A stretch of DNA of 64,000 nt from an uncultured delta proteobacterium (GTDB lineage: Bacteria > Desulfobacterota > Binatia > Binatales > Binataceae): positions 1,280,001 through 1,344,000 of the forward strand of contig CAWJET010000002.1 of the NCBI GenBank assembly GCA_963842085.1, in the 5' to 3' direction. The notes beneath the pieces were generated by a model that was not told the origin of the DNA, did not search any database, and was given only the letters and a program-made list of their open reading frames with translations. How positions within the stretch are numbered: the first letter of the stretch is position 1; the number at the start of each line of letters is the position of its first letter. The position numbers were made by a program, and so were the translations under genes. Shown piece after piece: positions 1 to 64,000 of this stretch.

Positions 1-120
1 ATAGACCTCGCGGATGCGGCGTTGGTGCGGGCCGCCAGGCGCGAAGCCCTGCGCCGCGTCTTCACTATCGACCGGCAAGACTTCGAAATTTATCGACCCC
101 ATCGCTTGGGACGGTTCTAG
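1..120 (+). CDS. 3' end of PIN-domain (VapC-like) toxin, window-truncated; ends at the IS630 insertion site
   Basis: Frame 1 reads IDLADAALVRAARREALRRVFTIDRQDFEIYRPHRLGRF*, with the PIN C-terminal D..DA...T.D..DF pattern. Confidence 0.65.
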   Translation: MDLADAALVRAARREALRRVFTIDRQDFEIYRPHRLGRF

Positions 121-1280
121 TGTCATGAGTCATAAGTACGATGAATAATTTGTAGTCAGTCGGCGTCTTTCGTATAGGAGGAAGGATGCCGATGCGGACG
201 GGGAGACCGATAGCACCTGTGAGTTTGGCGAAAGATGAGCGTGCGGCGCTGGAGCGCTGGGCGCGACGACCGAAGAGCGGGCAAGCCTTGGCCCAACGCG
301 CGCGGATTGTATTGGGGTGCGCCAGCGGCAGGCCCAACACCGCAGTCGCGCAGGGGCTCGGCGTGACCCACCAGACGGTGGGCAAATGGCGCCAACGATT
401 CCTGGAGCGGCGGCTGGCGGGCTTGCTCGATGAGCCGCGGCCAGGCGCCCCGCGCCAGGTGGGCGACGCGCAGATTGAGCGAGTGGTGCGGCTGACTTTG
501 GAGAGCGCGCCCGCCGACGCCACGCACTGGAGCACCCGCGCGATGGCCAGGCGCTGCGGCTTGAGTCAGAGCACGATCAGCCGCATCTGGCGGGCGTTTG
601 CGCTGCAGCCCCATCGGACCGAGGCTTTCAAAGTCTCCAAAGACCCGCTGTTCATCGAGAAGTTGCGCGACATCGTGGGTCTTTACCTCAATCCGCCCGA
701 CCGTGCGCTGGTCTTGTGCGTGGATGAAAAGTCGCAAATTCAGGCGCTCGACCGCAGCCAACCAGTGCTGCCGATGCGTCCCGGCCAAGCCGAGCGGCGC
801 ACGCCTGACTATCTGCGCCACGGCACCACCAACCTGTTCGCGGCGCTTGACTTCAAAGCTGGCACCGTGATCGGCGAGTTGCATCAGCGGCATCGGGCAA
901 TCGAGTTTCGCAAGTTCCTCGAGACCATCGACCAGGCGGTGCCGGCCGCACTCCAACTGCATCTGATCATCGATAACTACGCCACTCACAAGACTAAGGC
1001 GATCCAGCGCTGGCTGTTGCGTCATCCACGCTTTCACCTACACTTCACCCCGACCGGCGCTTCCTGGCTCAACCTGGTCGAGCGCTGGTTCGCGGCGCTG
1101 ACCGAAAAACAGCTGCGCCGCGGCACTCACCGCAGCACCCGCGAACTCGAGGACGCCATCCGCCGTTACCTGGAGCTCAGCAACCGTCATCCCAAACCCT
1201 TCAGCTGGACCAAGACCGCTGACCAAATCCTCGAATCAGTCGCCCGATTTTGTAAACGTTCTTCAGACTCAGGACACTAG
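117..1280 (+). mobile_element. IS630-family insertion sequence, apparently intact
   Basis: Terminal IRs CTAGTGTCATGAGTCATAAG / CTAGTGTCCTGAGTCTGAAG (17/20), CTAG at both ends, encloses the transposase. Confidence 0.92.
186..1280 (+). CDS. IS630-family transposase
   Basis: N-terminal HTH, DDE motifs VDEKSQIQAL, IIDNYATH, SWLNLVERWF. Confidence 0.95.
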   Translation: MPMRTGRPIAPVSLAKDERAALERWARRPKSGQALAQRARIVLGCASGRPNTAVAQGLGVTHQTVGKWRQRFLERRLAGLLDEPRPGAPRQVGDAQIERVVRLTLESAPADATHWSTRAMARRCGLSQSTISRIWRAFALQPHRTEAFKVSKDPLFIEKLRDIVGLYLNPPDRALVLCVDEKSQIQALDRSQPVLPMRPGQAERRTPDYLRHGTTNLFAALDFKAGTVIGELHQRHRAIEFRKFLETIDQAVPAALQLHLIIDNYATHKTKAIQRWLLRHPRFHLHFTPTGASWLNLVERWFAALTEKQLRRGTHRSTRELEDAIRRYLELSNRHPKPFSWTKTADQILESVARFCKRSSDSGH

Positions 1281-2111
1281 ATTCTTCCCTGACCGTACGC
1301 GGCGATCGCGAGAGCCGGACCCTTGGTTGCAATCGCCGGCACGCCGCTGGCCGCGCAGGAATCGACGATTTACGCGGCGCAGCCCGCCAGGGATCGGAGC
1401 GCGTTAACCTAGTTCAGCCAGAGCGCGAGGGCGACGTGTGAAGGCAGATGGCAGCGCCTTCGGAGCCATACGCGCACCGACCATCGGCGTCACGCTGTTG
1501 CGATTAGCGAGCTCAAGAAATCGATTCCAATCGACGCCGCGCTCGACCAACGCCAGCATCGCCGTGCTATCCACCCGACGGCCGGACGCCGCACAACATC
1601 ACAGCAACAGCTCGCTCGCGGCATCCAGCGTCGGTGATGTCGCAGAATTCATTTTGATCGTGGGCGTCGCGCGCTGCGCGGTGCAACCAAGGATTTTAGT
1701 CGATCGCGAAGCACGTTATCTAACCTTGGTCCTCATTGCGAAACTGCTGTGTTCCGAAGATGCAGGTTTGCCTTAGACGGCAGAAGTGATTTGAACCCGT
1801 CGGAGACTCCAAAAAGTCCAAAAGAATTCTTGGCGTTGACCGTTTCCCAATGGGCCGGATTGTCTTATCCGCTTCATCAGGGCTCGACCGGATGATTCGA
1901 AACGCTACAAAGAGATGAATTTCGCTACGAGATGACGACTATTACGGCTCGATACAACTTTTGCATCATCTAGTAATCTACGCTAAGTTATCATCAGCGA
2001 CGAAGTTATTTCATAGCGTTCTATAATGCCAGAATAGCAAATTTAACTTTGAGTCCAACGCCTTCTTGTCCGAGTGGTCAGTTGTGGGCATGAGGAGGCG
2101 CACGCTGAAGG

Positions 2112-2128
2112 CAGGAACCGGAATTGCA
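2112..2128 (+). promoter_or_regulatory. Putative sigma-54 (-24/-12) promoter
   Basis: GG(2114)-N10-GC(2126) in caGGaaccggaattGCa, just upstream of the ORF at 2154. Confidence 0.45.
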
Positions 2129-2153
2129 GAAAAGAGCGAGGTTTAGATAGCCT

Positions 2154-2645
2154 ATGCGGAATGATTCAGGGAAGGCGGCTTTTGAAGATGATCCACTGAG
2201 TCCGCTATCGGATGTGATCCTGCCCAGTCAGTTCTTCGAATTGGTTGGCGCACAGACCTTTTCGAGCGAGCAACGTCTAATGCTCGCAGTGCTGACCGAC
2301 GCTATTAATGTCCTCGGGGATTCTCGAGTCTCGGCAAATCGCCGCAAACGCAACCGTTTCAATGAAGCGTCGTCTTGGGTCTTCGCCACCGGCATCAGAA
2401 GCCCGCTGTCATTCGATCACGTGTGCGACGCACTCGGCGTGGACGCCGAGGGTCTGCGAAGGCGCCTGTCGGAGTTGGTCTCAGGGCACGGCGGCACTTT
2501 GCTCAGATTGAGACTTAAGCAAGCGAGCCGGATGCAGTGCATGACGGTCAATCGCGTGCGCCGGAGTAAGCGCCGGGCGCACCAAGGTCGTAGGAGTTTG
2601 CTTACCAAAAACCCCTGGCCCCCTCAACGCGCGCCGTTAGCTTAG
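2154..2645 (+). CDS. Conserved hypothetical protein (VILPSQFF..RLMLAVL.DAI..SFDHVCDALG family)
   Basis: Protein-like 163-aa ORF, GAGG upstream; the motif pattern recalls a multicopy family of Binatota-like genomes (recollection). Confidence 0.7.
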   Translation: MRNDSGKAAFEDDPLSPLSDVILPSQFFELVGAQTFSSEQRLMLAVLTDAINVLGDSRVSANRRKRNRFNEASSWVFATGIRSPLSFDHVCDALGVDAEGLRRRLSELVSGHGGTLLRLRLKQASRMQCMTVNRVRRSKRRAHQGRRSLLTKNPWPPQRAPLA

Positions 2646-2935
2646 CTGGCAAAGCGCTCGGAGTTTGCCTTCGGGAGACGCCGGTTCGATCCCGGTGCGG
2701 CGCGCCACTATGAAAGCATACAAAAACCGCAAGGTTCTGCAGGTTCCTATGGTCTGCTGAATCAGGGAAGGGGTTCCGGTACCAAAAGAACTGCGACTGC
2801 TCCGACTGTCTTTTGCAGTGCGCCGGCCCCCTCACCGGGCAGCGAGCAGTGCATCCGCCTTCGGAGATAACACTCGGTTCGGTCGCGCACCCCGCAAGTC
2901 TGGACCCAACCAACCTCAGAGCGCGAATCACCTGA

Positions 2936-3300
2936 TTAGTTACTTTGGTCGCGCTGTCGGGCACGATAGTCGCGTGCTGCATACCTGGTCGGGACTTTTC
3001 TCTGGACGCATGTGGGGCAGAAGCGCCTGTTTCCCTCGCGATGCCGGTGAGCGGGAAGGAGAGACCGCAATTAGTGCATTGGGCAAGCTGTCGCCCTCCG
3101 GCGACTACCCCAGCAAATTGGAACGCGATGCTGGAACACGCCAGTGATGGCAAACGTGACCTGGATTCCACGCCGCCGGGCCTCTTTCTCATCAACATCC
3201 ATGTAACTCACGAGCGGCACGGCGCCCAGTTCCAAGAAGTTTTGGGCGCTGTTCCTTCGGGCATGCATGCGCTACGGGAATTGCACGAGGCGACTAGGCT
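2936..3300 (-). pseudogene. Frameshifted zinc-finger (CGNR-like) protein remnant
   Basis: QCTNCGLSFPLTG, then after a frameshift HREGNRRFCPTCVQRKVPTRYAARDYRARQRDQSN*; 5' boundary approximate. Confidence 0.45.
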
Positions 3301-3976
3301 CTTTCAAGCGCGCTCAGCCGCGGAGCGCAGACTTGGAAACCTGAAGGCCGTTCTTGCTGAGGGCCCGCACCTCATGCGTGAAGGACTCGCTGACGTTTGG
3401 CGTGGCGCTGGAGTGGGACCACCCACGCGGAAACGTTCACCTCAAATGCGTTCGCTACTCCCTTCGCTTAGGCGACGATGACGTTCCAAGATCTGGCCGA
3501 GGGGCGTGCGCTGGAATGTCCTGGGCGCGGGCGCGTGCTCGTTTCCGGAGCCTATCAGGCACGCTTTTGTTCGGTTCGCTGCAGGTGTGTCGTGCAAAAG
3601 GGTGAGTATAGCGAGTCGCACGAACCGTCCAACCGATCCGAAAAACTAGACTCCTCCCCACGCCTGACACCGGTTGCACCGTTCCGCGATTACGCACAGG
3701 TCTGTGCTTGCGTCAGACTTCTCGGCTGGTGGCGTCCGCCGAATCCGCAACCCCTCGATTTATATAATGATGCGCTACAACCAATCCGACCCATTTTATA
3801 AGTTTCAATCAATATTTCCCGCTTATCTGGAGATTAGGCCCCCTTATCAACCGCCTCATGGCATCAGCGGTGCGCACCAACCCGCCTTTTGTTCCCAAAC
3901 ACCCTACGGCGAGTGCAGCGGTCTGATGGGAAACCGGTCTCCGAGTGGTCGGCAAAGCGTTGTTCTTTTTTTAAAA

Positions 3977-4053
3977 TAGGACTGCTCTATTTAATTTAAA
4001 TCTCTTTGAATTGACTATCGGGTGCTTTCGTTGTATCTAATCTTTCTACGGAG
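3977..4053 (+). repeat. AT-rich promoter-like block, copy 1
   Basis: Nearly identical to 15780-15866; contains TTGACT...GCTTTCGTTGTATCTAAT. Confidence 0.75.
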
Positions 4054-4180
4054 CAGATAGCATGAGTTCTCGGCGTACGCGCTTACGCGCCGGGGCGGTC
4101 GCGATTCAAGTGAAAGCAGGGCGCCACCTGGCGCAACTGATGTTCATTACGATGTTCGCAACAGATGTGGAGGTGTTTCG

Positions 4181-4600
4181 ATGAAAACCGAAGACGCACT
4201 CCGAAAGATCGCGCTGTTGCGGAGGGTGAAAACCGACAATGGAGCCGCAGCGGCAGAGGCCGAGACTGCGGCCCACCTGCAGAAGGCGCTGATGGAGCGC
4301 TACGCGATCACGGCCGAGAACATTTTTGCCGTTTCACGGACGACCTCTCGCTTGACTTGGATTTACTGGCAGGAACTGCTGCAGGAGTTCGGCCTGCGCT
4401 TGGACCAATTTGGGCATCGCGGCAGCGCCACGGTTGGGAACAACAGCAAGGTCCACATCAGGCTTGACAAAAACCAATGGTGGATCGAGGAGAGGTCCCC
4501 GGGCGGTAGGCAAACCACGGCTCGCAACTGGGGCGTCGAATCGCTGCGCAAATACCTTAACGAGCACGCGCCAAGGAGCTACTCGTTTTTCAGGCGCTGA
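4181..4600 (+). CDS. DUF2786-like domain protein
   Basis: N-terminal KI..L.....NGA...EAETAA...ALMERY pattern; GGAGG RBS. Confidence 0.65.
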   Translation: MKTEDALRKIALLRRVKTDNGAAAAEAETAAHLQKALMERYAITAENIFAVSRTTSRLTWIYWQELLQEFGLRLDQFGHRGSATVGNNSKVHIRLDKNQWWIEERSPGGRQTTARNWGVESLRKYLNEHAPRSYSFFRR

Positions 4601-4834
4601 CTGCTGCAACGGTCAGCGCGGGCGTGATTGGTTTCCGGCTTGCTGTCAGCCGCCGCGTGATTCGCCGTCGCCGGCAGCACCGTTGCACGGACCTCAACGC
4701 GACTATTGAGGAGGCATTTGTCGATGCGCTCGGTACCTGCGGTCCGTCCATCAGCTTCACCGGTGTTGCTCGCCAGGAGTGAGGATCCTGCGATGCAACG
4801 AGAGCTGGCCGCAGCAGCGGGAGGATACAAAACA

Positions 4835-4927
4835 ATGAGCGATGATGCTTTGTATGCCATGGGTATAGTGCTGTGCATAGCGGCGTCCATTCTGACCGGG
4901 ATCGCGGCAGCTCTATGGATGCCGTAA
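4835..4927 (+). CDS. Putative 30-aa single-TM peptide
   Basis: GGAGG RBS; MSDDALYAMGIVLCIAASILTGIAAALWMP. Confidence 0.4.
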   Translation: MSDDALYAMGIVLCIAASILTGIAAALWMP

Positions 4928-5088
4928 GACCGGCCGCTCAAGGCGATGGCGACCATAAAGAAAATCTACGTTGAAGTTCCAGAGCATCTGCGTTTTGTCG
5001 CTTCAAGCTTGTAGTGGGCCGAGCTCGTGGACGTTACCGGGCCACTGATTGGCCCACAGCGCGTCCAATGCGCTGCGCGAAACGAACT

Positions 5089-5868
5089 TTACGTCCTTGT
5101 CGAATAGGCAGCGGCTGTAGTGCGCGATGAAATGAGCGACGAGTGGCGGGGTTGTCCTGTAACGTTCCCAAAAGGGTCGAACCAGATTGCCGGAGCGTTG
5201 AGGTAGAGCTCGTCGCGGAATTGCTCCGCCTTCACCATTTGCGCGTCACGATTGGCTGCGACCAGCCGAATATCAACCTCGTAGGAACGTGAGGAACCGA
5301 CGGGCTGGATCTTCTGTGTCTCGACAGCGGGCAGCAGTTTAGGCTGCACGCGCAGCGGGAGTTCGCCGATTTCATCTAGAGGAATAGAGTTCCAACTTTA
5401 GCAGAGCGAAAATAGCCGAGCGAATCCTCGCGCGCATCAGTGAAGCCGCCGCGCACATGGCCGAAGAGCTGCGACTCCGCCAGCGAGTCGACCAAGTTCG
5501 AACAATTGAAGGTCACGAACGGGCCGCTGTCGCCGAGCCGGTCTCCGTCACCAACAGGAGCGCGCAGCCGGAATTCGCCAACGCAATCGCGCAAAGGTTC
5601 GCGCTCGCGCTGATCCGCGCTTTCACCCTCCGTCGCGCTGCCCGCGCCGCGCGCCAAGATCACCAAGAAGCACGCGCCCGCCTTCGACTCCGCTGCATGT
5701 GCTCACCAGCGGCGCTGACCTGAGCCAAATCCATTCCATCGGGCCGCAGGCCGGTGGGGTCGCTGCGCGGTATCCAGCGCTGGCGCAAACCGGTCCCGCG
5801 TACAACCTCCTGAGGAATTGCCAAGCTCTGTCCTGGCGCATGAAGTAATTAATGAGACCATTGCCATT
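5089..5868 (-). pseudogene. Degraded sigma-54-dependent activator (NtrC/Fis-type AAA+)
   Basis: GPFVTFNCSNL..LAESQLFGHVRGGFTDA and VDIRLVAAN..FRDELY in different frames with stops. Confidence 0.8.
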
Positions 5869-6032
5869 TCAGCCGCTCGCTCTAGCCACTCTTTTCGTAT
5901 CACTCACTCATCGCCATTAAAATAAGTAGCGTTAGCACGACACATTGTTGCATCAATCCTACACATTGCAGCAATCGGCGGATTGATAGTGGAGCGCGCC
6001 GCATATTCGGGGCGTTATTGACCAATCGCTCG

Positions 6033-6047
6033 TGGCACATTAATTGC
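6033..6047 (+). promoter_or_regulatory. Sigma-54 promoter consensus
   Basis: TGGCAC-ATTAA-TTGC, exact consensus, divergent from the activator pseudogene. Confidence 0.6.
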
Positions 6048-6475
6048 TGCCCCCCCCCCCCCCTAGGAAGAGGGCGGTTCGGGTGAGCGGGATGAAATGT
6101 GTGAACGCACTGGGAGGGCGCGAGGATGCTGCCAGCCAGGTCAAATGGAATCCGGTATTCGGAACTTGAGATAAGCCAGGCAAGATCCTCGCACCTTGGA
6201 AAACTGAGCCGCCTCCTCCTTAAATTTTGTCCACTCTGGCCGAGAAACTACCGTCTCAAGAAGCCGCGCCGATCGATCGACCGCGAGTTGCAAGAGAGCG
6301 AGCCAATGGATTTGCAGTAGGGCGGCATCACACCGGAGGTTAGGAAGCGGTTGTCGCTGGCGATGAAGAACCCCCGAGCGCTCATACTCGTGCTGGTCTT
6401 GGTTTTTAAATCGCACCGGCATAAAGCTTTTGCGGAGGAAATTTCGTGACTAGGGTCCGCTTGAAAGCGCCGACC

Positions 6476-6790
6476 TCATTGTTGGTCCAGCCTTCCTACC
6501 CCATTGAGCTCCATCGACCAAGGGAGTGCTGAGGTGCACGAGATCTGTCGCTTCGGGTGCAGCTCAGCGCGCTGCTTGATCGCGCCAACGCGGAGCGAAT
6601 AGGTCGGCAGGTCACTGGTCGCGGCGGCACAGATAGGCGTGCCGCAATCAGGACAGGACGCATGCGCACACTTCGTTCCGCTGTCCGCGGTCTTGATGTA
6701 AACCTTCGGCTCGCCTCTGAGCGGCATGAAAACTTTCGGCAGGGGCCGGAATGACGGCGCGATAAGTCCGACCCGGTTAGGGTCTGGCAA
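6476..6790 (-). pseudogene. 5'-truncated GFA/CENP-V family protein
   Basis: KTADSG...CPDCGTPI...SLRVGAI..RAELHPK.QI...SALPW; N-terminal GxCxCG absent. Confidence 0.75.
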
Positions 6791-6855
6791 TAGTGCAGTA
6801 GCAGATGCCCACCGCCGCTAGTCTGTCAACCAGTCAACCGCTTGACGAACGGCAC

Positions 6856-6897
6856 GGAGAGTAGTTCGCATCAGACTGCGCCATCCACCAGCCAGTC
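6856..6897 (+). repeat. tRNA-3'-like/att-like repeat; inverted copy at 31492-31533
   Basis: 42 bp with 2 mismatches to the reverse complement of 31492-31533. Confidence 0.8.
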
Positions 6898-7271
6898 CTG
6901 CGTGCCCCCCGAAACTACTAAGCGCCGTGCCAGACTACGCGCGCGGCGGCGCGCGCGTACACGGAGCAACATGCTTGGCGGACCAGGTTGCGAAGAGGAA
7001 CTATGGTTTGCCTGTGGTGAGGAGTAAGACCGATGGGGAATCGGCGCATTTTGAGAGCGGCCGCGAATGCGGCATGATGCTGGCCTGCTGCCTTCGACCG
7101 GCTCAGCCCGCGGACGCGATCGCAACTGCTGACGGCGAAACTTCAAGTATGCAAAGCAGGTCAAGCAATTGAGGCGCATGGGCTGCGATTAATCTCCTAT
7201 GTGGATCTATGGTTTAGCTCGGCAAGCACTCAACCATGGCTCTGCACAAGCTGGAATATGACAGGTTAAAA

Positions 7272-8048
7272 ATGGCATTCTTTCTGTCTAAATTTTTGCC
7301 TCTTTTTCTCTTACCGGACGGGATGACATGTGTGTTGCTGGTGATCGTCATTACGACGGTACGCAGTCGACCGCGTCTGGCCAAGATAAGCGCAGCAGGC
7401 GCCTTCGGGCTTCTGCTGATAGCCAGCAATCCTGGAGTGAGCCTGCTACTTATGGGCTTTCTGGAGACTCGCAATGTACCGCGCGGGCCTCTGCCCCTCG
7501 CAGATGCGATTGTGGTTTTGGGTGGGGGCGCTCAGGCCGCTCAGCCGCCCAGGCCGACCATTCAAGTGCCCGGCGCGACCGCCAATCGCCTGCTCTACGC
7601 TGTCAAGCTCTATCGTGAAGGGAAGGCTCCAATCGTGATTCTTTGTGGAGGTTCGTGGGCAAAGCAGCTTCCGCCAGAGTCCGAACTAATGTCGCAAATT
7701 ATTGAAACTATGGGAGTGTCACCGTCCGCGGTCGTGGAGGAATCCAGCTCTCGGAATACCTATGAAAACGCGACTGCCGTCAAGATGATCCTCACAAACC
7801 GTAAGATTCATCGGATTTTGCTTGTCACCTCAGCCTTCCATATGCCCCGCGCACTAGCACTCTTCAGAAATCTCGGCATCGAAACCATCCCGGCACCCTG
7901 CGATTTTTTCACGGACGCACCACCAACATTTAGTACCTACAAGAATTGGCAGTCGGGAGCCGTAGCATCTCTGCCGTCTGCCGAGGCGCTAGCGGAGACA
8001 ACCCTGGCTCTCAGGGAGTTCCTTGGGTTCGCAGTGGCTTTATTATAG
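7272..8048 (+). CDS. YdcF/DUF218 (ElyC/SanA-like) membrane protein
   Basis: N-terminal TMs, DAIVVLGGG, SRNTYENA, LVTSAFHMPRA, ALREFLG. Confidence 0.9.
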   Translation: MAFFLSKFLPLFLLPDGMTCVLLVIVITTVRSRPRLAKISAAGAFGLLLIASNPGVSLLLMGFLETRNVPRGPLPLADAIVVLGGGAQAAQPPRPTIQVPGATANRLLYAVKLYREGKAPIVILCGGSWAKQLPPESELMSQIIETMGVSPSAVVEESSSRNTYENATAVKMILTNRKIHRILLVTSAFHMPRALALFRNLGIETIPAPCDFFTDAPPTFSTYKNWQSGAVASLPSAEALAETTLALREFLGFAVALL

Positions 8049-8167
8049 GGCGGACGACCCGATGAATGCATGGACAACGAACACGCGCATCACCCCATTC
8101 AATGCGAAGCTCAAGACGCTGCTGGGCTCGGATATCGGCCATAAGCGCATGCTGAAGACGTACGCGA

Positions 8168-8312
8168 TTGCTGAGGCTGGCGTTTCTTCGCCTAGAGATT
8201 GTCGACGCAGTCGCGGCAGGTCGTCAGCCGCCGGAGCCTAGCGCAGAGGCTCTGGCCGAACATATTGAACTGCCTCTGCTCGGGACCGAGCACGAACAAG
8301 CCGTCGGAATCT
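8168..8312 (+). pseudogene. C-terminal fragment of a large serine recombinase-family protein
   Basis: RLAFL..EIVDAV.AGRQPPE.SAEAL...IELPL resembles the conserved recombinase tail. Confidence 0.55.
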
Positions 8313-8847
8313 CCGAGCAGGTTGGGTTCGATGACTTCCCAGAAATGCTTGGCGGATCAACTGGCAAATCGAGTAGTCGTGTGTCAGGCATGGACATCGC
8401 GATATCGCCACCGCGACCACGACCGCTACGCCGACCCCGATCCGGAGGAGCTTCAGTCTCTCTTCGCTGGTATTCGGAAATAAGGTAACCGTCGGAACTA
8501 CCAGCAAGCCCAAGACGGTACGATCAAGAATCCGGGCCGCAAGAAAAACAGGGTTGGCAATGAAGATTGAGATGGAGAGCGCGTCGCCGATGGTGATCGT
8601 GGTCAACTCGGAATGCGAAGGAACGCTCATGCCCGGCAAGAGCCGCAAAGGTATCGGTGACTTTCAAGCCGACGGACACGACCGAGCAGACTGGCACCCT
8701 GATGATTTGTGATAACGTGACCGGCTCGCCACAGTCCGTTTTGCTGTAATGAACCGGAAAGGCTCCCAAGAAGAAATAAGAAAGGCAGATGGCAGTTCCC
8801 GAAACTCTGCGTTTGCAAACGGTCTGGTCGGGAGTCTGGATCAGGGC

Positions 8848-9150
8848 TCAAGACGGAAATTGCGTTTCAAAGTGGAAATTCCGGTCTTTTAGAGAATTGC
8901 TCGAGTGGGGACGAGGGCGAGAAGGTTCGCGCGCGGGTGCGGGAAGATGGCGGCGCGGCCGAGTTGTCCAGCCGCCAGCTTCATTCCGCCGTGAGCCGTG
9001 GGTGTACGTGCGATACTCCCCGGTCCTGTCATTGATAATGGTTACCTGCACCGTGCCGTTGCTGGACGCGAGGAGCAGATAACGTTCACCCTTTTTAAGT
9101 GATACGCCAAAGATGCGTTTCCGGACCGGCTTACCCTTACCGTTCTTCAT
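8848..9150 (-). CDS. Hypothetical basic protein
   Basis: AGGAG RBS before ATG; 100-aa ORF. Confidence 0.4.
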   Translation of the reverse strand: MKNGKGKPVRKRIFGVSLKKGERYLLLASSNGTVQVTIINDRTGEYRTYTHGSRRNEAGGWTTRPRRHLPAPAREPSRPRPHSSNSLKDRNFHFETQFPS

Positions 9151-9842
9151 TCCCTTCTCCTATTCGAGCGCCCGACAGCACGCGCCGAACGACCAGGCCT
9201 ACTCATTTCTGCGGCCCATAAAGGCGCGGTTTGCCGAAGGCGCGGCTTGCGCAATCATCTCGCTCGTCAAACAGAAACAGGCCCGGAATTCCGGGCCTGC
9301 TCCTACCCCCAGCCTGCTCCCTACGTCTCCCCTTCCCCGCATCGCAACCCGAAGAAACTCGCTCAGCGTGGCGCGACGCGGCTTTCCGCCACGGTCACCG
9401 GACCTATCCATCCCCAGACTCAGCGGTAAATTTTGCCAGTCGTGAACCATCTTCGACACAACGATCGCCAATCGCAATCATCGCCCACAATCAAAACAAG
9501 ATCGTTGCGACGATCTAAGTATCGATCCTCAGCTGGTTCGCATCGAACCGATCCCGCCGCGCTTGCCTCCTGCTAAGGTTGTTTTCGCAAGAGCTGGGCC
9601 ATGCGAAGAGGAGGATCGGAATGTTCAGGACAGTTCGACCGTGATGAATTTCCCACTTTAAATTCAGTCGATTATTCTCTAGTCTCCGCTTGCCCGGACC
9701 CTCGTGTTTGAAACTGCTACGTTTTGTAGCATTTCTGCAAAAGTCATAGTTGCACGGATGCGCCTCGTTTCCGGCGATTTGATCTCGGCGGGGCAGCTTC
9801 CAATTCGGTTGCGAAGGTTGCTAAACGCAATCCCGGGCATAT

Positions 9843-10057
9843 TGTTGTCGGCAATATTCCCTACGGGCCGCGCCGGAGTAAAACTCCAGCAGCAGATAGC
9901 CTTCAGCCGTGGAGGGTTGAAGGCGGAGGGATGAAAGGCGTGGAACTGTATGGGCAGGTGCGACGAACGGTTTATGTTGAGGGGCTGAGCCGGCGTGAGG
10001 CAGCGCAGCGGTTTGGGATCGACCCGCGGACGGCGGCGAAGATACTAGCGTTCTCGG
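9843..10057 (+). mobile_element. IS21-family remnant (left end plus istA 5' fragment)
   Basis: TGT-starting end, then ATG at 9931 reading MKGVELYGQVRRTVYVEGLSRREAAQRFGIDPRTAAKILAFS (IstA HTH). Confidence 0.8.
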
Positions 10058-10193
10058 CATGTATTTTCTCTAGGTTTTGCCCGATTGTGGCGTGATTTTT
10101 GGCGATGCAGGCGAAAAGGCGGCGGCTCAGGTGATCTGGCAAGAGAAGTTTCGGAATGTTGCGCTCGATGCGCGGCGGGCGGGACGTGTCACT

Positions 10194-10571
10194 TCACTTG
10201 TTTGCTTTCGGCCCTGGTCGCGTGAGGAGAGTTCTGAACTGACGAATGTTGGCGCGCTGAAGGTCGTTAAGACGCTCCAGCAACGCCACGCCGCGACCTA
10301 ACAACTGGTCATCACGCTTCGCTGCTCGGTTTTTTTCTCCGACGTTGCCTGATTGCTCGTAAAGCATCTGAATTTGGTTCCACAGGTCGTCAGTCATTTT
10401 CAATCTCGCTCTGATTTCATCGGCCTCAGAGCGAAATATCGTCACCGTCTCACCTGCTCGCCGTTTTCGCTCCCACTCGGCCATTACCTCTCGGAACTCT
10501 CGTGCGCGGACGACGAATTTCGCTGCCGCACCGAAGACTTTACGGCGATCCATGACGGGAAAGAATCTCAT
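10194..10571 (-). CDS. Hypothetical helical protein
   Basis: 125-aa ORF with protein-like composition; no motif recognised. Confidence 0.4.
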   Translation of the reverse strand: MRFFPVMDRRKVFGAAAKFVVRAREFREVMAEWERKRRAGETVTIFRSEADEIRARLKMTDDLWNQIQMLYEQSGNVGEKNRAAKRDDQLLGRGVALLERLNDLQRANIRQFRTLLTRPGPKANK

Positions 10572-12025
10572 CGTATTTCCCGTATGTCCAGTGCAAGACC
10601 TTCTGCGCGGGAGCGTTTACTTATTATAGATCAGTACATTCGGCATAGAGCTACGCCTTTTTCTCCCGGAGCGACACGGGCGCTATTTCATTTCGTTTGT
10701 CGCAAATCTCAAGCTCGCGAGCCCACAAGCGGGCGATGGGTTTGGGTCGACCGCGCTGAGATCCAAGACCGGCGCTTCGACCCTCGATCGAAAAACGGTG
10801 CAATCCCAACGCACCTGCCTATCGTCAGGCGCGGTCGTGAGCGAGCGGAATTAGGATAGCGCAGGTCGCGAAGGGGCGGCCAAAAACATAACTGCCGATT
10901 CGTTCGCTTGACGCAAGGCGCGGCTCAGGCAGGAGGTCTCATCGAACTCCGTTTTGTCAATTCCACCGAAGCCGCGATTTGTCGAGTGAAAGGAGCATGC
11001 TCGCTGACGCTATTCCTCCAGCGACCGCTGCGAAGTAACCCGCTTCGGATCAGCTTTGACGTTGGCCCAGCGCCGGCTAAGGGCTACGGTACCTTTCGGA
11101 GCTCCGGGCGGCGCGTTTTGCACGCCCGAGAAGATCGAGTCTACGATCGGCCAAGGATCTTCATTTTCACCGAGAACGTCGGCCAGGGCGATCGCGAATA
11201 GTGTTCCATTGAATCCCTTGTGAAGCGCCGGGGAGCGTCACTCCGAGTCCCGGGGCGGGACCCTGAAGGCGCCAAAGGCGACCGAGCCGTTCGTCAATCC
11301 AGCTGATATAGCTGGCCCATGGCCCCTCAAGCTTCGATCCGATCCTTTCCAGCGCGTGCCGCGAGGCAGCTAAAACAGCTGCAGCGACGCCATGGGAACT
11401 GGTATTCTGGAGGCTCATATGGCAACGGTATCGAATGTGGTGTTTCTCAAACCTGTCGTTTATATGGACCCAGCCCCGAGCGAAAGGCAATTGTCTGGGA
11501 GGGTGAAGCGGTTGCGGCCATATATTCGGCCTCTTTAAGGAGCTTCGTTTTACGCTCCGGGCCTTGATCGAAATCCGCGCGCGCTCCCTCCTGGGACGCG
11601 GCGCGCTCAGCTGGCGAGAAGGCGCTCCCAAAGAAAACGGAGCTGAGAAAAGCCAAGCCTGCACGACCGCTCCGGAAAAAGATGGGGATTAAGCAGAAAT
11701 CTTTTATCCACAGATCGGTTGATTTTTTCACCAAAAGAGAGCCTTCAGAACTTCGCACTCGATCTTCCGTGGTGTATGATCGTTGCTCAGATGACGAAAA
11801 AAGAAGCGAGTGGTGTTCCGCTCGCCTTACACTTGCGAGTCGAATCAGTATCTGTAAGGCATTTCTTTATATGGAACCTCGCCTTCCTCCCTCAGTTACA
11901 TTTGACGCCGTTATGCTGCTGCCCGACAAATTCCGTGGCCGTAATTGAAGAGTGCTGGCCACCCTAGTCGGGAATCCATGACCGTCATTCAGCCGTCCGC
12001 CCCACTGAGCTGTTGGAGGGTCAAA

Positions 12026-13534
12026 ATGGGAAGGTTGTCGCAGATTAGCTCTGGAGCCAGATTCGGCGTGATCGTTGTGCTGGGACTGACCTCGGCATTT
12101 GTGGTTCTAGCCGTAGCTAGCTGTGAAGCGTATTGGACTATGAGAGGTCTCGTCGGCAGCAGCGATCGAGTAAGCCATTCTCGCCTGATAATCGATCGCC
12201 TCGAACATCTTAGACTCGCGCTCAATGACGCAGAAACCCGGGAGCGCGATTACCTGATAAATGGCGATCAGGACAACCTGGAACTCTATCAGGCTGTAAG
12301 AGGCGGGATAGGTGAGGAAATTCACCAATTGGCGACACTTCTGACCCGCGACGATGTCGGTCAGCAGCAGCGCCTTAGTAATCTCAAGCCTTTGATTGAC
12401 GCGAGATTGACTTCTCTCGATAACTCGGTTGCAGTTCGGCAACAAGTCGGTGTTCAATCCGCGATGGAGATGGTTCGGTCAAGTAGTAGGCGCTCTGTCA
12501 TGGACGATATTCGCCGTCGCATAGACGACATGCTTGATGAAGAGAATCTTCTGGTGTCTGATTATAGGCTGAACCAAAAACTAACCACGAAGCCTGCCAT
12601 TCATCTTGCTGTGGGCGGAGGCGTCGCTGGGTTCGTATTATTGTTCGTTACGCTCTTCTACACATTCCGAGGATTCAAGTTACTACGAACCAGGCTTGTG
12701 GATTTGTCGCACAGCGATACACTTGCGCAAACGCAATGCCGACTCATGGAGGCGGTTCTTGAAAATATAGATGAAGGCGTAGTCATTTTGGATCGGGATA
12801 TGAAGGTCGTTCAGTCGAATGCTGCAGCCGAGAAACTTCTGCAGGTGAGCAGATCACAGGTGTTGGAGAAATTGACAGCCGAAATCGAGCCGTCTTTGGC
12901 TGGAGACGGACTGAGGCTCGCTCTCGGGCGTCTGCCCGGCACGCTCTCCGACGGCGGTGATCTCGAAACAACGCAGCCAGGCATCAGCAGGTTCGATGCG
13001 CGGGACCGCCTGGCTATTGCGGCAACCACCAGAGTGATTCGAGACGAAGTAGGGACACTGCAAGGTGGGGTGTTGCTCTTCAGGGATGATAAGGCCCGCA
13101 CGCGCATGGAGCGCCAACTCAAAGCGAAAGAGACTAGTCTTATTGAGCTTTTTGATCACGGGCTAGAGGCAGCCTGCATTGCCAGTTTGGAGGATGCGCT
13201 CTGTATGAGGGTGAACGAGAGATTCCTACGACTATTTGGTTATTCACGCGGCGAGATTTTAGGCCAGACAATTGAGGATGCGAATTTCTGCGCTAGCCCT
13301 GCTGGATTGAGAGAAGCTCTGGAACGGGTACGAATCACGGGAGCCGTATACGACCAGCTGCTTCGTTTTTGCACAAAAGCCGGACGGACGTTTGAAGCCA
13401 GGCTCTCCGCTCTGCCGGTCGAAGTTGGTGGAAAAGCCTGCATTATGTTTGCTCTTCAGAACATCACTTGGCCGAAGCTCGAATGGCGGAGTAGCCGATC
13501 CAGTTGGTTGCTCCGTCGTCTGGTGCAAAGCTGA
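12026..13534 (+). CDS. CHASE3-PAS-PAS membrane sensor without output domain
   Basis: TM, DAETRERDYLINGD (CHASE3), TM, PAS (ENIDEGVVILD..NAAAEKL), PAS (VNERFLRLFGYSRGEILG), then stop; start approximate. Confidence 0.8.
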   Translation: MGRLSQISSGARFGVIVVLGLTSAFVVLAVASCEAYWTMRGLVGSSDRVSHSRLIIDRLEHLRLALNDAETRERDYLINGDQDNLELYQAVRGGIGEEIHQLATLLTRDDVGQQQRLSNLKPLIDARLTSLDNSVAVRQQVGVQSAMEMVRSSSRRSVMDDIRRRIDDMLDEENLLVSDYRLNQKLTTKPAIHLAVGGGVAGFVLLFVTLFYTFRGFKLLRTRLVDLSHSDTLAQTQCRLMEAVLENIDEGVVILDRDMKVVQSNAAAEKLLQVSRSQVLEKLTAEIEPSLAGDGLRLALGRLPGTLSDGGDLETTQPGISRFDARDRLAIAATTRVIRDEVGTLQGGVLLFRDDKARTRMERQLKAKETSLIELFDHGLEAACIASLEDALCMRVNERFLRLFGYSRGEILGQTIEDANFCASPAGLREALERVRITGAVYDQLLRFCTKAGRTFEARLSALPVEVGGKACIMFALQNITWPKLEWRSSRSSWLLRRLVQS

Positions 13535-14133
13535 GAAACCTAATCTCCGCAACGTCTCGATCCACAGATCTGTTTCAGCTTCGTTACTGTTCATTTGCCG
13601 AATACGCATCCGTCGACTTGAGCGCTGACCGCACCAGGGGAATGACGGCCATCTCCGGCCGGCAGGATCGTCCCCGGCCTTTCCACCGAGAGCTGTATTC
13701 GGCCCTTTCCGTAAGGGTCCACGATCTCAATTCGTTTCGCTCTGATATCTTGGGCGAACCGCGCGCAGATTGAGCCCGCTATCCCACTTACTGCCGCTGC
13801 CAACAATAGAGGCCAGATGTCCATGTGCTTGAGACCCGTCGCGCGGATATTAGCATCAGTCGAGCCTTGGGAAAGAGGCTGACAACGGGCTCTGGGGGCC
13901 CGCCCCGGTCGTAAATTTTTTTTTCTTGATCGCGCGGCATCTGGTATCGCTGCGGACCCTCGATGGGGGTTGCCCCTTCAACGGCAGTCGGAAACCCTCG
14001 ATTGGGGCCAGCCGGCAGGGTGCCGGGGTGCCATCTTCGGTGCCAAATCGCGATGACGTCCGCCGGTATCGCTCAGTGTTAATCGCTCGCTCGCGCACGA
14101 TCCAGCGTCTCGCGTTTGTTGCTCCGCCCGAAC

Positions 14134-14282
14134 CTTACCGATGTCCGGAAGTTTTTCCGGCAGCGATTCTGCGAAGCCTGAGATCCGAGGCTGCACCCAA
14201 GTGGCTTTGTTTTGTAAATTTCAATAGGTCAGCCCGATTGCCTTCCGCCGTTTGGTGATTTCGGTCGGTTTTGCCGTTGAGA
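14134..14282 (+). repeat. ~150-bp direct repeat, copy 1 (copy 2 at 32016-32167)
   Basis: Shared CTTACCGATG.CCGGAAGTTTTTCCGGCAGCGATTCTGCGAAGCCTGAGATCCGA...GTGGCTTTGTTTTGTAAATTTC. Confidence 0.9.
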
Positions 14283-14318
14283 GCGATCTTGCTGAAACGG
14301 CAGTTAAATCGATAATCT

Positions 14319-14968
14319 ATTGATAAACAATTGAAGCGTGCGAAAAACAACGGCAAGCCACTTTTGAGCGTGAGGGAGATCGCCTTCATCGATGGCATCA
14401 CTTCCCGCGGGCTGACCGCGCTGACCGCGGCTAAACAAGCAGGTTACAGGTCTCCACAAAATGCTTCGTCCGTCTGATGCGTGCGCCGCTAGTGAGCGCT
14501 GAGATTGAACGGCGGCGGACGATGCTGCAGGAACGCGGTGATGTCGATTTACTTCGCGTTCAGAAATGGACCTGGTTTGCGGCAACTTTCGATATCAGCG
14601 GCATCTTCAAACCCGGAACGTTCGAAATTCTACCGCTGAAGCAATGGCCGGACCGGCGGCTCACTCAACTGGTTGAATCGATCAAGACCACCAAGAGAAA
14701 GGACGGCACGGTGATGGTGCGCGAAGTCAAGTTCTCGCCCCGGTCGCCGCATCTGAATAGATTGCTGAAGATTCTGGGCGTGCCGAAAAAAGTCCCGACG
14801 ATTCAACAACCTAGGCCCACCCTGCAAAGCGTGATTGACGCACTGACGGCGGACAACGAGCGAGTCAAAAGGGCCGACCGGGCTTCAATCGACGGCAGGT
14901 TGAGCGTCGACGCTGCGACGGGTGAGATTAAAGTCAGCCCGGGTTCGAGCTCTCGCACCAAAGCCTGA
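14319..14968 (+). pseudogene. Phage terminase small subunit-like, frameshifted near 14470
   Basis: LSVREIAFIDGI...TAAKQAGYRSPQNAS / RLMRAPLVSAEI...AATFDISGIF...VESIK..VREVKF: TerS HTH and C-terminal pattern. Confidence 0.65.
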
Positions 14969-15271
14969 GCCGCTCTTCTCAGTTCCACGGCCAAGGACAA
15001 CAGCATGCGGCGGCGCGTTGTGCCTTGCGTGCGCTTGGCCGGGGAGATTCTGAAGCAAAAGACTTGGGCTGGGCCCGGGGGCGGTCCACGAGGTTCCTCA
15101 AGAAGGTGCCGTCGTCGGCGAAAATTGTGCGGCGAGATCGGGAAGATGGTCAATTTCGCGTGGGCGAAGTTCAGAGCCGTTGGTTGAGTCCAGCGCTCGA
15201 GTAATTGAAGGTCGCCGACGCGATGCAACTTTTCGGAAACCTCCGTCATCACCGTCTGCGGCAGTCGGCCG

Positions 15272-15753
15272 AGTAGGCGGCTGGCCGGCGATACCGCGCG
15301 TGAAGCGACCAGCGACGAGGTCAAAGGGTTGCGGGCGGAGAGCCAGCAACTCAAGGAACTGTTGGCCGAGCTGATGATGGAGAACCGCCTGCTCAAAAAA
15401 AGCGTGCTGGCGGATTGGGAGTCCGATACATGAGGCACGCCGCGGACGAGAAGCTGGAGATCATCCGGCTGGTCGAGCTGTCGTCGCTGCCGGTGCGGCG
15501 CACCCTGGACCAGGCACAACTCGGCCACGCTGTCTTCGCCGCGCAGACCCGCGATCACGATCCTGACCTTGTCCTCTGCCGAGAAGTGCCGCCGCGTCGC
15601 CCGCCTTATATCGCGTACCGCCTTCTCCGCCGCTTCCGACTGCGCATCGATTTTCGATCCCATCTCTCCGCTCCTTCCGCGGTTAAAGATGAGCCAAAAA
15701 CCCTCTCTTACTCAATCGCCTTAAACTGTCCAACTTGTGCTGACGGGGGAACA
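15272..15753. mobile_element. Scrambled IS3-family remnant
   Basis: orfA N-terminus (RDIRRATRRHFSAEDKVRIVIAGLRGEDSVAELC) and left end on -; orfA C-terminus and orfB start (EKLEIIRLVELSSLPVRRTL) on +. Confidence 0.85.
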
Positions 15754-15779
15754 CGCGCCGATCCTTTCTTTTATTAATT

Positions 15780-15866
15780 TAGGACTATTTTATTTGATTC
15801 TATTTGATTTAAATCTTTTTGAATTGACAATCAGATGCTTTCGTTGTATCTAATTTTTCTACGGAG
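15780..15866 (+). repeat. AT-rich promoter-like block, copy 2
   Basis: Matches 3977-4053; TTGACA, then runs into the GGAGGAG RBS of the ORF at 15875. Confidence 0.75.
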
Positions 15867-15874
15867 GAGCTGTA

Positions 15875-16063
15875 ATGAGAAAGTTTCCCAGGTGGATTTG
15901 GACCGTTGCAGCTGGTGCTGTCTTCGCGGTTGGCTTCCAAGGAGTCGCGGGTGCAGTTTCCCCAGTTGCTGCTCCGGAGCTCGATCCAGGAACCGTCGCC
16001 AGTGGCTTGGCGCTTCTGGTTGGTGGTTCTTTGATCGCGCTTGAACGCTACCGTTCGCGCTAG
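15875..16063 (+). CDS. Small secreted protein with PEP-CTERM-like (VPEID/APELD-CTERM) sorting tail
   Basis: Signal peptide ending VAGA, then APELDP + TM helix + basic ERYRSR; strong RBS. Confidence 0.75.
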   Translation: MRKFPRWIWTVAAGAVFAVGFQGVAGAVSPVAAPELDPGTVASGLALLVGGSLIALERYRSR

Positions 16064-16121
16064 TCGGCCGGCGCCGCCCATGGCTTCGGCCCCGTCGCCG
16101 CGAGCCTCTCGACTTCCGCAT

Positions 16122-16364
16122 ATGCTTGTTCAGTGTCTTGATATCGACACGCGCGCGGGCGAGCGCTGCGCCGCGCCCAGGTGCCGCCAGCCTGCGGCTC
16201 ATCGCGTCACGATCACGGACGACTATGGCGATCTGAGCGCCAAATTTTTCCTGTGCCACGACTCTCTCGACGAGGTGATGGGCGCACTCGAACTGGTCGA
16301 GCACGTGCTGAACGCCAACAAGCGCCAAAATTTCAACTCGGCGGGTTCCCAGCGCACGGCTTGA
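16122..16364 (+). CDS. Small hypothetical Cys/His protein
   Basis: C....C..PAAH....LCHD pattern; follows the CTERM gene. Confidence 0.35.
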   Translation: MLVQCLDIDTRAGERCAAPRCRQPAAHRVTITDDYGDLSAKFFLCHDSLDEVMGALELVEHVLNANKRQNFNSAGSQRTA

Positions 16365-16398
16365 AGGGGGGAAACCCCACCGAGCATAGTTCAGGAGC

Positions 16399-16776
16399 TT
16401 AGCGTCCTATCCCACGATACGTGCACCAGCCGCAATCAGGCGATGGCTCCGGCGCAAACGGTCGGTCGAGCATCGTAACCAGCTCGAACACGAACTCTAG
16501 GTACGCACCATCGTCGCGTGCAATTTCGACCCAGTTGACAAGGCCGATAAGCGAACCGCTGCCTGGTTGCTCGTTGCTGAATGAGGCAGGCTCGAAGACG
16601 ATCAACCCGAGCCGTTCGATCCGGCTCAGCGATGGCGACCCCAGCTTCGCCTGTTCAAGAGCGTAAGCGTAGCTGTGAAGCTGACGACCATACTTGACGA
16701 GGTTGGGGTCCCTCACCTTCGACATCTTGATGTCCGGCACGGCATATCCGCCACCCTCAAGGGCGACCACCCGCAA
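16399..16776 (-). pseudogene. C-terminal fragment of a PD-(D/E)XK nuclease
   Basis: V.DIK, YGRQLHSYAYAL, terminal PSPDCGWCTYR; N-terminus missing. Confidence 0.7.
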
Positions 16777-17121
16777 AGCGAAATTTGTCGTCTATTTGTC
16801 GTCGCTGGAATCGAAAACGCCGGCCAGCGCGCAGCGGCTCAAGGTGCTGCGAGCGGTGGAGAGCCTGCTGCCGCAAGGGGATGACGCCCGCCAAGAGGCT
16901 TATGCGCGCGGGTATCAGAACGGCGCCGCCGATGAGCGGCGTAAGGAATAGACGAAGCCCCCGGAAAAAAAGATTGAACTCTCCGAGATCGCGTCGCGCC
17001 TAGAAGAACTTCCCCTTGGCACCCGGCCGGTGGGTGAAATCATCCCTCGCGTCTGATATCTACAGTCGCTAGCCACAAAACCGCCGACGCAGTTCCGGCA
17101 ACCTTTTGCGAGGAGGATCCA

Positions 17122-17337
17122 ATGGACCTCGAGAAAATACTGACGGACCTGAAGCGCGAACGAGACAGATTAATTCATGCCATCGCCTTGCTGTCCGGCG
17201 ACTCAGCGGTCCCCGGAAAGACCGGAAAGCGGGCAATGAAGGGCAAGAGGCGTGGCGGCATCACGCCTGCGGGCAGAAGGCGGCTGTCATTGGCTATGAA
17301 GAGACGGTGGGCAGAGCGCAGAAAGAAGGCTTCGTAG
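17122..17337 (+). CDS. Small basic coiled-coil protein (possible DNA-binding)
   Basis: GAGGAGG RBS; L..LKRERDRL..AI..L...ITPAGRRRLSLAMKRRWAERRK family pattern. Confidence 0.8.
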   Translation: MDLEKILTDLKRERDRLIHAIALLSGDSAVPGKTGKRAMKGKRRGGITPAGRRRLSLAMKRRWAERRKKAS

Positions 17338-17449
17338 AAGAACTGCCGCAACGACGCTGCGCTGACGGACCGAGATAAAGCATTCGCCATCGAGGAATGC
17401 GTTAGGACTTCCGCTCGTCGCTGAGAGAGCGGACACTCCCGTCAAGCCG

Positions 17450-17863
17450 CTAGCGCGGCGTGAGCAACACCACGGGGATGTCGCGTTTCGTTCCGGCCTG
17501 GTACTTGTCATAGTCGGGCCACTGCGCTGTCATGATCGGCCACACGCGCTTCTTTTCTTCGGCCGTGGCAGTCCGCGCCCGGACCGGAATCACTTTGTCC
17601 CACACCTGGATCTTCACATCGGGGTGGGTGAGCAGGTTCTTGTACCACCCAGGATCGTCGGGCGCGCCACCTTTCGAAGCGACAACCAGATAGTTGTTGC
17701 CGTCGCGCCCGTAGATCAGCGGGAACTTTTTCGTCTCGCCAGATTTCCGCCCGATCGTGTGCAGCACCAGACAACTGGTGTTGTTCCAATCGTGGCCAAT
17801 CTTACCGCCGGTCGCCTCGTACCGGCGGACGTGCTCGTCTCCGAACAAGCTGTAGTCAGGCAT
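17450..17863 (-). CDS. Deazaflavin (F420)-dependent nitroreductase family (Ddn-like)
   Basis: LHTIGRKSG, VVASKGGAPDDPGWYKNL, YQ..T.RDIPVVLL. Confidence 0.92.
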   Translation of the reverse strand: MPDYSLFGDEHVRRYEATGGKIGHDWNNTSCLVLHTIGRKSGETKKFPLIYGRDGNNYLVVASKGGAPDDPGWYKNLLTHPDVKIQVWDKVIPVRARTATAEEKKRVWPIMTAQWPDYDKYQAGTKRDIPVVLLTPR

Positions 17864-18163
17864 GGGCGTAGACTGCCACGTTGGCAGCCCTCTGGCCAAC
17901 CTGTCTGTGGCGAATTGCTAATTTTGGCAGAAACCACCTCCGAAACGCAGTCTTGTGAATCGCTCACTTACCGCTAAAGTTCGCTTCCGTGCGAGATATG
18001 TTCATCTTGACCGCCCATCTGCTGCACCGCCGCCACCTTGAATAAAGCGGGCCAAGGCCATCGTCGGAATGACGTTCCTCTATCAACGTGAGCAACAGGT
18101 CGCCAACGCAACCCTTCACGGCATTCCTTCTGAGATCCCTCCTACATCACGCGTCGCGCTTAA

Positions 18164-19117
18164 TCACGGTGCACTGGCGGCAGAGAGAACATCAAGCTGT
18201 CGTTTACCGAGCCCCAACCGTCCGACGTTGATAATGTCGTTCAGCTGCGCGACGCTTCGTACGCCAATGATCGGAGCGACAATGCCAGATTGGGCGACCA
18301 GCCATGCAAGGGCAACCTCGGCCTGTGTGGCGTTCTGTTCCTCCGCGACCTCTTCCAAAGCGGTGAGGATGCGCAGACCGCGATCGTTCACGTAGCGCTG
18401 CTTCACCATTTCCTCCCACTTGCTCTGAGAATTGTCCACGCCGGGCCGATATTTGCCAGTCAGGAAACCCTTAGCCAGCGCGCTGTAACAGATCACTCCA
18501 ACATCGTTCTTGACGCATATATCCTGCACAGCGGTTTCGAAATCGGCGCGGTCACAAAGATTGTAACGCGGCTGCAGACTGTTGTAGCGGCACACACCCT
18601 TGTCCTGGCTGACCCTCAAAGCCTCCGACAGTCGCCGGGCATCGTAGTGGGACGCGCCGATCGCGCGCACCTTGCCGGATTTGATCAACCGATCATAAGC
18701 CTCCAGGGTCTCGTCCAGCGGCGTTCGGGCATCATCCACGTGCGACTGGTAAAGATCGATATAATCGGTCTGCAGCCGCTTCAGCGATCCTTCGACCGCT
18801 TTGACGATGTATGATGCCGAAAGCCCCTCGCCCCAGTTGGGCATCTGCGCGCCAACCTTTGTCGCCACAACCACCCGTTCACGTCTGCCGCGCGCCTTCA
18901 GCCAGTCGCCAATGACCGTCTCGGATTCCCCACCCACATGACCGGGAACCCAACAGGAATAAACGTCAGCCGTATCGATGGCATTGTATCCGGCCTCCAC
19001 AAAAGCATCGAGGATGGCGAATGACGTCTGGGGATCCGCCGACCAACCAAAGGTATTCGTGCCGAGCACGAGAGGCGCTATCTTCAGATCAGATCGACCA
19101 ATCTTGCGCTGTTGCAT
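18164..19117 (-). CDS. Aldo/keto reductase
   Basis: IDTADVYS, VATKVG, SLKRLQTDYIDLYQSH, GKVRAIGAS. Confidence 0.95.
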   Translation of the reverse strand: MQQRKIGRSDLKIAPLVLGTNTFGWSADPQTSFAILDAFVEAGYNAIDTADVYSCWVPGHVGGESETVIGDWLKARGRRERVVVATKVGAQMPNWGEGLSASYIVKAVEGSLKRLQTDYIDLYQSHVDDARTPLDETLEAYDRLIKSGKVRAIGASHYDARRLSEALRVSQDKGVCRYNSLQPRYNLCDRADFETAVQDICVKNDVGVICYSALAKGFLTGKYRPGVDNSQSKWEEMVKQRYVNDRGLRILTALEEVAEEQNATQAEVALAWLVAQSGIVAPIIGVRSVAQLNDIINVGRLGLGKRQLDVLSAASAP

Positions 19118-19184
19118 ATGTTTGTCCTTCATTTCGCGATAGTTGAAGACCTTCAGCGAGCGGAACGTGCCCTTGGCCATGCCG

Positions 19185-19514
19185 TCACGAGCCCGTCGGC
19201 GAATTGCCGCCGTGGAACCGCCCGAACGAGCGCGCGGCCATCACACCGATGAGCAGAACGCCCACACCCACGGCGATGACGTGATCCCCGGCGCGCACAT
19301 CGAAGCTTCCCACACGAGCGATGAGAAGGTAGGCGACGACGAAGTTCGCAAATCCCCAGAGCACGTTCACGGTCGAGGACGAAAGACCCTTGCCCGGCGG
19401 TTTGGCGAACGGGCTCTGAAAGGGCCGCCCCATCATGCCGCTGACGAAATGCGGAACGGCGTTTGCGAGAAAAGCGCCGCCGAACAGATAGGCTGCGTCG
19501 TGAAGCCAATCCAT
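19185..19514 (-). CDS. Small membrane protein
   Basis: Three hydrophobic segments, NAVPHFVSG..GRPFQSPFAKPPG; operonic. Confidence 0.8.
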   Translation of the reverse strand: MDWLHDAAYLFGGAFLANAVPHFVSGMMGRPFQSPFAKPPGKGLSSSTVNVLWGFANFVVAYLLIARVGSFDVRAGDHVIAVGVGVLLIGVMAARSFGRFHGGNSPTGS

Positions 19515-19516
19515 GG

Positions 19517-20074
19517 TCAGGCGCTCTTATCCAGAAGATCGATGATCTCCTGCGTCGTGCCGGTCTCGCCGATCCCCGGGAAAATCCGTGTGATGCTGTA
19601 GGCGTGGGCGCCGGCGTGCAAGTCGATGGCATCGGTCGCGAGCGTCACGTTGAAGCCGAGCTCATAGGCCTGGCGCGCGGTGACCCCGACGCCGTTGCTG
19701 GTGGCGACGCCGACGATCACGACCTGCGTGACGCCCAACGTCCTCAAATGGGCTTCAAGATCCGTGTTAGTGAATGCGCCCGGCGTGTGCTTTGTGACGA
19801 CATGGTCTTGCGGCTGCCGGTTCAGCTGGAGGATGAGATCGGTCCAGCCGGCCGGAAATTCTCGATGGCGGCGCGGCTGCTCCGTCCGGCCCGGCGCACC
19901 GCCGGCGACGTTGACCAGCACGACCGGCAGGCCATGTCCGCGGAAGGCGTCCGTCAGCGCCCCGACGTGCTTCGCCAGACCGGCCATCGGATGCACGGTC
20001 GGAAGTGAAACGATCCCTTTCTGAAGATCGATGACAATGAGCGCGGACTTCGGGTCGAGGATGGTCACGGTCAC
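19517..20074 (-). CDS. Isochorismatase-family hydrolase (YecD-like)
   Basis: ALIVIDLQKGI, K..PGAFTNTDL, GVATSNGV..TARQAYELG; AAGGAG RBS before GTG. Confidence 0.9.
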   Translation of the reverse strand: MTVTILDPKSALIVIDLQKGIVSLPTVHPMAGLAKHVGALTDAFRGHGLPVVLVNVAGGAPGRTEQPRRHREFPAGWTDLILQLNRQPQDHVVTKHTPGAFTNTDLEAHLRTLGVTQVVIVGVATSNGVGVTARQAYELGFNVTLATDAIDLHAGAHAYSITRIFPGIGETGTTQEIIDLLDKSA

Positions 20075-20157
20075 GGCGTTCTCCTTTCTGAATGTTCTGG
20101 ATGGCGGTGAAGCCGCGCGTTCCATCTCGTGCGTCGAGCGCCCCCAAGGCAGATCGC

Positions 20158-20436
20158 CTAGGAATCGGCTTGGCCCAAGCGCTTGATCAGGGCGACCGCG
20201 GACATCAGCGTCTGTTGTTCGGCGAGATCGAGCTTGGCCATGGCGGCCAAAAGCCATTTCTGCTTCGCGGCGCTGCGCTTCCGTCTCGCCTCGACGCCTT
20301 CGTCCGTCAGGGCGAACAAGACCTGGCGACCGTCCGTCGGATGAGGGCGACGCTCGACCAGTCCCTCCCGCTCCAGCTCTGCGAGCGTGGCGCCCATCGA
20401 CTGCGGCTTCACCGACTCCGCGCGCGCGAGGCCCAC
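20158..20436 (-). pseudogene. MarR-family regulator, 5'-truncated next to a MITE
   Basis: LARAESVKPQSMGATLAELEREGLVERRPHPTDGRQ; N-terminal helices missing. Confidence 0.8.
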
Positions 20437-20450
20437 TGGGCTTGTAACCT

Positions 20451-20577
20451 CTAGCAGGTTGCGGAAAAACTCAATGAAAGACGATTTCGGCGAAGAGTAA
20501 GCATTACTACGATCACGAGAATGCGTCTTGGATCAATGTCATCAGGAGTCAAAAACCCTTTTTCCGCAACCTGCTAG
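20451..20577. mobile_element. 127-bp MITE (IS5/IS1182-like ends)
   Basis: Perfect 19-bp terminal IR CTAGCAGGTTGCGGAAAAA; no ORF inside. Confidence 0.85.
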
Positions 20578-20680
20578 GCCGCAGGTTCAAACTGGTGTTC
20601 GCCAAGGCGTTGAGATCCTTCCCCCGCAACCACGCCACATTCGCGCCGCATCTCAAGGTCAAGCGCAAGGAGCACAATCG

Positions 20681-21664
20681 ATGCGACCGGTAAAGTTCAA
20701 TGTTGGACTACCCAACGGCGATTTTGCAAACATCTCAACCTTTGCCAAGCGCGCCGAAGAGCTCGGCTATTATTCGATTTCGATCGACGACCACTTTTTC
20801 ATGCGAAACATGTTCGGAACTCCGGACCTGCCGCATCTCGAGTGCTACACGGTGCTTGCGGCCCTCGCGACGGCGACCCGAACGATTCGGCTTGCGCCGC
20901 TGGTCACCGCGATGTCGTATCGCACGCCCCAGCTGCTCGCGAAGATTATCGCCACGCTGGATAACATCTCCGGGGGCCGACTGATTGCAGGGCTCGGCGC
21001 GGGTTGGTTCAAGGAAGAGTACGATGCCTACAACTATCCATACCCGTCGAATGCTGAGCGGATGGAACAACTCGCCGACGGCATTAAGGTGCTGAAGGCG
21101 ATGTGGACCCAGGAGGCCGCGACTTACTCCGGCCGCTTTTTCAAAGTTCAGAAAGCTTTCTGCAATCCCAAGCCAGTGCAGAAACCCTACCCGCCGATCA
21201 TGATCGGCGGCGGTGGCAAGCGGATTCTGCAGATTGCCGCCCAGGAAGCTGACATCCTGAATCTGAACCCACCCGTAACCGAGGGCGTGGTCAATCTCAC
21301 CGAGGCGTTCAAGTTCGACAAGCCCGAGGTCAAGCGCCGGATCGCGATGGTCAAGGAGTTCGTGAAGGCCGCGGGCCGCCAGCCCGACGCTCTGGAGATT
21401 TCGGGTGGCGGCTTCGTCATCGCAGCGAAGGACAAAGCGACCGCCGATGTGATGATCTTGGCGACCGCGCAGGCGGTCGGAATCGCCGACGTCGAGGCGG
21501 CGCGAAACTCACCGCTGGTACTGGCCGGCACTTTCGAAGACCTCAAGCGCGAGCTCGCATGGCGGGTGGAGAACTTCGAGATGACCTATTACTTCCTGAA
21601 CTTCCAATCGGTCGACGCGATGGAGACGTTCGCAAAGGAAGTAATGCCGTCGTTCGCGCGCTGA
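20681..21664 (+). CDS. LLM-class flavin/F420-dependent oxidoreductase
   Basis: AEELGY..IDDHF, LDNISGGRLIAGLGAGW, PKPVQ..PPIMIGGGG; AAGGAG RBS. Confidence 0.92.
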   Translation: MRPVKFNVGLPNGDFANISTFAKRAEELGYYSISIDDHFFMRNMFGTPDLPHLECYTVLAALATATRTIRLAPLVTAMSYRTPQLLAKIIATLDNISGGRLIAGLGAGWFKEEYDAYNYPYPSNAERMEQLADGIKVLKAMWTQEAATYSGRFFKVQKAFCNPKPVQKPYPPIMIGGGGKRILQIAAQEADILNLNPPVTEGVVNLTEAFKFDKPEVKRRIAMVKEFVKAAGRQPDALEISGGGFVIAAKDKATADVMILATAQAVGIADVEAARNSPLVLAGTFEDLKRELAWRVENFEMTYYFLNFQSVDAMETFAKEVMPSFAR

Positions 21665-21670
21665 GGCTCT

Positions 21671-21730
21671 TACGATGATGGTGGCGTCCACGATGATTCC
21701 CGAGCGCAGCAACAGCCCGCGCTCTTCGGG
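21671..21730 (-). pseudogene. Tiny IS5-family transposase fragment
   Basis: EERGLLLRSGIIVDATII resembles the IS5 first-Asp motif. Confidence 0.5.
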
Positions 21731-22094
21731 AGCCCAGAGGGCTAACGACCGAGCGCGGATTGCGACTCCGACGATACAAGATGTTGCGGAAGTCGAGGCC
21801 CCGGCGACACAGGGGGGGCGAACCAGATAATACGGCATCGCTAGAGCTCTTGTGGGTATTCGCGTCACGCACAGTTGACACAGCAGCACGCGATAAGAAA
21901 AATAACGGCTTAGTCGAAGCGGCGCTTAGTGCCTGCGCGTCTGTACGTCGTCGTCGGTACATCGTAGGTTCCTCAGCCTGACGTTTTCTTCTTACCTGGA
22001 ATCCTGTTTGCCGCCGGACCAGGGGCTTTTGCTGGGTTGCGCCGTCGCCTTCTTGGATGGGCGGGTTGGACCGAAGATCCGTGCGAGCAATTAA

Positions 22095-23198
22095 ATGTCG
22101 CGGCCACGGAACAATCTAGAGGAAATCTTGCTCAGACACTTCTGGGCGTCGGAGCGGGATATCAAGCAGGCACGCCGATGCCGCAAACCCGGACAGAGCC
22201 TCGTCGATGCTCTGATAGAGACCGGATCGGTCAGCTCGCGGCATTTGGCGGGCGCACTGGCCCGCATGTATCGGCTTCCGTTCCAGGCGGAAGTAGATGA
22301 AGCCGCAATTGATAAGGCGCTACTCACGAGAATTTCAATTAAGTACGCGCAACGGAACCGGATCCTGCCGTTTGGAATCGATGGAACGAGTCTTATCGTC
22401 GCGATCGCCGATCCCTCAAATTACCATGCGCCCGATGACCTCAGTGTCCTTTTTTGCCTACCCGTGCACTCAATCGTGGTGCCCTTCGATCTCCTCGACC
22501 ACCTCATCGCCCGCTCCTATGATGCCGTTTTCAATGATCGGATTACTCTGACGGCACAGGGCCCAATCACCGTCCTCGATGAGCAGGAACTCGAGGCTGT
22601 GGCGGGCGAGTTTTTCCAGCAACCATTCGATGAAATACTCGAAGAAGATCCTCGGTTAATCAGGCTGGTTAACGCTCTCTTCCGGAGAGCAATCAACGAA
22701 CACGCCAGCCAAATCCTGATCGAACCCGGCGAGCAGAATCTGCTGGTGCGCTTCCGGACCGAAGCGGCTCCATACAACGTGATGTCAGCTCCAAAGTGCC
22801 TGGCACCCGCCTTTGTCTCGCGTATCAAGGCCATGGCAGGACTGAAAATGACAGAGGGGCGAAATCCGCTGGAGGGTGACATTCGGCTGTGCATCGCGGG
22901 ACGCATTATGTGTGCACGCCTCTCCCTCTACTCTGAGTCATGTGTCGAACAAGTGATCGTGCGACTTGACAAACGTCCCCAGCAGCATTTGCTTGGCGTA
23001 ATCGATGACTTTGCAGATGCTGTATGGGGACTGGCAACGAATGGGAACGGAGTCTTGAAGCCCCTAGCTTGTTCACAATGCGGTGCGTCGATTGTGGTTG
23101 CCGCCGCGGTGTTCTGCAAAAATTGCGGAGCGCGGGTGAGGGACACATCCGGTTCGGCTAAAACCTGTGGTCCGCAAAAACGTTTCGCTTCGACTTGA
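22095..23198 (+). CDS. GspE/PilB N-terminal domains fused to a zinc ribbon; no ATPase domain
   Basis: ILPF..LIVAIADP, IRLVNAL..AI..HASQILIEP, SRIKAMAGL, then CSQCG..FCKNCGA; no Walker A. Confidence 0.75.
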   Translation: MSRPRNNLEEILLRHFWASERDIKQARRCRKPGQSLVDALIETGSVSSRHLAGALARMYRLPFQAEVDEAAIDKALLTRISIKYAQRNRILPFGIDGTSLIVAIADPSNYHAPDDLSVLFCLPVHSIVVPFDLLDHLIARSYDAVFNDRITLTAQGPITVLDEQELEAVAGEFFQQPFDEILEEDPRLIRLVNALFRRAINEHASQILIEPGEQNLLVRFRTEAAPYNVMSAPKCLAPAFVSRIKAMAGLKMTEGRNPLEGDIRLCIAGRIMCARLSLYSESCVEQVIVRLDKRPQQHLLGVIDDFADAVWGLATNGNGVLKPLACSQCGASIVVAAAVFCKNCGARVRDTSGSAKTCGPQKRFAST

Positions 23199-23479
23199 AG
23201 CCCGCATAGCTTTTAGCGATTTTACGGATACAGGGTCGACGACGGGGGGGCTTCTTGCATCATGAGCAGAGGGCTTAGTTGGCTGAGGATCCTGGGTGAT
23301 CTAGTCGACTTTCTCTTTCTCGGCTTGCGCTCCAGAACTTCGCTCGCGAGAATCTGTTCCTGCGCAAGCAACTCGCATTCTATCTATAACAACGCTGAGA
23401 AACGCTGGACTGGCAGTGTTCACCGACTAAACCCAATTCCCTTATAGCTCACGCGCGGCGAAAATCTGACTCGCCATAG

Positions 23480-23919
23480 CTATTCTGAAGAGTCGGTTTG
23501 CGATGGAGAGACACGAAACAGGTGAGACCTGTCGTAGCACGACGCTTTTGCGAGCGCATTAGCTTTCTCAGGTGTGATATCTGAAGCGGCATAAGCCTCT
23601 GTCACTATCGTGCGCATTATGCTTCTGCCATGCTCGGTAAATTCGGGATTCGTGTTGATGTCGCTGATTTCTTTCTGCTCTGGAACGCCACTATGGGCGG
23701 CCACCACAATGCTCCCAGCGTACGTGCCGAATCCTCACATGTATGAGGTACTTTGTCCGGGTCGCGAGCGGGCATGGCTGGTGTCGCCGCCATCGCAGCG
23801 CGAAACCGCGCAGCGAAGTCTGCCGATACCGATGGGGCCGCGTCCGCTTGGCACCTCGCTGGGACGGCGAGACCTAGGACGAGCATCAAGGTCATCGGTG
23901 ATATGATCCGCGTACGCAT
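23480..23919 (-). pseudogene. Probable frameshifted secreted protein
   Basis: Signal peptide MRTRIISPMTLMLVLGLAVPARC; protein-like sequence continues in another frame near 23700. Confidence 0.4.
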
Positions 23920-24281
23920 TTTGGTTGGATTTCCCGGTCGAGCAGGACCGTATTCTGCTCTATCGCCCGCCTTATCGACTTTTTCGCCCTGATGGGAGCC
24001 GGACTTCAGCCACCCTCCATTCACGGCGATATACTACCAGATTTTGAAATTACCAGTGATTTTCGGCAGGGTTCAGACAATACGCTAGGAGCGCGTGATG
24101 CGGCTGTTCGCCAAATCGAATTGTGCGCGCTGCACTGCCAAATCGTCATCGAGCGCTTGGTATTTGTCAACGGCGAAACGATGATTCGATGTTTAGACGA
24201 TTCGTCGTGTCGTCGTTGTCGAGGACAGCAGCACCCGCTATTCTGTCTTGCCAGTCGTCAACGTCTTACCCGGATGCGCCG

Positions 24282-24875
24282 ATGCCACAACGTGATAAGA
24301 GCCGCCACTGGTTAGGCGAGCTATTTCCAAAAGTCGCCGTCCGTGTGGGGCGCACGCCCGAAGAGCGCCTGGCTTGGCTGCTCGAGTTTGCCGAGCGGCG
24401 GTCGGATGTGAGGGGTCAGACCGTTGACTCCGAGGAGCTGCTCGCGGAGATCGCGGCCTTCGCGATCGCCGAGGGCTGGCACACGCGACTCGATGCCCGG
24501 CCCTCGTTGAGCCGAAGCGATGTCGAACAGCTGATTCTCGACGTACGCGGCGGCCTCCGTAACCTCACCGCGGACCCGCCGCGCCCGTGGGAGTTCCGAA
24601 CGGCCGGCCGCAACCTGACGTGGTCCGTCCAGCGCGATCCCGTCGGTCGCGCGATCGTATTTCAGAGCGGCGACCTGGCCGACGTCTTCATCTGGCAGGC
24701 TCATCGGCTTGTTACGCTTGCGCTCGAGGCGCTTGGTGCGTGTAGACGCTGCAGCCGGCTGTTCGTAATTCGGCGCCGGGGCCAAGTCTACTGCTCGAAC
24801 ACTTGCTCGCAAGCCGTGCGCAATGCGCGTTTCCAGGCCGCGCGAGGCGGCATCGGCCGAGCGAACCACAAATGA
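24282..24875 (+). CDS. CGNR-like zinc-finger protein
   Basis: C-terminal CRRCSRLFV..RRGQVYCSNTCSQAVRNARF. Confidence 0.7.
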   Translation: MPQRDKSRHWLGELFPKVAVRVGRTPEERLAWLLEFAERRSDVRGQTVDSEELLAEIAAFAIAEGWHTRLDARPSLSRSDVEQLILDVRGGLRNLTADPPRPWEFRTAGRNLTWSVQRDPVGRAIVFQSGDLADVFIWQAHRLVTLALEALGACRRCSRLFVIRRRGQVYCSNTCSQAVRNARFQAARGGIGRANHK

Positions 24876-25463
24876 TCCGAGGCATTTGTGCGTGCTGAAA
24901 ATTCCGAATGCGGTGTGGTTCGCCGCACAGGTTGTCTATCCTCGCTGGAAACATCCAGTGAATGGAAACCTCATCGCGTGTGACGCAATGAAGCTTTGAA
25001 CGGCGCCGCGTCGCCGCGCACCGAGCTCCATCACACGCGCTGCGAGGCTTCGAGCCGCGGAGATCCCACCGCTAGGTCGTAGCGCAGCCAGCCGGCCTTG
25101 GCCGGTTCTTACCCCCTCATTCCATCGGCTTCTGTCGGACAAAGGAAAATGGCAGAGATTGGCCGTTTTCGGACCGAACGAGCCGAACCGAGGGTTCGAA
25201 TCCGCCCCGCTCCGACAGCCAGTCCGCGATTTCTGCGTTCTCTGCAGAAAAAATGATGATAGTTCGCATTTTCGCGCACTTTCTTCGACCTGAGGGCACC
25301 GGAGAAGATTAGTTTTGGCCATTAGCCTATGACTAACTCCCGATTCTCTCTGTCGAGAACCGAGCCGTTGTCCTTTGCCCCATCATCCGCCCACATCGCC
25401 AGTTGCGTTACCGATGCGCGCGATCTATATCCCAAGAAAATCAAGAAAGCGGAGGACGGAACC

Positions 25464-25871
25464 ATGGCGCTCAAGGGCGGATGCCTCTGTGGAAATGTCC
25501 GGTATGAGATCGACATGAAGCCCGGCGAGGGTCAGGCGGCCAACTGTCACTGTTCGATGTGCCGCAAACAGACTGGCGCAGCTTTCTTTCCTGCGATGGT
25601 GGTGCCGGCGAAGAAGCTCAAGTGGATCAAAGGCGAGAACCAGACAGGACGCTACAAGTCATCGGCTGAGGGCGTGCGTTTCTTCTGCAAGAACTGCGGC
25701 TCGACACTGGGTGCCGGATCAGGCGATCCGAACGGTGATTTCTACCTGGCTATGGGCACGCTTGAAAACGATCCTGGGATCAAGCCCTCGAGCCACATGT
25801 TCGCCGGCTCCAAGGCCCCTTGGTACGACATCGCCGACAAGCAGCCACAGTTCAAGGAGTTCCCAAGCTGA
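25464..25871 (+). CDS. GFA/CENP-V family protein
   Basis: GGCLCG, CHCSMCRK, FCKNCGS, SKAPW; GGAGG RBS. Confidence 0.93.
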   Translation: MALKGGCLCGNVRYEIDMKPGEGQAANCHCSMCRKQTGAAFFPAMVVPAKKLKWIKGENQTGRYKSSAEGVRFFCKNCGSTLGAGSGDPNGDFYLAMGTLENDPGIKPSSHMFAGSKAPWYDIADKQPQFKEFPS

Positions 25872-25951
25872 GGCCGGACCTCCGAATCGCCAGTAGCTCT
25901 TTCCGGAAGACAGTCCGCCAATCCCGCGATCGTGTTCTTTTGAGGCATCGT

Positions 25952-26653
25952 ATGGGCAGTGTCCTCAATGATCAGAAGCTCGAGGAGTTGATAGATCGCT
26001 TGCATCGTCAGAGCGCGGACCAGGTCCCCGGCATCGCAGAATATTTTGGACGCAGTTCTCCCGAAGGTGGGCCTGTCAAGCTGGACGAAGACGAGATCAG
26101 GAAATTCCTAAGCGACAAGCTAGTCGCGCTTGAACGCGACAAGGCGGAGTTCTGCTATCTGCTCTGCCGTGCTCTTAATGCGAAGAGGATCGTCGAAGTA
26201 GGTACGTCATATGGCGTCTCGACGCTCTATCTTGCGGCCGCATTACGCGACAATCTGCGTCTGACCGATCAGAAGGGCGTTGTGATCGCGACCGAGTATG
26301 AGCCGAACAAAGCGAGTGCCGCGCGCGCCAACTTTGCCAAGGCAGGGCTCTCAGACTTCATCGACCTGCGCGAGGGCGATTTGCGCGAGACGTTGAAAGA
26401 CGTCCGCGGTAGCGTTGATTTTGCTTTGATGGATATCTGGCCGCAGATGGCGCGTCCCGCGCTCGAGCTCATCGCTCCGCGTTTGCGTGCTGGGTCCGTG
26501 ATCATTTGCGACAATACCAAAGATTATCGCGATACTCCCGCATACATCCCAAACTACCGCGACTATTTCGAGTTCATCTCCGACCCGGCGAACCGCTTCA
26601 ACACTATGACGTTGCCGTTCCAGGGCGGTTTGGAACTAACCATCAGACTCTAG
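25952..26653 (+). CDS. SAM-dependent O-methyltransferase
   Basis: IVEVGTSYGVSTLYLA, REGDLRETL, ALMDIW, ICDN. Confidence 0.9.
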   Translation: MGSVLNDQKLEELIDRLHRQSADQVPGIAEYFGRSSPEGGPVKLDEDEIRKFLSDKLVALERDKAEFCYLLCRALNAKRIVEVGTSYGVSTLYLAAALRDNLRLTDQKGVVIATEYEPNKASAARANFAKAGLSDFIDLREGDLRETLKDVRGSVDFALMDIWPQMARPALELIAPRLRAGSVIICDNTKDYRDTPAYIPNYRDYFEFISDPANRFNTMTLPFQGGLELTIRL

Positions 26654-26926
26654 TCGGTGTGCCGCCCCGCCGCGACGACGCAGCCGGGCGGCCCGAGGAA
26701 TCCCAGATGAAGCTTTCAGCCACGCGAAGACGGTAACAGCAGAAGCAGGGATCGAACAACAGAAGCAGGGATCGAACAACGCAAAATCTCGAATGTGAGT
26801 TCCCAGGGGAATGCTTGCCGGACTGAATCCCGGCTATCTAGCTGGAGCAATTGGCGGTCGCGGCTCAACAGGCTGGGGAAAGAACCCCGAATAGTCACAA
26901 ATGTTTCTTTCATCCCTAGCGCGGCG

Positions 26927-27298
26927 CTACGTGGCCAATTCCTCGAGCAGCGCCTTGGCGTCCTTCAGGTCGGCGGTGTCGAAGCCTTCGGTGAACCAGT
27001 TGTAGATGTCCGCGAGCATCGCGTGCGCCTCGTCGCGCTTGTGCTGTTTCGCGAGCAGGCGCGCGAGACTCGTCGTCGCGCGCAGCTCGAAAAGTTTCGC
27101 GCTCTGTCTGCGAGCTGCTTCGATTGCCGACCTGAATGATCGCCCGGCTTCCAAGTAGTTGCCTTCATCTTGCACGAGCAAGGCCTCGCCGCTGAGGCGC
27201 CAAAGTTCGGCTTCCATCCGCCGTTCTCCGACCTTGTTCGCAGTTGCCAATCCGCGTTGCGCCCACATGAGAGCCTCAGCGGCAAGTTCTCCCCTCAA
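26927..27298 (-). pseudogene. C-terminal TPR fragment of an adenylate cyclase/AAA-ATPase protein
   Basis: EAELWRL.GE...ELRATTSLARL...YNWFTEGFDTADLKDAKALLEEL. Confidence 0.85.
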
Positions 27299-27330
27299 GT
27301 AAGAGTCCGATAGGACGAAACAATGGAACG

Positions 27331-27381
27331 TGTGTGTGGCGAATTGCTGATTTTGGGAAAATTAGTAATTCGCCACACACA
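27331..27381. repeat. 51-bp palindrome; one arm recurs near 17899
   Basis: TGTGTGTGGCGAATTGCTGATTTT-GGG-AAAATTAGTAATTCGCCACACACA. Confidence 0.75.
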
Positions 27382-27492
27382 GGTATTTTCGTCCACTTTG
27401 CGCTGATGCTTCCCACGCTCGTCTCTCTCGACACACCGATCGGTGATCGTCGTGATTGTTGCTGATTTTTGTTGGCAAGTGTCGCGATGGGG

Positions 27493-28113
27493 TCAGAAAC
27501 CCATCCGGCGCTCGCCTTCAGGAGCGTGCGGGGAGCAATGGAAGTGCCACATCTTCCAGACCGGGTTGCCCTGGTGATCTTCGCGGACGAACACCTCGGT
27601 GGTGCGAAACGGAATTCGCATCACACTGCCCGGCCCGCTGAGCAGCGACGATTCAGAATCCGAACTTGGCAGCACTTTGACCGTGAAAGTCGACTCCGCG
27701 GTCAGAAATGCCATATCGCCGCGAATGATCAGCCTCATGTCTCGCGGCTCAGCCATCGCCGGCTCACCCGCGTCGCTCTCCGATAGCGGCGTCATCACGT
27801 GACCGAGGTATTTCCAGAGCTGCACCCATTCATCGATCGCGTAATAAGTGTGACCATTGAGGTTGAAGCCATGAAACTTGTCGCCGCCGACAAATGCCTC
27901 GCACATCATCGCGATGCTGAAATTGCGATTCGCGTCCCACCACTTCCTGGAAACGGTGAGAATCTCCTTGCGATCCTTTTCGACATCGCGCAGCGGGTCG
28001 CGTGCCGCGGGTTTCGCGATCCTGTGAGCTTTCGGCCGTTTCGAAGGCTTCGCGCGCTTTACGACTTTCGTCGGTTTGAACGCTTTTCCCTTCTTTCTGG
28101 GCTTCAATGCCAT
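27493..28113 (-). CDS. NTF2/SnoaL-like protein with Lys-rich N-terminus
   Basis: WWDAN, FNLNGHTY, IRGDMAFL, RTTEVFVRED..WKMWHFHCS. Confidence 0.75.
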   Translation of the reverse strand: MALKPRKKGKAFKPTKVVKRAKPSKRPKAHRIAKPAARDPLRDVEKDRKEILTVSRKWWDANRNFSIAMMCEAFVGGDKFHGFNLNGHTYYAIDEWVQLWKYLGHVMTPLSESDAGEPAMAEPRDMRLIIRGDMAFLTAESTFTVKVLPSSDSESSLLSGPGSVMRIPFRTTEVFVREDHQGNPVWKMWHFHCSPHAPEGERRMGF

Positions 28114-28512
28114 CTCCACTTCCGCGATTGAGGCCGACTATCCCTATTTCAAATCGACATCCGGCGTCTTCTCCGGCGAGCCTTACTACGTTCGATGGGG
28201 GTTCGACAAGCCGCGCGTATTCGCGCGGCGATGAGATTGCGAGGGTAGTTGCAACAGCGAGACTTAGCTTTTTCGTGACCACTAATCTGCATCAACATCG
28301 GACTCGGATATCAATCTGTTCGTGTTCCATCAGCGTCCGCTTCGTACTCAATGACAACATCGAGTCGATTCAAGCCGCTTGAATTTCGGGAAGTCGCGTC
28401 GAAGTGTTCGCCTCCACGATGACTCACTTCTCACGAGTTGCGACAACCATTCGTGCCCGCGGCCGCCCTTTGCGACCATCTCCATCGGCCCAGCGCCGGA
28501 GCCGGGTCGGGA

Positions 28513-30382
28513 TCAGGGAATCGGACAGCTGCGTGCCAACGCGAACCTTGCTGAGAGCATTTTGCCCTGACCTAAGCTGAAGTCGTATTTGAAGCGAACA
28601 TCGTAGGAACCATTTTCGAAGATGGGACCCAGAAATTGTAGTGTGCGACCCGGGTCGAGGTCGAGATAGTACGGGGCGTTGTTGAACTGTCCGCCGCTCG
28701 CGGGATGACGCGTTACGGCGACGCTGCCGGCGGTCGGTCGGCCTTGGTAATCGATTACCGCAACAATCATTCCATCGGTGCGGTAGCGCGTTGTAGGACA
28801 CCCGTCGGTTCCTGTGATCGTCGATTCCGGCCGGAAGCTTCGCTCGCGACCCCTGTCCGGTCACCGAGCCGTCCACAAACGCGAACCCGGTCAGGCTGGC
28901 GTTCGCGTCGGCGCTGGCAGAGAAGGACCGTGTCGCATCAGACACCTGCATCAACGGATATTTCATGTTGATCGTCAGATTCAGCGTGCCGGTTCTGTAG
29001 GGAAACTTCGCCGCGTCGTAGCTGGGTAGTCCGAAGGGAGCGTTGGGGTTATTCGATAGTCCAACGCCCTCGCGCGGAGTGCCGTTCGGGTTCAGCTCGA
29101 GCACATGGGTGCTGTCCTCGTCGTGAAACACCAGGATCGCGTAAGATCCGGGGTCTTGACTCTCGAAGTCACATGCGGCGCGTCGATTGGTGATCGTCGA
29201 CGCAGTGCTCGCAGCGTTCCCGTCGGTGTTCGAGGGGAAGTTTTGGGCCGACTGAAACAGCTGGCAATAGACCTGCCCCCGGTTGTTTCGCAGCCCTGCG
29301 ATTTCGACGTGGATCAGGTTGTCGGATTGACCTCCTTCCTCCTCTTGGTCGGAGTTGGAAAGTCTCGCGTCGTTTTGATCTGGCAACTCTGCTAGAACCA
29401 CACCCTCCTCGTCGAGGGCCGAATCGATGACCCATTCGGTGCCGAAGACCCCGATGCCACCGCCGGCATATGAGCCGCGGCCATACTTTTCGAGATGCGC
29501 GCTTTTGATCCGCATGCCGCGCAGCCCTTTCGCTCGCAGTTTGGCAACCGCGGCGGGCAGATCCATAAAGCTGGTAGGCAACGCGCGTTGATCGCGCGGA
29601 TCGGCGCTGGAGCCAGGCATCAACTCGCTGGCGGGCGAATTAGGCATAAAGGTGAGCGTCTGCTGCTGTCCGGGAGAGTAGAAGAGGAACTGCACCATCA
29701 CACCCCCCTCCGGGGACTGCGCGTTGCTGAGGTCGGAAGTCCGCTCCAACTGGATCGACGTCAGGAAGGCGTCGGGTTGCCATTTGCTGCGAACGTACGC
29801 GACTGCACGCTGCGCGATCGCCGGCACGTCGCCCATCGGCCATTGGATTTGCCCCGGAAGCACCTGGCTTGCGGCCGCGCTCCGCATTGGGGTCTCGGAC
29901 GAACTGCGGGTCCATTCGATATCGGCGCCGAGGGCGGTTCGGGTCGTCATATGTTTGCTGCCTTCGAGGCGAAACGCTCCGACCATCCCCGAGATGCTGC
30001 CTCCCATGATCATGAGCGTGCCGCTGTCCTTGCCGGTCACGTAAAGGTTCGGCGCAAAGGTGCCGTTTGGTGCGCTTGTGATCGTGCCCTGCTGACCCGT
30101 CAGCGGCATCGGGCACGAATCGCCGTAGGCGATCTGCCCCGTACCGCCAATTTCCATCACGCATTGCTGACGCTGGCCGCCCGGGTTGGAAATTTCCGCC
30201 TGCCATCGGCCCACGGTCGTATTCTTCGTCGACGCCGATGGCGCCGATGGATCAGACCCGGAATGGCACGCCCAGAGGCCGCCAGCGATCACGATCGCGA
30301 GACCAAAGCGTACGATCGCGCTCACTCGGGACGATCGGGGTCGGCGTAGGACTGAATGTGCGATGAACGCGTGATCTCTCAT
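28513..30382 (-). pseudogene. Secreted lipoprotein with DUF2141-like domain, frameshifted near 28810
   Basis: Lipobox-like LWAC; GLRNNRGQVYCQLF..PGSYAILVFHDED..PREGVGLSNN; protein-like tail continues in ORF 28513-28770. Confidence 0.6.
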
Positions 30383-30794
30383 TGTCGAGGTCCTCAGCTC
30401 CTGCGATAGCCGATGAGCGCCGCTCTCGGTCAGCGCCTTCAGAGACAGTAATCTTGTAGGCATTGAGAAATCTACGCCCGGTTCCGAAGCGAGTCGGCAT
30501 GGAGACCTCGGCGGCGGCGCGCGTAGTGCGGCTCACTTCTCGTAATGTCGAAGTCCTGAAGCAAATGATCCCGTTGACATCGAATCCATTCCGCTCCAGC
30601 AGCCAGTCCGCCGCTAACCAGATTCTCCGGGGACGCGTACGTGTACGGCGGGGAACTCCCGACGCCCGTCGTGGTCGCCCGACGGTCGCTACATCGCGTT
30701 CAGTTCGATTTGCGGCGGGCCGGTCGCGCATTCATTTATTGGCGGTGTAGATTGAAAGGATGCAACTACCAGTCTTTCGCGAGAGGAGGAAAGC

Positions 30795-31229
30795 ATGCAA
30801 AAGTTCCTGATCGTCTCACTCTTCGGTCTCACGGCACTGATCGGATTCTCAACTCGCGTCGTGGCCGAAGGCGCTCTGGCCATCGGCTCGACTGGTAACG
30901 TTGTGGCGGATGGAGTTGCAATCGGTGGAAGTGTTAACGATCCAACGCGCGAAGGGGCAATCGCGGCAGCACTTGAGAAGTGTCGTTCGCAACCCGACGT
31001 CCAGAAAGCAGCGGCGCGATGCAAGATCGTGCGGACGTTCACGGGGAAGTGTTACGCGGCAGCATTTGATCCCAAGTCCGGCACACCCGGCGCAGGCTGG
31101 GGGCTCGGACCGGACGTGGCGGACGCCACGAGACAGGCGATGACACATTGCCGGGCGACAGCGGGAAAGGATCGCGCGCAATTTTGTCGAATACAGGAAA
31201 ATATCACAGCCTGTGATCGACACAACTAA
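30795..31229 (+). CDS. Secreted DUF4189-like Cys-rich protein
   Basis: Signal peptide, GALAIG, ALEKC, CKIV..F..KCYAAA, terminal ACD; GAGGA RBS. Confidence 0.8.
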   Translation: MQKFLIVSLFGLTALIGFSTRVVAEGALAIGSTGNVVADGVAIGGSVNDPTREGAIAAALEKCRSQPDVQKAAARCKIVRTFTGKCYAAAFDPKSGTPGAGWGLGPDVADATRQAMTHCRATAGKDRAQFCRIQENITACDRHN

Positions 31230-31651
31230 CGCGAAAGTGACCCACTCGGTTGGGCTGGCGCTCGTCACTTCCGACAACTGCGACCGCGCACGTTATGTGG
31301 TGAAGCCCGGCTAAAACGGCCGGTCGCCGTTGATCGTCACTCGCTCCAGACGGCGTTCGGCGGCGCTGTTGTCGCCAAACGGCCCGATGCGTCGTGCATC
31401 TGTTGTCCTACATCGCGACGGAGTTCGCGCTCCAGCGAAAGCAGCAGGTGAAATGCGATCTCTGGGGTCCGGAGAATCGTTGAAGATCGCTGACTGGCTG
31501 GTGGATGGCGCAGTCTGACGCGAACTGCTCTCCGCGTCAAATTCCCTGATCATTAGGGAAAATAGAGGGAATTTTCGCGATTTTAGCCCTCATGGTGCCG
31601 GTTGCATCCTTAAAAGGCCTTGTCTCCTAAGGAATTTTTGTCCGAATTCCC

Positions 31652-31682
31652 TGTTCCCCGTCAGCACAAGTTGGACAGTTTT
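31652..31682 (+). mobile_element. Orphan IS3-family terminal repeat
   Basis: TGTTCCCCGTCAGCACAAGTTGGACAGTTT matches the IS end at 15723-15753 (reverse complement). Confidence 0.75.
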
Positions 31683-31809
31683 GAGCGACTCAGGAAAAGG
31701 ACTTGCAGACGAGCCAGGTGCGATCGGAGCCCTTGCTTCCCTTAATGCCGTCAATTGGAAGCTTGGCAAGTAGCGTTGCGGGCGAGTCGAGAGCGGTGAC
31801 CGCAGAGGG

Positions 31810-32008
31810 TCACGACTCCGAATCTTCGTCACCCACGAACTCCTCAATAGGGATCCCGGAAGCGCGCGATAGACGAAGAGCGTGCTTGAGCAAGGTCACG
31901 CTGCGGCGATTAATCCACTTGTGAATGGCGGCATTTGATTCGACACGGCTCAGTTGGCGGCGCAGTCAGATCGAGTGCCGGATTCGTTATTTTCCCGGTT
32001 ACGCTCAT
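31810..32008 (-). pseudogene. Cro-like HTH pseudogene, paralog of 34312-34596
   Basis: SNAAIHKWINRRSVTLLKHALRLSRASGIPIEEFVG vs SRQSVYSWIREWRVERLTDALKLSEASGIPVKKFAG. Confidence 0.6.
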
Positions 32009-32110
32009 CGTATTTCTTACCGATGGCCGGAAGTTTTTCCGGCAGCGATTCTGCGAAGCCTGAGATCCGATGCTGCACCCAAGTGGCTTTGTTTTGTAAA
32101 TTTCGATCGG

Positions 32111-32539
32111 TCAGCCCGATTGCCTTCCTCCTATTGGTGATTTTCCGTCATCGGTTTTCCCGTTGAGGGCGGTCTCGTCGATGTCGGGTCGAGGGTCGTC
32201 AAGGTTGACGTTCATGTCCACAACCCCGGGAGCGGGGACATGCTCTCCGGCACGCTTGGCCTGCAATCGTTCCAGTTCGTGCCGCGTTCTCATCAACGAA
32301 CGGGAATGCGCAGCTTCGTGCCGCAAGAGGTCTGATAGCGGCTTAGAAGACTTTTCCAAGATGCGCGTGACATTGAAAGAAGAATCATCGAGTTCGGCCT
32401 GCGCGCGCGCGAGCCTCTGCTTGGCATCCTCGTGAGCTTGACGGTCGGAGGCTTCCACCTTTTTCTCTTCCACCGTCACCTGCATCCTCTTGCTCAAGGT
32501 CGATTCGTACTCCTTGACCGAATCCCCCGCTTGTCTCAC
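32111..32539 (-). pseudogene. C-terminal fragment paralogous to 32853-33530
   Basis: RHEAAHSRSLMRTRHELERLQAKRAGEHVPAP..DMNV vs RHEQALSREMLRNLHELERLQARRNGQFVPPP..DVNV. Confidence 0.75.
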
Positions 32540-32852
32540 GAGTAATTCTCGATGACCGCGTCTACTGCCCGGTCTTAAACGCTAAGTGCGGCCATGTGCT
32601 TCCCCCCTCTGGCATGGCGCTTCCGCCGATAACCATCGTTGCGGCGGCAACGCGCAGCCGGTGTTCTGCTTGTTCGTGGGATCAAGCATACGATTTTCGG
32701 GGGGGTCACAAGCCTCGATGCGAACGGAAACGCCCAGCGTTGACTCAGCGTCGGCCCGGCGACCGCGATGCTGGTCGACGTGTGGGGTTCTTTGCCCAGT
32801 CCTTTCAGTTTTCGCTCGCGGGTAACTCTGCCTCGGATCTCCGACGATGCAA

Positions 32853-33530
32853 TCATTCTTCAGCTTCAGGCGTTTCGGCCGACGCCCTTGCGGATTGATC
32901 GCTGACATCAACGTTCACGTCCAGTCTGACCGGGGGTGGTACAAATTGCCCGTTGCGCCTGGCCTGAAGACGCTCGAGCTCGTGAAGATTCCGGAGCATC
33001 TCTCGTGAAAGCGCCTGCTCGTGCCGTGCGAGGTTTACAAACGTGGTCGACTTTTCTTCGAGTACTCGAATCACTTCAAATAGTGGGATCCTGAGCTTGC
33101 TGCTCTCGCGGGCAAGCTCAGCCTGCGCTCGTTCTGTATCCTCAGGATCGGCCAAATCAACCGACCGGCCAGCCGCGCCTAACTTCAACTTTTCTACTTT
33201 TTTTTCGATCATGCAGACAACTACCTCCTGTTGACTCCGCGCATATTGCGCCGCCTCGAGGATCGGGATCCTTCTGAGCCGCCACATGTCGCCGATGATC
33301 TGGTCGACGAAGAATTCCTCCCGGGCCCCTTGCGGATTGAAATCGTCCTGAAGTGCACTTCGAAACTCTTCGTATTGGTCCGGACTCTCGTTTTGGAGGA
33401 CGATGTCTTTCGCCGTGAGTCCATGTTTGAGCGCGTTCAACCCTACGCGCGATTTCCCCTCCGCCGAACGTGGCCCCGTGCTCTGCAGCGCATTTCCGCG
33501 GTTTGCTTCGATCTGTCGGACGCTTGCCAT
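32853..33530 (-). CDS. Conserved hypothetical protein (QIEANR.NA..STGPRS.EGK..NALKHGL family)
   Basis: Recognisable N-terminal motif, GGGGAG RBS, own sigma-70 promoter. Confidence 0.8.
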   Translation of the reverse strand: MASVRQIEANRGNALQSTGPRSAEGKSRVGLNALKHGLTAKDIVLQNESPDQYEEFRSALQDDFNPQGAREEFFVDQIIGDMWRLRRIPILEAAQYARSQQEVVVCMIEKKVEKLKLGAAGRSVDLADPEDTERAQAELARESSKLRIPLFEVIRVLEEKSTTFVNLARHEQALSREMLRNLHELERLQARRNGQFVPPPVRLDVNVDVSDQSARASAETPEAEE

Positions 33531-33591
33531 TTTGCTTCTCCCCTTTGAAAGTTTTGACATCGGGCTGTTGCAAATTCCGATGCACTTGATT

Positions 33592-33620
33592 AATTTACCA
33601 CGGAATACGTCGTATGTCAA
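33592..33620 (-). promoter_or_regulatory. Sigma-70 promoter overlapping the repressor start codon
   Basis: TTGACA-17-TAAATT on -; contains the palindrome ATACG-T-CGTAT. Confidence 0.6.
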
Positions 33621-34288
33621 GGGACGAATTACATCGTAATCGGGGCAAAGGAAAGCAGCGCTCCTTCGCTGCTCGCTTCGCGGTGTTGGTCAAGGAGTTC
33701 GGCAGCCGGTACCGGCTGGCCAAGGTCTCGGGGGTGCCGGAGTCAACGCTGCAGCAGTATGCGGATCAACAACTTCCTCCCCGCAGCGACATCCTGATTA
33801 AGCTCGCGCGCGCCGCCAACGTGTCGATCGAGTGGCTGGCAACGGGCCAGGGTGAAATGAGAGCCGCCGGACTGCTGCCGGGCGCAACGTTTGCCGATGT
33901 GGTTATGGTCGAGCTGCGCGACGTCCACGCGGCGCTTCACATGGAACAGATTCGCGCATTTCTTCCATTGAGCCGTTGGTGGCTCGAGCATCGGCTCGGT
34001 GTCAGCGAGCCAAAGGAGCTGATGCTGCTCGAAGCGGACCAGGATCTGCCGCCGGAAATCAGGAAGATGGATCTGTTATTGGTGGACCGGTCAGCCGGCC
34101 ACAAGCTGCCGCGGGGTGAAGGTCTCTATGTTTTTTCCGTGCCCACGGGACTCGCCGTGAGGCGGGTCGAGGTTGGTCTCAAGCGAGGATTCGTGGTTAC
34201 CGGGCCGGGGATATCGGAAGAGGTAGGACCGATGGAGATTGATCGGTTGCTTGTTGGCAGGGTGATTTTTCGAGGGGAGAGAATGTAG
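33614..34288 (+). CDS. CI-like repressor (XRE HTH + degenerate S24 domain)
   Basis: LAKVSGVPESTLQQY, ANVSIEWLATGQG, PEIRKMDLLLVDRS..GLYVF, VGRVI. Confidence 0.85.
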   Translation: MSRDELHRNRGKGKQRSFAARFAVLVKEFGSRYRLAKVSGVPESTLQQYADQQLPPRSDILIKLARAANVSIEWLATGQGEMRAAGLLPGATFADVVMVELRDVHAALHMEQIRAFLPLSRWWLEHRLGVSEPKELMLLEADQDLPPEIRKMDLLLVDRSAGHKLPRGEGLYVFSVPTGLAVRRVEVGLKRGFVVTGPGISEEVGPMEIDRLLVGRVIFRGERM

Positions 34289-34311
34289 CGGAACTCACCC
34301 TAAGCAAGGAT

Positions 34312-34596
34312 TCAATCTCCTTCGCCGTTTTCATTTCTTTTCGGGGGCGGTTTCGAGCCGAGAGTTTGGCCTGCGAATTTTTTCACCGGAATACCTGATG
34401 CCTCTGACAACTTGAGTGCATCGGTGAGCCTTTCCACCCTCCATTCACGGATCCAGGAATAGACCGACTGACGGCTGACGCCACAAAGCCTTGACACCGC
34501 TGGTACGCCTCCCGCCAGCTCCACCGCCGCAGCAACCATGTTCGCCTGAGCCGCTCTTTGCTTTGCCGGTCGCGCTGAAGTTCTCCTCTTAGCCAT
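34312..34596 (-). CDS. Cro-like HTH regulator
   Basis: AVELAGG..AVSRLCGVSRQSVYSW...LSEASGIP. Confidence 0.8.
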   Translation of the reverse strand: MAKRRTSARPAKQRAAQANMVAAAVELAGGVPAVSRLCGVSRQSVYSWIREWRVERLTDALKLSEASGIPVKKFAGQTLGSKPPPKRNENGEGD

Positions 34597-34769
34597 CGCC
34601 GCAAGAGTGTAGGGCCCGCTGTTTCGTCACGTCAATTGAACGGTTCTCCCAAAAGAGACTCAGTGGTCTTAAAATTAACTGGACAATCGTGATTTGTTCT
34701 TTTTCCTTAATATTAGATATAATTCCGAAGCCACAGGGCGAAGGACACTCTCAATTGTGTAAATTAAAC

Positions 34770-34798
34770 TTGACAAACTGCCCAACGGAGACCATAAT
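34770..34798 (+). promoter_or_regulatory. Near-consensus sigma-70 promoter of the recombination/replication operon
   Basis: TTGACA-17-CATAAT. Confidence 0.75.
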
Positions 34799-34921
34799 TT
34801 TAGGATGGATGGTGACAGTTCGAGGCGAGGTGGAAATCGCGTTGCTCCAGACAACAACAGCGGACTTCAAGGAAGAACGAATTACGTGAATCGAAATAGA
34901 CAATCACTGAGGTGGCAAACG

Positions 34922-36040
34922 ATGAAAGCAATTCTCGGATGCAGAGACGATTTTCTTTACGTCGTCGAAGAAGAAGACGTTGCGACCGGATCAGAGAAGA
35001 AGTGGCTTCGGGTCCGCATGGCGGACTGCGCCGAAGCCCAAACCCTCGAGGGCCGACCGGTCACGAGCGTGAATCAACAGGAGGGCATTTACGTGGACGA
35101 AGAAGGAAACGTGTATCAACTGGCAGACAAGGGCGAGACGAAGCCGATCGCAATCGAGCATCTCCCTGGAACGGAGAAAACCGAGCTCGAGGTACTACTG
35201 GAAGCTTCGCTGAAGGGAGGGAGGGCGAACGGAAAGAACGGCGGCGCCAAGCGCCTCTTGAAAAAGAATCGAAGCAGCGGTCGTGAGCAGCAAGAGTTGC
35301 AGATGGTAACCGCAAAGCCCGAGCCGCGCCCGGCCGAGGCACCTGCTGCGGTCGAGACCAGCGCCCCAACTTCCAATTTTGCGGCTACCGAAGCTCACGC
35401 CCAGTTGAATCTCCGACAGAAGCTCGCCGAAGTTCGCCGTCGCATCGGCTACATCCAGAAGCGCGGCCACAACGAGCGTCAGAACTACAGCTACGTCACC
35501 GCCGCCGATATCGCCGGCTCGGTCGGTGACATACTCGCCGAATTAGGGGTAGTCGTGATCCCCCGACTCGAAGACATCTCCTACGAATCGGCGGCGGGCC
35601 GTGGAGAAGCCACCCGGATGGCGCGAGTGGTAATGGCCTACACCTTCGCCGACGTCGACAGCGGCGAAGAGATCATCGCGAAGGTTGCGGGCCAGGGGCT
35701 CGATCCCGGCGACAAGGCGCCATACAAGGCGATGACCGGGGCATTGAAGTACGCGTTGCTGCAGTCCTTCCTGCTCGCCACTGGCGACGATCCCGAAGAT
35801 GAACGGGCTGACGGTCGTTACTCGGCAGGAAATCCAGAACGCCTGGTCAGCGCCGATCAAGTTCGCGAACTCCAGAAACTGATCGACGATACCGGAACCG
35901 AGCTCGAACGGGTGCTCACGTACTACAAGGTCGCGTCCCTCTCCGAATTGACCGAGACCGCCTACCGGCGCGCGCTCGAAGTGCTGAATCGCAAACTAGC
36001 CAGGCGCGGCAATCAGGAGACCGCCCATGCCCAGGATTGA
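34922..36040 (+). CDS. ERF-family single-strand annealing protein with N-terminal extension
   Basis: IQKRGHN..QNYSYV, GQGLDPGDKAPYKAMTGALKYALLQSFLLATGDDPE; GAGGTG RBS. Confidence 0.88.
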   Translation: MKAILGCRDDFLYVVEEEDVATGSEKKWLRVRMADCAEAQTLEGRPVTSVNQQEGIYVDEEGNVYQLADKGETKPIAIEHLPGTEKTELEVLLEASLKGGRANGKNGGAKRLLKKNRSSGREQQELQMVTAKPEPRPAEAPAAVETSAPTSNFAATEAHAQLNLRQKLAEVRRRIGYIQKRGHNERQNYSYVTAADIAGSVGDILAELGVVVIPRLEDISYESAAGRGEATRMARVVMAYTFADVDSGEEIIAKVAGQGLDPGDKAPYKAMTGALKYALLQSFLLATGDDPEDERADGRYSAGNPERLVSADQVRELQKLIDDTGTELERVLTYYKVASLSELTETAYRRALEVLNRKLARRGNQETAHAQD

Positions 36041-36905
36041 GCGGCTGCATCAGAACACTCCCGAATGGCACCGCTGGCGCAGGCAAGGGATCGGGGCCAG
36101 CGATGCTCCGGTGATCATGGGCGAGACCGCCTTCAAGAGCCCAAGAACGCTCTGGTCGATAAAAACCGGGCGTACGCAGGAAGCTGCGGCGGGTCCGGCA
36201 GCGCGACGCGGCCGCGAACTGGAGCTTTTCGCCCGTAGGGCGTACGAGCGCCAAACCGGAATCCAGGTGGAGCCACTGTGCCTGGTCCACCAGGAGTTCG
36301 AGTGGATGCGGGCGTCGTTGGACGGGCTTAGCTTCGACGGCTCCACGCTCGTGGAGATCAAATGCCCGCTCAGCCCGCGCGATCGCACAGCAGCAGAGCA
36401 AGGTCGCATCCCTTCCCAGTACCATGCGCAGCTGCAGCATCAACTGGAGGTCTCCGGTGCAGCGCAGGCGCACTACTGGTCTTTCCACGGGACCGACGGA
36501 GTCCTGGTCGAAATACGTCCCGACCGGGAATACGCCAAGCGGCTGGTAGAGGCAGAGGCCGCGTTCTGGCAGCTGGTGCAGGAAAACCGCTGGCCCGAAT
36601 CGGCCGACGAGGAACTGGACCTGAGCGCGGAGCCAAAATGGCGTCACGCCGCGCTCCGCTACCGTGAAGTCAGGCTCCAGCTGGAACACGCAGCGGCCGA
36701 AGAGCACAGGCTGCGCGCAACGCTTGCGTGTATGGCGACCGCGCGGCGGACCTACGGCTGTGGCGTCGAAGTATTGAAGAGCTCGCGCAAGGGCGCGGTC
36801 GATTACTCGGCGGTGCCGGAGCTCCGCGGGGTCAACCTCGAACCCTACCGTAAACCGCCGGTGGCGGTTGTGAAGATCAACTTCATCGAGCCCAACCGGC
36901 AATAG
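36027..36905 (+). CDS. YqaJ/lambda-exonuclease family recombinase
   Basis: QNTPEWHRWRRQGIGASD, RASLDG, VEIKCP, YHAQLQHQL. Confidence 0.92.
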   Translation: MPRIERLHQNTPEWHRWRRQGIGASDAPVIMGETAFKSPRTLWSIKTGRTQEAAAGPAARRGRELELFARRAYERQTGIQVEPLCLVHQEFEWMRASLDGLSFDGSTLVEIKCPLSPRDRTAAEQGRIPSQYHAQLQHQLEVSGAAQAHYWSFHGTDGVLVEIRPDREYAKRLVEAEAAFWQLVQENRWPESADEELDLSAEPKWRHAALRYREVRLQLEHAAAEEHRLRATLACMATARRTYGCGVEVLKSSRKGAVDYSAVPELRGVNLEPYRKPPVAVVKINFIEPNRQ

Positions 36906-36911
36906 ACCGTC

Positions 36912-37409
36912 ATGCAGGAATTTTTCGGCTTTCGCAATTTCCGTCAGTTCGAGCGCACCCGCCGAGAGCTCAAGCTGCCCTACGAGCTGCTGAACGACCT
37001 CCGGTTCCGTCAGCTGCCCGATGCCCGCAAGGCCCACCTGCTCTGCCTGCTGCTGCTCTCGGCGCGCATGAACAATCTGCTGCCCAACAGTCCGGTCAAG
37101 CTGGAGCGGCTGATCGGGGCGACCGAGCCCTTGGACTTAAGCGCCTTCGCCTACTTCGTCGACTTTGCCGTGGTGGAACAGCCGAGCTGGCAGGACCGCC
37201 TTGCCAACCGGCGGGTGCCCGATGGCATGCGGGCAGCGGTGCTGGTGCGCGACGGCGGACGCTGTCGAAGATGCCGTAGGGCGATCCAGCTGGAAATGGA
37301 TCACATCGTTCCGGTCAGCAAGGGCGGCAAGACCGAGGAAGCGAACCTTCAGACGCTCTGCCGGCGCTGCAACCGGGCCAAGTCCAAAAAGCTGGCTCCC
37401 AGGTTCTGA
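36912..37409 (+). CDS. HNH endonuclease with phage replication-initiator-like N-terminus
   Basis: RDGGRCRRC..DHIVPVSKGG..NLQTLCRRCN; N-terminus KLPYELLND..F..LPD..KAHLLCLLLLS. Confidence 0.85.
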   Translation: MQEFFGFRNFRQFERTRRELKLPYELLNDLRFRQLPDARKAHLLCLLLLSARMNNLLPNSPVKLERLIGATEPLDLSAFAYFVDFAVVEQPSWQDRLANRRVPDGMRAAVLVRDGGRCRRCRRAIQLEMDHIVPVSKGGKTEEANLQTLCRRCNRAKSKKLAPRF

Positions 37410-37412
37410 AAG

Positions 37413-39149
37413 ATGGGTGCGGCAGGCGAATCATCCCGCAGCGTCGCGGTCGAGTTGGCGCTGCTGTTCCTGCGCGAACTCGAGCCAACGGTCGCAGAAG
37501 ATCCGGAGCGGTTGGTCTCGACTGAGGCGGTGCTTTCCTTTGCCGCGGTCAGGCGAGGCGATCCGCTCACTTGGCAACACTGGCGCAGGATTCTCGAGAA
37601 GTACGAAAAGGCGGACTTGCTCGAGCACATGCTCGGCGGTCCAGTGCCCACGGAAACCGGCGACGGCAGCTCCGCCGCGGACAGATTGATCGGGATGGTG
37701 CTCGATTCTGGAATCGAGTTCTTTCACGATCCTGACCAGCACGGCTGGGCTTGCGTTCGGGTCGATGGGCACTTCGAGAATCATCCCGTCCGCTCCCGCC
37801 CGTTCCAGCTCTTCCTGCTGCGGACCTATTACCGGGAGACAGGCAACAGCCCGGGCGCCCAAGCCATCCGCGCCACGCTGGAGCTGTTCGAAGCCAAAGC
37901 CCTGTTCGACGGTGAGGAATCACCCATCAATCTTCGGGTCGCAAGTCACCGCGGCAAGCTTTATCTCGACCTATGCGACCGCGCCTGGCGGGCCGTTGAG
38001 ATCGATGCCGAAGGGTGGCAGATAGTAAATCGACCGCCGCCAAGATTTCATCGCACCCGCGGCTCCCGTCCGCTGCCCGCACCCGAGCGCGGCGGCGCTG
38101 TTGACGAACTGCGCCGCTTCCTGAACGTCGACCAACAGGGCTGGACGCTGATCAAGGCCTTCCTGGTCGCGGCGCTACGTCCCGGTGTGCCCTGTCCTAT
38201 CCTGATCGCCAAGGGTGAGCAGGGAGCGGGCAAGACCACTGCATGCAGAATCATCAGCGCGCTGATCGACCCGCGCACCGGGGCACTGCGGGGCGTCCCC
38301 CGTGAAGTTCGCGATCTGACGGCGGCGGCCAGAAACTCCTGGCTCGTATGCTTCGATAACCTGAGCCACCTGCCAGAGGAACTTGCCGATGCAGCCTGCC
38401 GACTAGCCACCGGCGGCGGCTTCGGTGGCCGGGAGCTCTATAGCGATCATGACGAAGCGATCTTCGACGCTATCCGGCCCATCGTGTTCAATGCGATTCC
38501 CGACCTAGGGGGCGCGCGGCCCGACTTTCTCGATCGCGCAGTGATTGTGGAGTTGCTTGACATGAAGCCCGAGCTGCGCCGCGACGAGACGCGGTTCTGG
38601 CACGAATTCGAAGAGGTACGACCGCGCATCCTCGGTGCGCTGCTCGATGCCGTTGTGACCGGACTCGGGAACCTGCCGGCTGTCACGCTCGAGCAACCGC
38701 CGCGGATGGCCGACTTCGCTATCTGGGTAAAGGCTTGCGAGGAAAGCCTCGGCATGAAACCAGGAGAGGCCCTGGCTACCTACCAGTCCAACCGCACCGA
38801 GACGCACAATCTGGCACTTGAGTCCTCGCCGCTGTACGAACCGGTTGCCCTACTGGCCCGCGAGGGCTTTACTGGGACGGTCGCAGAACTGCATTCACGG
38901 CTCAACTTCATGATGAGCGAAAGTATGCGCCGCTCGGTACGCTGGCCCAAGGCGCCCAATGCGCTGAGCAACGCGCTGCGCCGCATGGCCAGCAACCTCC
39001 GCGCTGTCGGAGTCGAGATCCAGTTCAGCCGCGCCGATATCCGCGGTAGGCGCCTGGTATCCCTGGTCTCTGTTTCCGAGCCTCGGAAAAGATCGTCAGT
39101 GATCGTCAGTGACCGTCAGTACGAGTGCCCGCTTCTCAGCCCGTTTTGA
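37413..39149 (+). CDS. Mobile-element replicative helicase-like P-loop ATPase (no primase domain seen)
   Basis: Walker A GEQGAGKTT, Walker B VCFDNLS, RELYSD, RPDFLDR, PRMADF. Confidence 0.8.
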   Translation: MGAAGESSRSVAVELALLFLRELEPTVAEDPERLVSTEAVLSFAAVRRGDPLTWQHWRRILEKYEKADLLEHMLGGPVPTETGDGSSAADRLIGMVLDSGIEFFHDPDQHGWACVRVDGHFENHPVRSRPFQLFLLRTYYRETGNSPGAQAIRATLELFEAKALFDGEESPINLRVASHRGKLYLDLCDRAWRAVEIDAEGWQIVNRPPPRFHRTRGSRPLPAPERGGAVDELRRFLNVDQQGWTLIKAFLVAALRPGVPCPILIAKGEQGAGKTTACRIISALIDPRTGALRGVPREVRDLTAAARNSWLVCFDNLSHLPEELADAACRLATGGGFGGRELYSDHDEAIFDAIRPIVFNAIPDLGGARPDFLDRAVIVELLDMKPELRRDETRFWHEFEEVRPRILGALLDAVVTGLGNLPAVTLEQPPRMADFAIWVKACEESLGMKPGEALATYQSNRTETHNLALESSPLYEPVALLAREGFTGTVAELHSRLNFMMSESMRRSVRWPKAPNALSNALRRMASNLRAVGVEIQFSRADIRGRRLVSLVSVSEPRKRSSVIVSDRQYECPLLSPF

Positions 39150-39244
39150 CCGGGATTTCATCGGAAAATATTGGAAACACGCAGCGATTAGGCGATGGTC
39201 GTTCGTGACTATTACCCACTGACGATCACTGACGATCTTTTCCG
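39084..39244. repeat. Inverted iteron array, putative replication origin
   Basis: Perfect 27-bp IR (39084-39110 / 39218-39244) built from the 10-mer GATCGTCAGT: three copies on the left (one variant), two inverted on the right. Confidence 0.8.
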
Positions 39245-39614
39245 GGTTTCAAGAAATCGCCGAGCCCAATCTGCCGGAGGCTCTTTTGCCTTTTAAGCGG
39301 TCAAAGTTGCGGTCTCGGCGATCCACCGCCGCGATTCTGGATCGGTGAGCAGCTGGACGCCCAGAGGGGAAACGGCCAAGGGCTACGAGCTCAGCGTCGC
39401 TGCGCGACCTGCTCTCCCAGCACTCTACCAATGCGGACCCGTCACAGGCGTCACACTCCAACAGCTTGAACGGATTCATGCAAATCTGCGATGCGTCTCA
39501 AGTAGCGGATGTCACGCGCCCGGATTGAAGGAATGGTCCAGCGGCAATCATCAACGCATGGTCAACGTAACTCCGAAAGCTGGAGAAGACCAATCCCAGC
39601 CAGCGTGACGAAGA

Positions 39615-41405
39615 TCACGCGGCTAGTTCTTGAGCCTCGCGCATCGCGCGGAACCGACCTGTTGGCCGCGCAGACAGCGCGTCCCAGTCGCCGGATTCGA
39701 CGACCCTGCCGTCTTCAATCACGTAGATTAGATCCGCCCACCTAACGGTTGCGATGCGATGAGCGATGAGGATGGTGGTGGTTCCTGCGCCTAGCTTTTC
39801 AAGCGCACTGAGAACGCGAGCCTCGCTCGCGGAATCGAGGTTGTTGGTTGCCTCGTCGAGTACCAAAAGCCGCGGACGCCTCAGTATCGCACGGGCAAGC
39901 GCTATCCTTTGCCGTTCGCCCTGCGATAATGCCACGCCCCTATCGCCGATGACCGTATCGAGCCCCATTGGGAGCGCCGCCAAGAAGTCGTCAGCCGCCG
40001 CGATCGAAAGTGCTTCTCGAATGTCCGTTTCACTCGCACCCGCTCGCGCCCATTCAACGTTGGCGCGAAGCGTGTCGTGGAAGAGAAACGTATCCGGCGC
40101 AACGTAGCCCACACACTCGCGCCATCGGCGCGCCTCCACGGGTGTCAACTCAGCTCCGTCGATCCTGATGAAACCCTCGTCGGGCGCGATCAACCCCATA
40201 GCTAGATCCGCCAACGTGCTCTTTCCGGCTCCCGATGGACCGACCAGCGCGACGACGGTACCGGCGGGAATGACCAGCTCGGCGCGATATACGGCTGGCG
40301 CCCGGTCGCGGCTGTACGAGAACGAGACGCGATCGAAGCGGATCTCGCGGCGCAGATCCGGCGCCGGCGCGTTCGGTATCCCCGGTTCGGCCGCCGCGGC
40401 GCATCGCTGCTCCAAGGCGATCAAGTTTCCAAAAGAAGGTAGGAGACCAGCGGCCGATCGCAATTGCTGATGACCAGACATCAACCGCGGCATGACGCGC
40501 GCGAACAGCACTAGCAGGATCAGAATTGCGGCGGGCGGAACCGAGAGCACCCGGATCGCCGCGTAGAGCACCGCGCCCATGATCGCGGCCGAGCCTAGCT
40601 CGAACCACGCCGTAGCCGCGGCCTGCGCACCGATCGCCGCAAGGTCGGCAGCCATGAGTGCGCGGCTTGAGCGGGCGAAGATCGAGAAGTTGCGCTCTTC
40701 AGCTCCGCAAGCTTTTGCTGTCTTCAGGCTGTGTAGATGTTCGATCGTCACTGCATATAGCGAGCCCCTGAAATCGGACTGTCTCTGGCCCGCTTGTTCA
40801 ATCGCGCGAGTGCGCCCGCGGAGCGCGATTGCGAGCACCGCAGCGCAGCTCAACACCAGCAGCGTCATCGCAGCCGAGAGCCGAAGCGCGAGCGCGCAAT
40901 ACACAGCGGTCAACACGATATTTGCCGCAACAAGCATGATGTCGTAGGCTGCCTCTCTTACGCGATCGAGTTCGCCGGTCAGCGCATGGGTGAAATCCGA
41001 TGCTCGGCTGCGGCAGATGAACAGCCAGTTAGCGTTCGTGATCGCGCGGTAGAGCCGCAGCCGCATCTCGAGCACGAACTGTTGCTGGACCGCGTACATA
41101 GCCAAGCTCTGCAGCCGACCGACGATCGTTCGCAGCGCAATCAACACGACCAACATGGCGAGCAGAATCTCAAGTGACGGTGTGATCCCCACAGCAGAAA
41201 ATGCGCGTTCGATCGTGCGCGCGTAGCGGCCCGCTGAACCCTGCCCTGCAAGATCGAGCCCCGCGGCTTGCAGGGTTGGCAGCAGGAGCAGGATGCCAAG
41301 GCCTTCGGTCATCGAGAACGCGACCATAAGCGCCACGGCCGCGGTAAGGCGCCACCCGGCGGACCTGGCGAGCTCGCGCACAAACCTGAGCGCCGCGCGG
41401 TTCAT
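39615..41405 (-). CDS. ABC exporter (TMD+NBD), lasso D-type
   Basis: TM domain, GPSGAGKST, LSQGERQR, LVLDEAT; ATGA overlap with the upstream gene. Confidence 0.93.
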   Translation of the reverse strand: MNRAALRFVRELARSAGWRLTAAVALMVAFSMTEGLGILLLLPTLQAAGLDLAGQGSAGRYARTIERAFSAVGITPSLEILLAMLVVLIALRTIVGRLQSLAMYAVQQQFVLEMRLRLYRAITNANWLFICRSRASDFTHALTGELDRVREAAYDIMLVAANIVLTAVYCALALRLSAAMTLLVLSCAAVLAIALRGRTRAIEQAGQRQSDFRGSLYAVTIEHLHSLKTAKACGAEERNFSIFARSSRALMAADLAAIGAQAAATAWFELGSAAIMGAVLYAAIRVLSVPPAAILILLVLFARVMPRLMSGHQQLRSAAGLLPSFGNLIALEQRCAAAAEPGIPNAPAPDLRREIRFDRVSFSYSRDRAPAVYRAELVIPAGTVVALVGPSGAGKSTLADLAMGLIAPDEGFIRIDGAELTPVEARRWRECVGYVAPDTFLFHDTLRANVEWARAGASETDIREALSIAAADDFLAALPMGLDTVIGDRGVALSQGERQRIALARAILRRPRLLVLDEATNNLDSASEARVLSALEKLGAGTTTILIAHRIATVRWADLIYVIEDGRVVESGDWDALSARPTGRFRAMREAQELAA

Positions 41406-42613
41406 TGACGTGCGATCTGCGCAGTACGCGGCAAGATACGCGGTCCATGCTGAAGCAGGAGCCGCACTGGGCGCGTCAAGTAATAGGCCCAATAGAACGC
41501 TTTGGGCAGCGGCAGTGCTTCCCAGTCTTCGATCGTCGGGCGCAGGCCTCTGGTCAGCAAATACTGAAGGCGTAGTCCCAATCCTTCGATAGCGCTCAAT
41601 GGCACTACCCAGTCGCAGTATATCGATGGCAAAAGACCGGGCGCCGGAAAAAGCCGGCGGGCAATTCCGACGGCAAGCCGCATCACCCGGCCGTCGGAAG
41701 TAGATCGGCCTAGCACACCTTCAGGGACATGCCCACCTGCGAACGCTTGCGCAAGCACCGCACCAAGACGGAACATTCGCGTACATCCTAATCGCGCCAT
41801 CTCGTCTTCAGTTTGCTCCCAATCCGCCAAGCCTGTTGCGGTCAGCGCGGCGATGTCGCACATCGAGCGCAGCGACGCCCATCCCCATCCGTGCTTGGTC
41901 GCGTGCGCGATGCTGAAGATCAGGTGGTTGTCCGGGGCCAGCGTTTGCATCCACCGCCCATCGATCTCGACCACAACGCCGTTGCGCCAGACCGCTTCGT
42001 GGTTCGGACGATAGGGAAAATAGCTTGGCACCAGCGCTAGGTGCAGGTCGATCAGCAGACCGCCTTGCTTCTCGAACTGATCCTCGAAGGATCGGAAGAA
42101 ACCAAAATACGGAGCGCCGGATTGGTATCGCCGGGGGCGATAGCCCCGATCCGTAAGGATTCTGCCAACCTGCGGCAAGTCGCCTTGCCGGACGAGGATG
42201 TCCAGGTCGCCTGACTGACGGGCCGCGAGATCTCCATAGGCCTGAACTGCGAGCGCCGGTCCCTTGAGCGCGAGCATACCAAGCCCGGCTGCCGCGAACG
42301 CTTCATGAACCTCGACGAGCTCATGCGCCAGCCGGAGATGCGTGAGTGCGTTCGCCGCGTACCAGGCGTGAAGACGCGCGGCTATATCGGCTGGAACGCG
42401 GTCCGCGCAATGCGCGGCTAGGAAGCGATGCACGGGAGGTATGACGAAATGCCCCGCGGCCTCGGACGCAACTCGGTCCCAGTCGAGATCGCGGGCGGCA
42501 AGCGCAGTCGCGCGGGAACGCGACTCAGAGGTCGCAGGTGTCGAAATGCACGCAGCGATCAGCTGCCCCTCGAGCGGCAGCTCAGCACGCAGCGATTGGG
42601 CTATGTCATCCAT
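41402..42613 (-). CDS. Nucleotidyltransferase family protein (lasso N-type)
   Basis: LKGPALA..YGD...R.SGDLDILV, IDLH, HATKHGW; start uncertain. Confidence 0.9.
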   Translation of the reverse strand: MDDIAQSLRAELPLEGQLIAACISTPATSESRSRATALAARDLDWDRVASEAAGHFVIPPVHRFLAAHCADRVPADIAARLHAWYAANALTHLRLAHELVEVHEAFAAAGLGMLALKGPALAVQAYGDLAARQSGDLDILVRQGDLPQVGRILTDRGYRPRRYQSGAPYFGFFRSFEDQFEKQGGLLIDLHLALVPSYFPYRPNHEAVWRNGVVVEIDGRWMQTLAPDNHLIFSIAHATKHGWGWASLRSMCDIAALTATGLADWEQTEDEMARLGCTRMFRLGAVLAQAFAGGHVPEGVLGRSTSDGRVMRLAVGIARRLFPAPGLLPSIYCDWVVPLSAIEGLGLRLQYLLTRGLRPTIEDWEALPLPKAFYWAYYLTRPVRLLLQHGPRILPRTAQIARQ

Positions 42614-42659
42614 AAGAGGCAGGCGGTATGCCGATACGGCCGCCAGGTTACCGACCGGT

Positions 42660-43133
42660 TCAGTGGCGGGCGTCGTACTCCGTACTACGAAAGAGCGCAG
42701 CATAGCGGCCCGATTCGAACGCGCCGCCGATCACGATTCCCCCTTTGTACTCGACCCACGCGTGGGCAGCGAGTTGGCCCGTCGGACTCTTTGACGCGCC
42801 TATCCGCAACTCGCTGGTCAAACCGAGCCGGCTCAGCATACGCTGTACCGCTATCGCACGCACCAGACAGTTGCGCCCGCCCGGAACGCACGCGCTTGCG
42901 GCCGCCACGGCCCGTGCAACACGAGCCACAAGCAGCGCTGGATCGTGGTTGTACGTGCTGTTTCGAGCGGGTGCGCCAGCCCAATCGCGCACCCGAGCGA
43001 ACGGCAGCAGAAGCAGCCTTGCTCGTGCTGCAAGCACGGCGAGGAACGCTCTGGGTAGTATTATCCACTCCGCTACGGATAATGTGCGAATCCTTCGAAT
43101 GCGGGCAAGCACGGGGCTCATGCGGGTGTTCAT
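42660..43133 (-). CDS. Lasso peptide leader peptidase B2 (transglutaminase-like)
   Basis: NCLVRA, LRIG, AHAWVE catalytic motifs. Confidence 0.93.
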   Translation of the reverse strand: MNTRMSPVLARIRRIRTLSVAEWIILPRAFLAVLAARARLLLLPFARVRDWAGAPARNSTYNHDPALLVARVARAVAAASACVPGGRNCLVRAIAVQRMLSRLGLTSELRIGASKSPTGQLAAHAWVEYKGGIVIGGAFESGRYAALFRSTEYDARH

Positions 43134-43155
43134 TGCGCCACGCGCAGGTCGAGCT

Positions 43156-44187
43156 TCAGCGCCCTGCTGAGAGCTTGGCACTCTCACGATTGCCGCCGCT
43201 CATATCCGCGAGCACCATCTCGCGTACCGCGGCTAACGCGGTGAAGTCGTTCGGAACTACGAGCTTCTTTACCGGCACTTTCGCGACGACCTGCTTGAGA
43301 AATCGAAGTTTGTGGAGATTGGCGGCGCGATCAGTTGATTCGAATAACCACGACGCTGACGCCAGTTCGACCAAGGATTCGGCCCAAGACATGTGCTCGA
43401 CCTTTGGCGCATGGGTCTGGTCCGCATCGTTGTCCAGCCGGTTCAATCGGTATATCCACTTGAGCGGCACCGATTTGGCCGCCAAACTGGCCCTGGGGTC
43501 GGCGGCGTCGTGCCGGCTCAAGCGAATAATCCGCCCGAGCGGCTGCGGTTGGGCGTTTGAATGGAGATCAGGCGCGCATCGCTCGGAGTTGTAGCCTGCG
43601 ACGGCGTCCGACCGAGCCGAGTCGATTCTCAGCGCTTCGACGCTTTCATTCGACAGCCACGCGCCTGGATAGCCGGGCGTGAGAACGATCTGGCCGCTGC
43701 CACTCAGACTCAGCACGACCCAGTCGTCGCCGAGCAGCGGGAAGCCCGCAAGTGCAAAGCTTGCCGCGAGCGTCGATTTTCCGGTACCTCCCGGGCCGAT
43801 GAATGCGCACGCTCCATAGTCGGTCAAAAAGGCGGTCGCGTGGATCGACTTGATTCCGATCAGATCGAGAACACCCGGGATGACGCCATTGAGAAGCCGA
43901 TGTCGCAGTACCTTGGGAAAAATTTCAGAGTGTACTCTGCAATACTCTATCGCGCGCACCAGACAATTGCGCCAACCGGGAACGCGCGCGCTTGCGGCTG
44001 CCACGGCCCGTCCAACACGCGCCGCAAGCAGCGCAGGTGCAGCAGCCCAATCGCGCACGCGCGCAAATGCCAGCCACAGCAGCCTCGCTCGCACGGCAAG
44101 CACGGCGAGCAGGGCCCCGGGCACCGGCTTGCGGTCAGCTTCGGATAATGCGCGGACCTTTCGGATCCGGGCGAAGGCGGTTCTCAT
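43156..44187 (-). CDS. Chimera: partial lasso B2 N-terminus fused in frame to an HPr-kinase-like domain
   Basis: N-terminus copies B2 up to NCLVRAI; then IHATA, GPGGTGKSTLA, LGDD, homologous to 44225-45223. Confidence 0.8.
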   Translation of the reverse strand: MRTAFARIRKVRALSEADRKPVPGALLAVLAVRARLLWLAFARVRDWAAAPALLAARVGRAVAAASARVPGWRNCLVRAIEYCRVHSEIFPKVLRHRLLNGVIPGVLDLIGIKSIHATAFLTDYGACAFIGPGGTGKSTLAASFALAGFPLLGDDWVVLSLSGSGQIVLTPGYPGAWLSNESVEALRIDSARSDAVAGYNSERCAPDLHSNAQPQPLGRIIRLSRHDAADPRASLAAKSVPLKWIYRLNRLDNDADQTHAPKVEHMSWAESLVELASASWLFESTDRAANLHKLRFLKQVVAKVPVKKLVVPNDFTALAAVREMVLADMSGGNRESAKLSAGR

Positions 44188-44224
44188 TCCAACGACCAGT
44201 GTGTCGGCACCTGTAGTCTGAGCG

Positions 44225-45223
44225 TCAGCACACTTCGAGGAATCCCACGCTATCACGCTCGTGACCGCTCATATCCGCGAGCACCATCTCACGTGCCGCG
44301 GGTAACGCGGCGAAGTCGTTCGGAACTACGAGCTTCTTTATTGGCACTTTCGCGACGACCTGCTCGAGGAATCGGAATTGGCGGAGATTGGCAAAGCGAT
44401 CAGTTGGATTGAATCGATACGACGCTGACGCCAGCTCGATCAACGATTCGGCTCGAGACATGCGCTCGATCCTTGGCGCATAGGTCTGGTCCGCGACGTT
44501 GTCCGTCAGCCGGTTCAATCGGTATATTTGTTTGAGCGGCAGCGATTCGGTCGCGAAATTTCGCCTCAGGTCCGGAACCCGACGTTTCCAATCGTCGTCG
44601 CCGATAGTTTCCGATCGGGCCGGATAGATGCCGAGTGCGTCAAGGCTGTCACCCCACAGACGCGTGCCCGCGTAGCCAGGCGTCAGGACAATCTCTAGGG
44701 CGCTGCAAAGGACGACGCAATCGTCGCCGAGAAGGAGCGCTCCGCTGCGCACAAGACTTGTGGCCAAGGTGGACTTGCCGGCGCCGGTCGGACCGAGGAA
44801 CGCGCATGCGCCGCCATCGATTGCAACCGCCGTCGCATGAATCGCCTCGAAGCCACGGAGATCGAGCACGCGGGGAATTACGGCGTCCAATAAGAGATGC
44901 CGCAGCATATCGCGCGAAGTCGCATCGCAAAGCCCGCAGCACTCAATTTCATCACCGCCTTCGCTGACGAAGAAATCCGCCAGTCCGGGAAACCGCAACA
45001 GGTAGCCACCGGGGGTAGTCGCACAGATTAGCCACTCCTGCCCGTCGATATTGTCGTGACGTAAAAAGACCGCATCGGGATCGAATTCGATCAGTCTTGC
45101 AATCTGGAGGCGTACGCGCATCACAGCTTGCGGCTCATGCTCGCTGCCCGAGTACGGCGTTAGTTCCGGAAGAAGCACGTCGGAGTCGAGGCGGATTCCG
45201 TACACTGAATACGACGGCATCAT
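44225..45223 (-). CDS. HPr-kinase-like lasso peptide kinase
   Basis: YSVYGIRLDSD, IHATAV, GPTGAGKSTLA, LGDD. Confidence 0.88.
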   Translation of the reverse strand: MMPSYSVYGIRLDSDVLLPELTPYSGSEHEPQAVMRVRLQIARLIEFDPDAVFLRHDNIDGQEWLICATTPGGYLLRFPGLADFFVSEGGDEIECCGLCDATSRDMLRHLLLDAVIPRVLDLRGFEAIHATAVAIDGGACAFLGPTGAGKSTLATSLVRSGALLLGDDCVVLCSALEIVLTPGYAGTRLWGDSLDALGIYPARSETIGDDDWKRRVPDLRRNFATESLPLKQIYRLNRLTDNVADQTYAPRIERMSRAESLIELASASYRFNPTDRFANLRQFRFLEQVVAKVPIKKLVVPNDFAALPAAREMVLADMSGHERDSVGFLEVC

Positions 45224-45471
45224 TGAAGATCGATCTGGTCGAGAGACGCCCGCAGGCGCTGCTGGAACCTCCAGCGCAGATTTCGTTCAACCGGAAGAAT
45301 CACGCGCGTTCCCGTCGGCTCGGCCTCGTGAGAATTCTCGAGAGACCCGGAAAAAGTGCGGCTGTAGTCATGTCTCCTAGGTATCTTGAGCGCGGAATCC
45401 CGCGAGTCGGGACCCTTGTGGGGGTTAAGGCGCTTTGCGGCATACCCCCGTGCGTTGCGCCCAAGGTACGT

Positions 45472-45660
45472 TTACGGAAAGCCCGGAAACTGAAAGCCCT
45501 GCTTTTTGGTCATCCTGTCTGATCTTCTACCCGCACTGCCAGCGGTGAGCTTCGCAACGTCACCGTACCTCACCAAAGCGGGCTTTACATACAGCGGGCG
45601 AGGACTGGCGCAGTATTTCCCGATCGCAGGCGACGAACTGCTGTTGCTTTCGGGCTTCAT
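45472..45660 (-). CDS. Lasso peptide precursor A
   Basis: AGGAG RBS; leader YVKPAL..YGDVAKLT(-2)A; core G1-SAGRRS-D8-RMTKKQGFQFPGFP. Confidence 0.9.
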   Translation of the reverse strand: MKPESNSSSSPAIGKYCASPRPLYVKPALVRYGDVAKLTAGSAGRRSDRMTKKQGFQFPGFP

Positions 45661-45940
45661 CCAAAATTCTCCTGCACCCGGTCAAATATAGTCAACTGAG
45701 TTAGCGAATTCCAGTCAGGGAAATCAATCAAATCGTCCGCTTCATGCCGCTAGTCATTGCCAAAGCTCCGTCGGCTAGCCCACTCCATAGTTCGAAATGA
45801 CGTGTGCCACGAATGGCTGCGCCTCGCGGGCATGTGAAACAGATCGGAATGCAATTCGTAAACCCGGCGCTCGATCTCCGCTCGTTCGCCGCGTCGGGTC
45901 GCACAGGTCAACGACCCAGCGCGCGCGGGCCACCACGGAG

Positions 45941-47932
45941 TCAGCACAAAGTAGGGGGCCTGTCTGGCGAGACTAGAGACATGCTCGAATCGCGATTTGT
46001 TTCGGTCGTTGCAATGCGGGCGAAGCCGCCCGAGAAGTGTCGAATCAGCATCTCAACTCCAAACAAGGCAAATCCGGTCCACATGTAATCGGTGCATCGA
46101 CAGTCGTGCGACTGATAGAATCGCCAGGCGGCTTCGTGCGCCTGCTTCAGCCGAGCCTGACTCACCCAGCCCATCTCCGCAATCTCCAGGCGATCGATCA
46201 GTGAATCACCAGTTTGCTTGACCGCTCTCATCATCAGGTCGCTGAAGTCACCCTTCGTGGTTCGCTTTCTGATCCGCTCGGGCAAGAGTTCCTTCATCGC
46301 ATGGCGCATGAGGAGCTTCGAAACTCCCTGGTTCCAGCGGTGCTCTTCAGCGAGCCCAGAGACAAATTCGATCACGCGGCGATCGCAAAATGGATGACGG
46401 TAATCAATACCGAGCCGCCCGGCGTCCCGCTCGCCTCCTTCAACCGCGTAGGTCAGCCATCCGTCGCGCATCAGGTACCACATCGCCCAGACCGCTTGTG
46501 GCTTTTCGTCCCACTCTCCAAGCGCCCGGCGCGCACGGTCCTCCAGATCAAAGCGCCTGGCAAAGGCCGGCTCGAGCCATGAGAGCCACGCAAATGAGGG
46601 GCTTTCGCCGCGGTTGAGCATTCGCCTGACGCGTTCTCGCGCGAACGCCGGCACGAACGGCCATACCGCCGAGCGAAAGACGACATCGATGAACCCGCGC
46701 TGGACCTCGCCTGACCCTATATTCTTTCTCAGCGATCGCAGGGCGTGGGCGAACCTCACCGGATGAACCCCGCGGACCAAAGCAGCGAGATCGCCGGTCC
46801 CTCCATCCATCGTGTGATCCCCGCCGTGACCGCTCAGCGCAACGCGCAGTCCCCGCGCAGCGACGTTCTGCATGAGGGTTTGCCCCATTGCGTAATTGGG
46901 ATACGGCGGCAATTCGAGGTGGCGATGCACGTAATCAGCGAACCAGGCGGCGTCCGGCTCGAATGCGTGGCATTCGTGGGTCGAGAAGTCGCACGCGCGC
47001 TCGACTTCGGCAATATATTCGCGCTCGTCCGCGTCAGGATCGGTATAATTCAGCGAGAATGGCTCGGCGCGATTGCTGACAATACCCCGGCGCATCAGAT
47101 CGTGTCCGATGCATACGATTGACGAGGAATCGAGGCCGCCGCTCAGATCGGCCGCAACATCACCCGGAGAGCGCATCCGGCATCGGACCGCCTCGACCAG
47201 GGTCTCGCGGAGGGCCGAAGCGGTATCGTCGTAAGTGGCAAAGCGAAGCGCCTTCGCTGCAGCCGGATCGTAGTACTCGCGATGCCTCATTCCCGAGCTG
47301 TCTACCGTGAGGCATGCCCCGCCTTCGAGTCTGAATATGTTGCGTATTACAGTCTCTCGACGCGTGAATGGACCGCCAGCTAGGCACTCTGCAAGAAACG
47401 CCTCGTTGAGCTTGCGGCCGATCGCATGGTCCTGAAGAATCTGGATCAGATCGGATGCGCACAGGAATCTTCTGCCGTCGAAGAAGTAGTGCAGCGGCTT
47501 GAAACCGAGCGGATCGCGCGCGCACAGCATCCTGCGTCTGCGGCCGTCCCATACCACGATCGCAAAATCGCCGAGCAAGCGGTTCCAGGCTCCTTCGTCC
47601 CAGAGCTCGAAGCATCGTCCGACGAGCTCTACATCGGTCGGTTCATCCAAGCTCGCGCCCGAAGATTCCAGTTCACGCAAGAGTTCCCTTCGGTTGTCGA
47701 TGCGCCCGTCGAAGATAACTCGGATGGTCGCGTCCGCGTTGACCCAGGGCTGGTCCTCGCGCACCGCCTCGGGTGTAGTGGCAAACTTCCGAAACGCCAT
47801 GCCCGCCGCCCCTTCGGTCCAGAACGCTGCACCGTCGGGACCGCGATCGCACACGGAGTCCACCATCGCGCGTAGCATAGCCCGGTCGGCCGGCCGCTCG
47901 TCGACGTTGAATATACCTGCGATCGCACTCAT
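45941..47932 (-). CDS. Lasso cyclase C (asparagine-synthetase-like)
   Basis: MSAIAG (no N-terminal Cys), ARDPLG.KPL, DLSGGLDSS, SGHGGD, HPFCD, R.TK. Confidence 0.92.
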   Translation of the reverse strand: MSAIAGIFNVDERPADRAMLRAMVDSVCDRGPDGAAFWTEGAAGMAFRKFATTPEAVREDQPWVNADATIRVIFDGRIDNRRELLRELESSGASLDEPTDVELVGRCFELWDEGAWNRLLGDFAIVVWDGRRRRMLCARDPLGFKPLHYFFDGRRFLCASDLIQILQDHAIGRKLNEAFLAECLAGGPFTRRETVIRNIFRLEGGACLTVDSSGMRHREYYDPAAAKALRFATYDDTASALRETLVEAVRCRMRSPGDVAADLSGGLDSSSIVCIGHDLMRRGIVSNRAEPFSLNYTDPDADEREYIAEVERACDFSTHECHAFEPDAAWFADYVHRHLELPPYPNYAMGQTLMQNVAARGLRVALSGHGGDHTMDGGTGDLAALVRGVHPVRFAHALRSLRKNIGSGEVQRGFIDVVFRSAVWPFVPAFARERVRRMLNRGESPSFAWLSWLEPAFARRFDLEDRARRALGEWDEKPQAVWAMWYLMRDGWLTYAVEGGERDAGRLGIDYRHPFCDRRVIEFVSGLAEEHRWNQGVSKLLMRHAMKELLPERIRKRTTKGDFSDLMMRAVKQTGDSLIDRLEIAEMGWVSQARLKQAHEAAWRFYQSHDCRCTDYMWTGFALFGVEMLIRHFSGGFARIATTETNRDSSMSLVSPDRPPTLC

Positions 47933-47956
47933 TGGCTGTTTCAGGAGGCGCGCGAT

Positions 47957-48226
47957 TTAAGCTGCAGTCTTGATCAGACCTTCGTTCGAGAGATCACTTA
48001 TGAGTTCGTCGAAATCGCGCTCAATCTGGTCGCGGGAAACGTTGTACTGGGTGGCTAGGGATTGCAAAATCTCTTCGCGTCTTCGGCCTGCCGCGATCAA
48101 GGTCCAGATACGCGCGCCGACCTGATTGAGACCGAAATAGATGCCAGTATCCAACTTTAGGATCACCACCTCATCATCGAGGTCGGTCCAGACCACGTCG
48201 TCGACAACTCGAAGGACATTCGTCAT
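47957..48226 (-). CDS. PqqD-family RiPP recognition element (lasso B1)
   Basis: DDEVVIL.LDTGIYFGLNQVGARIW..I...L...YNV....ERD..ELI..L..EGLI. Confidence 0.93.
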   Translation of the reverse strand: MTNVLRVVDDVVWTDLDDEVVILKLDTGIYFGLNQVGARIWTLIAAGRRREEILQSLATQYNVSRDQIERDFDELISDLSNEGLIKTAA

Positions 48227-48278
48227 GGCAGCAGAACCAGGTTGCCCTGAGTTGATTCGAGGATTGAATCGTCCACAC

Positions 48279-50132
48279 TCAGATCGGACGGGCCGTTCCG
48301 ATCGGCAAGGCACCGGGCGCTGCGCCCCCGCCGGAAGGTTCACGTGGCACGACCTCCTGCGTCTCGTTCAGTTGCATCGAGAATCTCCGCACAGGTATTC
48401 CGTGCGTCCGCCCAAAGCGGTGAAGTCTTTCCATCTGCCCGGGAGCGAGCTCTTCGTCCGCAACGATGATCTCGGTGAACGGCACCCGCGCGTGGATGGA
48501 CTCGATGTCCTCAGGTGTGCCCAGCACTTCCTCTCCGTGCAAGAGTTTGCCGTGCTTGAATGCATCCTCATCGACGAATCCAACAATCCGGGCCGAGCGT
48601 GTGCGCGCCTTCAACACGAATTCTGCGGCCACGGTTCCGATTTCTCCAGCTCCTACCACTAGTACCCTGTCAGTGACGGTCGCGAGGCGGCTGATCAGCC
48701 TGCGCAACACCTGGAACGACATCCGCGTCGCGACCAAAAGGTTGACGAGCAGCAGCGCGAACAGCACCGCGATTGATCCGGAATGCCTGATGGGCAGGAA
48801 ATTGGATCCGATTGCCACGAGGCTTGCAGCGAGCATCGCGCCGCCGGCGAACCGGAAGCTGTCCGTGAGACCCGCGTGGCGCCAGATTCCGCGATAAACG
48901 CCCGCGAGCAGAAATGCCGGGTACGTCAGCACGATCACCCACGGCAGCCCGCGCATCATCGATGCGAGCACCTCGGGAGTGAGGTTGAAATCGAGCCGCA
49001 ACGCGCACGCACCGAAATAAGCAGCGCTGATTAGCGCGATGTCCATCGTCGCATCAGCAATTCGTCGTTTGTAGCCGAGGGAAAGAATGTACCGTGCGAC
49101 CCCCTGAAGATAGCCGTATGCGACGCCCGGGGGATTCGCGTCGAAGATCAAATCGATCATGAAGAGCGCGATCACCGCCGCAGCGAGTGCGATAAACGGC
49201 AGCGCTGCGACAACGTCAGGGTGCGGCAACAGGTTAGCCGCAACCGCGCATACCGCAGTGACCGTCGCCACCGCCCAGATCGACGCGACAGTCCTCCGCT
49301 CCGAAAGTCCGAGCGAGAGCAGGCGATCGTGTACGTGCTCCAACCCATGCCGCGAAATCGCTTTCCCCGTCGCCAGTCGGGATGCCGTCACGATTCCCGT
49401 GTCGAGCAGTGGCACCAGCATCACCAGCACTGGGAAAACCCAAAGAGTGAGTCGCGTGTTCGTCGCGAGCGCTCCTCCTTGAAGCGCCAGTACTCCGAGC
49501 ATGTACCCGAGCGGGAGAGCGCCCGCGTCGCCCATAAAGATCGACGCGGGATAGATATTGAAGATCAGAAATCCCCCCAACGCTCCGGCGACGGCGAGGC
49601 TCGGCGCGGTTACCGCGGGCACTCCTCGCACGGTGCCGATCACCGCAATCGCAGCGGCGACCGTAAGTCCGATGCCCGCCGCCAGACCGTCAAGTCCGTC
49701 GACGAGGTTGAACGCGTTAGTCGCGGCGACCAGCCAGAAGATGCTGATCCCTACACCCAGAAATTGCCAAGGAGCGAACGCGTAACGGGGCAACGCGAAC
49801 ATAGCCGCCCACGTAACTATCGCGAGCTGGCATAACAATTTCTGCCGCGGGCTCAGCACCAGCGCATCGTCTACCAGACCGACTGCCAGCATCGCGCCGG
49901 CGCCTATCGCCACCCACGAGACCAGGTGGCTGGTCACCGCGAGGGCGACGACGATCGAGACAATAATCGAAATGCCACCCGTAGCAGGAACTCGTGCTTC
50001 GCTGAGCGGTGAAGCTACTTTCGCCGTGATGCCAATCCACCGCCCAAAGCGCATCGCAGCGGGCATCGTAACAATCGCCGCTAAGAACGCGATTGCTCCC
50101 GTCGTCCACGGATTTGTCAGTAGGGCGAGCAT
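48279..50132 (-). CDS. WecA/MraY-like undecaprenyl-phosphate sugar-phosphotransferase with C-terminal Rossmann-like domain
   Basis: GLVDD, NAFNLVDGLDGL, IFMGDAG, HVHDRL; then VLVVGAGEIG..VGFVDED. Confidence 0.9.
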   Translation of the reverse strand: MLALLTNPWTTGAIAFLAAIVTMPAAMRFGRWIGITAKVASPLSEARVPATGGISIIVSIVVALAVTSHLVSWVAIGAGAMLAVGLVDDALVLSPRQKLLCQLAIVTWAAMFALPRYAFAPWQFLGVGISIFWLVAATNAFNLVDGLDGLAAGIGLTVAAAIAVIGTVRGVPAVTAPSLAVAGALGGFLIFNIYPASIFMGDAGALPLGYMLGVLALQGGALATNTRLTLWVFPVLVMLVPLLDTGIVTASRLATGKAISRHGLEHVHDRLLSLGLSERRTVASIWAVATVTAVCAVAANLLPHPDVVAALPFIALAAAVIALFMIDLIFDANPPGVAYGYLQGVARYILSLGYKRRIADATMDIALISAAYFGACALRLDFNLTPEVLASMMRGLPWVIVLTYPAFLLAGVYRGIWRHAGLTDSFRFAGGAMLAASLVAIGSNFLPIRHSGSIAVLFALLLVNLLVATRMSFQVLRRLISRLATVTDRVLVVGAGEIGTVAAEFVLKARTRSARIVGFVDEDAFKHGKLLHGEEVLGTPEDIESIHARVPFTEIIVADEELAPGQMERLHRFGRTHGIPVRRFSMQLNETQEVVPREPSGGGAAPGALPIGTARPI

Positions 50133-50428
50133 TGATAAACTTTGTCAAAGCTTGTGTTTTATTCTCAAAGCATAGAATTACATGTAAAACTGTTGAATAT
50201 CAATAAGTTTAGCCAGATAAATCCGTTTAACCGTTGAATTTGACTTGCACTCCTGCTCCCGACAAGGCCGCGGCTCGGACCACCTGGGCGATACTGTCGT
50301 TCGCCTGCGAAGCTGCTGGAATGATCCGCGGCGAGGTTAGCTTGCTAGCGCTAGGGCGAATCTCACCAAGAAAACCCAATGCGATATTAATTTCGTAGCG
50401 AAAGAGACAGACTTCCGGAGTGCGGCGA

Positions 50429-51430
50429 TCAGGTAGGAGAGGATCCGGCTTCCTGCAGGAACTTTTCACGAACCTGCTGTTCAATCCAGGCGTAAGTGCG
50501 CGCGAGTCCCTCCTCCAGGGAAATCTCCGGCTCCCAGTTCAAGACCTCGCGCAGCCTAGTGTTGTCGGAATTGCGTCCGCGTACACCCTGAGGACCGGGC
50601 ACATGCTTGCGGCTGATTCGAATGCCCGCGATGCCCGCCACAATTCCGGCAAGTTCGTTTATCGTAACCATCCGGTCCTGGCCAAGATTGAGGGGCTCGT
50701 GGTAGTCCGATCGCATCAACTTTGAGATCCCGGTGATACAGTCGTCGATATAGCAGAACGAGCGGGTCTGCTCGCCGTCTCCCCAGATCTCCACTTCGTG
50801 ATTCCCCGTCAGCTTTGCGTGCGCTACTTTGCGACTCAATGCAGCAGGTGCCTTTTCGCGCCCGCCTTCCCAGGTGCCGTAGGGGCCGAACACATTATGG
50901 AAGCGGACTATCCGCGTCTCGATTCCGTAGTCTTCGCGATAGTGGGTGCACAATCGCTCGGTGATCAGCTTCTCCCACCCATAGGCGTCTTGCGGCTGCG
51001 CGGGGTAAGCGTCTTGCTCCTTAAGAGGAGCAACGTCGGTTTCGCTCTGCTTGTACTCCGGATAGACACAGGCCGACGAGCTGTACAAATAGCGGCGTAC
51101 GTCGTTGCGACGAGCAGCCTCCAGGGTCTGAAAATTGATCATCGCGTTGTTGTAGAGGATCTGCGAGTGATGGGAGGAGATGAAACCCATTCCGCCCATG
51201 TCCGCGGCGAGCGCATAGACCTCGTCGATTCCGCGCGTCGCCGCGACACAGTTCTCCCAGCTGCGAAGATCCAGGAGCAGAAATTCGTCGCAATCCGACG
51301 GAAGGAATTCCGGCTTCTTGATGTCCACGCCGCGGACCCAGTATCCGTCGCGTTTGAGGCGACTGGTCAGATGACTGCCGATGAATCCGCCCGCTCCGGT
51401 AACGAGAACTTTCGTCGTAATAAGTGTCAC
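50429..51430 (-). CDS. NAD-dependent epimerase, GDP-mannose 3,5-epimerase-like
   Basis: GAGGFIG, LAADMGGMGFI, SSSACVYP, YGWEK, GGREKAPAA. Confidence 0.9.
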   Translation of the reverse strand: MTLITTKVLVTGAGGFIGSHLTSRLKRDGYWVRGVDIKKPEFLPSDCDEFLLLDLRSWENCVAATRGIDEVYALAADMGGMGFISSHHSQILYNNAMINFQTLEAARRNDVRRYLYSSSACVYPEYKQSETDVAPLKEQDAYPAQPQDAYGWEKLITERLCTHYREDYGIETRIVRFHNVFGPYGTWEGGREKAPAALSRKVAHAKLTGNHEVEIWGDGEQTRSFCYIDDCITGISKLMRSDYHEPLNLGQDRMVTINELAGIVAGIAGIRISRKHVPGPQGVRGRNSDNTRLREVLNWEPEISLEEGLARTYAWIEQQVREKFLQEAGSSPT

Positions 51431-51506
51431 AACGGTTGATTTTACGTCGCGCTGCGTGAACTGAAATTCTATCAAGCAGCGCCATCGGCGCCAGTAATGC
51501 GTCCGC

Positions 51507-52346
51507 TCAAAGTTCCGTGCGCTCGGCGGCGGCAGCCTGCCTCAAGCGAATCTCAACTGTCTCGGCGAGCGCACGGTAGAGAAACCGGGGGCCGTCGAGC
51601 AGGTCGCGCCGCCACAGCTTTGCTGGTTCCATAGCAAGCCGCCACAGCCACTCGAGACCAGCGCCGCCAACCCATCCAGGCGCCCGTCTCACCTGTCCGC
51701 TGACAAGGCGTAACGCTGCTCCAACCCCGACAACCACCGGAACCCGGAGCGCGTCTAGGTTTCGATGTATCCACCACTCCTGTTTTGGCAGGCCGAGGCC
51801 GACCCATAGCACGTGCGGACGTGCTTCGTTTATCTGCTCCACTATCGCCCGCTCTTCTTCGAGTTCCAACTCTCGGAAGGGCGGCGATAGGGTTCCAACT
51901 ACGCGATGGCCGGGATGCTGCCGCTCGAACCTCTCCTTCAGCGCGGCGAGCGTATCGTCGGTGTCGCCATAGAAAAAGCTCCGGTAGCCCGTCTGATTGG
52001 CGCGCGCGGCGAAGCGCACCAGCAATTCGGGCCCCGGAACCCGGCCCGGGAGCGGCATGCCGCGCAGCTGCGATATCCAGACCGGAGCAATCCCGTCGGG
52101 GCAGAAGAGATCCGCAGAGTTGAGCACGTCGCGCAGCCGCGGGTTCCTGTGTGCCTCCCAGATTCCATGAAATCCCGTGGCGACGACGAAGCGGCAGCGC
52201 TCCTCGGATAGTTCGATCCAGCGCTCGATGCGATTCAGCGCTTCATCGATAGTCACCCTGGAAACCGAGCTTCCCAGAATTTCGATCGACGGGGGTCGCT
52301 CTGGGCACTCGGCTCGGGACGTTTCGCTGCTGGCGATGGAACTCAT
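51507..52346 (-). CDS. WecB/TagA/CpsF glycosyltransferase
   Basis: PDG, RVPGPEL, SPPFR, VGLGLPKQE, GLEWLWRL..EP.KLWRR. Confidence 0.93.
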   Translation of the reverse strand: MSSIASSETSRAECPERPPSIEILGSSVSRVTIDEALNRIERWIELSEERCRFVVATGFHGIWEAHRNPRLRDVLNSADLFCPDGIAPVWISQLRGMPLPGRVPGPELLVRFAARANQTGYRSFFYGDTDDTLAALKERFERQHPGHRVVGTLSPPFRELELEEERAIVEQINEARPHVLWVGLGLPKQEWWIHRNLDALRVPVVVGVGAALRLVSGQVRRAPGWVGGAGLEWLWRLAMEPAKLWRRDLLDGPRFLYRALAETVEIRLRQAAAAERTEL

Positions 52347-52447
52347 CCGTCGTCAGCTCCGTGAGACAATGCGAAAGTCTTTCGGTATAGGCACTGACAA
52401 CAGAACCTTACCCGATGCGGTCGACGCGAAGTTTCTTATCCCAATCA

Positions 52448-53824
52448 TCAGCGGTAGGCTCGCGCATCGAATGCAACCGATGCGGCGCCGCGGGTCGTTG
52501 CCAAAGTCTCCGCTGCTTCGCTGGCATTTCGAAGATTCGCGGCACGAATCAATACTCCGAGGTACACCATGGCCGGCAGCTGCAGCATCAGGTCTACACT
52601 GAACAACGCGGCTGTATTCTCGGGAATGGTCCGGAGTGTGAAGAAGACCATCAAACCGGCCACCTGCGCGAACAGCATCGAATCATCCACCGGCACGATA
52701 TCCGGCCGCCATAGCGCGCGCGCAAGATACACGAGGGCGATGGCAAATCCCAGCGTCCAAGCGCCGCCACCGAGAAACCCTCCGCAGAGCAACGCATACA
52801 ATACGCCGTTCTGTGCATTGGCGAAGATAATCCGGCGGTCCCCCTGGGGCCCATAGCCGATGATCGGCGCGCGCAGGATGGCAAGCCAGGCATCCTGGAA
52901 AATATCGGTCCGCCCGGTCATCCGCATCAGATTGAGGTCGTGGCGCGTTGCATGGCGCCAGATGTAGTGCAGTGTTTCGTGCGACACGAAATTCAAGCTG
53001 ACTGAGCCGGCAGTCAGCACCAGCGCCAGAATACCGATCGTGCGTGCGCGTCCTCCCAGCAGCAGCATCACAACTCCCAATGCTGCCACGAATCCCACTA
53101 GCGATCCGCGCGACTGCATCACCCAAACTAACCACGCGCATCCGGCGAACAGCGCAAGCCACGTGACCCGGGTCCATCGCTCGGCCCGCCACATCGCTGC
53201 GCATGCAACGATTGCAACCGCACCCCCGAAGCGTGAAATCCCGGTTGGACGCAGCATCGCCATTCCGGCAACCGTCCGCATCCTCACGTTCACGCCATAG
53301 CCGGTTAGTCCCTCCCCTGTATCCTCTAAGAGATGGCCCCGGGAAACGTAAACGACGATCGCGAGAATCACGACGGCCGCGATCCAGCTCAGGCGGTTGA
53401 GTGATGCCGCGCCGGCAACCTCGCCGCCGCATTCTGCCAGGTACATTTCGCCCGCGCCCAGCGTCGCGATGAATGCGAGCCCCCAATAACCCGACGCAAA
53501 CCAGTTCTCCACCCCAATGCTCGCGACGAGACAGACAACCGCGTAAAAGAACCACAGCCACTCGGGCAGGGTCGGCTCGCGCATCCGGGTGTCGCTCCGG
53601 GCCAGCAAATGAAGAATCCAAATCGGCAGGACCACGAGCGGAAGCGTTGCGCGGACGCCGTTGAACGCGCCGGTCCATCCGCTCAGGATGCGGTTGAGAT
53701 CAATATCCCAAGGACTCGTGTTAATCGATCCCCAGAGCGCAAGCCAACACAGCGTAGGAACGACCGGGAGCATGATTCCGGCGACACTGTGCGGAGATCG
53801 GGTTGCTGACGGCGATCGCATCAT
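52448..53824 (-). CDS. O-antigen ligase/Wzy-like polymerase
   Basis: Many TMs, QSRG, MTGRTDIF..AW..PIIGYG, AQNGVL. Confidence 0.82.
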   Translation of the reverse strand: MMRSPSATRSPHSVAGIMLPVVPTLCWLALWGSINTSPWDIDLNRILSGWTGAFNGVRATLPLVVLPIWILHLLARSDTRMREPTLPEWLWFFYAVVCLVASIGVENWFASGYWGLAFIATLGAGEMYLAECGGEVAGAASLNRLSWIAAVVILAIVVYVSRGHLLEDTGEGLTGYGVNVRMRTVAGMAMLRPTGISRFGGAVAIVACAAMWRAERWTRVTWLALFAGCAWLVWVMQSRGSLVGFVAALGVVMLLLGGRARTIGILALVLTAGSVSLNFVSHETLHYIWRHATRHDLNLMRMTGRTDIFQDAWLAILRAPIIGYGPQGDRRIIFANAQNGVLYALLCGGFLGGGAWTLGFAIALVYLARALWRPDIVPVDDSMLFAQVAGLMVFFTLRTIPENTAALFSVDLMLQLPAMVYLGVLIRAANLRNASEAAETLATTRGAASVAFDARAYR

Positions 53825-55152
53825 AGAGGGTCGACCGCAGCCTCAGTTCTGGCGCGCGCCGAGTCGCTACGGGAGACGTTGCCAGCATTGACCCGAGCGT
53901 CATGATGCTGCAGCGCCTCGCGATAGACCCGCTCGATCGCCTCGGCCTTAGCCTCCGGCGAATAATCGCGCGCCCGGCTCAATGCTCCCGCGGCAAGCCT
54001 CTGGCGCCGCTCTTCGTCGGACGCAAGGTCGGCAACAGCGCCCGCAAGGCGTCGTTCGAATTCGTCCACGGAGTGAATGGGCAGCTTGATACCGCACTCG
54101 TCAGAGACCACGTCCGAAAATCCGCAATGGTCTGGGCAGATAACGGGAACCCCTTGTGCGAGAGCTTCGATGATCACCGTCGAGGTCAGATCCTTGAGAC
54201 TGGTGATGACGAACGCATGGGCGCGCCGCAGTCCGCTCAACACCTCATCGCGTGGGACCTCTCCGCGCCAGGTGCATCGATCATCGATCCCAAGACGCGA
54301 AGCCAATTTCTGCCAGCCGCTGCGGCAGGGACCGTCGCCCCAAATCTCCAGGCGCCAGTCGATGACCTCATGCATTGCGTGCAATGTATGCAGAAGCAAA
54401 TGAAGAGCCTTCCCGGGGAGATGACGTCCGCTCCATGCTATTCGGAGCGGTTCGCTGGGAGCGCGAATCGCGAATTCCGTCGCTGCCTCGAACGGGGCGC
54501 TCACCTCGGATATGACCTCGCTCGACACTCCATACCGGCGCAGAATTTCAGCCTGTATACCGGAAGTGGCCGCGATCACAGCGCTCGCGCGCCTGAATGC
54601 CTTGCGCGGTGCCCGCAAAAATCTTCTATGCCACGAGTTGACGACGTTTCTCGCCGCATAATAGGCGGCACCTTGAACGCCCATGGCTGGAACTAGCCGC
54701 CATGGGGTGTTCTCGAGGCCGCCTATCGGTCCCCACACGAACGGGACGCCGAGTTTCCACAGATAGCCCGGAAAACGGAACCCCACGTATGTAACCTGAT
54801 GGATGAGGTCGAAGCCTATTTCACGATGAAGCTGGGCGCCCAGAAGGAACGCGCCGCGCAACCATGACCGATAGGCCCAGTTCATCGCTGGCTTGACGAT
54901 GGAATTCTCGACCCGGATCCAGGCGGGGGTCGGCCGATAGTGCCACGGCTTCTCCTCGACGTAGACGAAGTGGAGACGGTCGCGCATTTCAGGTTCGCGG
55001 CGAATGGCGGCGTCGAGATCGCGCCGACGATACCCGGCGGTAAGCACCCACACCTCGTGATTCCGCGCGATCGCGTTCACCCAGCCCCAGCCAACGCCTT
55101 CTTCCGAGCCATGAAAAGGGTCACAGGCGTATGCGGTCGCGAGGATTTTCAC
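53821..55152 (-). CDS. GT4 glycosyltransferase
   Basis: AYACDP..GSE.GVGW, TSTVIIEALAQGVPVIC. Confidence 0.9.
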   Translation of the reverse strand: MKILATAYACDPFHGSEEGVGWGWVNAIARNHEVWVLTAGYRRRDLDAAIRREPEMRDRLHFVYVEEKPWHYRPTPAWIRVENSIVKPAMNWAYRSWLRGAFLLGAQLHREIGFDLIHQVTYVGFRFPGYLWKLGVPFVWGPIGGLENTPWRLVPAMGVQGAAYYAARNVVNSWHRRFLRAPRKAFRRASAVIAATSGIQAEILRRYGVSSEVISEVSAPFEAATEFAIRAPSEPLRIAWSGRHLPGKALHLLLHTLHAMHEVIDWRLEIWGDGPCRSGWQKLASRLGIDDRCTWRGEVPRDEVLSGLRRAHAFVITSLKDLTSTVIIEALAQGVPVICPDHCGFSDVVSDECGIKLPIHSVDEFERRLAGAVADLASDEERRQRLAAGALSRARDYSPEAKAEAIERVYREALQHHDARVNAGNVSRSDSARARTEAAVDPL

Positions 55153-55250
55153 TGCCTCTGCTCACCGCCTGAGCAACGTCGCGTGGCACGGTTCTTTCGA
55201 TGGTTCAACACCATGTCAACTCCGAGCACGCGAGGTTGAACTGTCCAGAG

Positions 55251-56162
55251 TCATTTTCCCATCTTCTCGAAGTACGCGTTGAGTACCATCCCCGCATCAC
55301 ACCAGTCACTGAGTCTCATTGCAGCATAAGTTATTCTCCAGCCGACAGCACCAAGCGGGCGGACGCGGGCCAGACGTTCGATCCTCCGCCGTGGCACTTT
55401 TGACACTGTCTCGATGCGGCGCACGCTGAAGCCGTTTTTCGCAAACAACTCCGTGAGACCGCGCTGGCTGAAAAAGTTAAGGTGTTCGGGCGGACTTACG
55501 AACATATCGTTGGTGCCCTGAAGCCGTGACACGAGCGAGCCGAAGTGCGGCACCGCTATCGCCGCGATTCCGCCCGGCCGCAGCACCGTGTGAAGATTCC
55601 TCACCGTATCAAGCGGATGCGGCAAATGCTCCAGCACCTGGCTCAGTAGCGCGACGTCGTATGAACAGCACACTCGTTGCGCAAATGTGCGATCGAAGAA
55701 CCTTTTCTGCGGGCTGAACCCGTTAACTTCGGTGAACACGGCATGCGCGTTCTCATTGGGTTCTATCGCGCTCACCCGGAAACCACGCTTCGCCGCAACG
55801 TGCGAGAAGGTCCCATTGCCCGCCCCCACATCGAGGACGCTCCAGCCTTTGGCCAGTCGAACGCACCTGTTGATGATGGTTTCCGCGTCACCCCACGACG
55901 TCGGGTAGTATGCAGCGTCAATTGAGTCGGCGTCCTTACGAGTAGGCGACCCATAAGCGGGACTTGCATACAGGGCGGCTAGTTCGCTGTCGTCCGGCCG
56001 GGGCCATACGAATCCTGATCGGCATGATTGGCACCTCCAAACCGTGTACGTTCCGGACTCCGTAAGTTTGTCCTGCCAGAAGGTGGCGAGCCCTCCAGCG
56101 CAGAACAAACATCCCTCCGGGGTTGCGGAGTTGGAGCGGCACGACGTGTCACTTCTGGCCAT
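55251..56162 (-). CDS. Class I SAM methyltransferase with N-terminal Zn motif
   Basis: CLFC..CQSC, VLDVGAGNG, QVLEHL, PPEHLNFF. Confidence 0.88.
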   Translation of the reverse strand: MARSDTSCRSNSATPEGCLFCAGGLATFWQDKLTESGTYTVWRCQSCRSGFVWPRPDDSELAALYASPAYGSPTRKDADSIDAAYYPTSWGDAETIINRCVRLAKGWSVLDVGAGNGTFSHVAAKRGFRVSAIEPNENAHAVFTEVNGFSPQKRFFDRTFAQRVCCSYDVALLSQVLEHLPHPLDTVRNLHTVLRPGGIAAIAVPHFGSLVSRLQGTNDMFVSPPEHLNFFSQRGLTELFAKNGFSVRRIETVSKVPRRRIERLARVRPLGAVGWRITYAAMRLSDWCDAGMVLNAYFEKMGK

Positions 56163-56267
56163 CAGCAGGAGCCTTTCGGCAATATGCGAGATCTCAGCCC
56201 GCTAAGTGTCCGGTACATAATTTCGTCGGCCATTTCGACGCAGTTGCCCAGCGCGCGAGACGCCACA

Positions 56268-56579
56268 CTAGTGTCCTGAGTTAGAAGTCCGCGTAATAAA
56301 AATGGGAGTAATCGAGGCCCCTCTTGCCTCATCCTGAGCGCGTGAGCCGGAGCCCTGAGGCGAAGCCGAACGGGGAAGGATCTCGCACGGTCCTCCGGGC
56401 GTGTCGCTGGGCGTGGGGGGTCTGACGCGCGCGGGAGCGCGCGGGATCCTTCACGGAGTTTACCCTGGAGGCGCACTGCGGGCCCCTTCGCTGCGCTCAG
56501 GGCCTTCGGCTGCGCCGAAGGGTTCAGGATGACGGGGCACGGGTCGTTTTGTAAACCAATTTCCAACTCGCCACACTAG
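56268..56579. mobile_element. IS630-type MITE enclosing a REP-like palindrome
   Basis: Ends CTAGTGTCCTGAGTTAGAAG / CTAGTGTGGCGAGTTGGAAA; internal TCATCCTGAGC...GGATC...GATCCTTC...CAGGATGAC. Confidence 0.7.
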
Positions 56580-56582
56580 CAC

Positions 56583-57785
56583 TCACCGGTTTAACCCCGC
56601 TGCGCGCACGGCTTGGGGGCAAGCGCCCTGGTTAGGGGTCCTGCCAGCCATAAGCATGTCGTCCTCGAACTTGCGCACGATGGCGTCCCATGAGAATTTC
56701 GAGGCGGCCTTGAGGCGCCCCCGCTCGCACAAGCGGGCGACAGGATGGGGATTATCGAACAATTCCGAAATACGCCGGACGAATTCGTCCCCGTCGCGGG
56801 CGAAAAGAATATCTTCGCCATGCTTGAGCCCAAGGCCCTCGGCGGCTTTCTCCGTAGCCACAACCGGGATGCCGGCGGCCATCGCTTCGAGAATCTTGAG
56901 GCGCGTCCCGGAACCCCAGAAAATCGGCGCGACGGCGACACCACATGCCGCTACGAAGCCCGGAAATTCATCGTAAGGCAGGGAGCCCGCATTCCTGATC
57001 CACGGCTCGCGGTACGGAGCGCCGCCTCCCGTCAGCGCCAGTGTCGCCGACGGGTGCCTCTGCCGCAGCGCCGGCACCACGGACGTGACCAGGAAATCGA
57101 TCGCCTCGCGATTAGGAGGGAAGGCATAAAATCCCGCGAAGAGCAGCGTGCGGCTGTCGATCCCGTATTTCGCCCGCAGGCTCGCAATTGTTTGGCGATC
57201 GAGCGGGGCAAATCGTTCGGTGTCAACACCGTTGGGCAGCAGTATCGGCTTTACACCGTAGAGCCGGACAAAATGCGACTGATCGACTTCCGAAACTGCG
57301 GTGACCAGGTCGGCATCGCGAGCAAGCCGCCTCTCGGCGAGGCGTGTCAGGAGCGCGACGGCCCGGCCGTTGCGGATCGAGCGCAGGAGATACTCGACGG
57401 CGTGCGAGTGGTAAACGACTTTGGTTTGCGGAATCGCTCGCCGAATTCGCCGCAGCAGCATCCAGTGGTAAAACGCCCACGAGGCGCCTTCGAGAATCAC
57501 CACATCGGGTTCCGCCATGCGGATTTCCGCGATCATCCGATTGACGAAGCCCGGCAGCCGAATGAGTCTTTCGCGGCGCGATTCGGACGCGCCGGCGAGC
57601 GTCACAACCTCCACGCCATCTGCGGTAACGAAGCGCCCGTCGTGGCAGCCGAGCTGTACCAGCACGCTGGAACCGCTGGCGAATTTCGCGAGGTTATAGC
57701 TGACGCTCGCCGAGCCGTGTGCCGGCGGATAGCCCTGATAAAAGCAGCAGAAAACAATCTTCAAAATTCGCTCCTGCGTTACCAC
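56583..57785 (-). CDS. GT4 glycosyltransferase
   Basis: PNGVD, PNREAI, GSGTRLKILEAMAAGIPVV. Confidence 0.92.
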   Translation of the reverse strand: MVTQERILKIVFCCFYQGYPPAHGSASVSYNLAKFASGSSVLVQLGCHDGRFVTADGVEVVTLAGASESRRERLIRLPGFVNRMIAEIRMAEPDVVILEGASWAFYHWMLLRRIRRAIPQTKVVYHSHAVEYLLRSIRNGRAVALLTRLAERRLARDADLVTAVSEVDQSHFVRLYGVKPILLPNGVDTERFAPLDRQTIASLRAKYGIDSRTLLFAGFYAFPPNREAIDFLVTSVVPALRQRHPSATLALTGGGAPYREPWIRNAGSLPYDEFPGFVAACGVAVAPIFWGSGTRLKILEAMAAGIPVVATEKAAEGLGLKHGEDILFARDGDEFVRRISELFDNPHPVARLCERGRLKAASKFSWDAIVRKFEDDMLMAGRTPNQGACPQAVRAAGLNR

Positions 57786-58014
57786 CCGAGCGTTAGATTC
57801 GAAGTGATGCGAAGAGAGAAACTCAGTTCTTCATTAGGAGGAATTGCCCGCGAGTGACGCTCGGCGCCGACAAAGCGACCCGCCGCGTCTGAAGGCAGGC
57901 TATATTGCCGTCTATGTCTCAAAAGGATTCATACGGTGTTAACAGACCGCGGAAAAATGCCGAATAGTCATAAAACAAGAGGCTGGTCCATCAATGGCTC
58001 CCCAAGAGGACAAA

Positions 58015-58974
58015 TCATACGAATGCACAATACTTATGGGCAAAGTCATATGGCATCTGGAAGACCTCTCCTCCGCGTCGGTCCACTTCATCCCTCAAGT
58101 CTTCCGCGTAAGGGAAGGCGGCGCAGGATCCTTGGTAGGCTAGCAACAGTCCACGCGCTCCAAACCACCCAGAATCCGCGACCGCCATCTGTGCCGTCTT
58201 GTTGGATTCGCTCAACGCCCAAGTGGAGATGAACAGATCTCCCACAATGTCGCGTCGCGGCAACATCGACACCGGAAGAATATTGATCCGCCCCGGCAGC
58301 ACCGGGTGGCTCGGCAAAGTCACGGCGACGACGCTGTCCGGCCCGAGCACAGCGGACAGGTAATGCCATTGGATGGTGGCCATGATCGGCGTATCAAAGA
58401 TCACATAGGTCAGATCCCGGCGTCGCAAGCGGTGCCAGATACTGGCAAGCCCACCAAATCCCCCACCAAATTCAATAATCCTTGAGATGGTCGGGTCATA
58501 GGCATTGATTCGCCGATAACTGAGATATCGCAGCAGCATCCAGGCGTGCAAGATGCGTCCGGGCGATGTCATGTGCGCCCGGTCGCAAATCCGAGGATTA
58601 CCGACGAGATCCTCCTCCAGAAGCAGTTCGACCGGTTCCGATTCCGCGAAGGTCAGCACATCGGCCAAGTAAGGCTTCCAGATGGGCCTGATCGGATTTA
58701 GGCTCATCGTATGACAGAAGATCTCTTCATTAAGAAAGCCGACGGGCAAAGCAGGATTACAAAGGGTCACGAATCGATCGTTGAACTCTTGCCACGTATC
58801 CAGAATATACGGCGAGCAATCATTGCGCGCGAAGCTTGCATAGACTTCCTGGAAATCGTGGGAAAGGCTCCGAAAACGATCACCTTGTTCTCCCTTTCTC
58901 AAACCAAGCTCGGTATCCTGCGCATGAAGGAAATGTCGTCGAATCAGGTTCTTTATGTTTCTGCGGACACTCAT
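58015..58974 (-). CDS. Putative sugar O-methyltransferase
   Basis: IIEFGGGFGGLA, FISTWALSE; lies in the polysaccharide locus. Confidence 0.75.
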   Translation of the reverse strand: MSVRRNIKNLIRRHFLHAQDTELGLRKGEQGDRFRSLSHDFQEVYASFARNDCSPYILDTWQEFNDRFVTLCNPALPVGFLNEEIFCHTMSLNPIRPIWKPYLADVLTFAESEPVELLLEEDLVGNPRICDRAHMTSPGRILHAWMLLRYLSYRRINAYDPTISRIIEFGGGFGGLASIWHRLRRRDLTYVIFDTPIMATIQWHYLSAVLGPDSVVAVTLPSHPVLPGRINILPVSMLPRRDIVGDLFISTWALSESNKTAQMAVADSGWFGARGLLLAYQGSCAAFPYAEDLRDEVDRRGGEVFQMPYDFAHKYCAFV

Positions 58975-59023
58975 TTAGTCAGTTGAGGCCGGTCCTTGGT
59001 TGCAACAAGAAAAGAGATCGTTT

Positions 59024-60265
59024 TCACAGAGGTGCCTGTAATGAGCGCGCCGGGCCGCAAGCGGCCATTGAGGCGCCAGCCGACAGGCTGGATTTGGCGA
59101 GAAACTTTTCGACGGCGGCGCGGAAGTCGCGCATGAAGTTCTCGGCGGAAAACTTTTCGGCCTGCCGCCAGAGATGTTCCAAAAGGCTCGCCTGCAACGC
59201 CGGCCGGCTGAGCACCGCGCAGATCTTCTCCACGGCGTCATCCTCGTCGCGGTAGAGCAAGCTGTCGTGGTCAAGAATCTCCGCCGGTCCGCCCTCCGCC
59301 GGAGCAAACGTGATGCACCCGGCCTTGACCATCTCGGCCACCGCTATGCCGAACGCCTCGCCTTTGCGCGCGTGGATTCCATATCGACAGTCCGTAAGTA
59401 TTCGTAGCTTATCCTCGCCGGCGCGCGACCCTTCCAGCAACACCCATTCAGGATGCCCTAGAGCGAGCGAACCTATCCTCTTTGAGTATGGGGAGTTATC
59501 GAGCGGACCAATTATCCTGATCCGCACATTGTGCCCTCGGCTGCGAACGACGCCGACCATTCTGATCATTCGTTCGATTCTCTTTTCCGGCGAGATCCGA
59601 CCAATGCATGCGAAGTCATCGCTCCGACGTTCCCTCGGAACATCCGGAAACTCACCGGTAACCGGCTCATAAAGCACTTCCGAGGCGGCGCCGTACCTGT
59701 CGCGCAGTATTTGCGCGGTCCACTGCGAGTTGGCGAGAATCAGATCTTCTCCGGAGAAAAGATTGCGACTCGACGACATTTGAACTCTCCGGCCCAGCGC
59801 GAGATAAGCGCGCCGAAGCCAGAGATGGCGATGGAAGATGCCGCGGATCCCACTGGGAGCAGGATCGTGTTTCGTCCGCAGTTCCTCATCCCATGAGAAG
59901 TCGGAAATCCTGTGAATGCCGGGCGCTCCGAAATCGCAGAGATTGTAGCCGCTGATCAACATGTCATACTCGTCCGCGATCGAACGGACGGTGCGCTGGA
60001 AAAATGCGCCGCGGAGCGCGGCGGCACCGCTGAGGCGGGCGAGCAACGGAGGCGTCACCAACCTGCGGAGGGTGATTTCTTCTTCGCCAAGCGAGGTCCC
60101 GTAAAACTCGTTCATCGCTCCAAGGTTGAGCGTACTGCTGGTTACAATGGAGGTTTCGAAGTCGCGCTTGAGAGCCTCGGCTCCCCACATAACTGCAGCT
60201 TCAGATCCCCCGCCCCCCATCCCGGGATGGACGATGGCGACGGAAACTTTTCGGTGTTTAATCAA
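59024..60265 (-). CDS. GT4 glycosyltransferase (ALG11-like)
   Basis: HPGMGGGGSE, ANSQWT, GRISPEK, EAFGIAVAEMVKAG; start approximate. Confidence 0.88.
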   Translation of the reverse strand: MIKHRKVSVAIVHPGMGGGGSEAAVMWGAEALKRDFETSIVTSSTLNLGAMNEFYGTSLGEEEITLRRLVTPPLLARLSGAAALRGAFFQRTVRSIADEYDMLISGYNLCDFGAPGIHRISDFSWDEELRTKHDPAPSGIRGIFHRHLWLRRAYLALGRRVQMSSSRNLFSGEDLILANSQWTAQILRDRYGAASEVLYEPVTGEFPDVPRERRSDDFACIGRISPEKRIERMIRMVGVVRSRGHNVRIRIIGPLDNSPYSKRIGSLALGHPEWVLLEGSRAGEDKLRILTDCRYGIHARKGEAFGIAVAEMVKAGCITFAPAEGGPAEILDHDSLLYRDEDDAVEKICAVLSRPALQASLLEHLWRQAEKFSAENFMRDFRAAVEKFLAKSSLSAGASMAACGPARSLQAPL

Positions 60266-60334
60266 TGTTGGTTTGGTGCAAACCGCCGCACCGGGACCGC
60301 GTCGCCGGCGACACCCTGGAGAGGCATTTCCCAA

Positions 60335-60600
60335 TCACCGCAGTGTGCGTGTGATGGCGCCGCGCGTTGCCGGCATCGAGGCACACCCTGCGCGCCGCTC
60401 GCAAGCCACGGAGATCCGTATTTCGCGGGCGAGCAGTCGCTGGCGCCGAAAGATCGAAATCCCGGTTGAGGTCTTCGAGATCGATGGTGTTGGTCGCAAG
60501 GATCGAAATCTCGGAGCCGCCCTTCGGCGCTTCGAATGACGGTCAATTCGGACCCGCCGTGCCCGATCCGTGGATGCGCGATCGCCACCGACTGGCGCCC
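60335..60600 (-). pseudogene. Degenerate relic of a GT4 N-terminus paralogous to the adjacent gene
   Basis: SVAIAHPRIGHGGSELTVIRSAEGRLRDFD vs SVAIVHPGMGGGGSEAAVMWGAEALKRDFE. Confidence 0.6.
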
Positions 60601-60747
60601 GCGCAATGAGGAGGCCGCCGTGTTTTGGTGCAGGTGTGATTGCCGAAACATGTTGCCAACAGGTGTCGGCACCCATTCACACTACCGAAGCCACGCGCCC
60701 CATAGGCGGCCGCCCGAGCATCCGGCTGGAAGGTCAATTCGCTTGCA

Positions 60748-61731
60748 TTAATGAACGAAGATCAAGTCCTTGACCGCCGTGCGGATGCCGCTGGAAAACC
60801 GGTGATATCGGCGAGCGAAGAGTTCGTTTGCTATGTGCGGAATCCGGGCGATCCTGTTCTTGGGCAGCAGGTAGCGCGTGCGCCAGTGTTGCAAAAGCGC
60901 GGCGCGTAACTCCGACGGCGGAAGCCGCCTTGTCTCAGCTTTTTCCAAATGCTCGATCAGAACGGGCACTATCGGAAGCGCCCGCTTGTGACGCGCCTTC
61001 CACAAAGCCGCGAGCCTGACGCCGACCGAGGCGGTCGCATTTCCGCTGGTGTTGTGCTCGTGCTGGCGGAACGCAAGCAACGCGCGATCGACCAGCAATA
61101 TTCCGCCCGCACCCAGCAGCACGGCGGTCCAGACCAGATATCTGTCGAACCATCCCCGAAGGACCTGATCAGAGTCGGGTAGTGGGAGGACTACGTCGCG
61201 AGTCTTGGCTCGGATCGCAAGACAATTGGCCGCGGCTGGTATGGTCGGATTAAGTATCTGACTCCGTTCGAGCGCCGCGCGGTCGGTCCTGACGGCCTTG
61301 AAGTTGTAGACGTTCCAGACGGTCTCGCCCAGCGGCTTTAACGCAGCATCGACGATATCTGCATTGCACACGGCTACAGCGGCATGCGGAGAATTGGCTA
61401 GCGCATCTGTCATGATCCGGATTTTCTCAGGATACCAGACGTCATCACAGTCACAGAGGAAGATGATTTCGCCTGCGCACTTGAGCATAGCGCGCTCGAA
61501 GTTCCTGCTCACTCCGAGGTTCGAGTCGTTGATGAATAACCGCACCGGAAACGGGGCGCGAACAGCGAAGTCGCGGACGATCTCAACCGTGCGATCGGTC
61601 GAAGCGTTGTCGCTGACTACCAACTCATCAGGGGGTCGCGTCTGGCGAACTAAGCTATCGAGCTGCTCCCGTATGAAGCGCTCGCCGTTGTACACCGCCA
61701 TCGCAATAGAGATTTTCGATCCGGTGCTCAC
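60748..61731 (-). CDS. GT2 glycosyltransferase
   Basis: ISIAMAVYNGE, DNASTD, LCDCDDVW, RQH. Confidence 0.93.
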   Translation of the reverse strand: MSTGSKISIAMAVYNGERFIREQLDSLVRQTRPPDELVVSDNASTDRTVEIVRDFAVRAPFPVRLFINDSNLGVSRNFERAMLKCAGEIIFLCDCDDVWYPEKIRIMTDALANSPHAAVAVCNADIVDAALKPLGETVWNVYNFKAVRTDRAALERSQILNPTIPAAANCLAIRAKTRDVVLPLPDSDQVLRGWFDRYLVWTAVLLGAGGILLVDRALLAFRQHEHNTSGNATASVGVRLAALWKARHKRALPIVPVLIEHLEKAETRRLPPSELRAALLQHWRTRYLLPKNRIARIPHIANELFARRYHRFSSGIRTAVKDLIFVH

Positions 61732-62807
61732 TTGCGGGCCTCCAGAAGAAGCTCATCCGCAACGAGCGGGTTCCACAGGCGCATCAGCATCTCGACAAAT
61801 GCCGCCGCGCGCGCGTAAAGAAGCTCCGGCCGGGCCGGCGGGCGCATCATGTCGCCGCGCCCAAACCGGCGAATGAGACGGCTCTGAGTAAACACGTACG
61901 GCGTGATCCGAAGCGTGCTCGAAACATCGCTCTGGACGAACCCGGCGCGCCTTGCCAGCGCGGTCAAGCTATTGGTGTTGAAGATCTGCAGGTGTCGCGG
62001 CGGTTCCAGCCCGCGCCAGTTGGGACCGAAGTGACGGTGGCCCCAGCTCCCAGCGTTGGGCGTTGTGACCGCCAATGTACCGCCCATGCGCAGCACCCGG
62101 CGGATTTCGCGAAGCGTCGCGAGCGGATCGTGGACGTGCTCGATCACGTGGCTCATCAGAACCAGATCGAATGACTCGTCCGGGTAGCGCTGCTCGGCCA
62201 GACGTCCAAGCCTGACGGAAAGTCCCCTGCACCGTCCCGTTTCAACCGCGCGCGCATCGAAGTCCACGCCCTCGGCGTTCCAGCCAAGCTCTTGGGCGAG
62301 CTTTAACACCGAGCCGTCGCCGCATCCGACATCGAGCACGCATCCCTTTTCGGGAACGGCGAGATAGCGAAGCGGAATGTCCAGCGCATCGCATTCAATG
62401 CGCGAGAGCAGGATCGGCAGCGCAAGCAACCAGCGCAATGGTTTTCCGGCGTCATCTCCATAATTAAAGCGCCAGGCACGATAGGCCGACCTGCAAAGCT
62501 CTGCCGCGCGCTGGAGCGCTCCAGGCGGGGCTGGTGGCGGCGTATCCTCAGAGGCGGCATGGGTGAAATAGGTCCCGTAAGCAATCCCGATATCCTCCTC
62601 GAGCGGCATCGGGTCGAGCCATAGAAGACCGCATTCGGGGTTCGGGCATCGCTTGAGGTTCCATCTGCCTGGTGCGTTGAACAGCCGATCTTTGAGCCCC
62701 TCGTACAGCGGCTCGCCGCCAGTGCCACACAGGGGGCAGTCCGGGCACGGGAACGAGCGGATCCCGCTCCCTAAATCTGATCTGATTTCGGCGGCTGCAG
62801 TGTTCAT
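61728..62807 (-). CDS. Class I SAM methyltransferase with N-terminal Zn motif
   Basis: CPLC..C...CGL, LDVGCGDG, HVIEHV, PPRHL. Confidence 0.9.
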   Translation of the reverse strand: MNTAAAEIRSDLGSGIRSFPCPDCPLCGTGGEPLYEGLKDRLFNAPGRWNLKRCPNPECGLLWLDPMPLEEDIGIAYGTYFTHAASEDTPPPAPPGALQRAAELCRSAYRAWRFNYGDDAGKPLRWLLALPILLSRIECDALDIPLRYLAVPEKGCVLDVGCGDGSVLKLAQELGWNAEGVDFDARAVETGRCRGLSVRLGRLAEQRYPDESFDLVLMSHVIEHVHDPLATLREIRRVLRMGGTLAVTTPNAGSWGHRHFGPNWRGLEPPRHLQIFNTNSLTALARRAGFVQSDVSSTLRITPYVFTQSRLIRRFGRGDMMRPPARPELLYARAAAFVEMLMRLWNPLVADELLLEARK

Positions 62808-62811
62808 CGGC

Positions 62812-64000
62812 TCACCGCGACATCAGCGGCATCGCGGCGCGCAGGCGCATGCGCACCGTTTCGCGTTCCGTCGGCGCCAGCATCATGCGCCAGCCCCACG
62901 TCCCGAATCCGGCAACGACTAGGGCCACGTAGGCGGCGCGAAGAGAAGGAGCCGCGATAGTAAATGCCAAGCCGATCGCGACTGCTCCTCCGGCAAGGCG
63001 CAATGCGGTACGCATAACCGCGGCGCGCACGCCCGGTAATATCCGCGCTGCAGCCCAGTAGAGGAGTGCGGCATCGAGCGCAACCCGTCCAAGGTACACG
63101 AACGCGGCGCCCTCTACTCCGAACAGGCGCAGCCCGAGCCAGAGCCCCGCCAGGTAAACGGGAACCTCGACCACGTGGAATTTCGCGGTCAGGTCGGGCC
63201 GATGCGCGGCCTGCAGCAAGGTGTAGGGAAGATAGGCGAGACCGTTTACCATAACTGCTAGCCCGATCCATCGCATCACCCAGAAGCTGCGTGCACCGAA
63301 GTCGCTCCCGATCCAAAACGTCATGATCTCCGGAGCGAATACCGCCATCACCAATGCCGCCGGAAACAGCGCGATGAAGACATAGGTCACGGCGCGATCG
63401 AACAGGCGCGCCGCGCGCGCCGTGTCGGCGGCAAGCTCCGTAGACAGCGCCGGGAACATCACGCTCGCCAGCGCGCCGGGCACGATCATCAGCGTCGATG
63501 CGGCCTTCTGAGGCACCGAGTAGTAGGCGACCGCGGCCACCGAAATCATCGCGCTGATGAAGAAGCGGTCGAAGTAGGACATGATCGGGCCGGTAATCCC
63601 GGACACCGTGACCCATCCGCCGAACGAGAACAGCGGCGCGAGCATCGCGCGGCGCACCACGATGCGCCTGCCGAATGGAGGAAATACACGTATGCACAAA
63701 AGAAGGTGCACGCCCAATGATGCTGCACGGCCGACCACTAACACTGCGACAATCCAGAAGACGCTGTGCGAGAAGGGCAGCACCGCGAGCGGGGCGAGGT
63801 AGCTGAAGAATCCGAATGGTACGCGGACGGCGTTCAGAAGGTCGAAGCGCTGGAATGCCGCGAGCATCCCTGCCAGCGTGCCTGCGCAGATGATTAGCGG
63901 AAACGCGACTGCGAGCAGCCAGAAGGTGTGAAGCGCCTCGGATTGCAGGGTCGGAGGTATATTGAGGACTCGGTGCACTAGCCATGGCGATACCGCCGCC
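62812..64000 (-). CDS. wzx: Wzx flippase (5' part outside window)
   Basis: Many TMs, FSFGGW, DRFFIS....VAYY, FPALS, FGVEGAA. Confidence 0.88.
   Translation of the reverse strand, partial: AAVSPWLVHRVLNIPPTLQSEALHTFWLLAVAFPLIICAGTLAGMLAAFQRFDLLNAVRVPFGFFSYLAPLAVLPFSHSVFWIVAVLVVGRAASLGVHLLLCIRVFPPFGRRIVVRRAMLAPLFSFGGWVTVSGITGPIMSYFDRFFISAMISVAAVAYYSVPQKAASTLMIVPGALASVMFPALSTELAADTARAARLFDRAVTYVFIALFPAALVMAVFAPEIMTFWIGSDFGARSFWVMRWIGLAVMVNGLAYLPYTLLQAAHRPDLTAKFHVVEVPVYLAGLWLGLRLFGVEGAAFVYLGRVALDAALLYWAAARILPGVRAAVMRTALRLAGGAVAIGLAFTIAAPSLRAAYVALVVAGFGTWGWRMMLAPTERETVRMRLRAAMPLMSR

Follow-up and report, generated by a model that had tools for sequence, protein, structure and literature searches.

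The DNA analysed here, a window of 64,000 nucleotides from a member of the Binataceae, raises the question of what a lasso-peptide gene cluster has to do with the polysaccharide operon to whose 3′ end it is attached. Profile searches place a Wzx/Wzy polysaccharide locus, from wzx to a WecA-like priming transferase, at 48279-64326 and the lasso genes, in the order B1-C-A-K1-K2-B2-N-D, at 39615-48226, and all genes that a preliminary description had named between wzx and the ABC exporter were found at the places it gave and, as it had said, on the minus strand (Table 1).

Table 1. Features of the lasso cluster, the junction and the polysaccharide operon
Feature	Position	Strand	Evidence
D, ABC exporter, permease and ATPase fused	39615-41492	-	PF00005 99.7 bits; PF00664 57.3 bits
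N, PF14907 nucleotidyltransferase, PsmN-like	41402-42703	-	PF14907 186.4 bits (cut-off 31.2)
B2, leader peptidase	42660-43121	-	NF033537 92.8 bits (cut-off 33); PF13471 73.5 bits
K2, B2::kinase chimera	43156-44187	-	BLASTP against B2 and K1
K1, HprK-like peptide kinase	44225-45223	-	PF07475 21 bits; TIGR04352 27.5 bits
A, precursor, 62 aa	45472-45660	-	NF033521 25.9 bits (cut-off 19)
Promoter-like site TTGACT-18-GAGAAT	45666-45695	-	6 nt ahead of the ATG of A; 9/12 positions match
C, lasso macrolactam synthetase	45941-47932	-	PF00733 (Asn_synthase) 143 bits; GATase_7 91 bits
B1, PqqD-type RiPP recognition element, 89 aa	47957-48226	-	PF05402 65.2 bits; ATG at 48226
Operon/lasso junction, 52 bp	48227-48278	-	WecA-like stop 48279 and B1 ATG 48226 read directly
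WecA/MraY-family priming glycosyl-1-phosphate transferase with WbaP-N-terminus-like domain	48279-50132	-	PF00953 113 bits; weak PF13727
Epimerase	50429-51475	-	Pfam/NCBIfam
WecG	51507-52346	-	Pfam/NCBIfam
Wzy	52448-53824	-	PF04932 37.3 bits
GT4	53821-55152	-	Pfam/NCBIfam
Methyltransferase	55251-56162	-	Pfam/NCBIfam
GT4	56583-57785	-	Pfam/NCBIfam
Sugar-O-methyltransferase-like	58015-58974	-	Pfam/NCBIfam
GT4	59024-60334	-	Pfam/NCBIfam
GT2	60748-61731	-	Pfam/NCBIfam
Methyltransferase	61728-62807	-	Pfam/NCBIfam
wzx flippase	62812-64326 (3′ part inside the window, to 64000)	-	PF01943 71.3 bits, N-terminal 442 residues

Past the end of the window the locus continues with genes for a Wzy_C-TPR protein, Wzc and Wza, PF02563, PF13807 and PF02706 being the families matched there, and a priming transferase, Wzx, Wzy, Wza and Wzc, as expected of a Wzx/Wzy-dependent locus, are thereby all detected. 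The wzx gene itself runs past the window, and an ORF at 62804-63985 was rejected as its wrong-frame shadow. The WecA-like gene is the last of the operon and is present in 125 of 165 Binataceae genomes; residues 363-582 of its product match positions 2-219 of TIGR03025.

What follows it is, on balance, a complete class-II (split-B) lasso-peptide cluster with kinase/nucleotidyltransferase tailoring that forms an autonomous unit. The core genes are present as a full set, each of them intact, with a PqqD-like B1, a transglutaminase-like peptidase B2 and an asparagine-synthetase-like lactam synthetase C. The B1 orthologues are of equal length and 62-94% identical, and the best NCBIfam model for C is the lasso cyclase NF033535, at 393 bits under a strict cut-off of 525. 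The listed B2 ORF begins at 43187; in the alignment its orthologues share M23, at 43121, as their start. D probably starts near 41405, judging from its orthologues, which align only from residue 30 on. N and D represent the PsmN-like nucleotidyltransferase and the ABC exporter of the paeninodin/pseudomycoidin type; a sequence search found no relative of N with a solved structure.

The scores of the two kinases lie under the curated cut-offs (21 bits versus 33.3 for PF07475, 27-30 bits versus 200 for TIGR04352), and it is through the catalytic motif of the kinase BsfK, H-x14-G-x2-G-x-G-K-S-x15-D-D, intact in both alignments, that K1 and K2 can be assigned to the HprK-like kinases of the paeninodin/pseudomycoidin type. 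The gene order had been given correctly in the preliminary description, including a B2′/K hybrid, which is K2: the N-terminus of B2 up to the catalytic-Cys motif is joined to the catalytic part of a kinase, residues 24-112 being 60% identical to residues 23-121 of B2 and residues 91-359 being 53% identical to residues 77-325 of K1 (BLASTP). Its ORF is listed from 44256, with the conserved start M24 at 44187. The evidence for K2 includes the direct repeats D1-D4, spaced by 1066-1096 bp and 78-88% identical, and a tandem duplication of 1.07 kb is the origin of the chimera, whose orthologues are intact in the genomes G062 and L098.

The precursor A carries a Y-x-x-P-x-L...T(-2) leader motif, and its predicted core, the last 22 residues (GSAGRRSDRMTKKQGFQFPGFP), has Gly1 and an acidic residue in the range of positions 7-9, namely Asp8, with a Gly1-Asp8 lactam predicted; Ser or Thr at position 2 is conserved in all five orthologous cores. 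The core ends in Pro and not in the C-terminal Ser that is the acceptor of the paeninodin/pseudomycoidin kinases, and such a Ser was found in none of 25 precursors from related loci, one spurious regex match in locus L055 having been dropped. The promoter-like site just ahead of A is weak because five such sites were found in the region as compared to 3.1 ± 1.7 in shuffled sequences; such as it is, it counts against transcription of the module by read-through alone.

With these components, B1 would present the leader, B2 would cut after Thr(-2)-Ala(-1), and C would close the lactam to yield a lasso of 22 residues. K1 and the chimera K2 would then phosphorylate a ring Ser, as BsfK does on core Ser3 and unlike the modification of the C-terminal Ser in paeninodin, before N would modify the phosphate, to which a hexose is added in pseudomycoidin, and D would export the product. 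The background on which the preliminary description relied for kinase and nucleotidyltransferase agrees with the report on the psmCAKB1B2ND cluster of Bacillus pseudomycoides DSM 12442, in which the phosphorylation of pseudomycoidin is ascribed to PsmK and the attachment of one or two hexoses to this phosphate depends on PsmN (PMC6993621).

As to how the two parts of the locus are joined, a pattern scan lists neither a terminator-like nor a promoter-like site within the 52-bp junction, in line with the preliminary description, which had given the same distance and had seen no terminator. From the WecA-like gene onward the genes are tightly packed on one strand, with gaps of 52, 24, 280, 248, 37 and 34 bp followed by overlaps. 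Judging from this geometry, read-through from a promoter of the WecA-like gene or the operon would transcribe B1 and C and probably the rest of the module as well, in which case the peptide would be produced when the polysaccharide is; alternatively, an internal promoter may lie within the 3′ end of the WecA-like gene. In two lasso-free genomes of the same genus, G041 and G056, the orthologous operon is intact and the WecA-like gene 85-86% identical, homology to the window stops at about 48244-48318 with unrelated genes beyond, and neither genome has a B2 or K1 match anywhere. In the reading we favour, the lasso genes constitute an optional unit, about 8.6 kb long, whose insertion point lies some 25-35 bp past the stop codon that ends the operon's last gene. 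With the insertion boundary so near to the start of B1, the module has at most about 20-30 bp of its own DNA upstream of this gene.

With respect to its distribution, the orthologous cluster is found in three of the 165 Binataceae genomes, in all three behind the orthologous polysaccharide operon, and other, unrelated kinase/nucleotidyltransferase cassettes adjoin WecA-like genes, before or after them, in three further genera (genomes G173, which is unpublished, G088 and G161), two being lasso clusters that sit on separate C-tree branches and one a radical-SAM/SPASM cassette. The conservation of the linkage that the preliminary description had envisaged thus holds for the carriers of the orthologous cluster and recurs outside their genus; it does not hold for the family at large, where a K1-type kinase occurs in 96/165 and B2 in 100/165 genomes and only four of 107 B2 matches have a WecA-like match at a distance of 6 kb or less. 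Linkage is likewise lacking in the same genus, where Wzx, Wzy, Wza, Wzc or a priming transferase flanks none of 16 paralogous lasso loci (167 flanking ORFs, Pfam), so that within the Binataceae homologous clusters are largely unlinked, which the preliminary description had named as evidence against its own proposal. The linkage between lasso and polysaccharide genes is real yet optional.

One explanation for such a pattern is that the module landed by chance in the variable 3′ flank of the operon, with a regulation of its own and no functional tie to the polysaccharide. We regard this as unlikely, although several observations speak for it. What follows the WecA-like gene differs in each genome inspected: G056 has genes for Lon and an H+-PPase, G041 has a metallo-beta-lactamase-fold gene and GH127, eight further genomes have epimerase-like genes, and still others have lasso clusters. 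Phage-type genes (CI-like repressor, Erf, RecE/YqaJ exonuclease, HNH) come after the module in the window. A contig assigned to a MAG with the label Gemmatimonadaceae carries a near-orthologous cluster, which suggests either mobility or mis-binning. In addition, between G000 and G062 the lasso genes are only 58-78% identical, as compared to 78-88% for the adjacent polysaccharide genes. However, there is almost no DNA of the module's own ahead of B1, the module is oriented like the operon, and the gap behind the WecA-like gene is kept at about 52-53 bp in two species (about 115 bp in G069). Moreover, independent cassettes recur beside WecA-like genes, and the same pairing is reported in Bacilli (PMC13381572). 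The recurrence of cassettes beside WecA-like genes, taken together with the capsule loci of Bacilli, hints at more than mere co-expression.

A chemical coupling of the kind proposed in the preliminary description would go further: K would phosphorylate a Ser and N would activate or transfer on this phosphate, so that the peptide would either receive sugars of the neighbouring pathway or become attached, via a phosphodiester, to the repeat unit or the polymer, serving there as cap, anchor or signal. Choline and similar alcohols are activated for their transfer onto glycans by such a succession of kinase and nucleotidyltransferase (LicA/LicC). The presence of the orthologous operon in every carrier genome would fit a coupling, as would the cassettes beside WecA-like genes in three lineages, where rough arithmetic, with 107 B2 loci and a genome size of about 4.3 Mb, predicts about 0.35 chance adjacencies within 6 kb. 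The same can be said of the need for PsmN in pseudomycoidin and of LppN, reported to be inactive in a heterologous host, for which the authors suspect the need of a partner whose gene lies beyond the core cluster, noting of the polysaccharide genes around it that they "could contribute to peptide modification" (PMC13381572). On the other hand, PsmN-dependent hexose addition is described to work in E. coli without a dedicated polysaccharide locus (PMC6993621), and K and N occur in the lasso clusters of about 95 other Binataceae genomes, unlinked to a WecA-like gene, which argues that they function independently of the present locus. The operon is also intact without the module in G041 and G056. 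On a 9-kb contig, what lies upstream of B1 in an orthologous cluster (identities of 65% for C, 89% for D and 78% for N) is not the WecA-like gene but a PF14907 gene that is only partial. Among the locus ORFs scanned against Pfam there is no LicD-, TagF- or Stealth-type phosphotransferase, an absence of little weight given several ORFs without a family, and no SunS-like peptide glycosyltransferase as in glycocins, the sole SunS-family match being that of the GT2, whose 19.9 bits fall far short of the cut-off of 350. Chemical coupling is thus quite doubtful. One specific form of it is improbable: K and N would turn a ring Ser into a nucleotide-activated phospho-ester, much as a choline kinase and a cytidylyltransferase activate choline, and the undecaprenyl-linked repeat unit that the WecA-like enzyme starts would bear the peptide on one of its sugars through a phosphodiester. 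If this were true, the exported polysaccharide would display a knotted, basic peptide that proteases cannot attack, as its cap or anchor, and the kinase/nucleotidyltransferase peptide cassettes in polysaccharide loci of several phyla would represent one general system of peptide-tagged surface glycans.

We favour, with slightly more confidence than doubt, the reading that the peptide is made independently of the polysaccharide genes and the polysaccharide independently of the peptide. The relation between them would then most likely be one of co-expression, perhaps with a common function on the cell surface or in biofilms. Against this reading stands the lasso copy of G062, which may be decaying: its exporter gene shows a frame change, and homology ends at about residue 290.

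Amongst known systems, the psm cluster as described (PMC6993621) shares with the present one a precursor, C, an HprK-like kinase, split B1/B2, a PF14907-type N and an ABC exporter, as well as the order K-B2-N-D with N between B2 and D. Unlike in psm, B1 and C precede A and a chimeric kinase is present in addition to the first; the last core residue is Pro, where pseudomycoidin has a C-terminal Ser as acceptor, and the module is joined to a polysaccharide operon in a host with Gram-negative-type Wza/Wzc. The bsf cluster of Bradymonas sediminis FA350 (PMC10368454) comprises the same kinds of genes, A, B1, B2, C, D, K and N, and the catalytic motif H-G-G-G-K-S-D-D of BsfK recurs in K1 and K2. According to that report BsfK phosphorylates a ring residue, core Ser3, and not a C-terminal Ser, with B1 speeding the reaction; in the present core, Ser2 or Ser7 is the candidate acceptor. 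Leader position -2 is Ile in Bsf but Thr in A, and the bsf neighbours are genes for an FG-GAP protein and ribosomal proteins instead of a polysaccharide operon.

The preliminary description had surmised that such a co-location might have been noted before, and the pairing of a kinase-tailored lasso peptide with a polysaccharide locus is indeed already in print for Bacilli (PMC13381572, Nat Commun 2026). There, paeninodin-like lasso and LPP clusters are reported to co-localise often with capsule loci, in a role stated to be unknown, and a lasso B1 gene and an EPS gene of Paenibacillus to be up-regulated synchronously. The present locus differs from these in phylum and envelope type, in having neither a SipW-like signal peptidase nor an LPP cassette, in the position of the lasso module, which follows the priming transferase at the operon's extreme 3′ end, and in the variable presence of this module among close relatives. 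What both have in common is tailoring by an HprK-like kinase and an NTP transferase, and a polysaccharide locus as neighbour.

From the end of the window at 64000 down to 39615 all credible genes lie on the minus strand. Between wzx, for which the true frame is 62812-64326 (an ORF at 62804-63985 being a wrong-frame shadow), and the WecA-like priming transferase, which is encoded by the last gene of the operon, there are two methyltransferases, a GT2, three GT4, a sugar-O-methyltransferase-like gene, Wzy, WecG and an epimerase, and outside the window the polysaccharide locus goes on with an epimerase, a Wzy_C-TPR protein, Wzc and Wza. The C-terminal half of the WecA-like protein is similar to the N-terminal half of WbaP-type transferases. 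Its stop codon is separated by 52 bases from the ATG of B1 (48226), in which a pattern scan revealed no terminator-like or promoter-like site, and a lasso cluster follows that is complete from B1 through D. The gene content and order given in the preliminary description, including the 52-bp gap without a visible terminator, are thus borne out at all points by gene calls, profile matches and the pattern scan.

Features of the window with their coordinates, strands and profile matches
Feature	Position	Strand	Profile match or remark
wzx	62812-64326	minus	PF01943, 71 bits; extends past window end
WecA/MraY-family priming transferase, 617 aa, last gene of operon	48279-50132	minus	PF00953, 113 bits
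B1	47957-48226	minus	
C	45941-47932	minus	
A, precursor	45472-45660	minus	
K1	44225-45223	minus	
K2	43156-44187	minus	
B2	42660-43121	minus	
N	41402-42703	minus	
D	39615-41492	minus	
T2SSE/MshEN ATPase	22095-23198		truncated-looking
CHASE3-PAS protein	11945-13534		
tRNA-Gln	2631-2707		
IS-type DDE_3 transposase	186-1280		

Two genomes of the same genus, G056 and G041, carry the operon with a WecA-like gene 85-86% identical and the remaining operon genes 57-88% identical to those of the window, and have no match to B2 or K1 anywhere in the genome. Their similarity to the window ends at about 48244-48318, i.e., at the stop codon or a few tens of bases beyond, where unrelated genes follow, and therefore the DNA of the module itself before the B1 start codon comprises at most some 20-30 bp. 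An apparent B1 remnant in G041, a match of 31 aa, reflects no more than an overlap, in the wrong frame, with the 3' end of the WecA-like gene, and a block of about 500 bp (17405-17902) that is some 90% conserved in G056 is an ordinary 149-aa gene. A tRNA or tmRNA integration site beside the module was likewise sought, the tRNA-Gln gene being the only one found.

As this boundary leaves no room for a promoter of its own before B1, the module would be expressed by read-through from the polysaccharide operon, and the peptide would be made together with the polysaccharide. The most likely reading, with a moderate probability, is that the lasso module is autonomous and phospho-tailored, came to lie immediately after the operon by insertion and is expressed in this way, with Ser2 or Ser7 of the core being phosphorylated, N modifying the peptide and D exporting the product. 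The same operon with the module (G000, the genome of the window, and G062) and without it (G041, G056) constitutes a natural comparison among close relatives, and with a boundary defined to within a few tens of bases it renders co-transcription, peptide chemistry and an effect on the polysaccharide directly testable.

With respect to the distribution of the cluster, only three of all 165 family genomes (family and order being coextensive here) have an orthologous C protein (E <= 1e-130), namely G000, G062 from the same genus and G069 from another genus, and a sample of 400 further genomes of the phylum contained none (E <= 1e-120). A check of synteny, as had been proposed for the lasso-polysaccharide linkage, came out in its favour as far as these three genomes go: all of them have the orthologous cluster (C 61-64% identical in G062 and G069) immediately downstream of the orthologous operon with its terminal WecA-like gene, with a gap to B1 of about 53 bp in G062 and about 115 bp in G069, and the layout in L098, a metagenomic contig from a near-identical strain, is that of the window. 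In G062 (L055, G062:C11, about 15640-16440) the exporter gene changes frame, with homology gone after about residue 290, and the next genes, unrelated ones, encode a member of the choloylglycine-hydrolase family and an ice-binding-like protein. Three further entries (L099, L100 and L101, 99.99% identical and thus one sequence), of which L101 is a 9-kb contig from a MAG labelled Gemmatimonadaceae, hold the closest exporter (89%), N (78%), C (65%) and K1 (61%). Here a divergent partial PF14907 gene takes the place of the WecA-like gene upstream of B1, and a polysaccharide deacetylase gene follows D. In a quick IQ-TREE search with 26 C proteins, G062 and this contig come out as sisters (SH-aLRT 97) within the clade of orthologues (SH-aLRT 100).

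Within the family at large, K1-type kinases occur in 96, B2 in 100 and WecA-like proteins in 125 of the 165 genomes. The preliminary description had itself named a predominance of unlinked homologous lasso clusters as speaking against its proposal, and such a predominance is indeed found: of 107 B2 matches, 14 have a WecA-like match on their contig (coordinates compared by eye), only four of these lying within 6 kb (G000, G062, G069 and G173) and the other ten 37 kb to 3.6 Mb away. Furthermore, Wzx, Wzy, Wza, Wzc and priming transferases are absent from all sixteen paralogous loci of the same genus (9-20 kb each) for which 167 flanking ORFs were compared with Pfam. Excluded from this survey were L028 and L031, which have a lone C-like match of 28-29% identity and no other lasso gene and probably encode non-lasso amidotransferases. 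Isolated tailoring-type genes do appear, namely a sulfotransferase with a GT2 or GT4 (L019, L021), a GT2 in the marginal part of L016 and a GT41 within the L027 cluster.

Proximity to WecA-like genes recurs elsewhere, though. In the unpublished genome G173, a GT4 and a WecA-like gene (62%) are followed by D, K, B2, B1 and C and then by oxygenases and methyltransferases with N, and its C protein falls into a different, well-supported branch of the tree. An 8.4-kb contig of G088 carries C, A, K and an ABC transporter pair, followed by a WecA-like paralogue (43%). In G161 (L091, G161:C2, 8442-17831), WecG and the WecA-like gene precede a 739-aa unknown, an ScmC/HprK-like kinase, a radical-SAM/SPASM maturase and a PF14907 gene, which apparently make up a non-lasso peptide cassette with the same pair of kinase and nucleotidyltransferase at the same operon end. 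By rough arithmetic, with 107 B2 loci in genomes of some 4.3 Mb and a target of 12 kb around about 1.2 WecA-like genes, some 0.35 adjacencies are expected by chance, as against three lasso lineages observed, or two if the prompting lineage is set aside. This excess is suggestive but not compelling; relatives are non-independent and many assemblies fragmented. Pure hitch-hiking of the module at a variable operon end is a further alternative, and appears unlikely.

The stronger proposal of the preliminary description, i.e., that the peptide receives sugars from the neighbouring pathway or caps the polysaccharide, gains some weight from the recurrences beside WecA-like genes and from the report that LppN of Bacilli was inactive in a heterologous host, a partner outside the cluster being suspected (PMC13381572), but it is quite improbable given that K and N are standard in about 95 unlinked clusters of the family, that the operon works without the module, and that no transferase joining peptide to glycan was found among the ORFs scanned.

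Other lasso clusters of the family are of interest in their own right. In L027 (G006:C4, 10806-12659) C and K are separated by a gene for a GT41 (O-GlcNAc-transferase-like) protein, JmjC and PRMT-like genes are close by, and the product of the cluster is a candidate for a directly glycosylated lasso peptide. L014 (G009:C5, 9963-15598) is a lasso cluster in which three tandem C paralogues, 33-38% identical to C of the window, occur together with a JmjC gene. Genes for PRMT-like (PrmA/PRMT_C) methyltransferases reside within many of the clusters (L016, L017, L020, L022, L027, L029, L030), several of which also harbour PhyH, 2OG or JmjC oxygenase genes; the cores are rich in Lys and Arg.

The precursor A scores 25.9 bits against a cut-off of 19 with the NCBI lasso-leader model and has a leader of the form Y-x-x-P-x-L...T(-2). 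The core is predicted to be GSAGRRSDRMTKKQGFQFPGFP, the lactam being expected between Gly1 and Asp8. An attenuator or stem-loop 3' of A was considered and dismissed, as the folding of the 257-nt spacer between A and K1 does not exceed that of shuffled sequences (z = -0.96). While the kinases of paeninodin and pseudomycoidin are reported to use a C-terminal Ser as acceptor (PMC6993621, PMC9266682, PMC10368454), the core of the window ends in Pro, and none of 25 precursors found beside related clusters (one spurious regex match left out) has a C-terminal Ser. The five orthologous cores (window, L098, G062, G069 and L100) have Gly1, Ser/Thr2 and Asp8 in common, and four of them Ser/Thr7, whereas their tails diverge widely even where the flanking proteins of the strains are 96-98% identical. 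Such a case is L098 (12273-12431), in which leader and ring are nearly like those of the window and the tail differs in sequence and length. Since both BsfK of Bradymonas sediminis (PMC10368454) and LppK (PMC13381572) are described as phosphorylating Ser3, an acceptor residue in the ring has precedent. The cluster would thus be akin to phospho-lasso systems, yet without one defining feature of the paeninodin type.

Of the two kinases, K2 is a chimera of B2 and a kinase: its residues 24-112 are 60% identical to residues 23-121 of B2, with the catalytic-Cys motif but without the peptidase His, and its residues 91-359 are 53% identical to residues 77-325 of K1. At the DNA level, four families of direct repeats with a spacing of 1066-1096 bp and 78-88% identity show that about 1.07 kb, from the 3' portion of the kinase gene into the 5' portion of B2, was duplicated in tandem. 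K2 is an intact ORF in L098 (96%) and in G062 (63% over 339 residues) and has therefore been kept since these lineages split; a single kinase is present in G069 and in the contig L099/L100/L101. In alignments, K1 and K2 both retain the whole motif H-x14-G-x2-G-x-G-K-S-x15-D-D, whose residues matter in BsfK according to mutagenesis (PMC10368454). The B2-derived part may dock K2 on B1, so that the conserved chimera might be a small case of a tailoring enzyme gaining a docking part from a leader peptidase. Searches against solved structures yielded only P-loop matches for K1 and no relative at E <= 1 for N, and in a protein atlas the commonest phyla in the nearest kinase clusters are Pseudomonadota and Acidobacteriota.

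Right after the exporter gene, a phage-type recombination module on the plus strand (33614-39149) encodes a CI-like repressor, an Erf-like annealing protein, a RecE/YqaJ exonuclease, an HNH endonuclease and a 578-aa protein without family. The 578-aa gene and HNH likewise follow D in L098, and 54 aa of the 578-aa protein (67% identical) are found again at the end of the G088 contig. Where the 578-aa gene and D converge, a perfect 28-nt inverted repeat (39084-39111 and 39217-39244; 105-nt spacer) with tandem GATCGTCAGTG units lies between their ends; it may serve as a bidirectional terminator or in recombination. The region 1-34000 has few long ORFs and gives the impression of gene flux or decay.

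This kind of system is known, and its co-location with polysaccharide genes has already been published for Bacilli (PMC13381572). In pseudomycoidin the peptide is phosphorylated by PsmK, and the presence of one or two hexoses on the phosphate requires PsmN, which its authors left undecided between a new type of glycosyltransferase and a nucleotidyltransferase feeding a host enzyme (PMC6993621, PMC9266682). In PMC13381572, a family of linear polyphosphorylated peptides is described that shares kinase, nucleotidyltransferase, recognition element and exporter, and pbaB1, lppB and an EPS gene are reported to be up-regulated synchronously. A lasso-polysaccharide pairing outside Bacillota was not found described in the freely accessible literature searched. 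New in the present locus are the Gram-negative-type Wza/Wzc/Wzx/Wzy setting, an insertion boundary at base level with relatives having and lacking the module, the B2::kinase chimera with its conservation, and the absence of a C-terminal Ser from the cores. The locus bears on the role of lasso peptides tailored by kinase and nucleotidyltransferase and on their occurrence in capsule and exopolysaccharide loci.

Follow-up and report, generated by a model that had tools for sequence, protein, structure and literature searches.

The window, by which we mean the whole 64,000-nt stretch of DNA analysed here, contains a real lasso peptide gene cluster with the order B1-C-A-K1-K2-B2-N-D, all on the minus strand. 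B1 (47957..48226), 89 aa long when read from an internal ATG, is a PqqD-like RiPP recognition element (Pfam PqqD, 65.2 bits); the mechanically called ORF begins at a GTG, reaches as far as 48343 and would run into the glycosyltransferase gene upstream. Against the NCBIfam model lasso_PqqD_Bac it scored 58.8 bits, under the cut-off of 80, and it could be aligned with B1 matches from 17 loci (alignment A4). The cyclase C (45941..47932, 663 aa) is an asparagine-synthase-like lasso macrolactam cyclase with matches to Pfam Asn_synthase (1.8e-41) and GATase_7, and with 393 bits against NCBIfam lass_lactam_cya, under the cut-off of 525. B2 (42660..43121, 153 aa from Met23) is the transglutaminase-like leader peptidase, matching Pfam Transglut_core3 (73.5 bits) and NCBIfam lasso_biosyn_B2 (92.8 bits, cut-off 33); its start was placed by parallel with the N-terminus of K2, and the mechanical ORF runs to 43187. 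The domains PqqD, Transglut_core3 and Asn_synthase, and with them B1, B2 and C, are encoded together, as is required of a class II lasso cluster.

Between A and B2 are two kinase genes. K1 (44225..45223, minus strand) encodes a full-length HprK-like kinase of 332 aa, recognised from motif columns, weak matches to HprK models and a PDB profile. K2 (43156..44187, minus strand) encodes a chimeric kinase; with Met24 of the 366-aa mechanical ORF, which extends to 44256, taken as the start, it has 343 aa. The start chosen follows that of the database member P0279. Beyond B2 lies N (41402..42703), a nucleotidyltransferase gene of the NTP_transf_5 family (Pfam PF14907, 186.4 bits) with a 433-aa ORF whose true start may be an internal Met; homologues of N have the same B2-N-D position in Firmicutes loci. 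The ABC exporter D (39615..41405; Pfam ABC_tran and ABC_membrane) likely starts at the ATG at 41405, which would overlap the N stop codon as ATGA, and its mechanical ORF reaches 41492 from a TTG start. D is flanked by a prophage-like recombination module (CI repressor, ERF, YqaJ and HNH).

The precursor gene A (45472..45660, minus strand) sits between the cyclase gene and the HprK-like kinase genes and has an ATG start, 62 codons and a TAA stop, with a Shine-Dalgarno-like AGGAGA (45668..45673), read from the sequence, 7 nt upstream of the ATG. Its 40-residue leader (45541..45660) has Y-V-K-P-A-L at -17 to -12, Thr at -2 and Ala at -1, and a run of four Ser in its N-terminal part; NCBIfam NF033521 (lasso_leader_L3) matched residues 24-42 of the precursor with 25.9 bits (cut-off 19). 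The core, 22 residues and the stop codon (45472..45540), is translated as GSAGRRSDRMTKKQGFQFPGFP. Asp8 is the sole Asp or Glu of this core, so that Gly1-Asp8 is the only possible macrolactam, an eight-membered ring followed by a 14-residue tail. A thus combines the YxxPxL/Thr-2 leader with an Asp within positions 7-9, the combination that defines class II precursors. Hydroxyl groups occur in the core at Ser2, Ser7 and Thr11, position 3 is Ala, and the C-terminal residue is Pro. All this bears out the initial annotation, which had described the same leader, ring and 22-residue core, including a middle with three Arg and two Lys, an aromatic tail ending in Pro and no further hydroxyls, and had placed the precursor in a kinase-containing cluster.

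The ORF of A is more than a chance reading frame. A leader HMM seeded with regex-selected leaders recovered A as the only precursor-like segment between 36000 and 52000 in the window, and the identical 62-aa peptide is recorded on four contigs in the protein collection. A homologue search with A as query returned A itself as its sole match (one of one candidate). The 90% cluster of A also holds a 65-aa variant, P0272, which has an identical leader, the core GSAGGRSDRMTKKSGYPGSPGFPGP, and an association with P0002, a homologue 98% identical to K1 whose longest recorded contig is equal in length (35,505). We found that the ring and loop of P0272 up to Lys13 differ from those of A at position 5 alone, and that the tail is diverged and longer and again ends in Pro. 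Ser2 and Ser7, and Thr11 as well, are kept. This comparison shows which part of the core is under constraint, and, with a tail that has been rebuilt yet still ends in Pro, it removes the worry that the C-terminus of A is wrong. A sequencing error, truncation or wrong stop codon that hides a true terminal Ser found no supporting evidence in our analysis, and the peptide shared by four contigs, the Pro-ended tail of P0272 and the lack of a terminal Ser in all ten other precursors on the K1 side of the kinase tree (below) make such an artefact extremely improbable. In the intergenic region between A and K1, we found no terminator-like sites, and the RNA fold z-score was -0.96; the single promoter-like match there overlaps the ribosome-binding site and is unconvincing.

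The two kinases

K1 has the motif residues H129, G144, G147, G149, K150, S151, D167 and D168. All 25 rows of alignment A1, K2 among them, share H129, G149, K150, S151, T152, D167 and D168; G144 and G147 are nearly invariant and are kept by K2. The motif spacing of both kinases is that of the BsfK list (H148, G163, G166, G168, K169, S170, D186 and D187), of which H148, G163, K169, S170, D186 and D187, and not G166 or G168, are given as mutationally important for catalysis in the available text of Duan et al. (2023, PMC10368454). Scores of K1 against the curated HprK models stayed under their cut-offs (Hpr_kinase_C, 21 bits against 33.3; HprK_rel_A, 27.5 against 200). A family profile searched against the PDB matched HPr kinase/phosphorylase (1jb1, E 3e-7), the P-loop catalytic core of which aligns over H..GxGKS..DD; the alignment covers about 60 residues, and the window kinases differ from that enzyme in their N- and C-terminal regions and in their RiPP context. 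Relatives are tagged PF27840 in the protein collection. A K1-type profile search returned 25,824 representative proteins at E <= 1e-3 and 3,015 at E <= 1e-30. The close relatives of K1 are all metagenome-derived, one at 98% identity and the rest at 64% and below (P0003-P0009, 57-64%). BsfK was not among the matches listed (120 profile matches and 150 representatives), and a motif search found it in none of 271 proteins.

Over its first ~80 residues K2 shares 60% identity with the N-terminus of B2, and this stretch takes in the GRNC segment, which we take to be the site of the B2 catalytic Cys. The rest of K2 is 53% identical to residues 77-325 of K1, and the junction falls between ...LVRAI and EYC.... 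A repeat search found direct repeats that follow the same division: the 3' end of K2 (43181..43435) is 85% identical to the 3' end of K1 (44250..44504), and two further pairs join the 5' part of B2 to that of K2 (42851-42941/43947-44037 and 42967-43055/44033-44121), all pairs being spaced 1066-1096 nt apart. One tandem duplication extending from the middle of a kinase gene to the middle of B2 would explain the gene order K1, B2'::'K, B2. Three homologues, P0010, P0011 and P0071, share the chimeric architecture, which is old, at 55-71% identity to K2; P0071, at 484 aa, combines stub, kinase core and a complete B2 in a single protein. The stub Cys is not conserved, being Gly in P0010 and Phe in P0071, so the K2 stub is not a protease. 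The K2 of the window and a 96% variant both contain a 25-aa internal duplication and the substitutions C169W, R188W, W190S, D192E, K213E and R215C, at six positions that are invariant in a 13-sequence alignment of K1-type kinases. These changes suggest that the K2 of the window may be altered or in decay, yet it retains an intact ATP-site motif. As judged by its sequence, K2 is a conserved B2-stub/kinase-core chimera that arose by tandem duplication.

Kinase clades and precursor C-termini

The initial annotation singled A out for lacking the C-terminal Ser expected of kinase-containing lasso clusters. The fact behind that expectation stands: PadeK and ThcoK, and likewise SyanK and PsmK, phosphorylate the C-terminal Ser of the linear precursor, as described in the text available for PMC8498205. 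The expectation itself is outdated. BsfK from Bradymonas sediminis FA350 is reported to phosphorylate ring Ser3 of BsfA, which has a C-terminal Asp (Duan et al. 2023, PMC10368454), and in a linear relative LppK is reported to attach multiple phosphates to core Ser3 and not to accept Thr (Nat Commun 2026, PMC13381572); the consulted portion of the latter paper names 'paeninodin and Bsf subfamilies'. A 2026 review of interlocked peptides, in the part available, mentions C-terminal phosphorylation alone, and our literature search for later work on BsfK or for other phosphorylation sites found nothing beyond the BsfK and LppK reports.

To place K1 and K2 among related kinases, we scanned species-representative genomes with a narrower kinase alignment (A2) and obtained 80 loci, the best at 41% identity, most with lasso genes around the kinase. 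Precursors were sought among stop-to-stop segments with a leader/ring regular expression blind to the last residue, plus the leader HMM, and were chosen by eye from the regex candidates; this gave a precursor for 45 of the 80 loci and none for 35. Two leader styles were present, Y..P.L..YG.....T. and W..P.[LI]......T. A quick tree was built from 82 kinase rows (the 80 loci, K1, and K2 without its stub) and a careful tree from 73, after the long-branch rows L023, L056, L060, L064, L065, L066 and L077 and the short rows L072 and L079 were dropped. Both trees were built without PadeK, ThcoK, SyanK and BsfK, and loci from Paenibacillus, Cohnella and Neobacillus stand in for the first three. The careful tree joins K1 and K2 as sisters (support 100/99), groups them with L001-L006 in a clade of 8 rows (100/97) and nests this in a clade of 10 rows (97/88); the clade of 8 rows was recovered in the quick tree with an SH-aLRT of 97. 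The two kinases do not group with the kinases of clusters whose precursors end in Ser, and form part of a separate, supported clade.

We then labelled 46 rows, those of the 45 loci and the window, by the precursor they accompany. A C-terminal Ser is absent from all 11 labelled precursors in the K1-side group (16 rows in the quick tree, SH-aLRT 86), and every one of the 11 has Ser or Thr at core positions 2-5. The large paeninodin-like clade, with the Paenibacillus, Cohnella and Neobacillus loci, has the reverse distribution: 23 of 24 labelled precursors end in Ser and 7 of 24 have Ser or Thr at 2-5, the one exception at the C-terminus (L069) having Thr2-Ser3. Among 11 labelled intermediate rows, the figures are 5/11 for each trait, and one of these rows (L009) is without any ring hydroxyl. 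On the K1 side, a hydroxyl at ring position 7 is found in the window and L002 only, the core of L005 is similar to that of A and likewise has Ala at position 3, and the kinase gene follows the precursor gene in the same orientation in 10 of 10 loci. The C-terminal label changes five times on the quick tree, compared with a mean of 14.4 for shuffled labels, and none of 500 shuffles was as low. The clade contrasts gave Fisher values of 3e-8 and 1e-4, which are inflated by kinship, and an independent-pairs test of missing C-terminal Ser against Ser/Thr at 2-5 rested on 4-5 pairs (p ~1). Taken as describing clades, the pattern among the precursors is real; it does not prove co-evolution. Within the sequences collected, an end other than Ser is the norm for the kinase clade of K1 and K2; the C-terminal-Ser rule was drawn from one kinase clade, that of PadeK, ThcoK, SyanK and PsmK, and the absent Ser is thus normal for A.

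Modelled kinase docking and the probable course of modification

Among characterised systems, the Bsf cluster (BsfA/B1/B2/C/D/K/N, PMC10368454) is the one that the window cluster is expected to resemble in function. Both have a split B1/B2, an HprK-like kinase with the motif H..G..G.GKS..DD and a nucleotidyltransferase, and both precursors, with BsfA read from the codon-optimised gene printed in that report, have a Y..P.L leader at -17 to -12, a Gly1-Asp8 ring, Gly4 and no terminal Ser. The window has Thr-2 and Ala3, whereas Bsf has Ile-2 and Ser3, the residue that is phosphorylated; the window is further set apart by its two kinase genes and by a tail that is cationic and aromatic. Set against the traits of the Bsf subfamily, A shares the context of kinase, nucleotidyltransferase and split B1/B2 with a precursor that does not end in Ser, and departs from the Ser/Thr at core 3 (Ala3, with Ser2 adjacent) and from the Ile/Val at -2 (Thr); the latter may define Bradymonadales rather than chemistry. 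By analogy, the cluster would work like the Bsf subfamily, minus Ser/Thr3 and Ile-2. Paeninodin-type clusters and that of pseudomycoidin resemble the window cluster in three respects: an HprK-like kinase acts on the precursor while it is linear, a nucleotidyltransferase gene stands between those of B2 and D, and an ABC exporter is encoded. They differ in their Ser-ended precursors, W..P leaders and kinases in the other large clade. The window has neither of two features that define the paeninodin type, the terminal Ser and the kinase grouping, and so is not of that type. The LPP cluster (LppK/LppB/LppS/LppD/LppN), as presented in the sections available for PMC13381572, likewise has an HprK-like kinase, a discrete RRE, an NTP-transferase and an exporter, with the phosphorylated core Ser3 close to the leader junction; it differs in having no cyclase or B2, a signal-peptidase-like leader peptidase and a linear product, where the window has C and B2.

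Docking of the kinase on B1 was addressed with a structural model of the complex, made with custom-built alignments for K2 rather than K1. The model of K2 with B1 scored 0.66 and the best control 0.02; the 0.66 mark is attained by 116 of 157 solved complexes and by 2 of 215 mismatched pairs. At least 56% of contacts are shared between the model runs, with pLDDT of at least 84 for the partner and 60-64 for chain 1. The predicted interface joins residues 267-301 of K2 (P0279 numbering), in conserved C-terminal helices, to residues 10-33 of B1, taken to be the B1 beta-sheet; residues outside this interface are uncertain rather than ruled out as contacts. In the K1-K2 alignment, 24 of the 35 residues of the K2 segment are identical in K1. 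The B2-like stub of K2 had been a candidate docking element and was set aside, as the confident interface lies in the C-terminal helices instead. The predicted binding fits the B1 dependence of BsfK, the reaction of which is accelerated by BsfB1 according to the available text of PMC10368454; assistance of the kinase by B1 is thus measured for Bsf and modelled for the window.

B1 is flanked on its other side by a polysaccharide-synthesis cluster at 48.3-64 kb, and neither these genes nor the prophage-like module belongs to the conserved neighbourhood of related loci. The initial annotation had raised a sugar as a possible kinase substrate, for which we found nothing in support: the protein-kinase HprK motif, the order of precursor and kinase genes and the modelled binding of kinase to B1 all speak against it. 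A target outside the core more generally (a sugar, some other protein, or the leader at its Ser-rich N-terminal end) would suit the missing C-terminal Ser, the Ala at position 3, the four-Ser run and the adjoining polysaccharide genes. The closest solved relatives are, however, protein-serine kinases, the HPr kinase/phosphorylases; all characterised RiPP-cluster members of the kinase family, as far as the consulted reports go, phosphorylate the core peptide; the model puts a kinase (K2) on the leader-binding B1; and the polysaccharide genes lie outside the conserved neighbourhood. We therefore regard such a target as very improbable.

We favour, with a probability of about 60%, the reading that the window holds a working-looking class II lasso cluster with a phosphate-modified product, that its kinases come from a branch for which a C-terminal Ser is not the target, and that Ser2 is the most likely site. 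By analogy, phosphorylation near the start of the ring, which has been shown for a relative, is the likely outcome here. From the genes, motifs, clade membership and precursor pattern, which are directly seen, we infer each of the enzymatic steps as follows. B1 would bind the YxxPxL leader of the 62-aa precursor, and K1, docked on B1, would phosphorylate a hydroxyl of the still-linear core near the leader/core junction, with Ser2 as the favoured site and Ser7 and Thr11 as the other conserved candidates. N may then extend the phosphate, in the way that the nucleotidyltransferase PsmN, whose gene lies between those of B2 and D, is reported to attach hexose in pseudomycoidin (PMC8498205). B2 would cut the leader off after Thr-2/Ala-1, C would join Gly1 to Asp8 by an isopeptide bond, so that the ring encircles the proline-rich aromatic tail, and D would export the strongly cationic lasso peptide.

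The initial annotation had suggested that ring or loop phosphorylation of a new regiochemistry might occur. A ring site is plausible; its kind is already known from BsfK and LppK, and, with Ala at position 3 of the A core, at most the exact position would be new. The choice of Ser2 is an extrapolation, since position 3 is Ala in both A and L005, BsfK is strictly selective for core position 3 (PMC10368454, available text) and LppK refuses Thr. That Ser7 or Thr11 is phosphorylated instead of Ser2, or that K1 and K2 act on different sites, is in our view unlikely. In its favour, both residues are conserved in P0272 just as Ser2 is, L002 has Ser7 too, and the cluster has two kinase genes. Yet both mapped non-C-terminal sites, in the reports as available, are at core position 3, beside the cleavage site; Ser/Thr at 2-5 is present in all 11 K1-side precursors, where position 7 is confined to the window and L002; and the K2 of the window is without residues that are invariant in K1-type kinases. 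A two-kinase system in which K1 and K2 both dock on B1 and phosphorylate Ser2 and either Ser7 or Thr11 is more speculative, and we would be rather surprised to find it, though the chimeric K2 type is kept in at least four diverged relatives. If it were true, the cationic lasso peptide would be modified twice, with nucleotidyl or glycosyl extensions, and the kinase tree would predict C-terminal or N-proximal regiochemistry for thousands of uncharacterised clusters.

It could also be that the kinases leave A unmodified, being vestigial or part of a silent cluster, and that the product, if any, is an unmodified cationic lasso peptide. The six K2 substitutions at positions invariant in the K1 type and the 25-aa internal duplication would suit this, as would two precedents: the Bsf cluster is silent and gave a mature lasso peptide in no host according to the available text of PMC10368454, and LppN was inactive in a heterologous host according to that of PMC13381572. 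K1 is nevertheless intact with all of its motif residues and has relatives at 98% and 57-64% identity, the order of precursor and kinase genes is kept in 10 of 10 K1-side loci, and an N-proximal hydroxyl is present in 11 of 11 K1-side precursors; we consider an unmodified product improbable.

Together, a precursor without a C-terminal Ser is ordinary for its kinase clade, and the noteworthy parts of the window are the Ala3/Ser2 core and the chimeric K2. As a conserved chimera, K2 illustrates how a new tailoring-enzyme architecture can arise by tandem duplication across a gene boundary. The A core, with Ala at the known site 3, is well suited as a substrate for asking what determines the residue that these kinases select. 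Genome miners still rely on the rule that a lasso cluster with a kinase implies a phosphoserine at the C-terminus. Our finding corrects that rule and proposes a candidate in its place, namely that kinase clade and leader type (Y..P.L..YG versus W..P) go with the location of the hydroxyl. Given a kinase family of 25,824 representatives, prediction of the site from the clade would be useful if this rule holds.

Surroundings of the lasso peptide cluster

B1, which encodes a PqqD-like RRE, is bordered by a long polysaccharide-synthesis cluster on the (−) strand (48279–63985) whose genes include a WecA/GT4-type initiating transferase, an epimerase, WecG, a Wzy-like polymerase, several GT1 and GT2 transferases, and methyltransferases. 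Directly adjoining the exporter gene D is a prophage-like module (33614–39149), which contains a CI-type repressor, an ERF recombinase, a YqaJ exonuclease, an HNH endonuclease and a 578-aa protein without a Pfam match. The stop codon of the nucleotidyltransferase gene N overlaps the likely start of D as ATGA (41402–41405), and this sequence arrangement suggests that the two genes are translationally coupled.

Leaders, cores and C-termini of the precursors

The precursor A carries S-N-S-S-S-S near the N-terminus of its leader (45619–45648), as does the 65-aa variant P0272. Lasso cores usually begin with Gly, Ala, Ser or Cys. By leader spacing, however, core residue 1 appears to be Thr in several kinase-associated precursors from the genome scan (L001, 2525–2659; L006, 3013–3225; L007, 8415–8654; L011, 12908–13141; L037, 12868–13092; L057, 8535–8753; L071, 13373–13579) and Val in others (L016, 9020–9220 and 9271–9738; L080, 10845–11021), with Asp or Glu at position 8–10 of these cores.

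On an Alphaproteobacteria MAG chromosome (L042, ~6979–19483), nine precursor-like ORFs matching the regex lie within ~12 kb around one kinase locus, and these have near-identical W.RP.I leaders, differing cores, and Ser as the last residue in all nine. Precursors from three Sphingomonadales loci (L073, 10843–10995; L075, 10667–10882; L080, 10845–11021) likewise end in Ser, and residue −2 of their leaders is Ile (or possibly Val), which agrees with the Ile/Val(−2) leaders reported from Sphingomonadales by Duan et al. 2023 (PMC10368454). In the large C-terminal-Ser kinase clade, a single labelled precursor lacks the terminal Ser: that of a Bacteroidales MAG (L069, 11303–11458), which has Asn as its last residue and holds Thr2-Ser3 in its ring.

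Architecture and divergence of the second kinase

Many K1-related kinases in the protein collection, including P0002 (a 98% homologue of the full-length HprK-like kinase K1), P0004 and P0017, are tagged with Pfam PF27840. We found that the second kinase, K2 (43156–44256), is a chimera in which the N-terminus of the leader peptidase B2 is joined in-frame to a kinase core. K2 lies between B2 (42660–43187) and K1 (44225–45223), and the chimera is explained by a tandem duplication spanning the boundary between the kinase gene and B2. The same B2-stub/kinase architecture is present in the K2 relatives P0010, P0011 and P0071, and in P0071 the chimeric kinase is additionally joined to a full B2. Within the window K2 (43156–44187) there is also a 25-aa internal duplication, in which the motif PL.RI.RL.R occurs twice. 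This protein differs at six residues that are invariant in K1-type kinases, and its ATP-site motif is intact despite the six substitutions. Judged from its sequence, the window K2 may be neofunctionalised or decaying.
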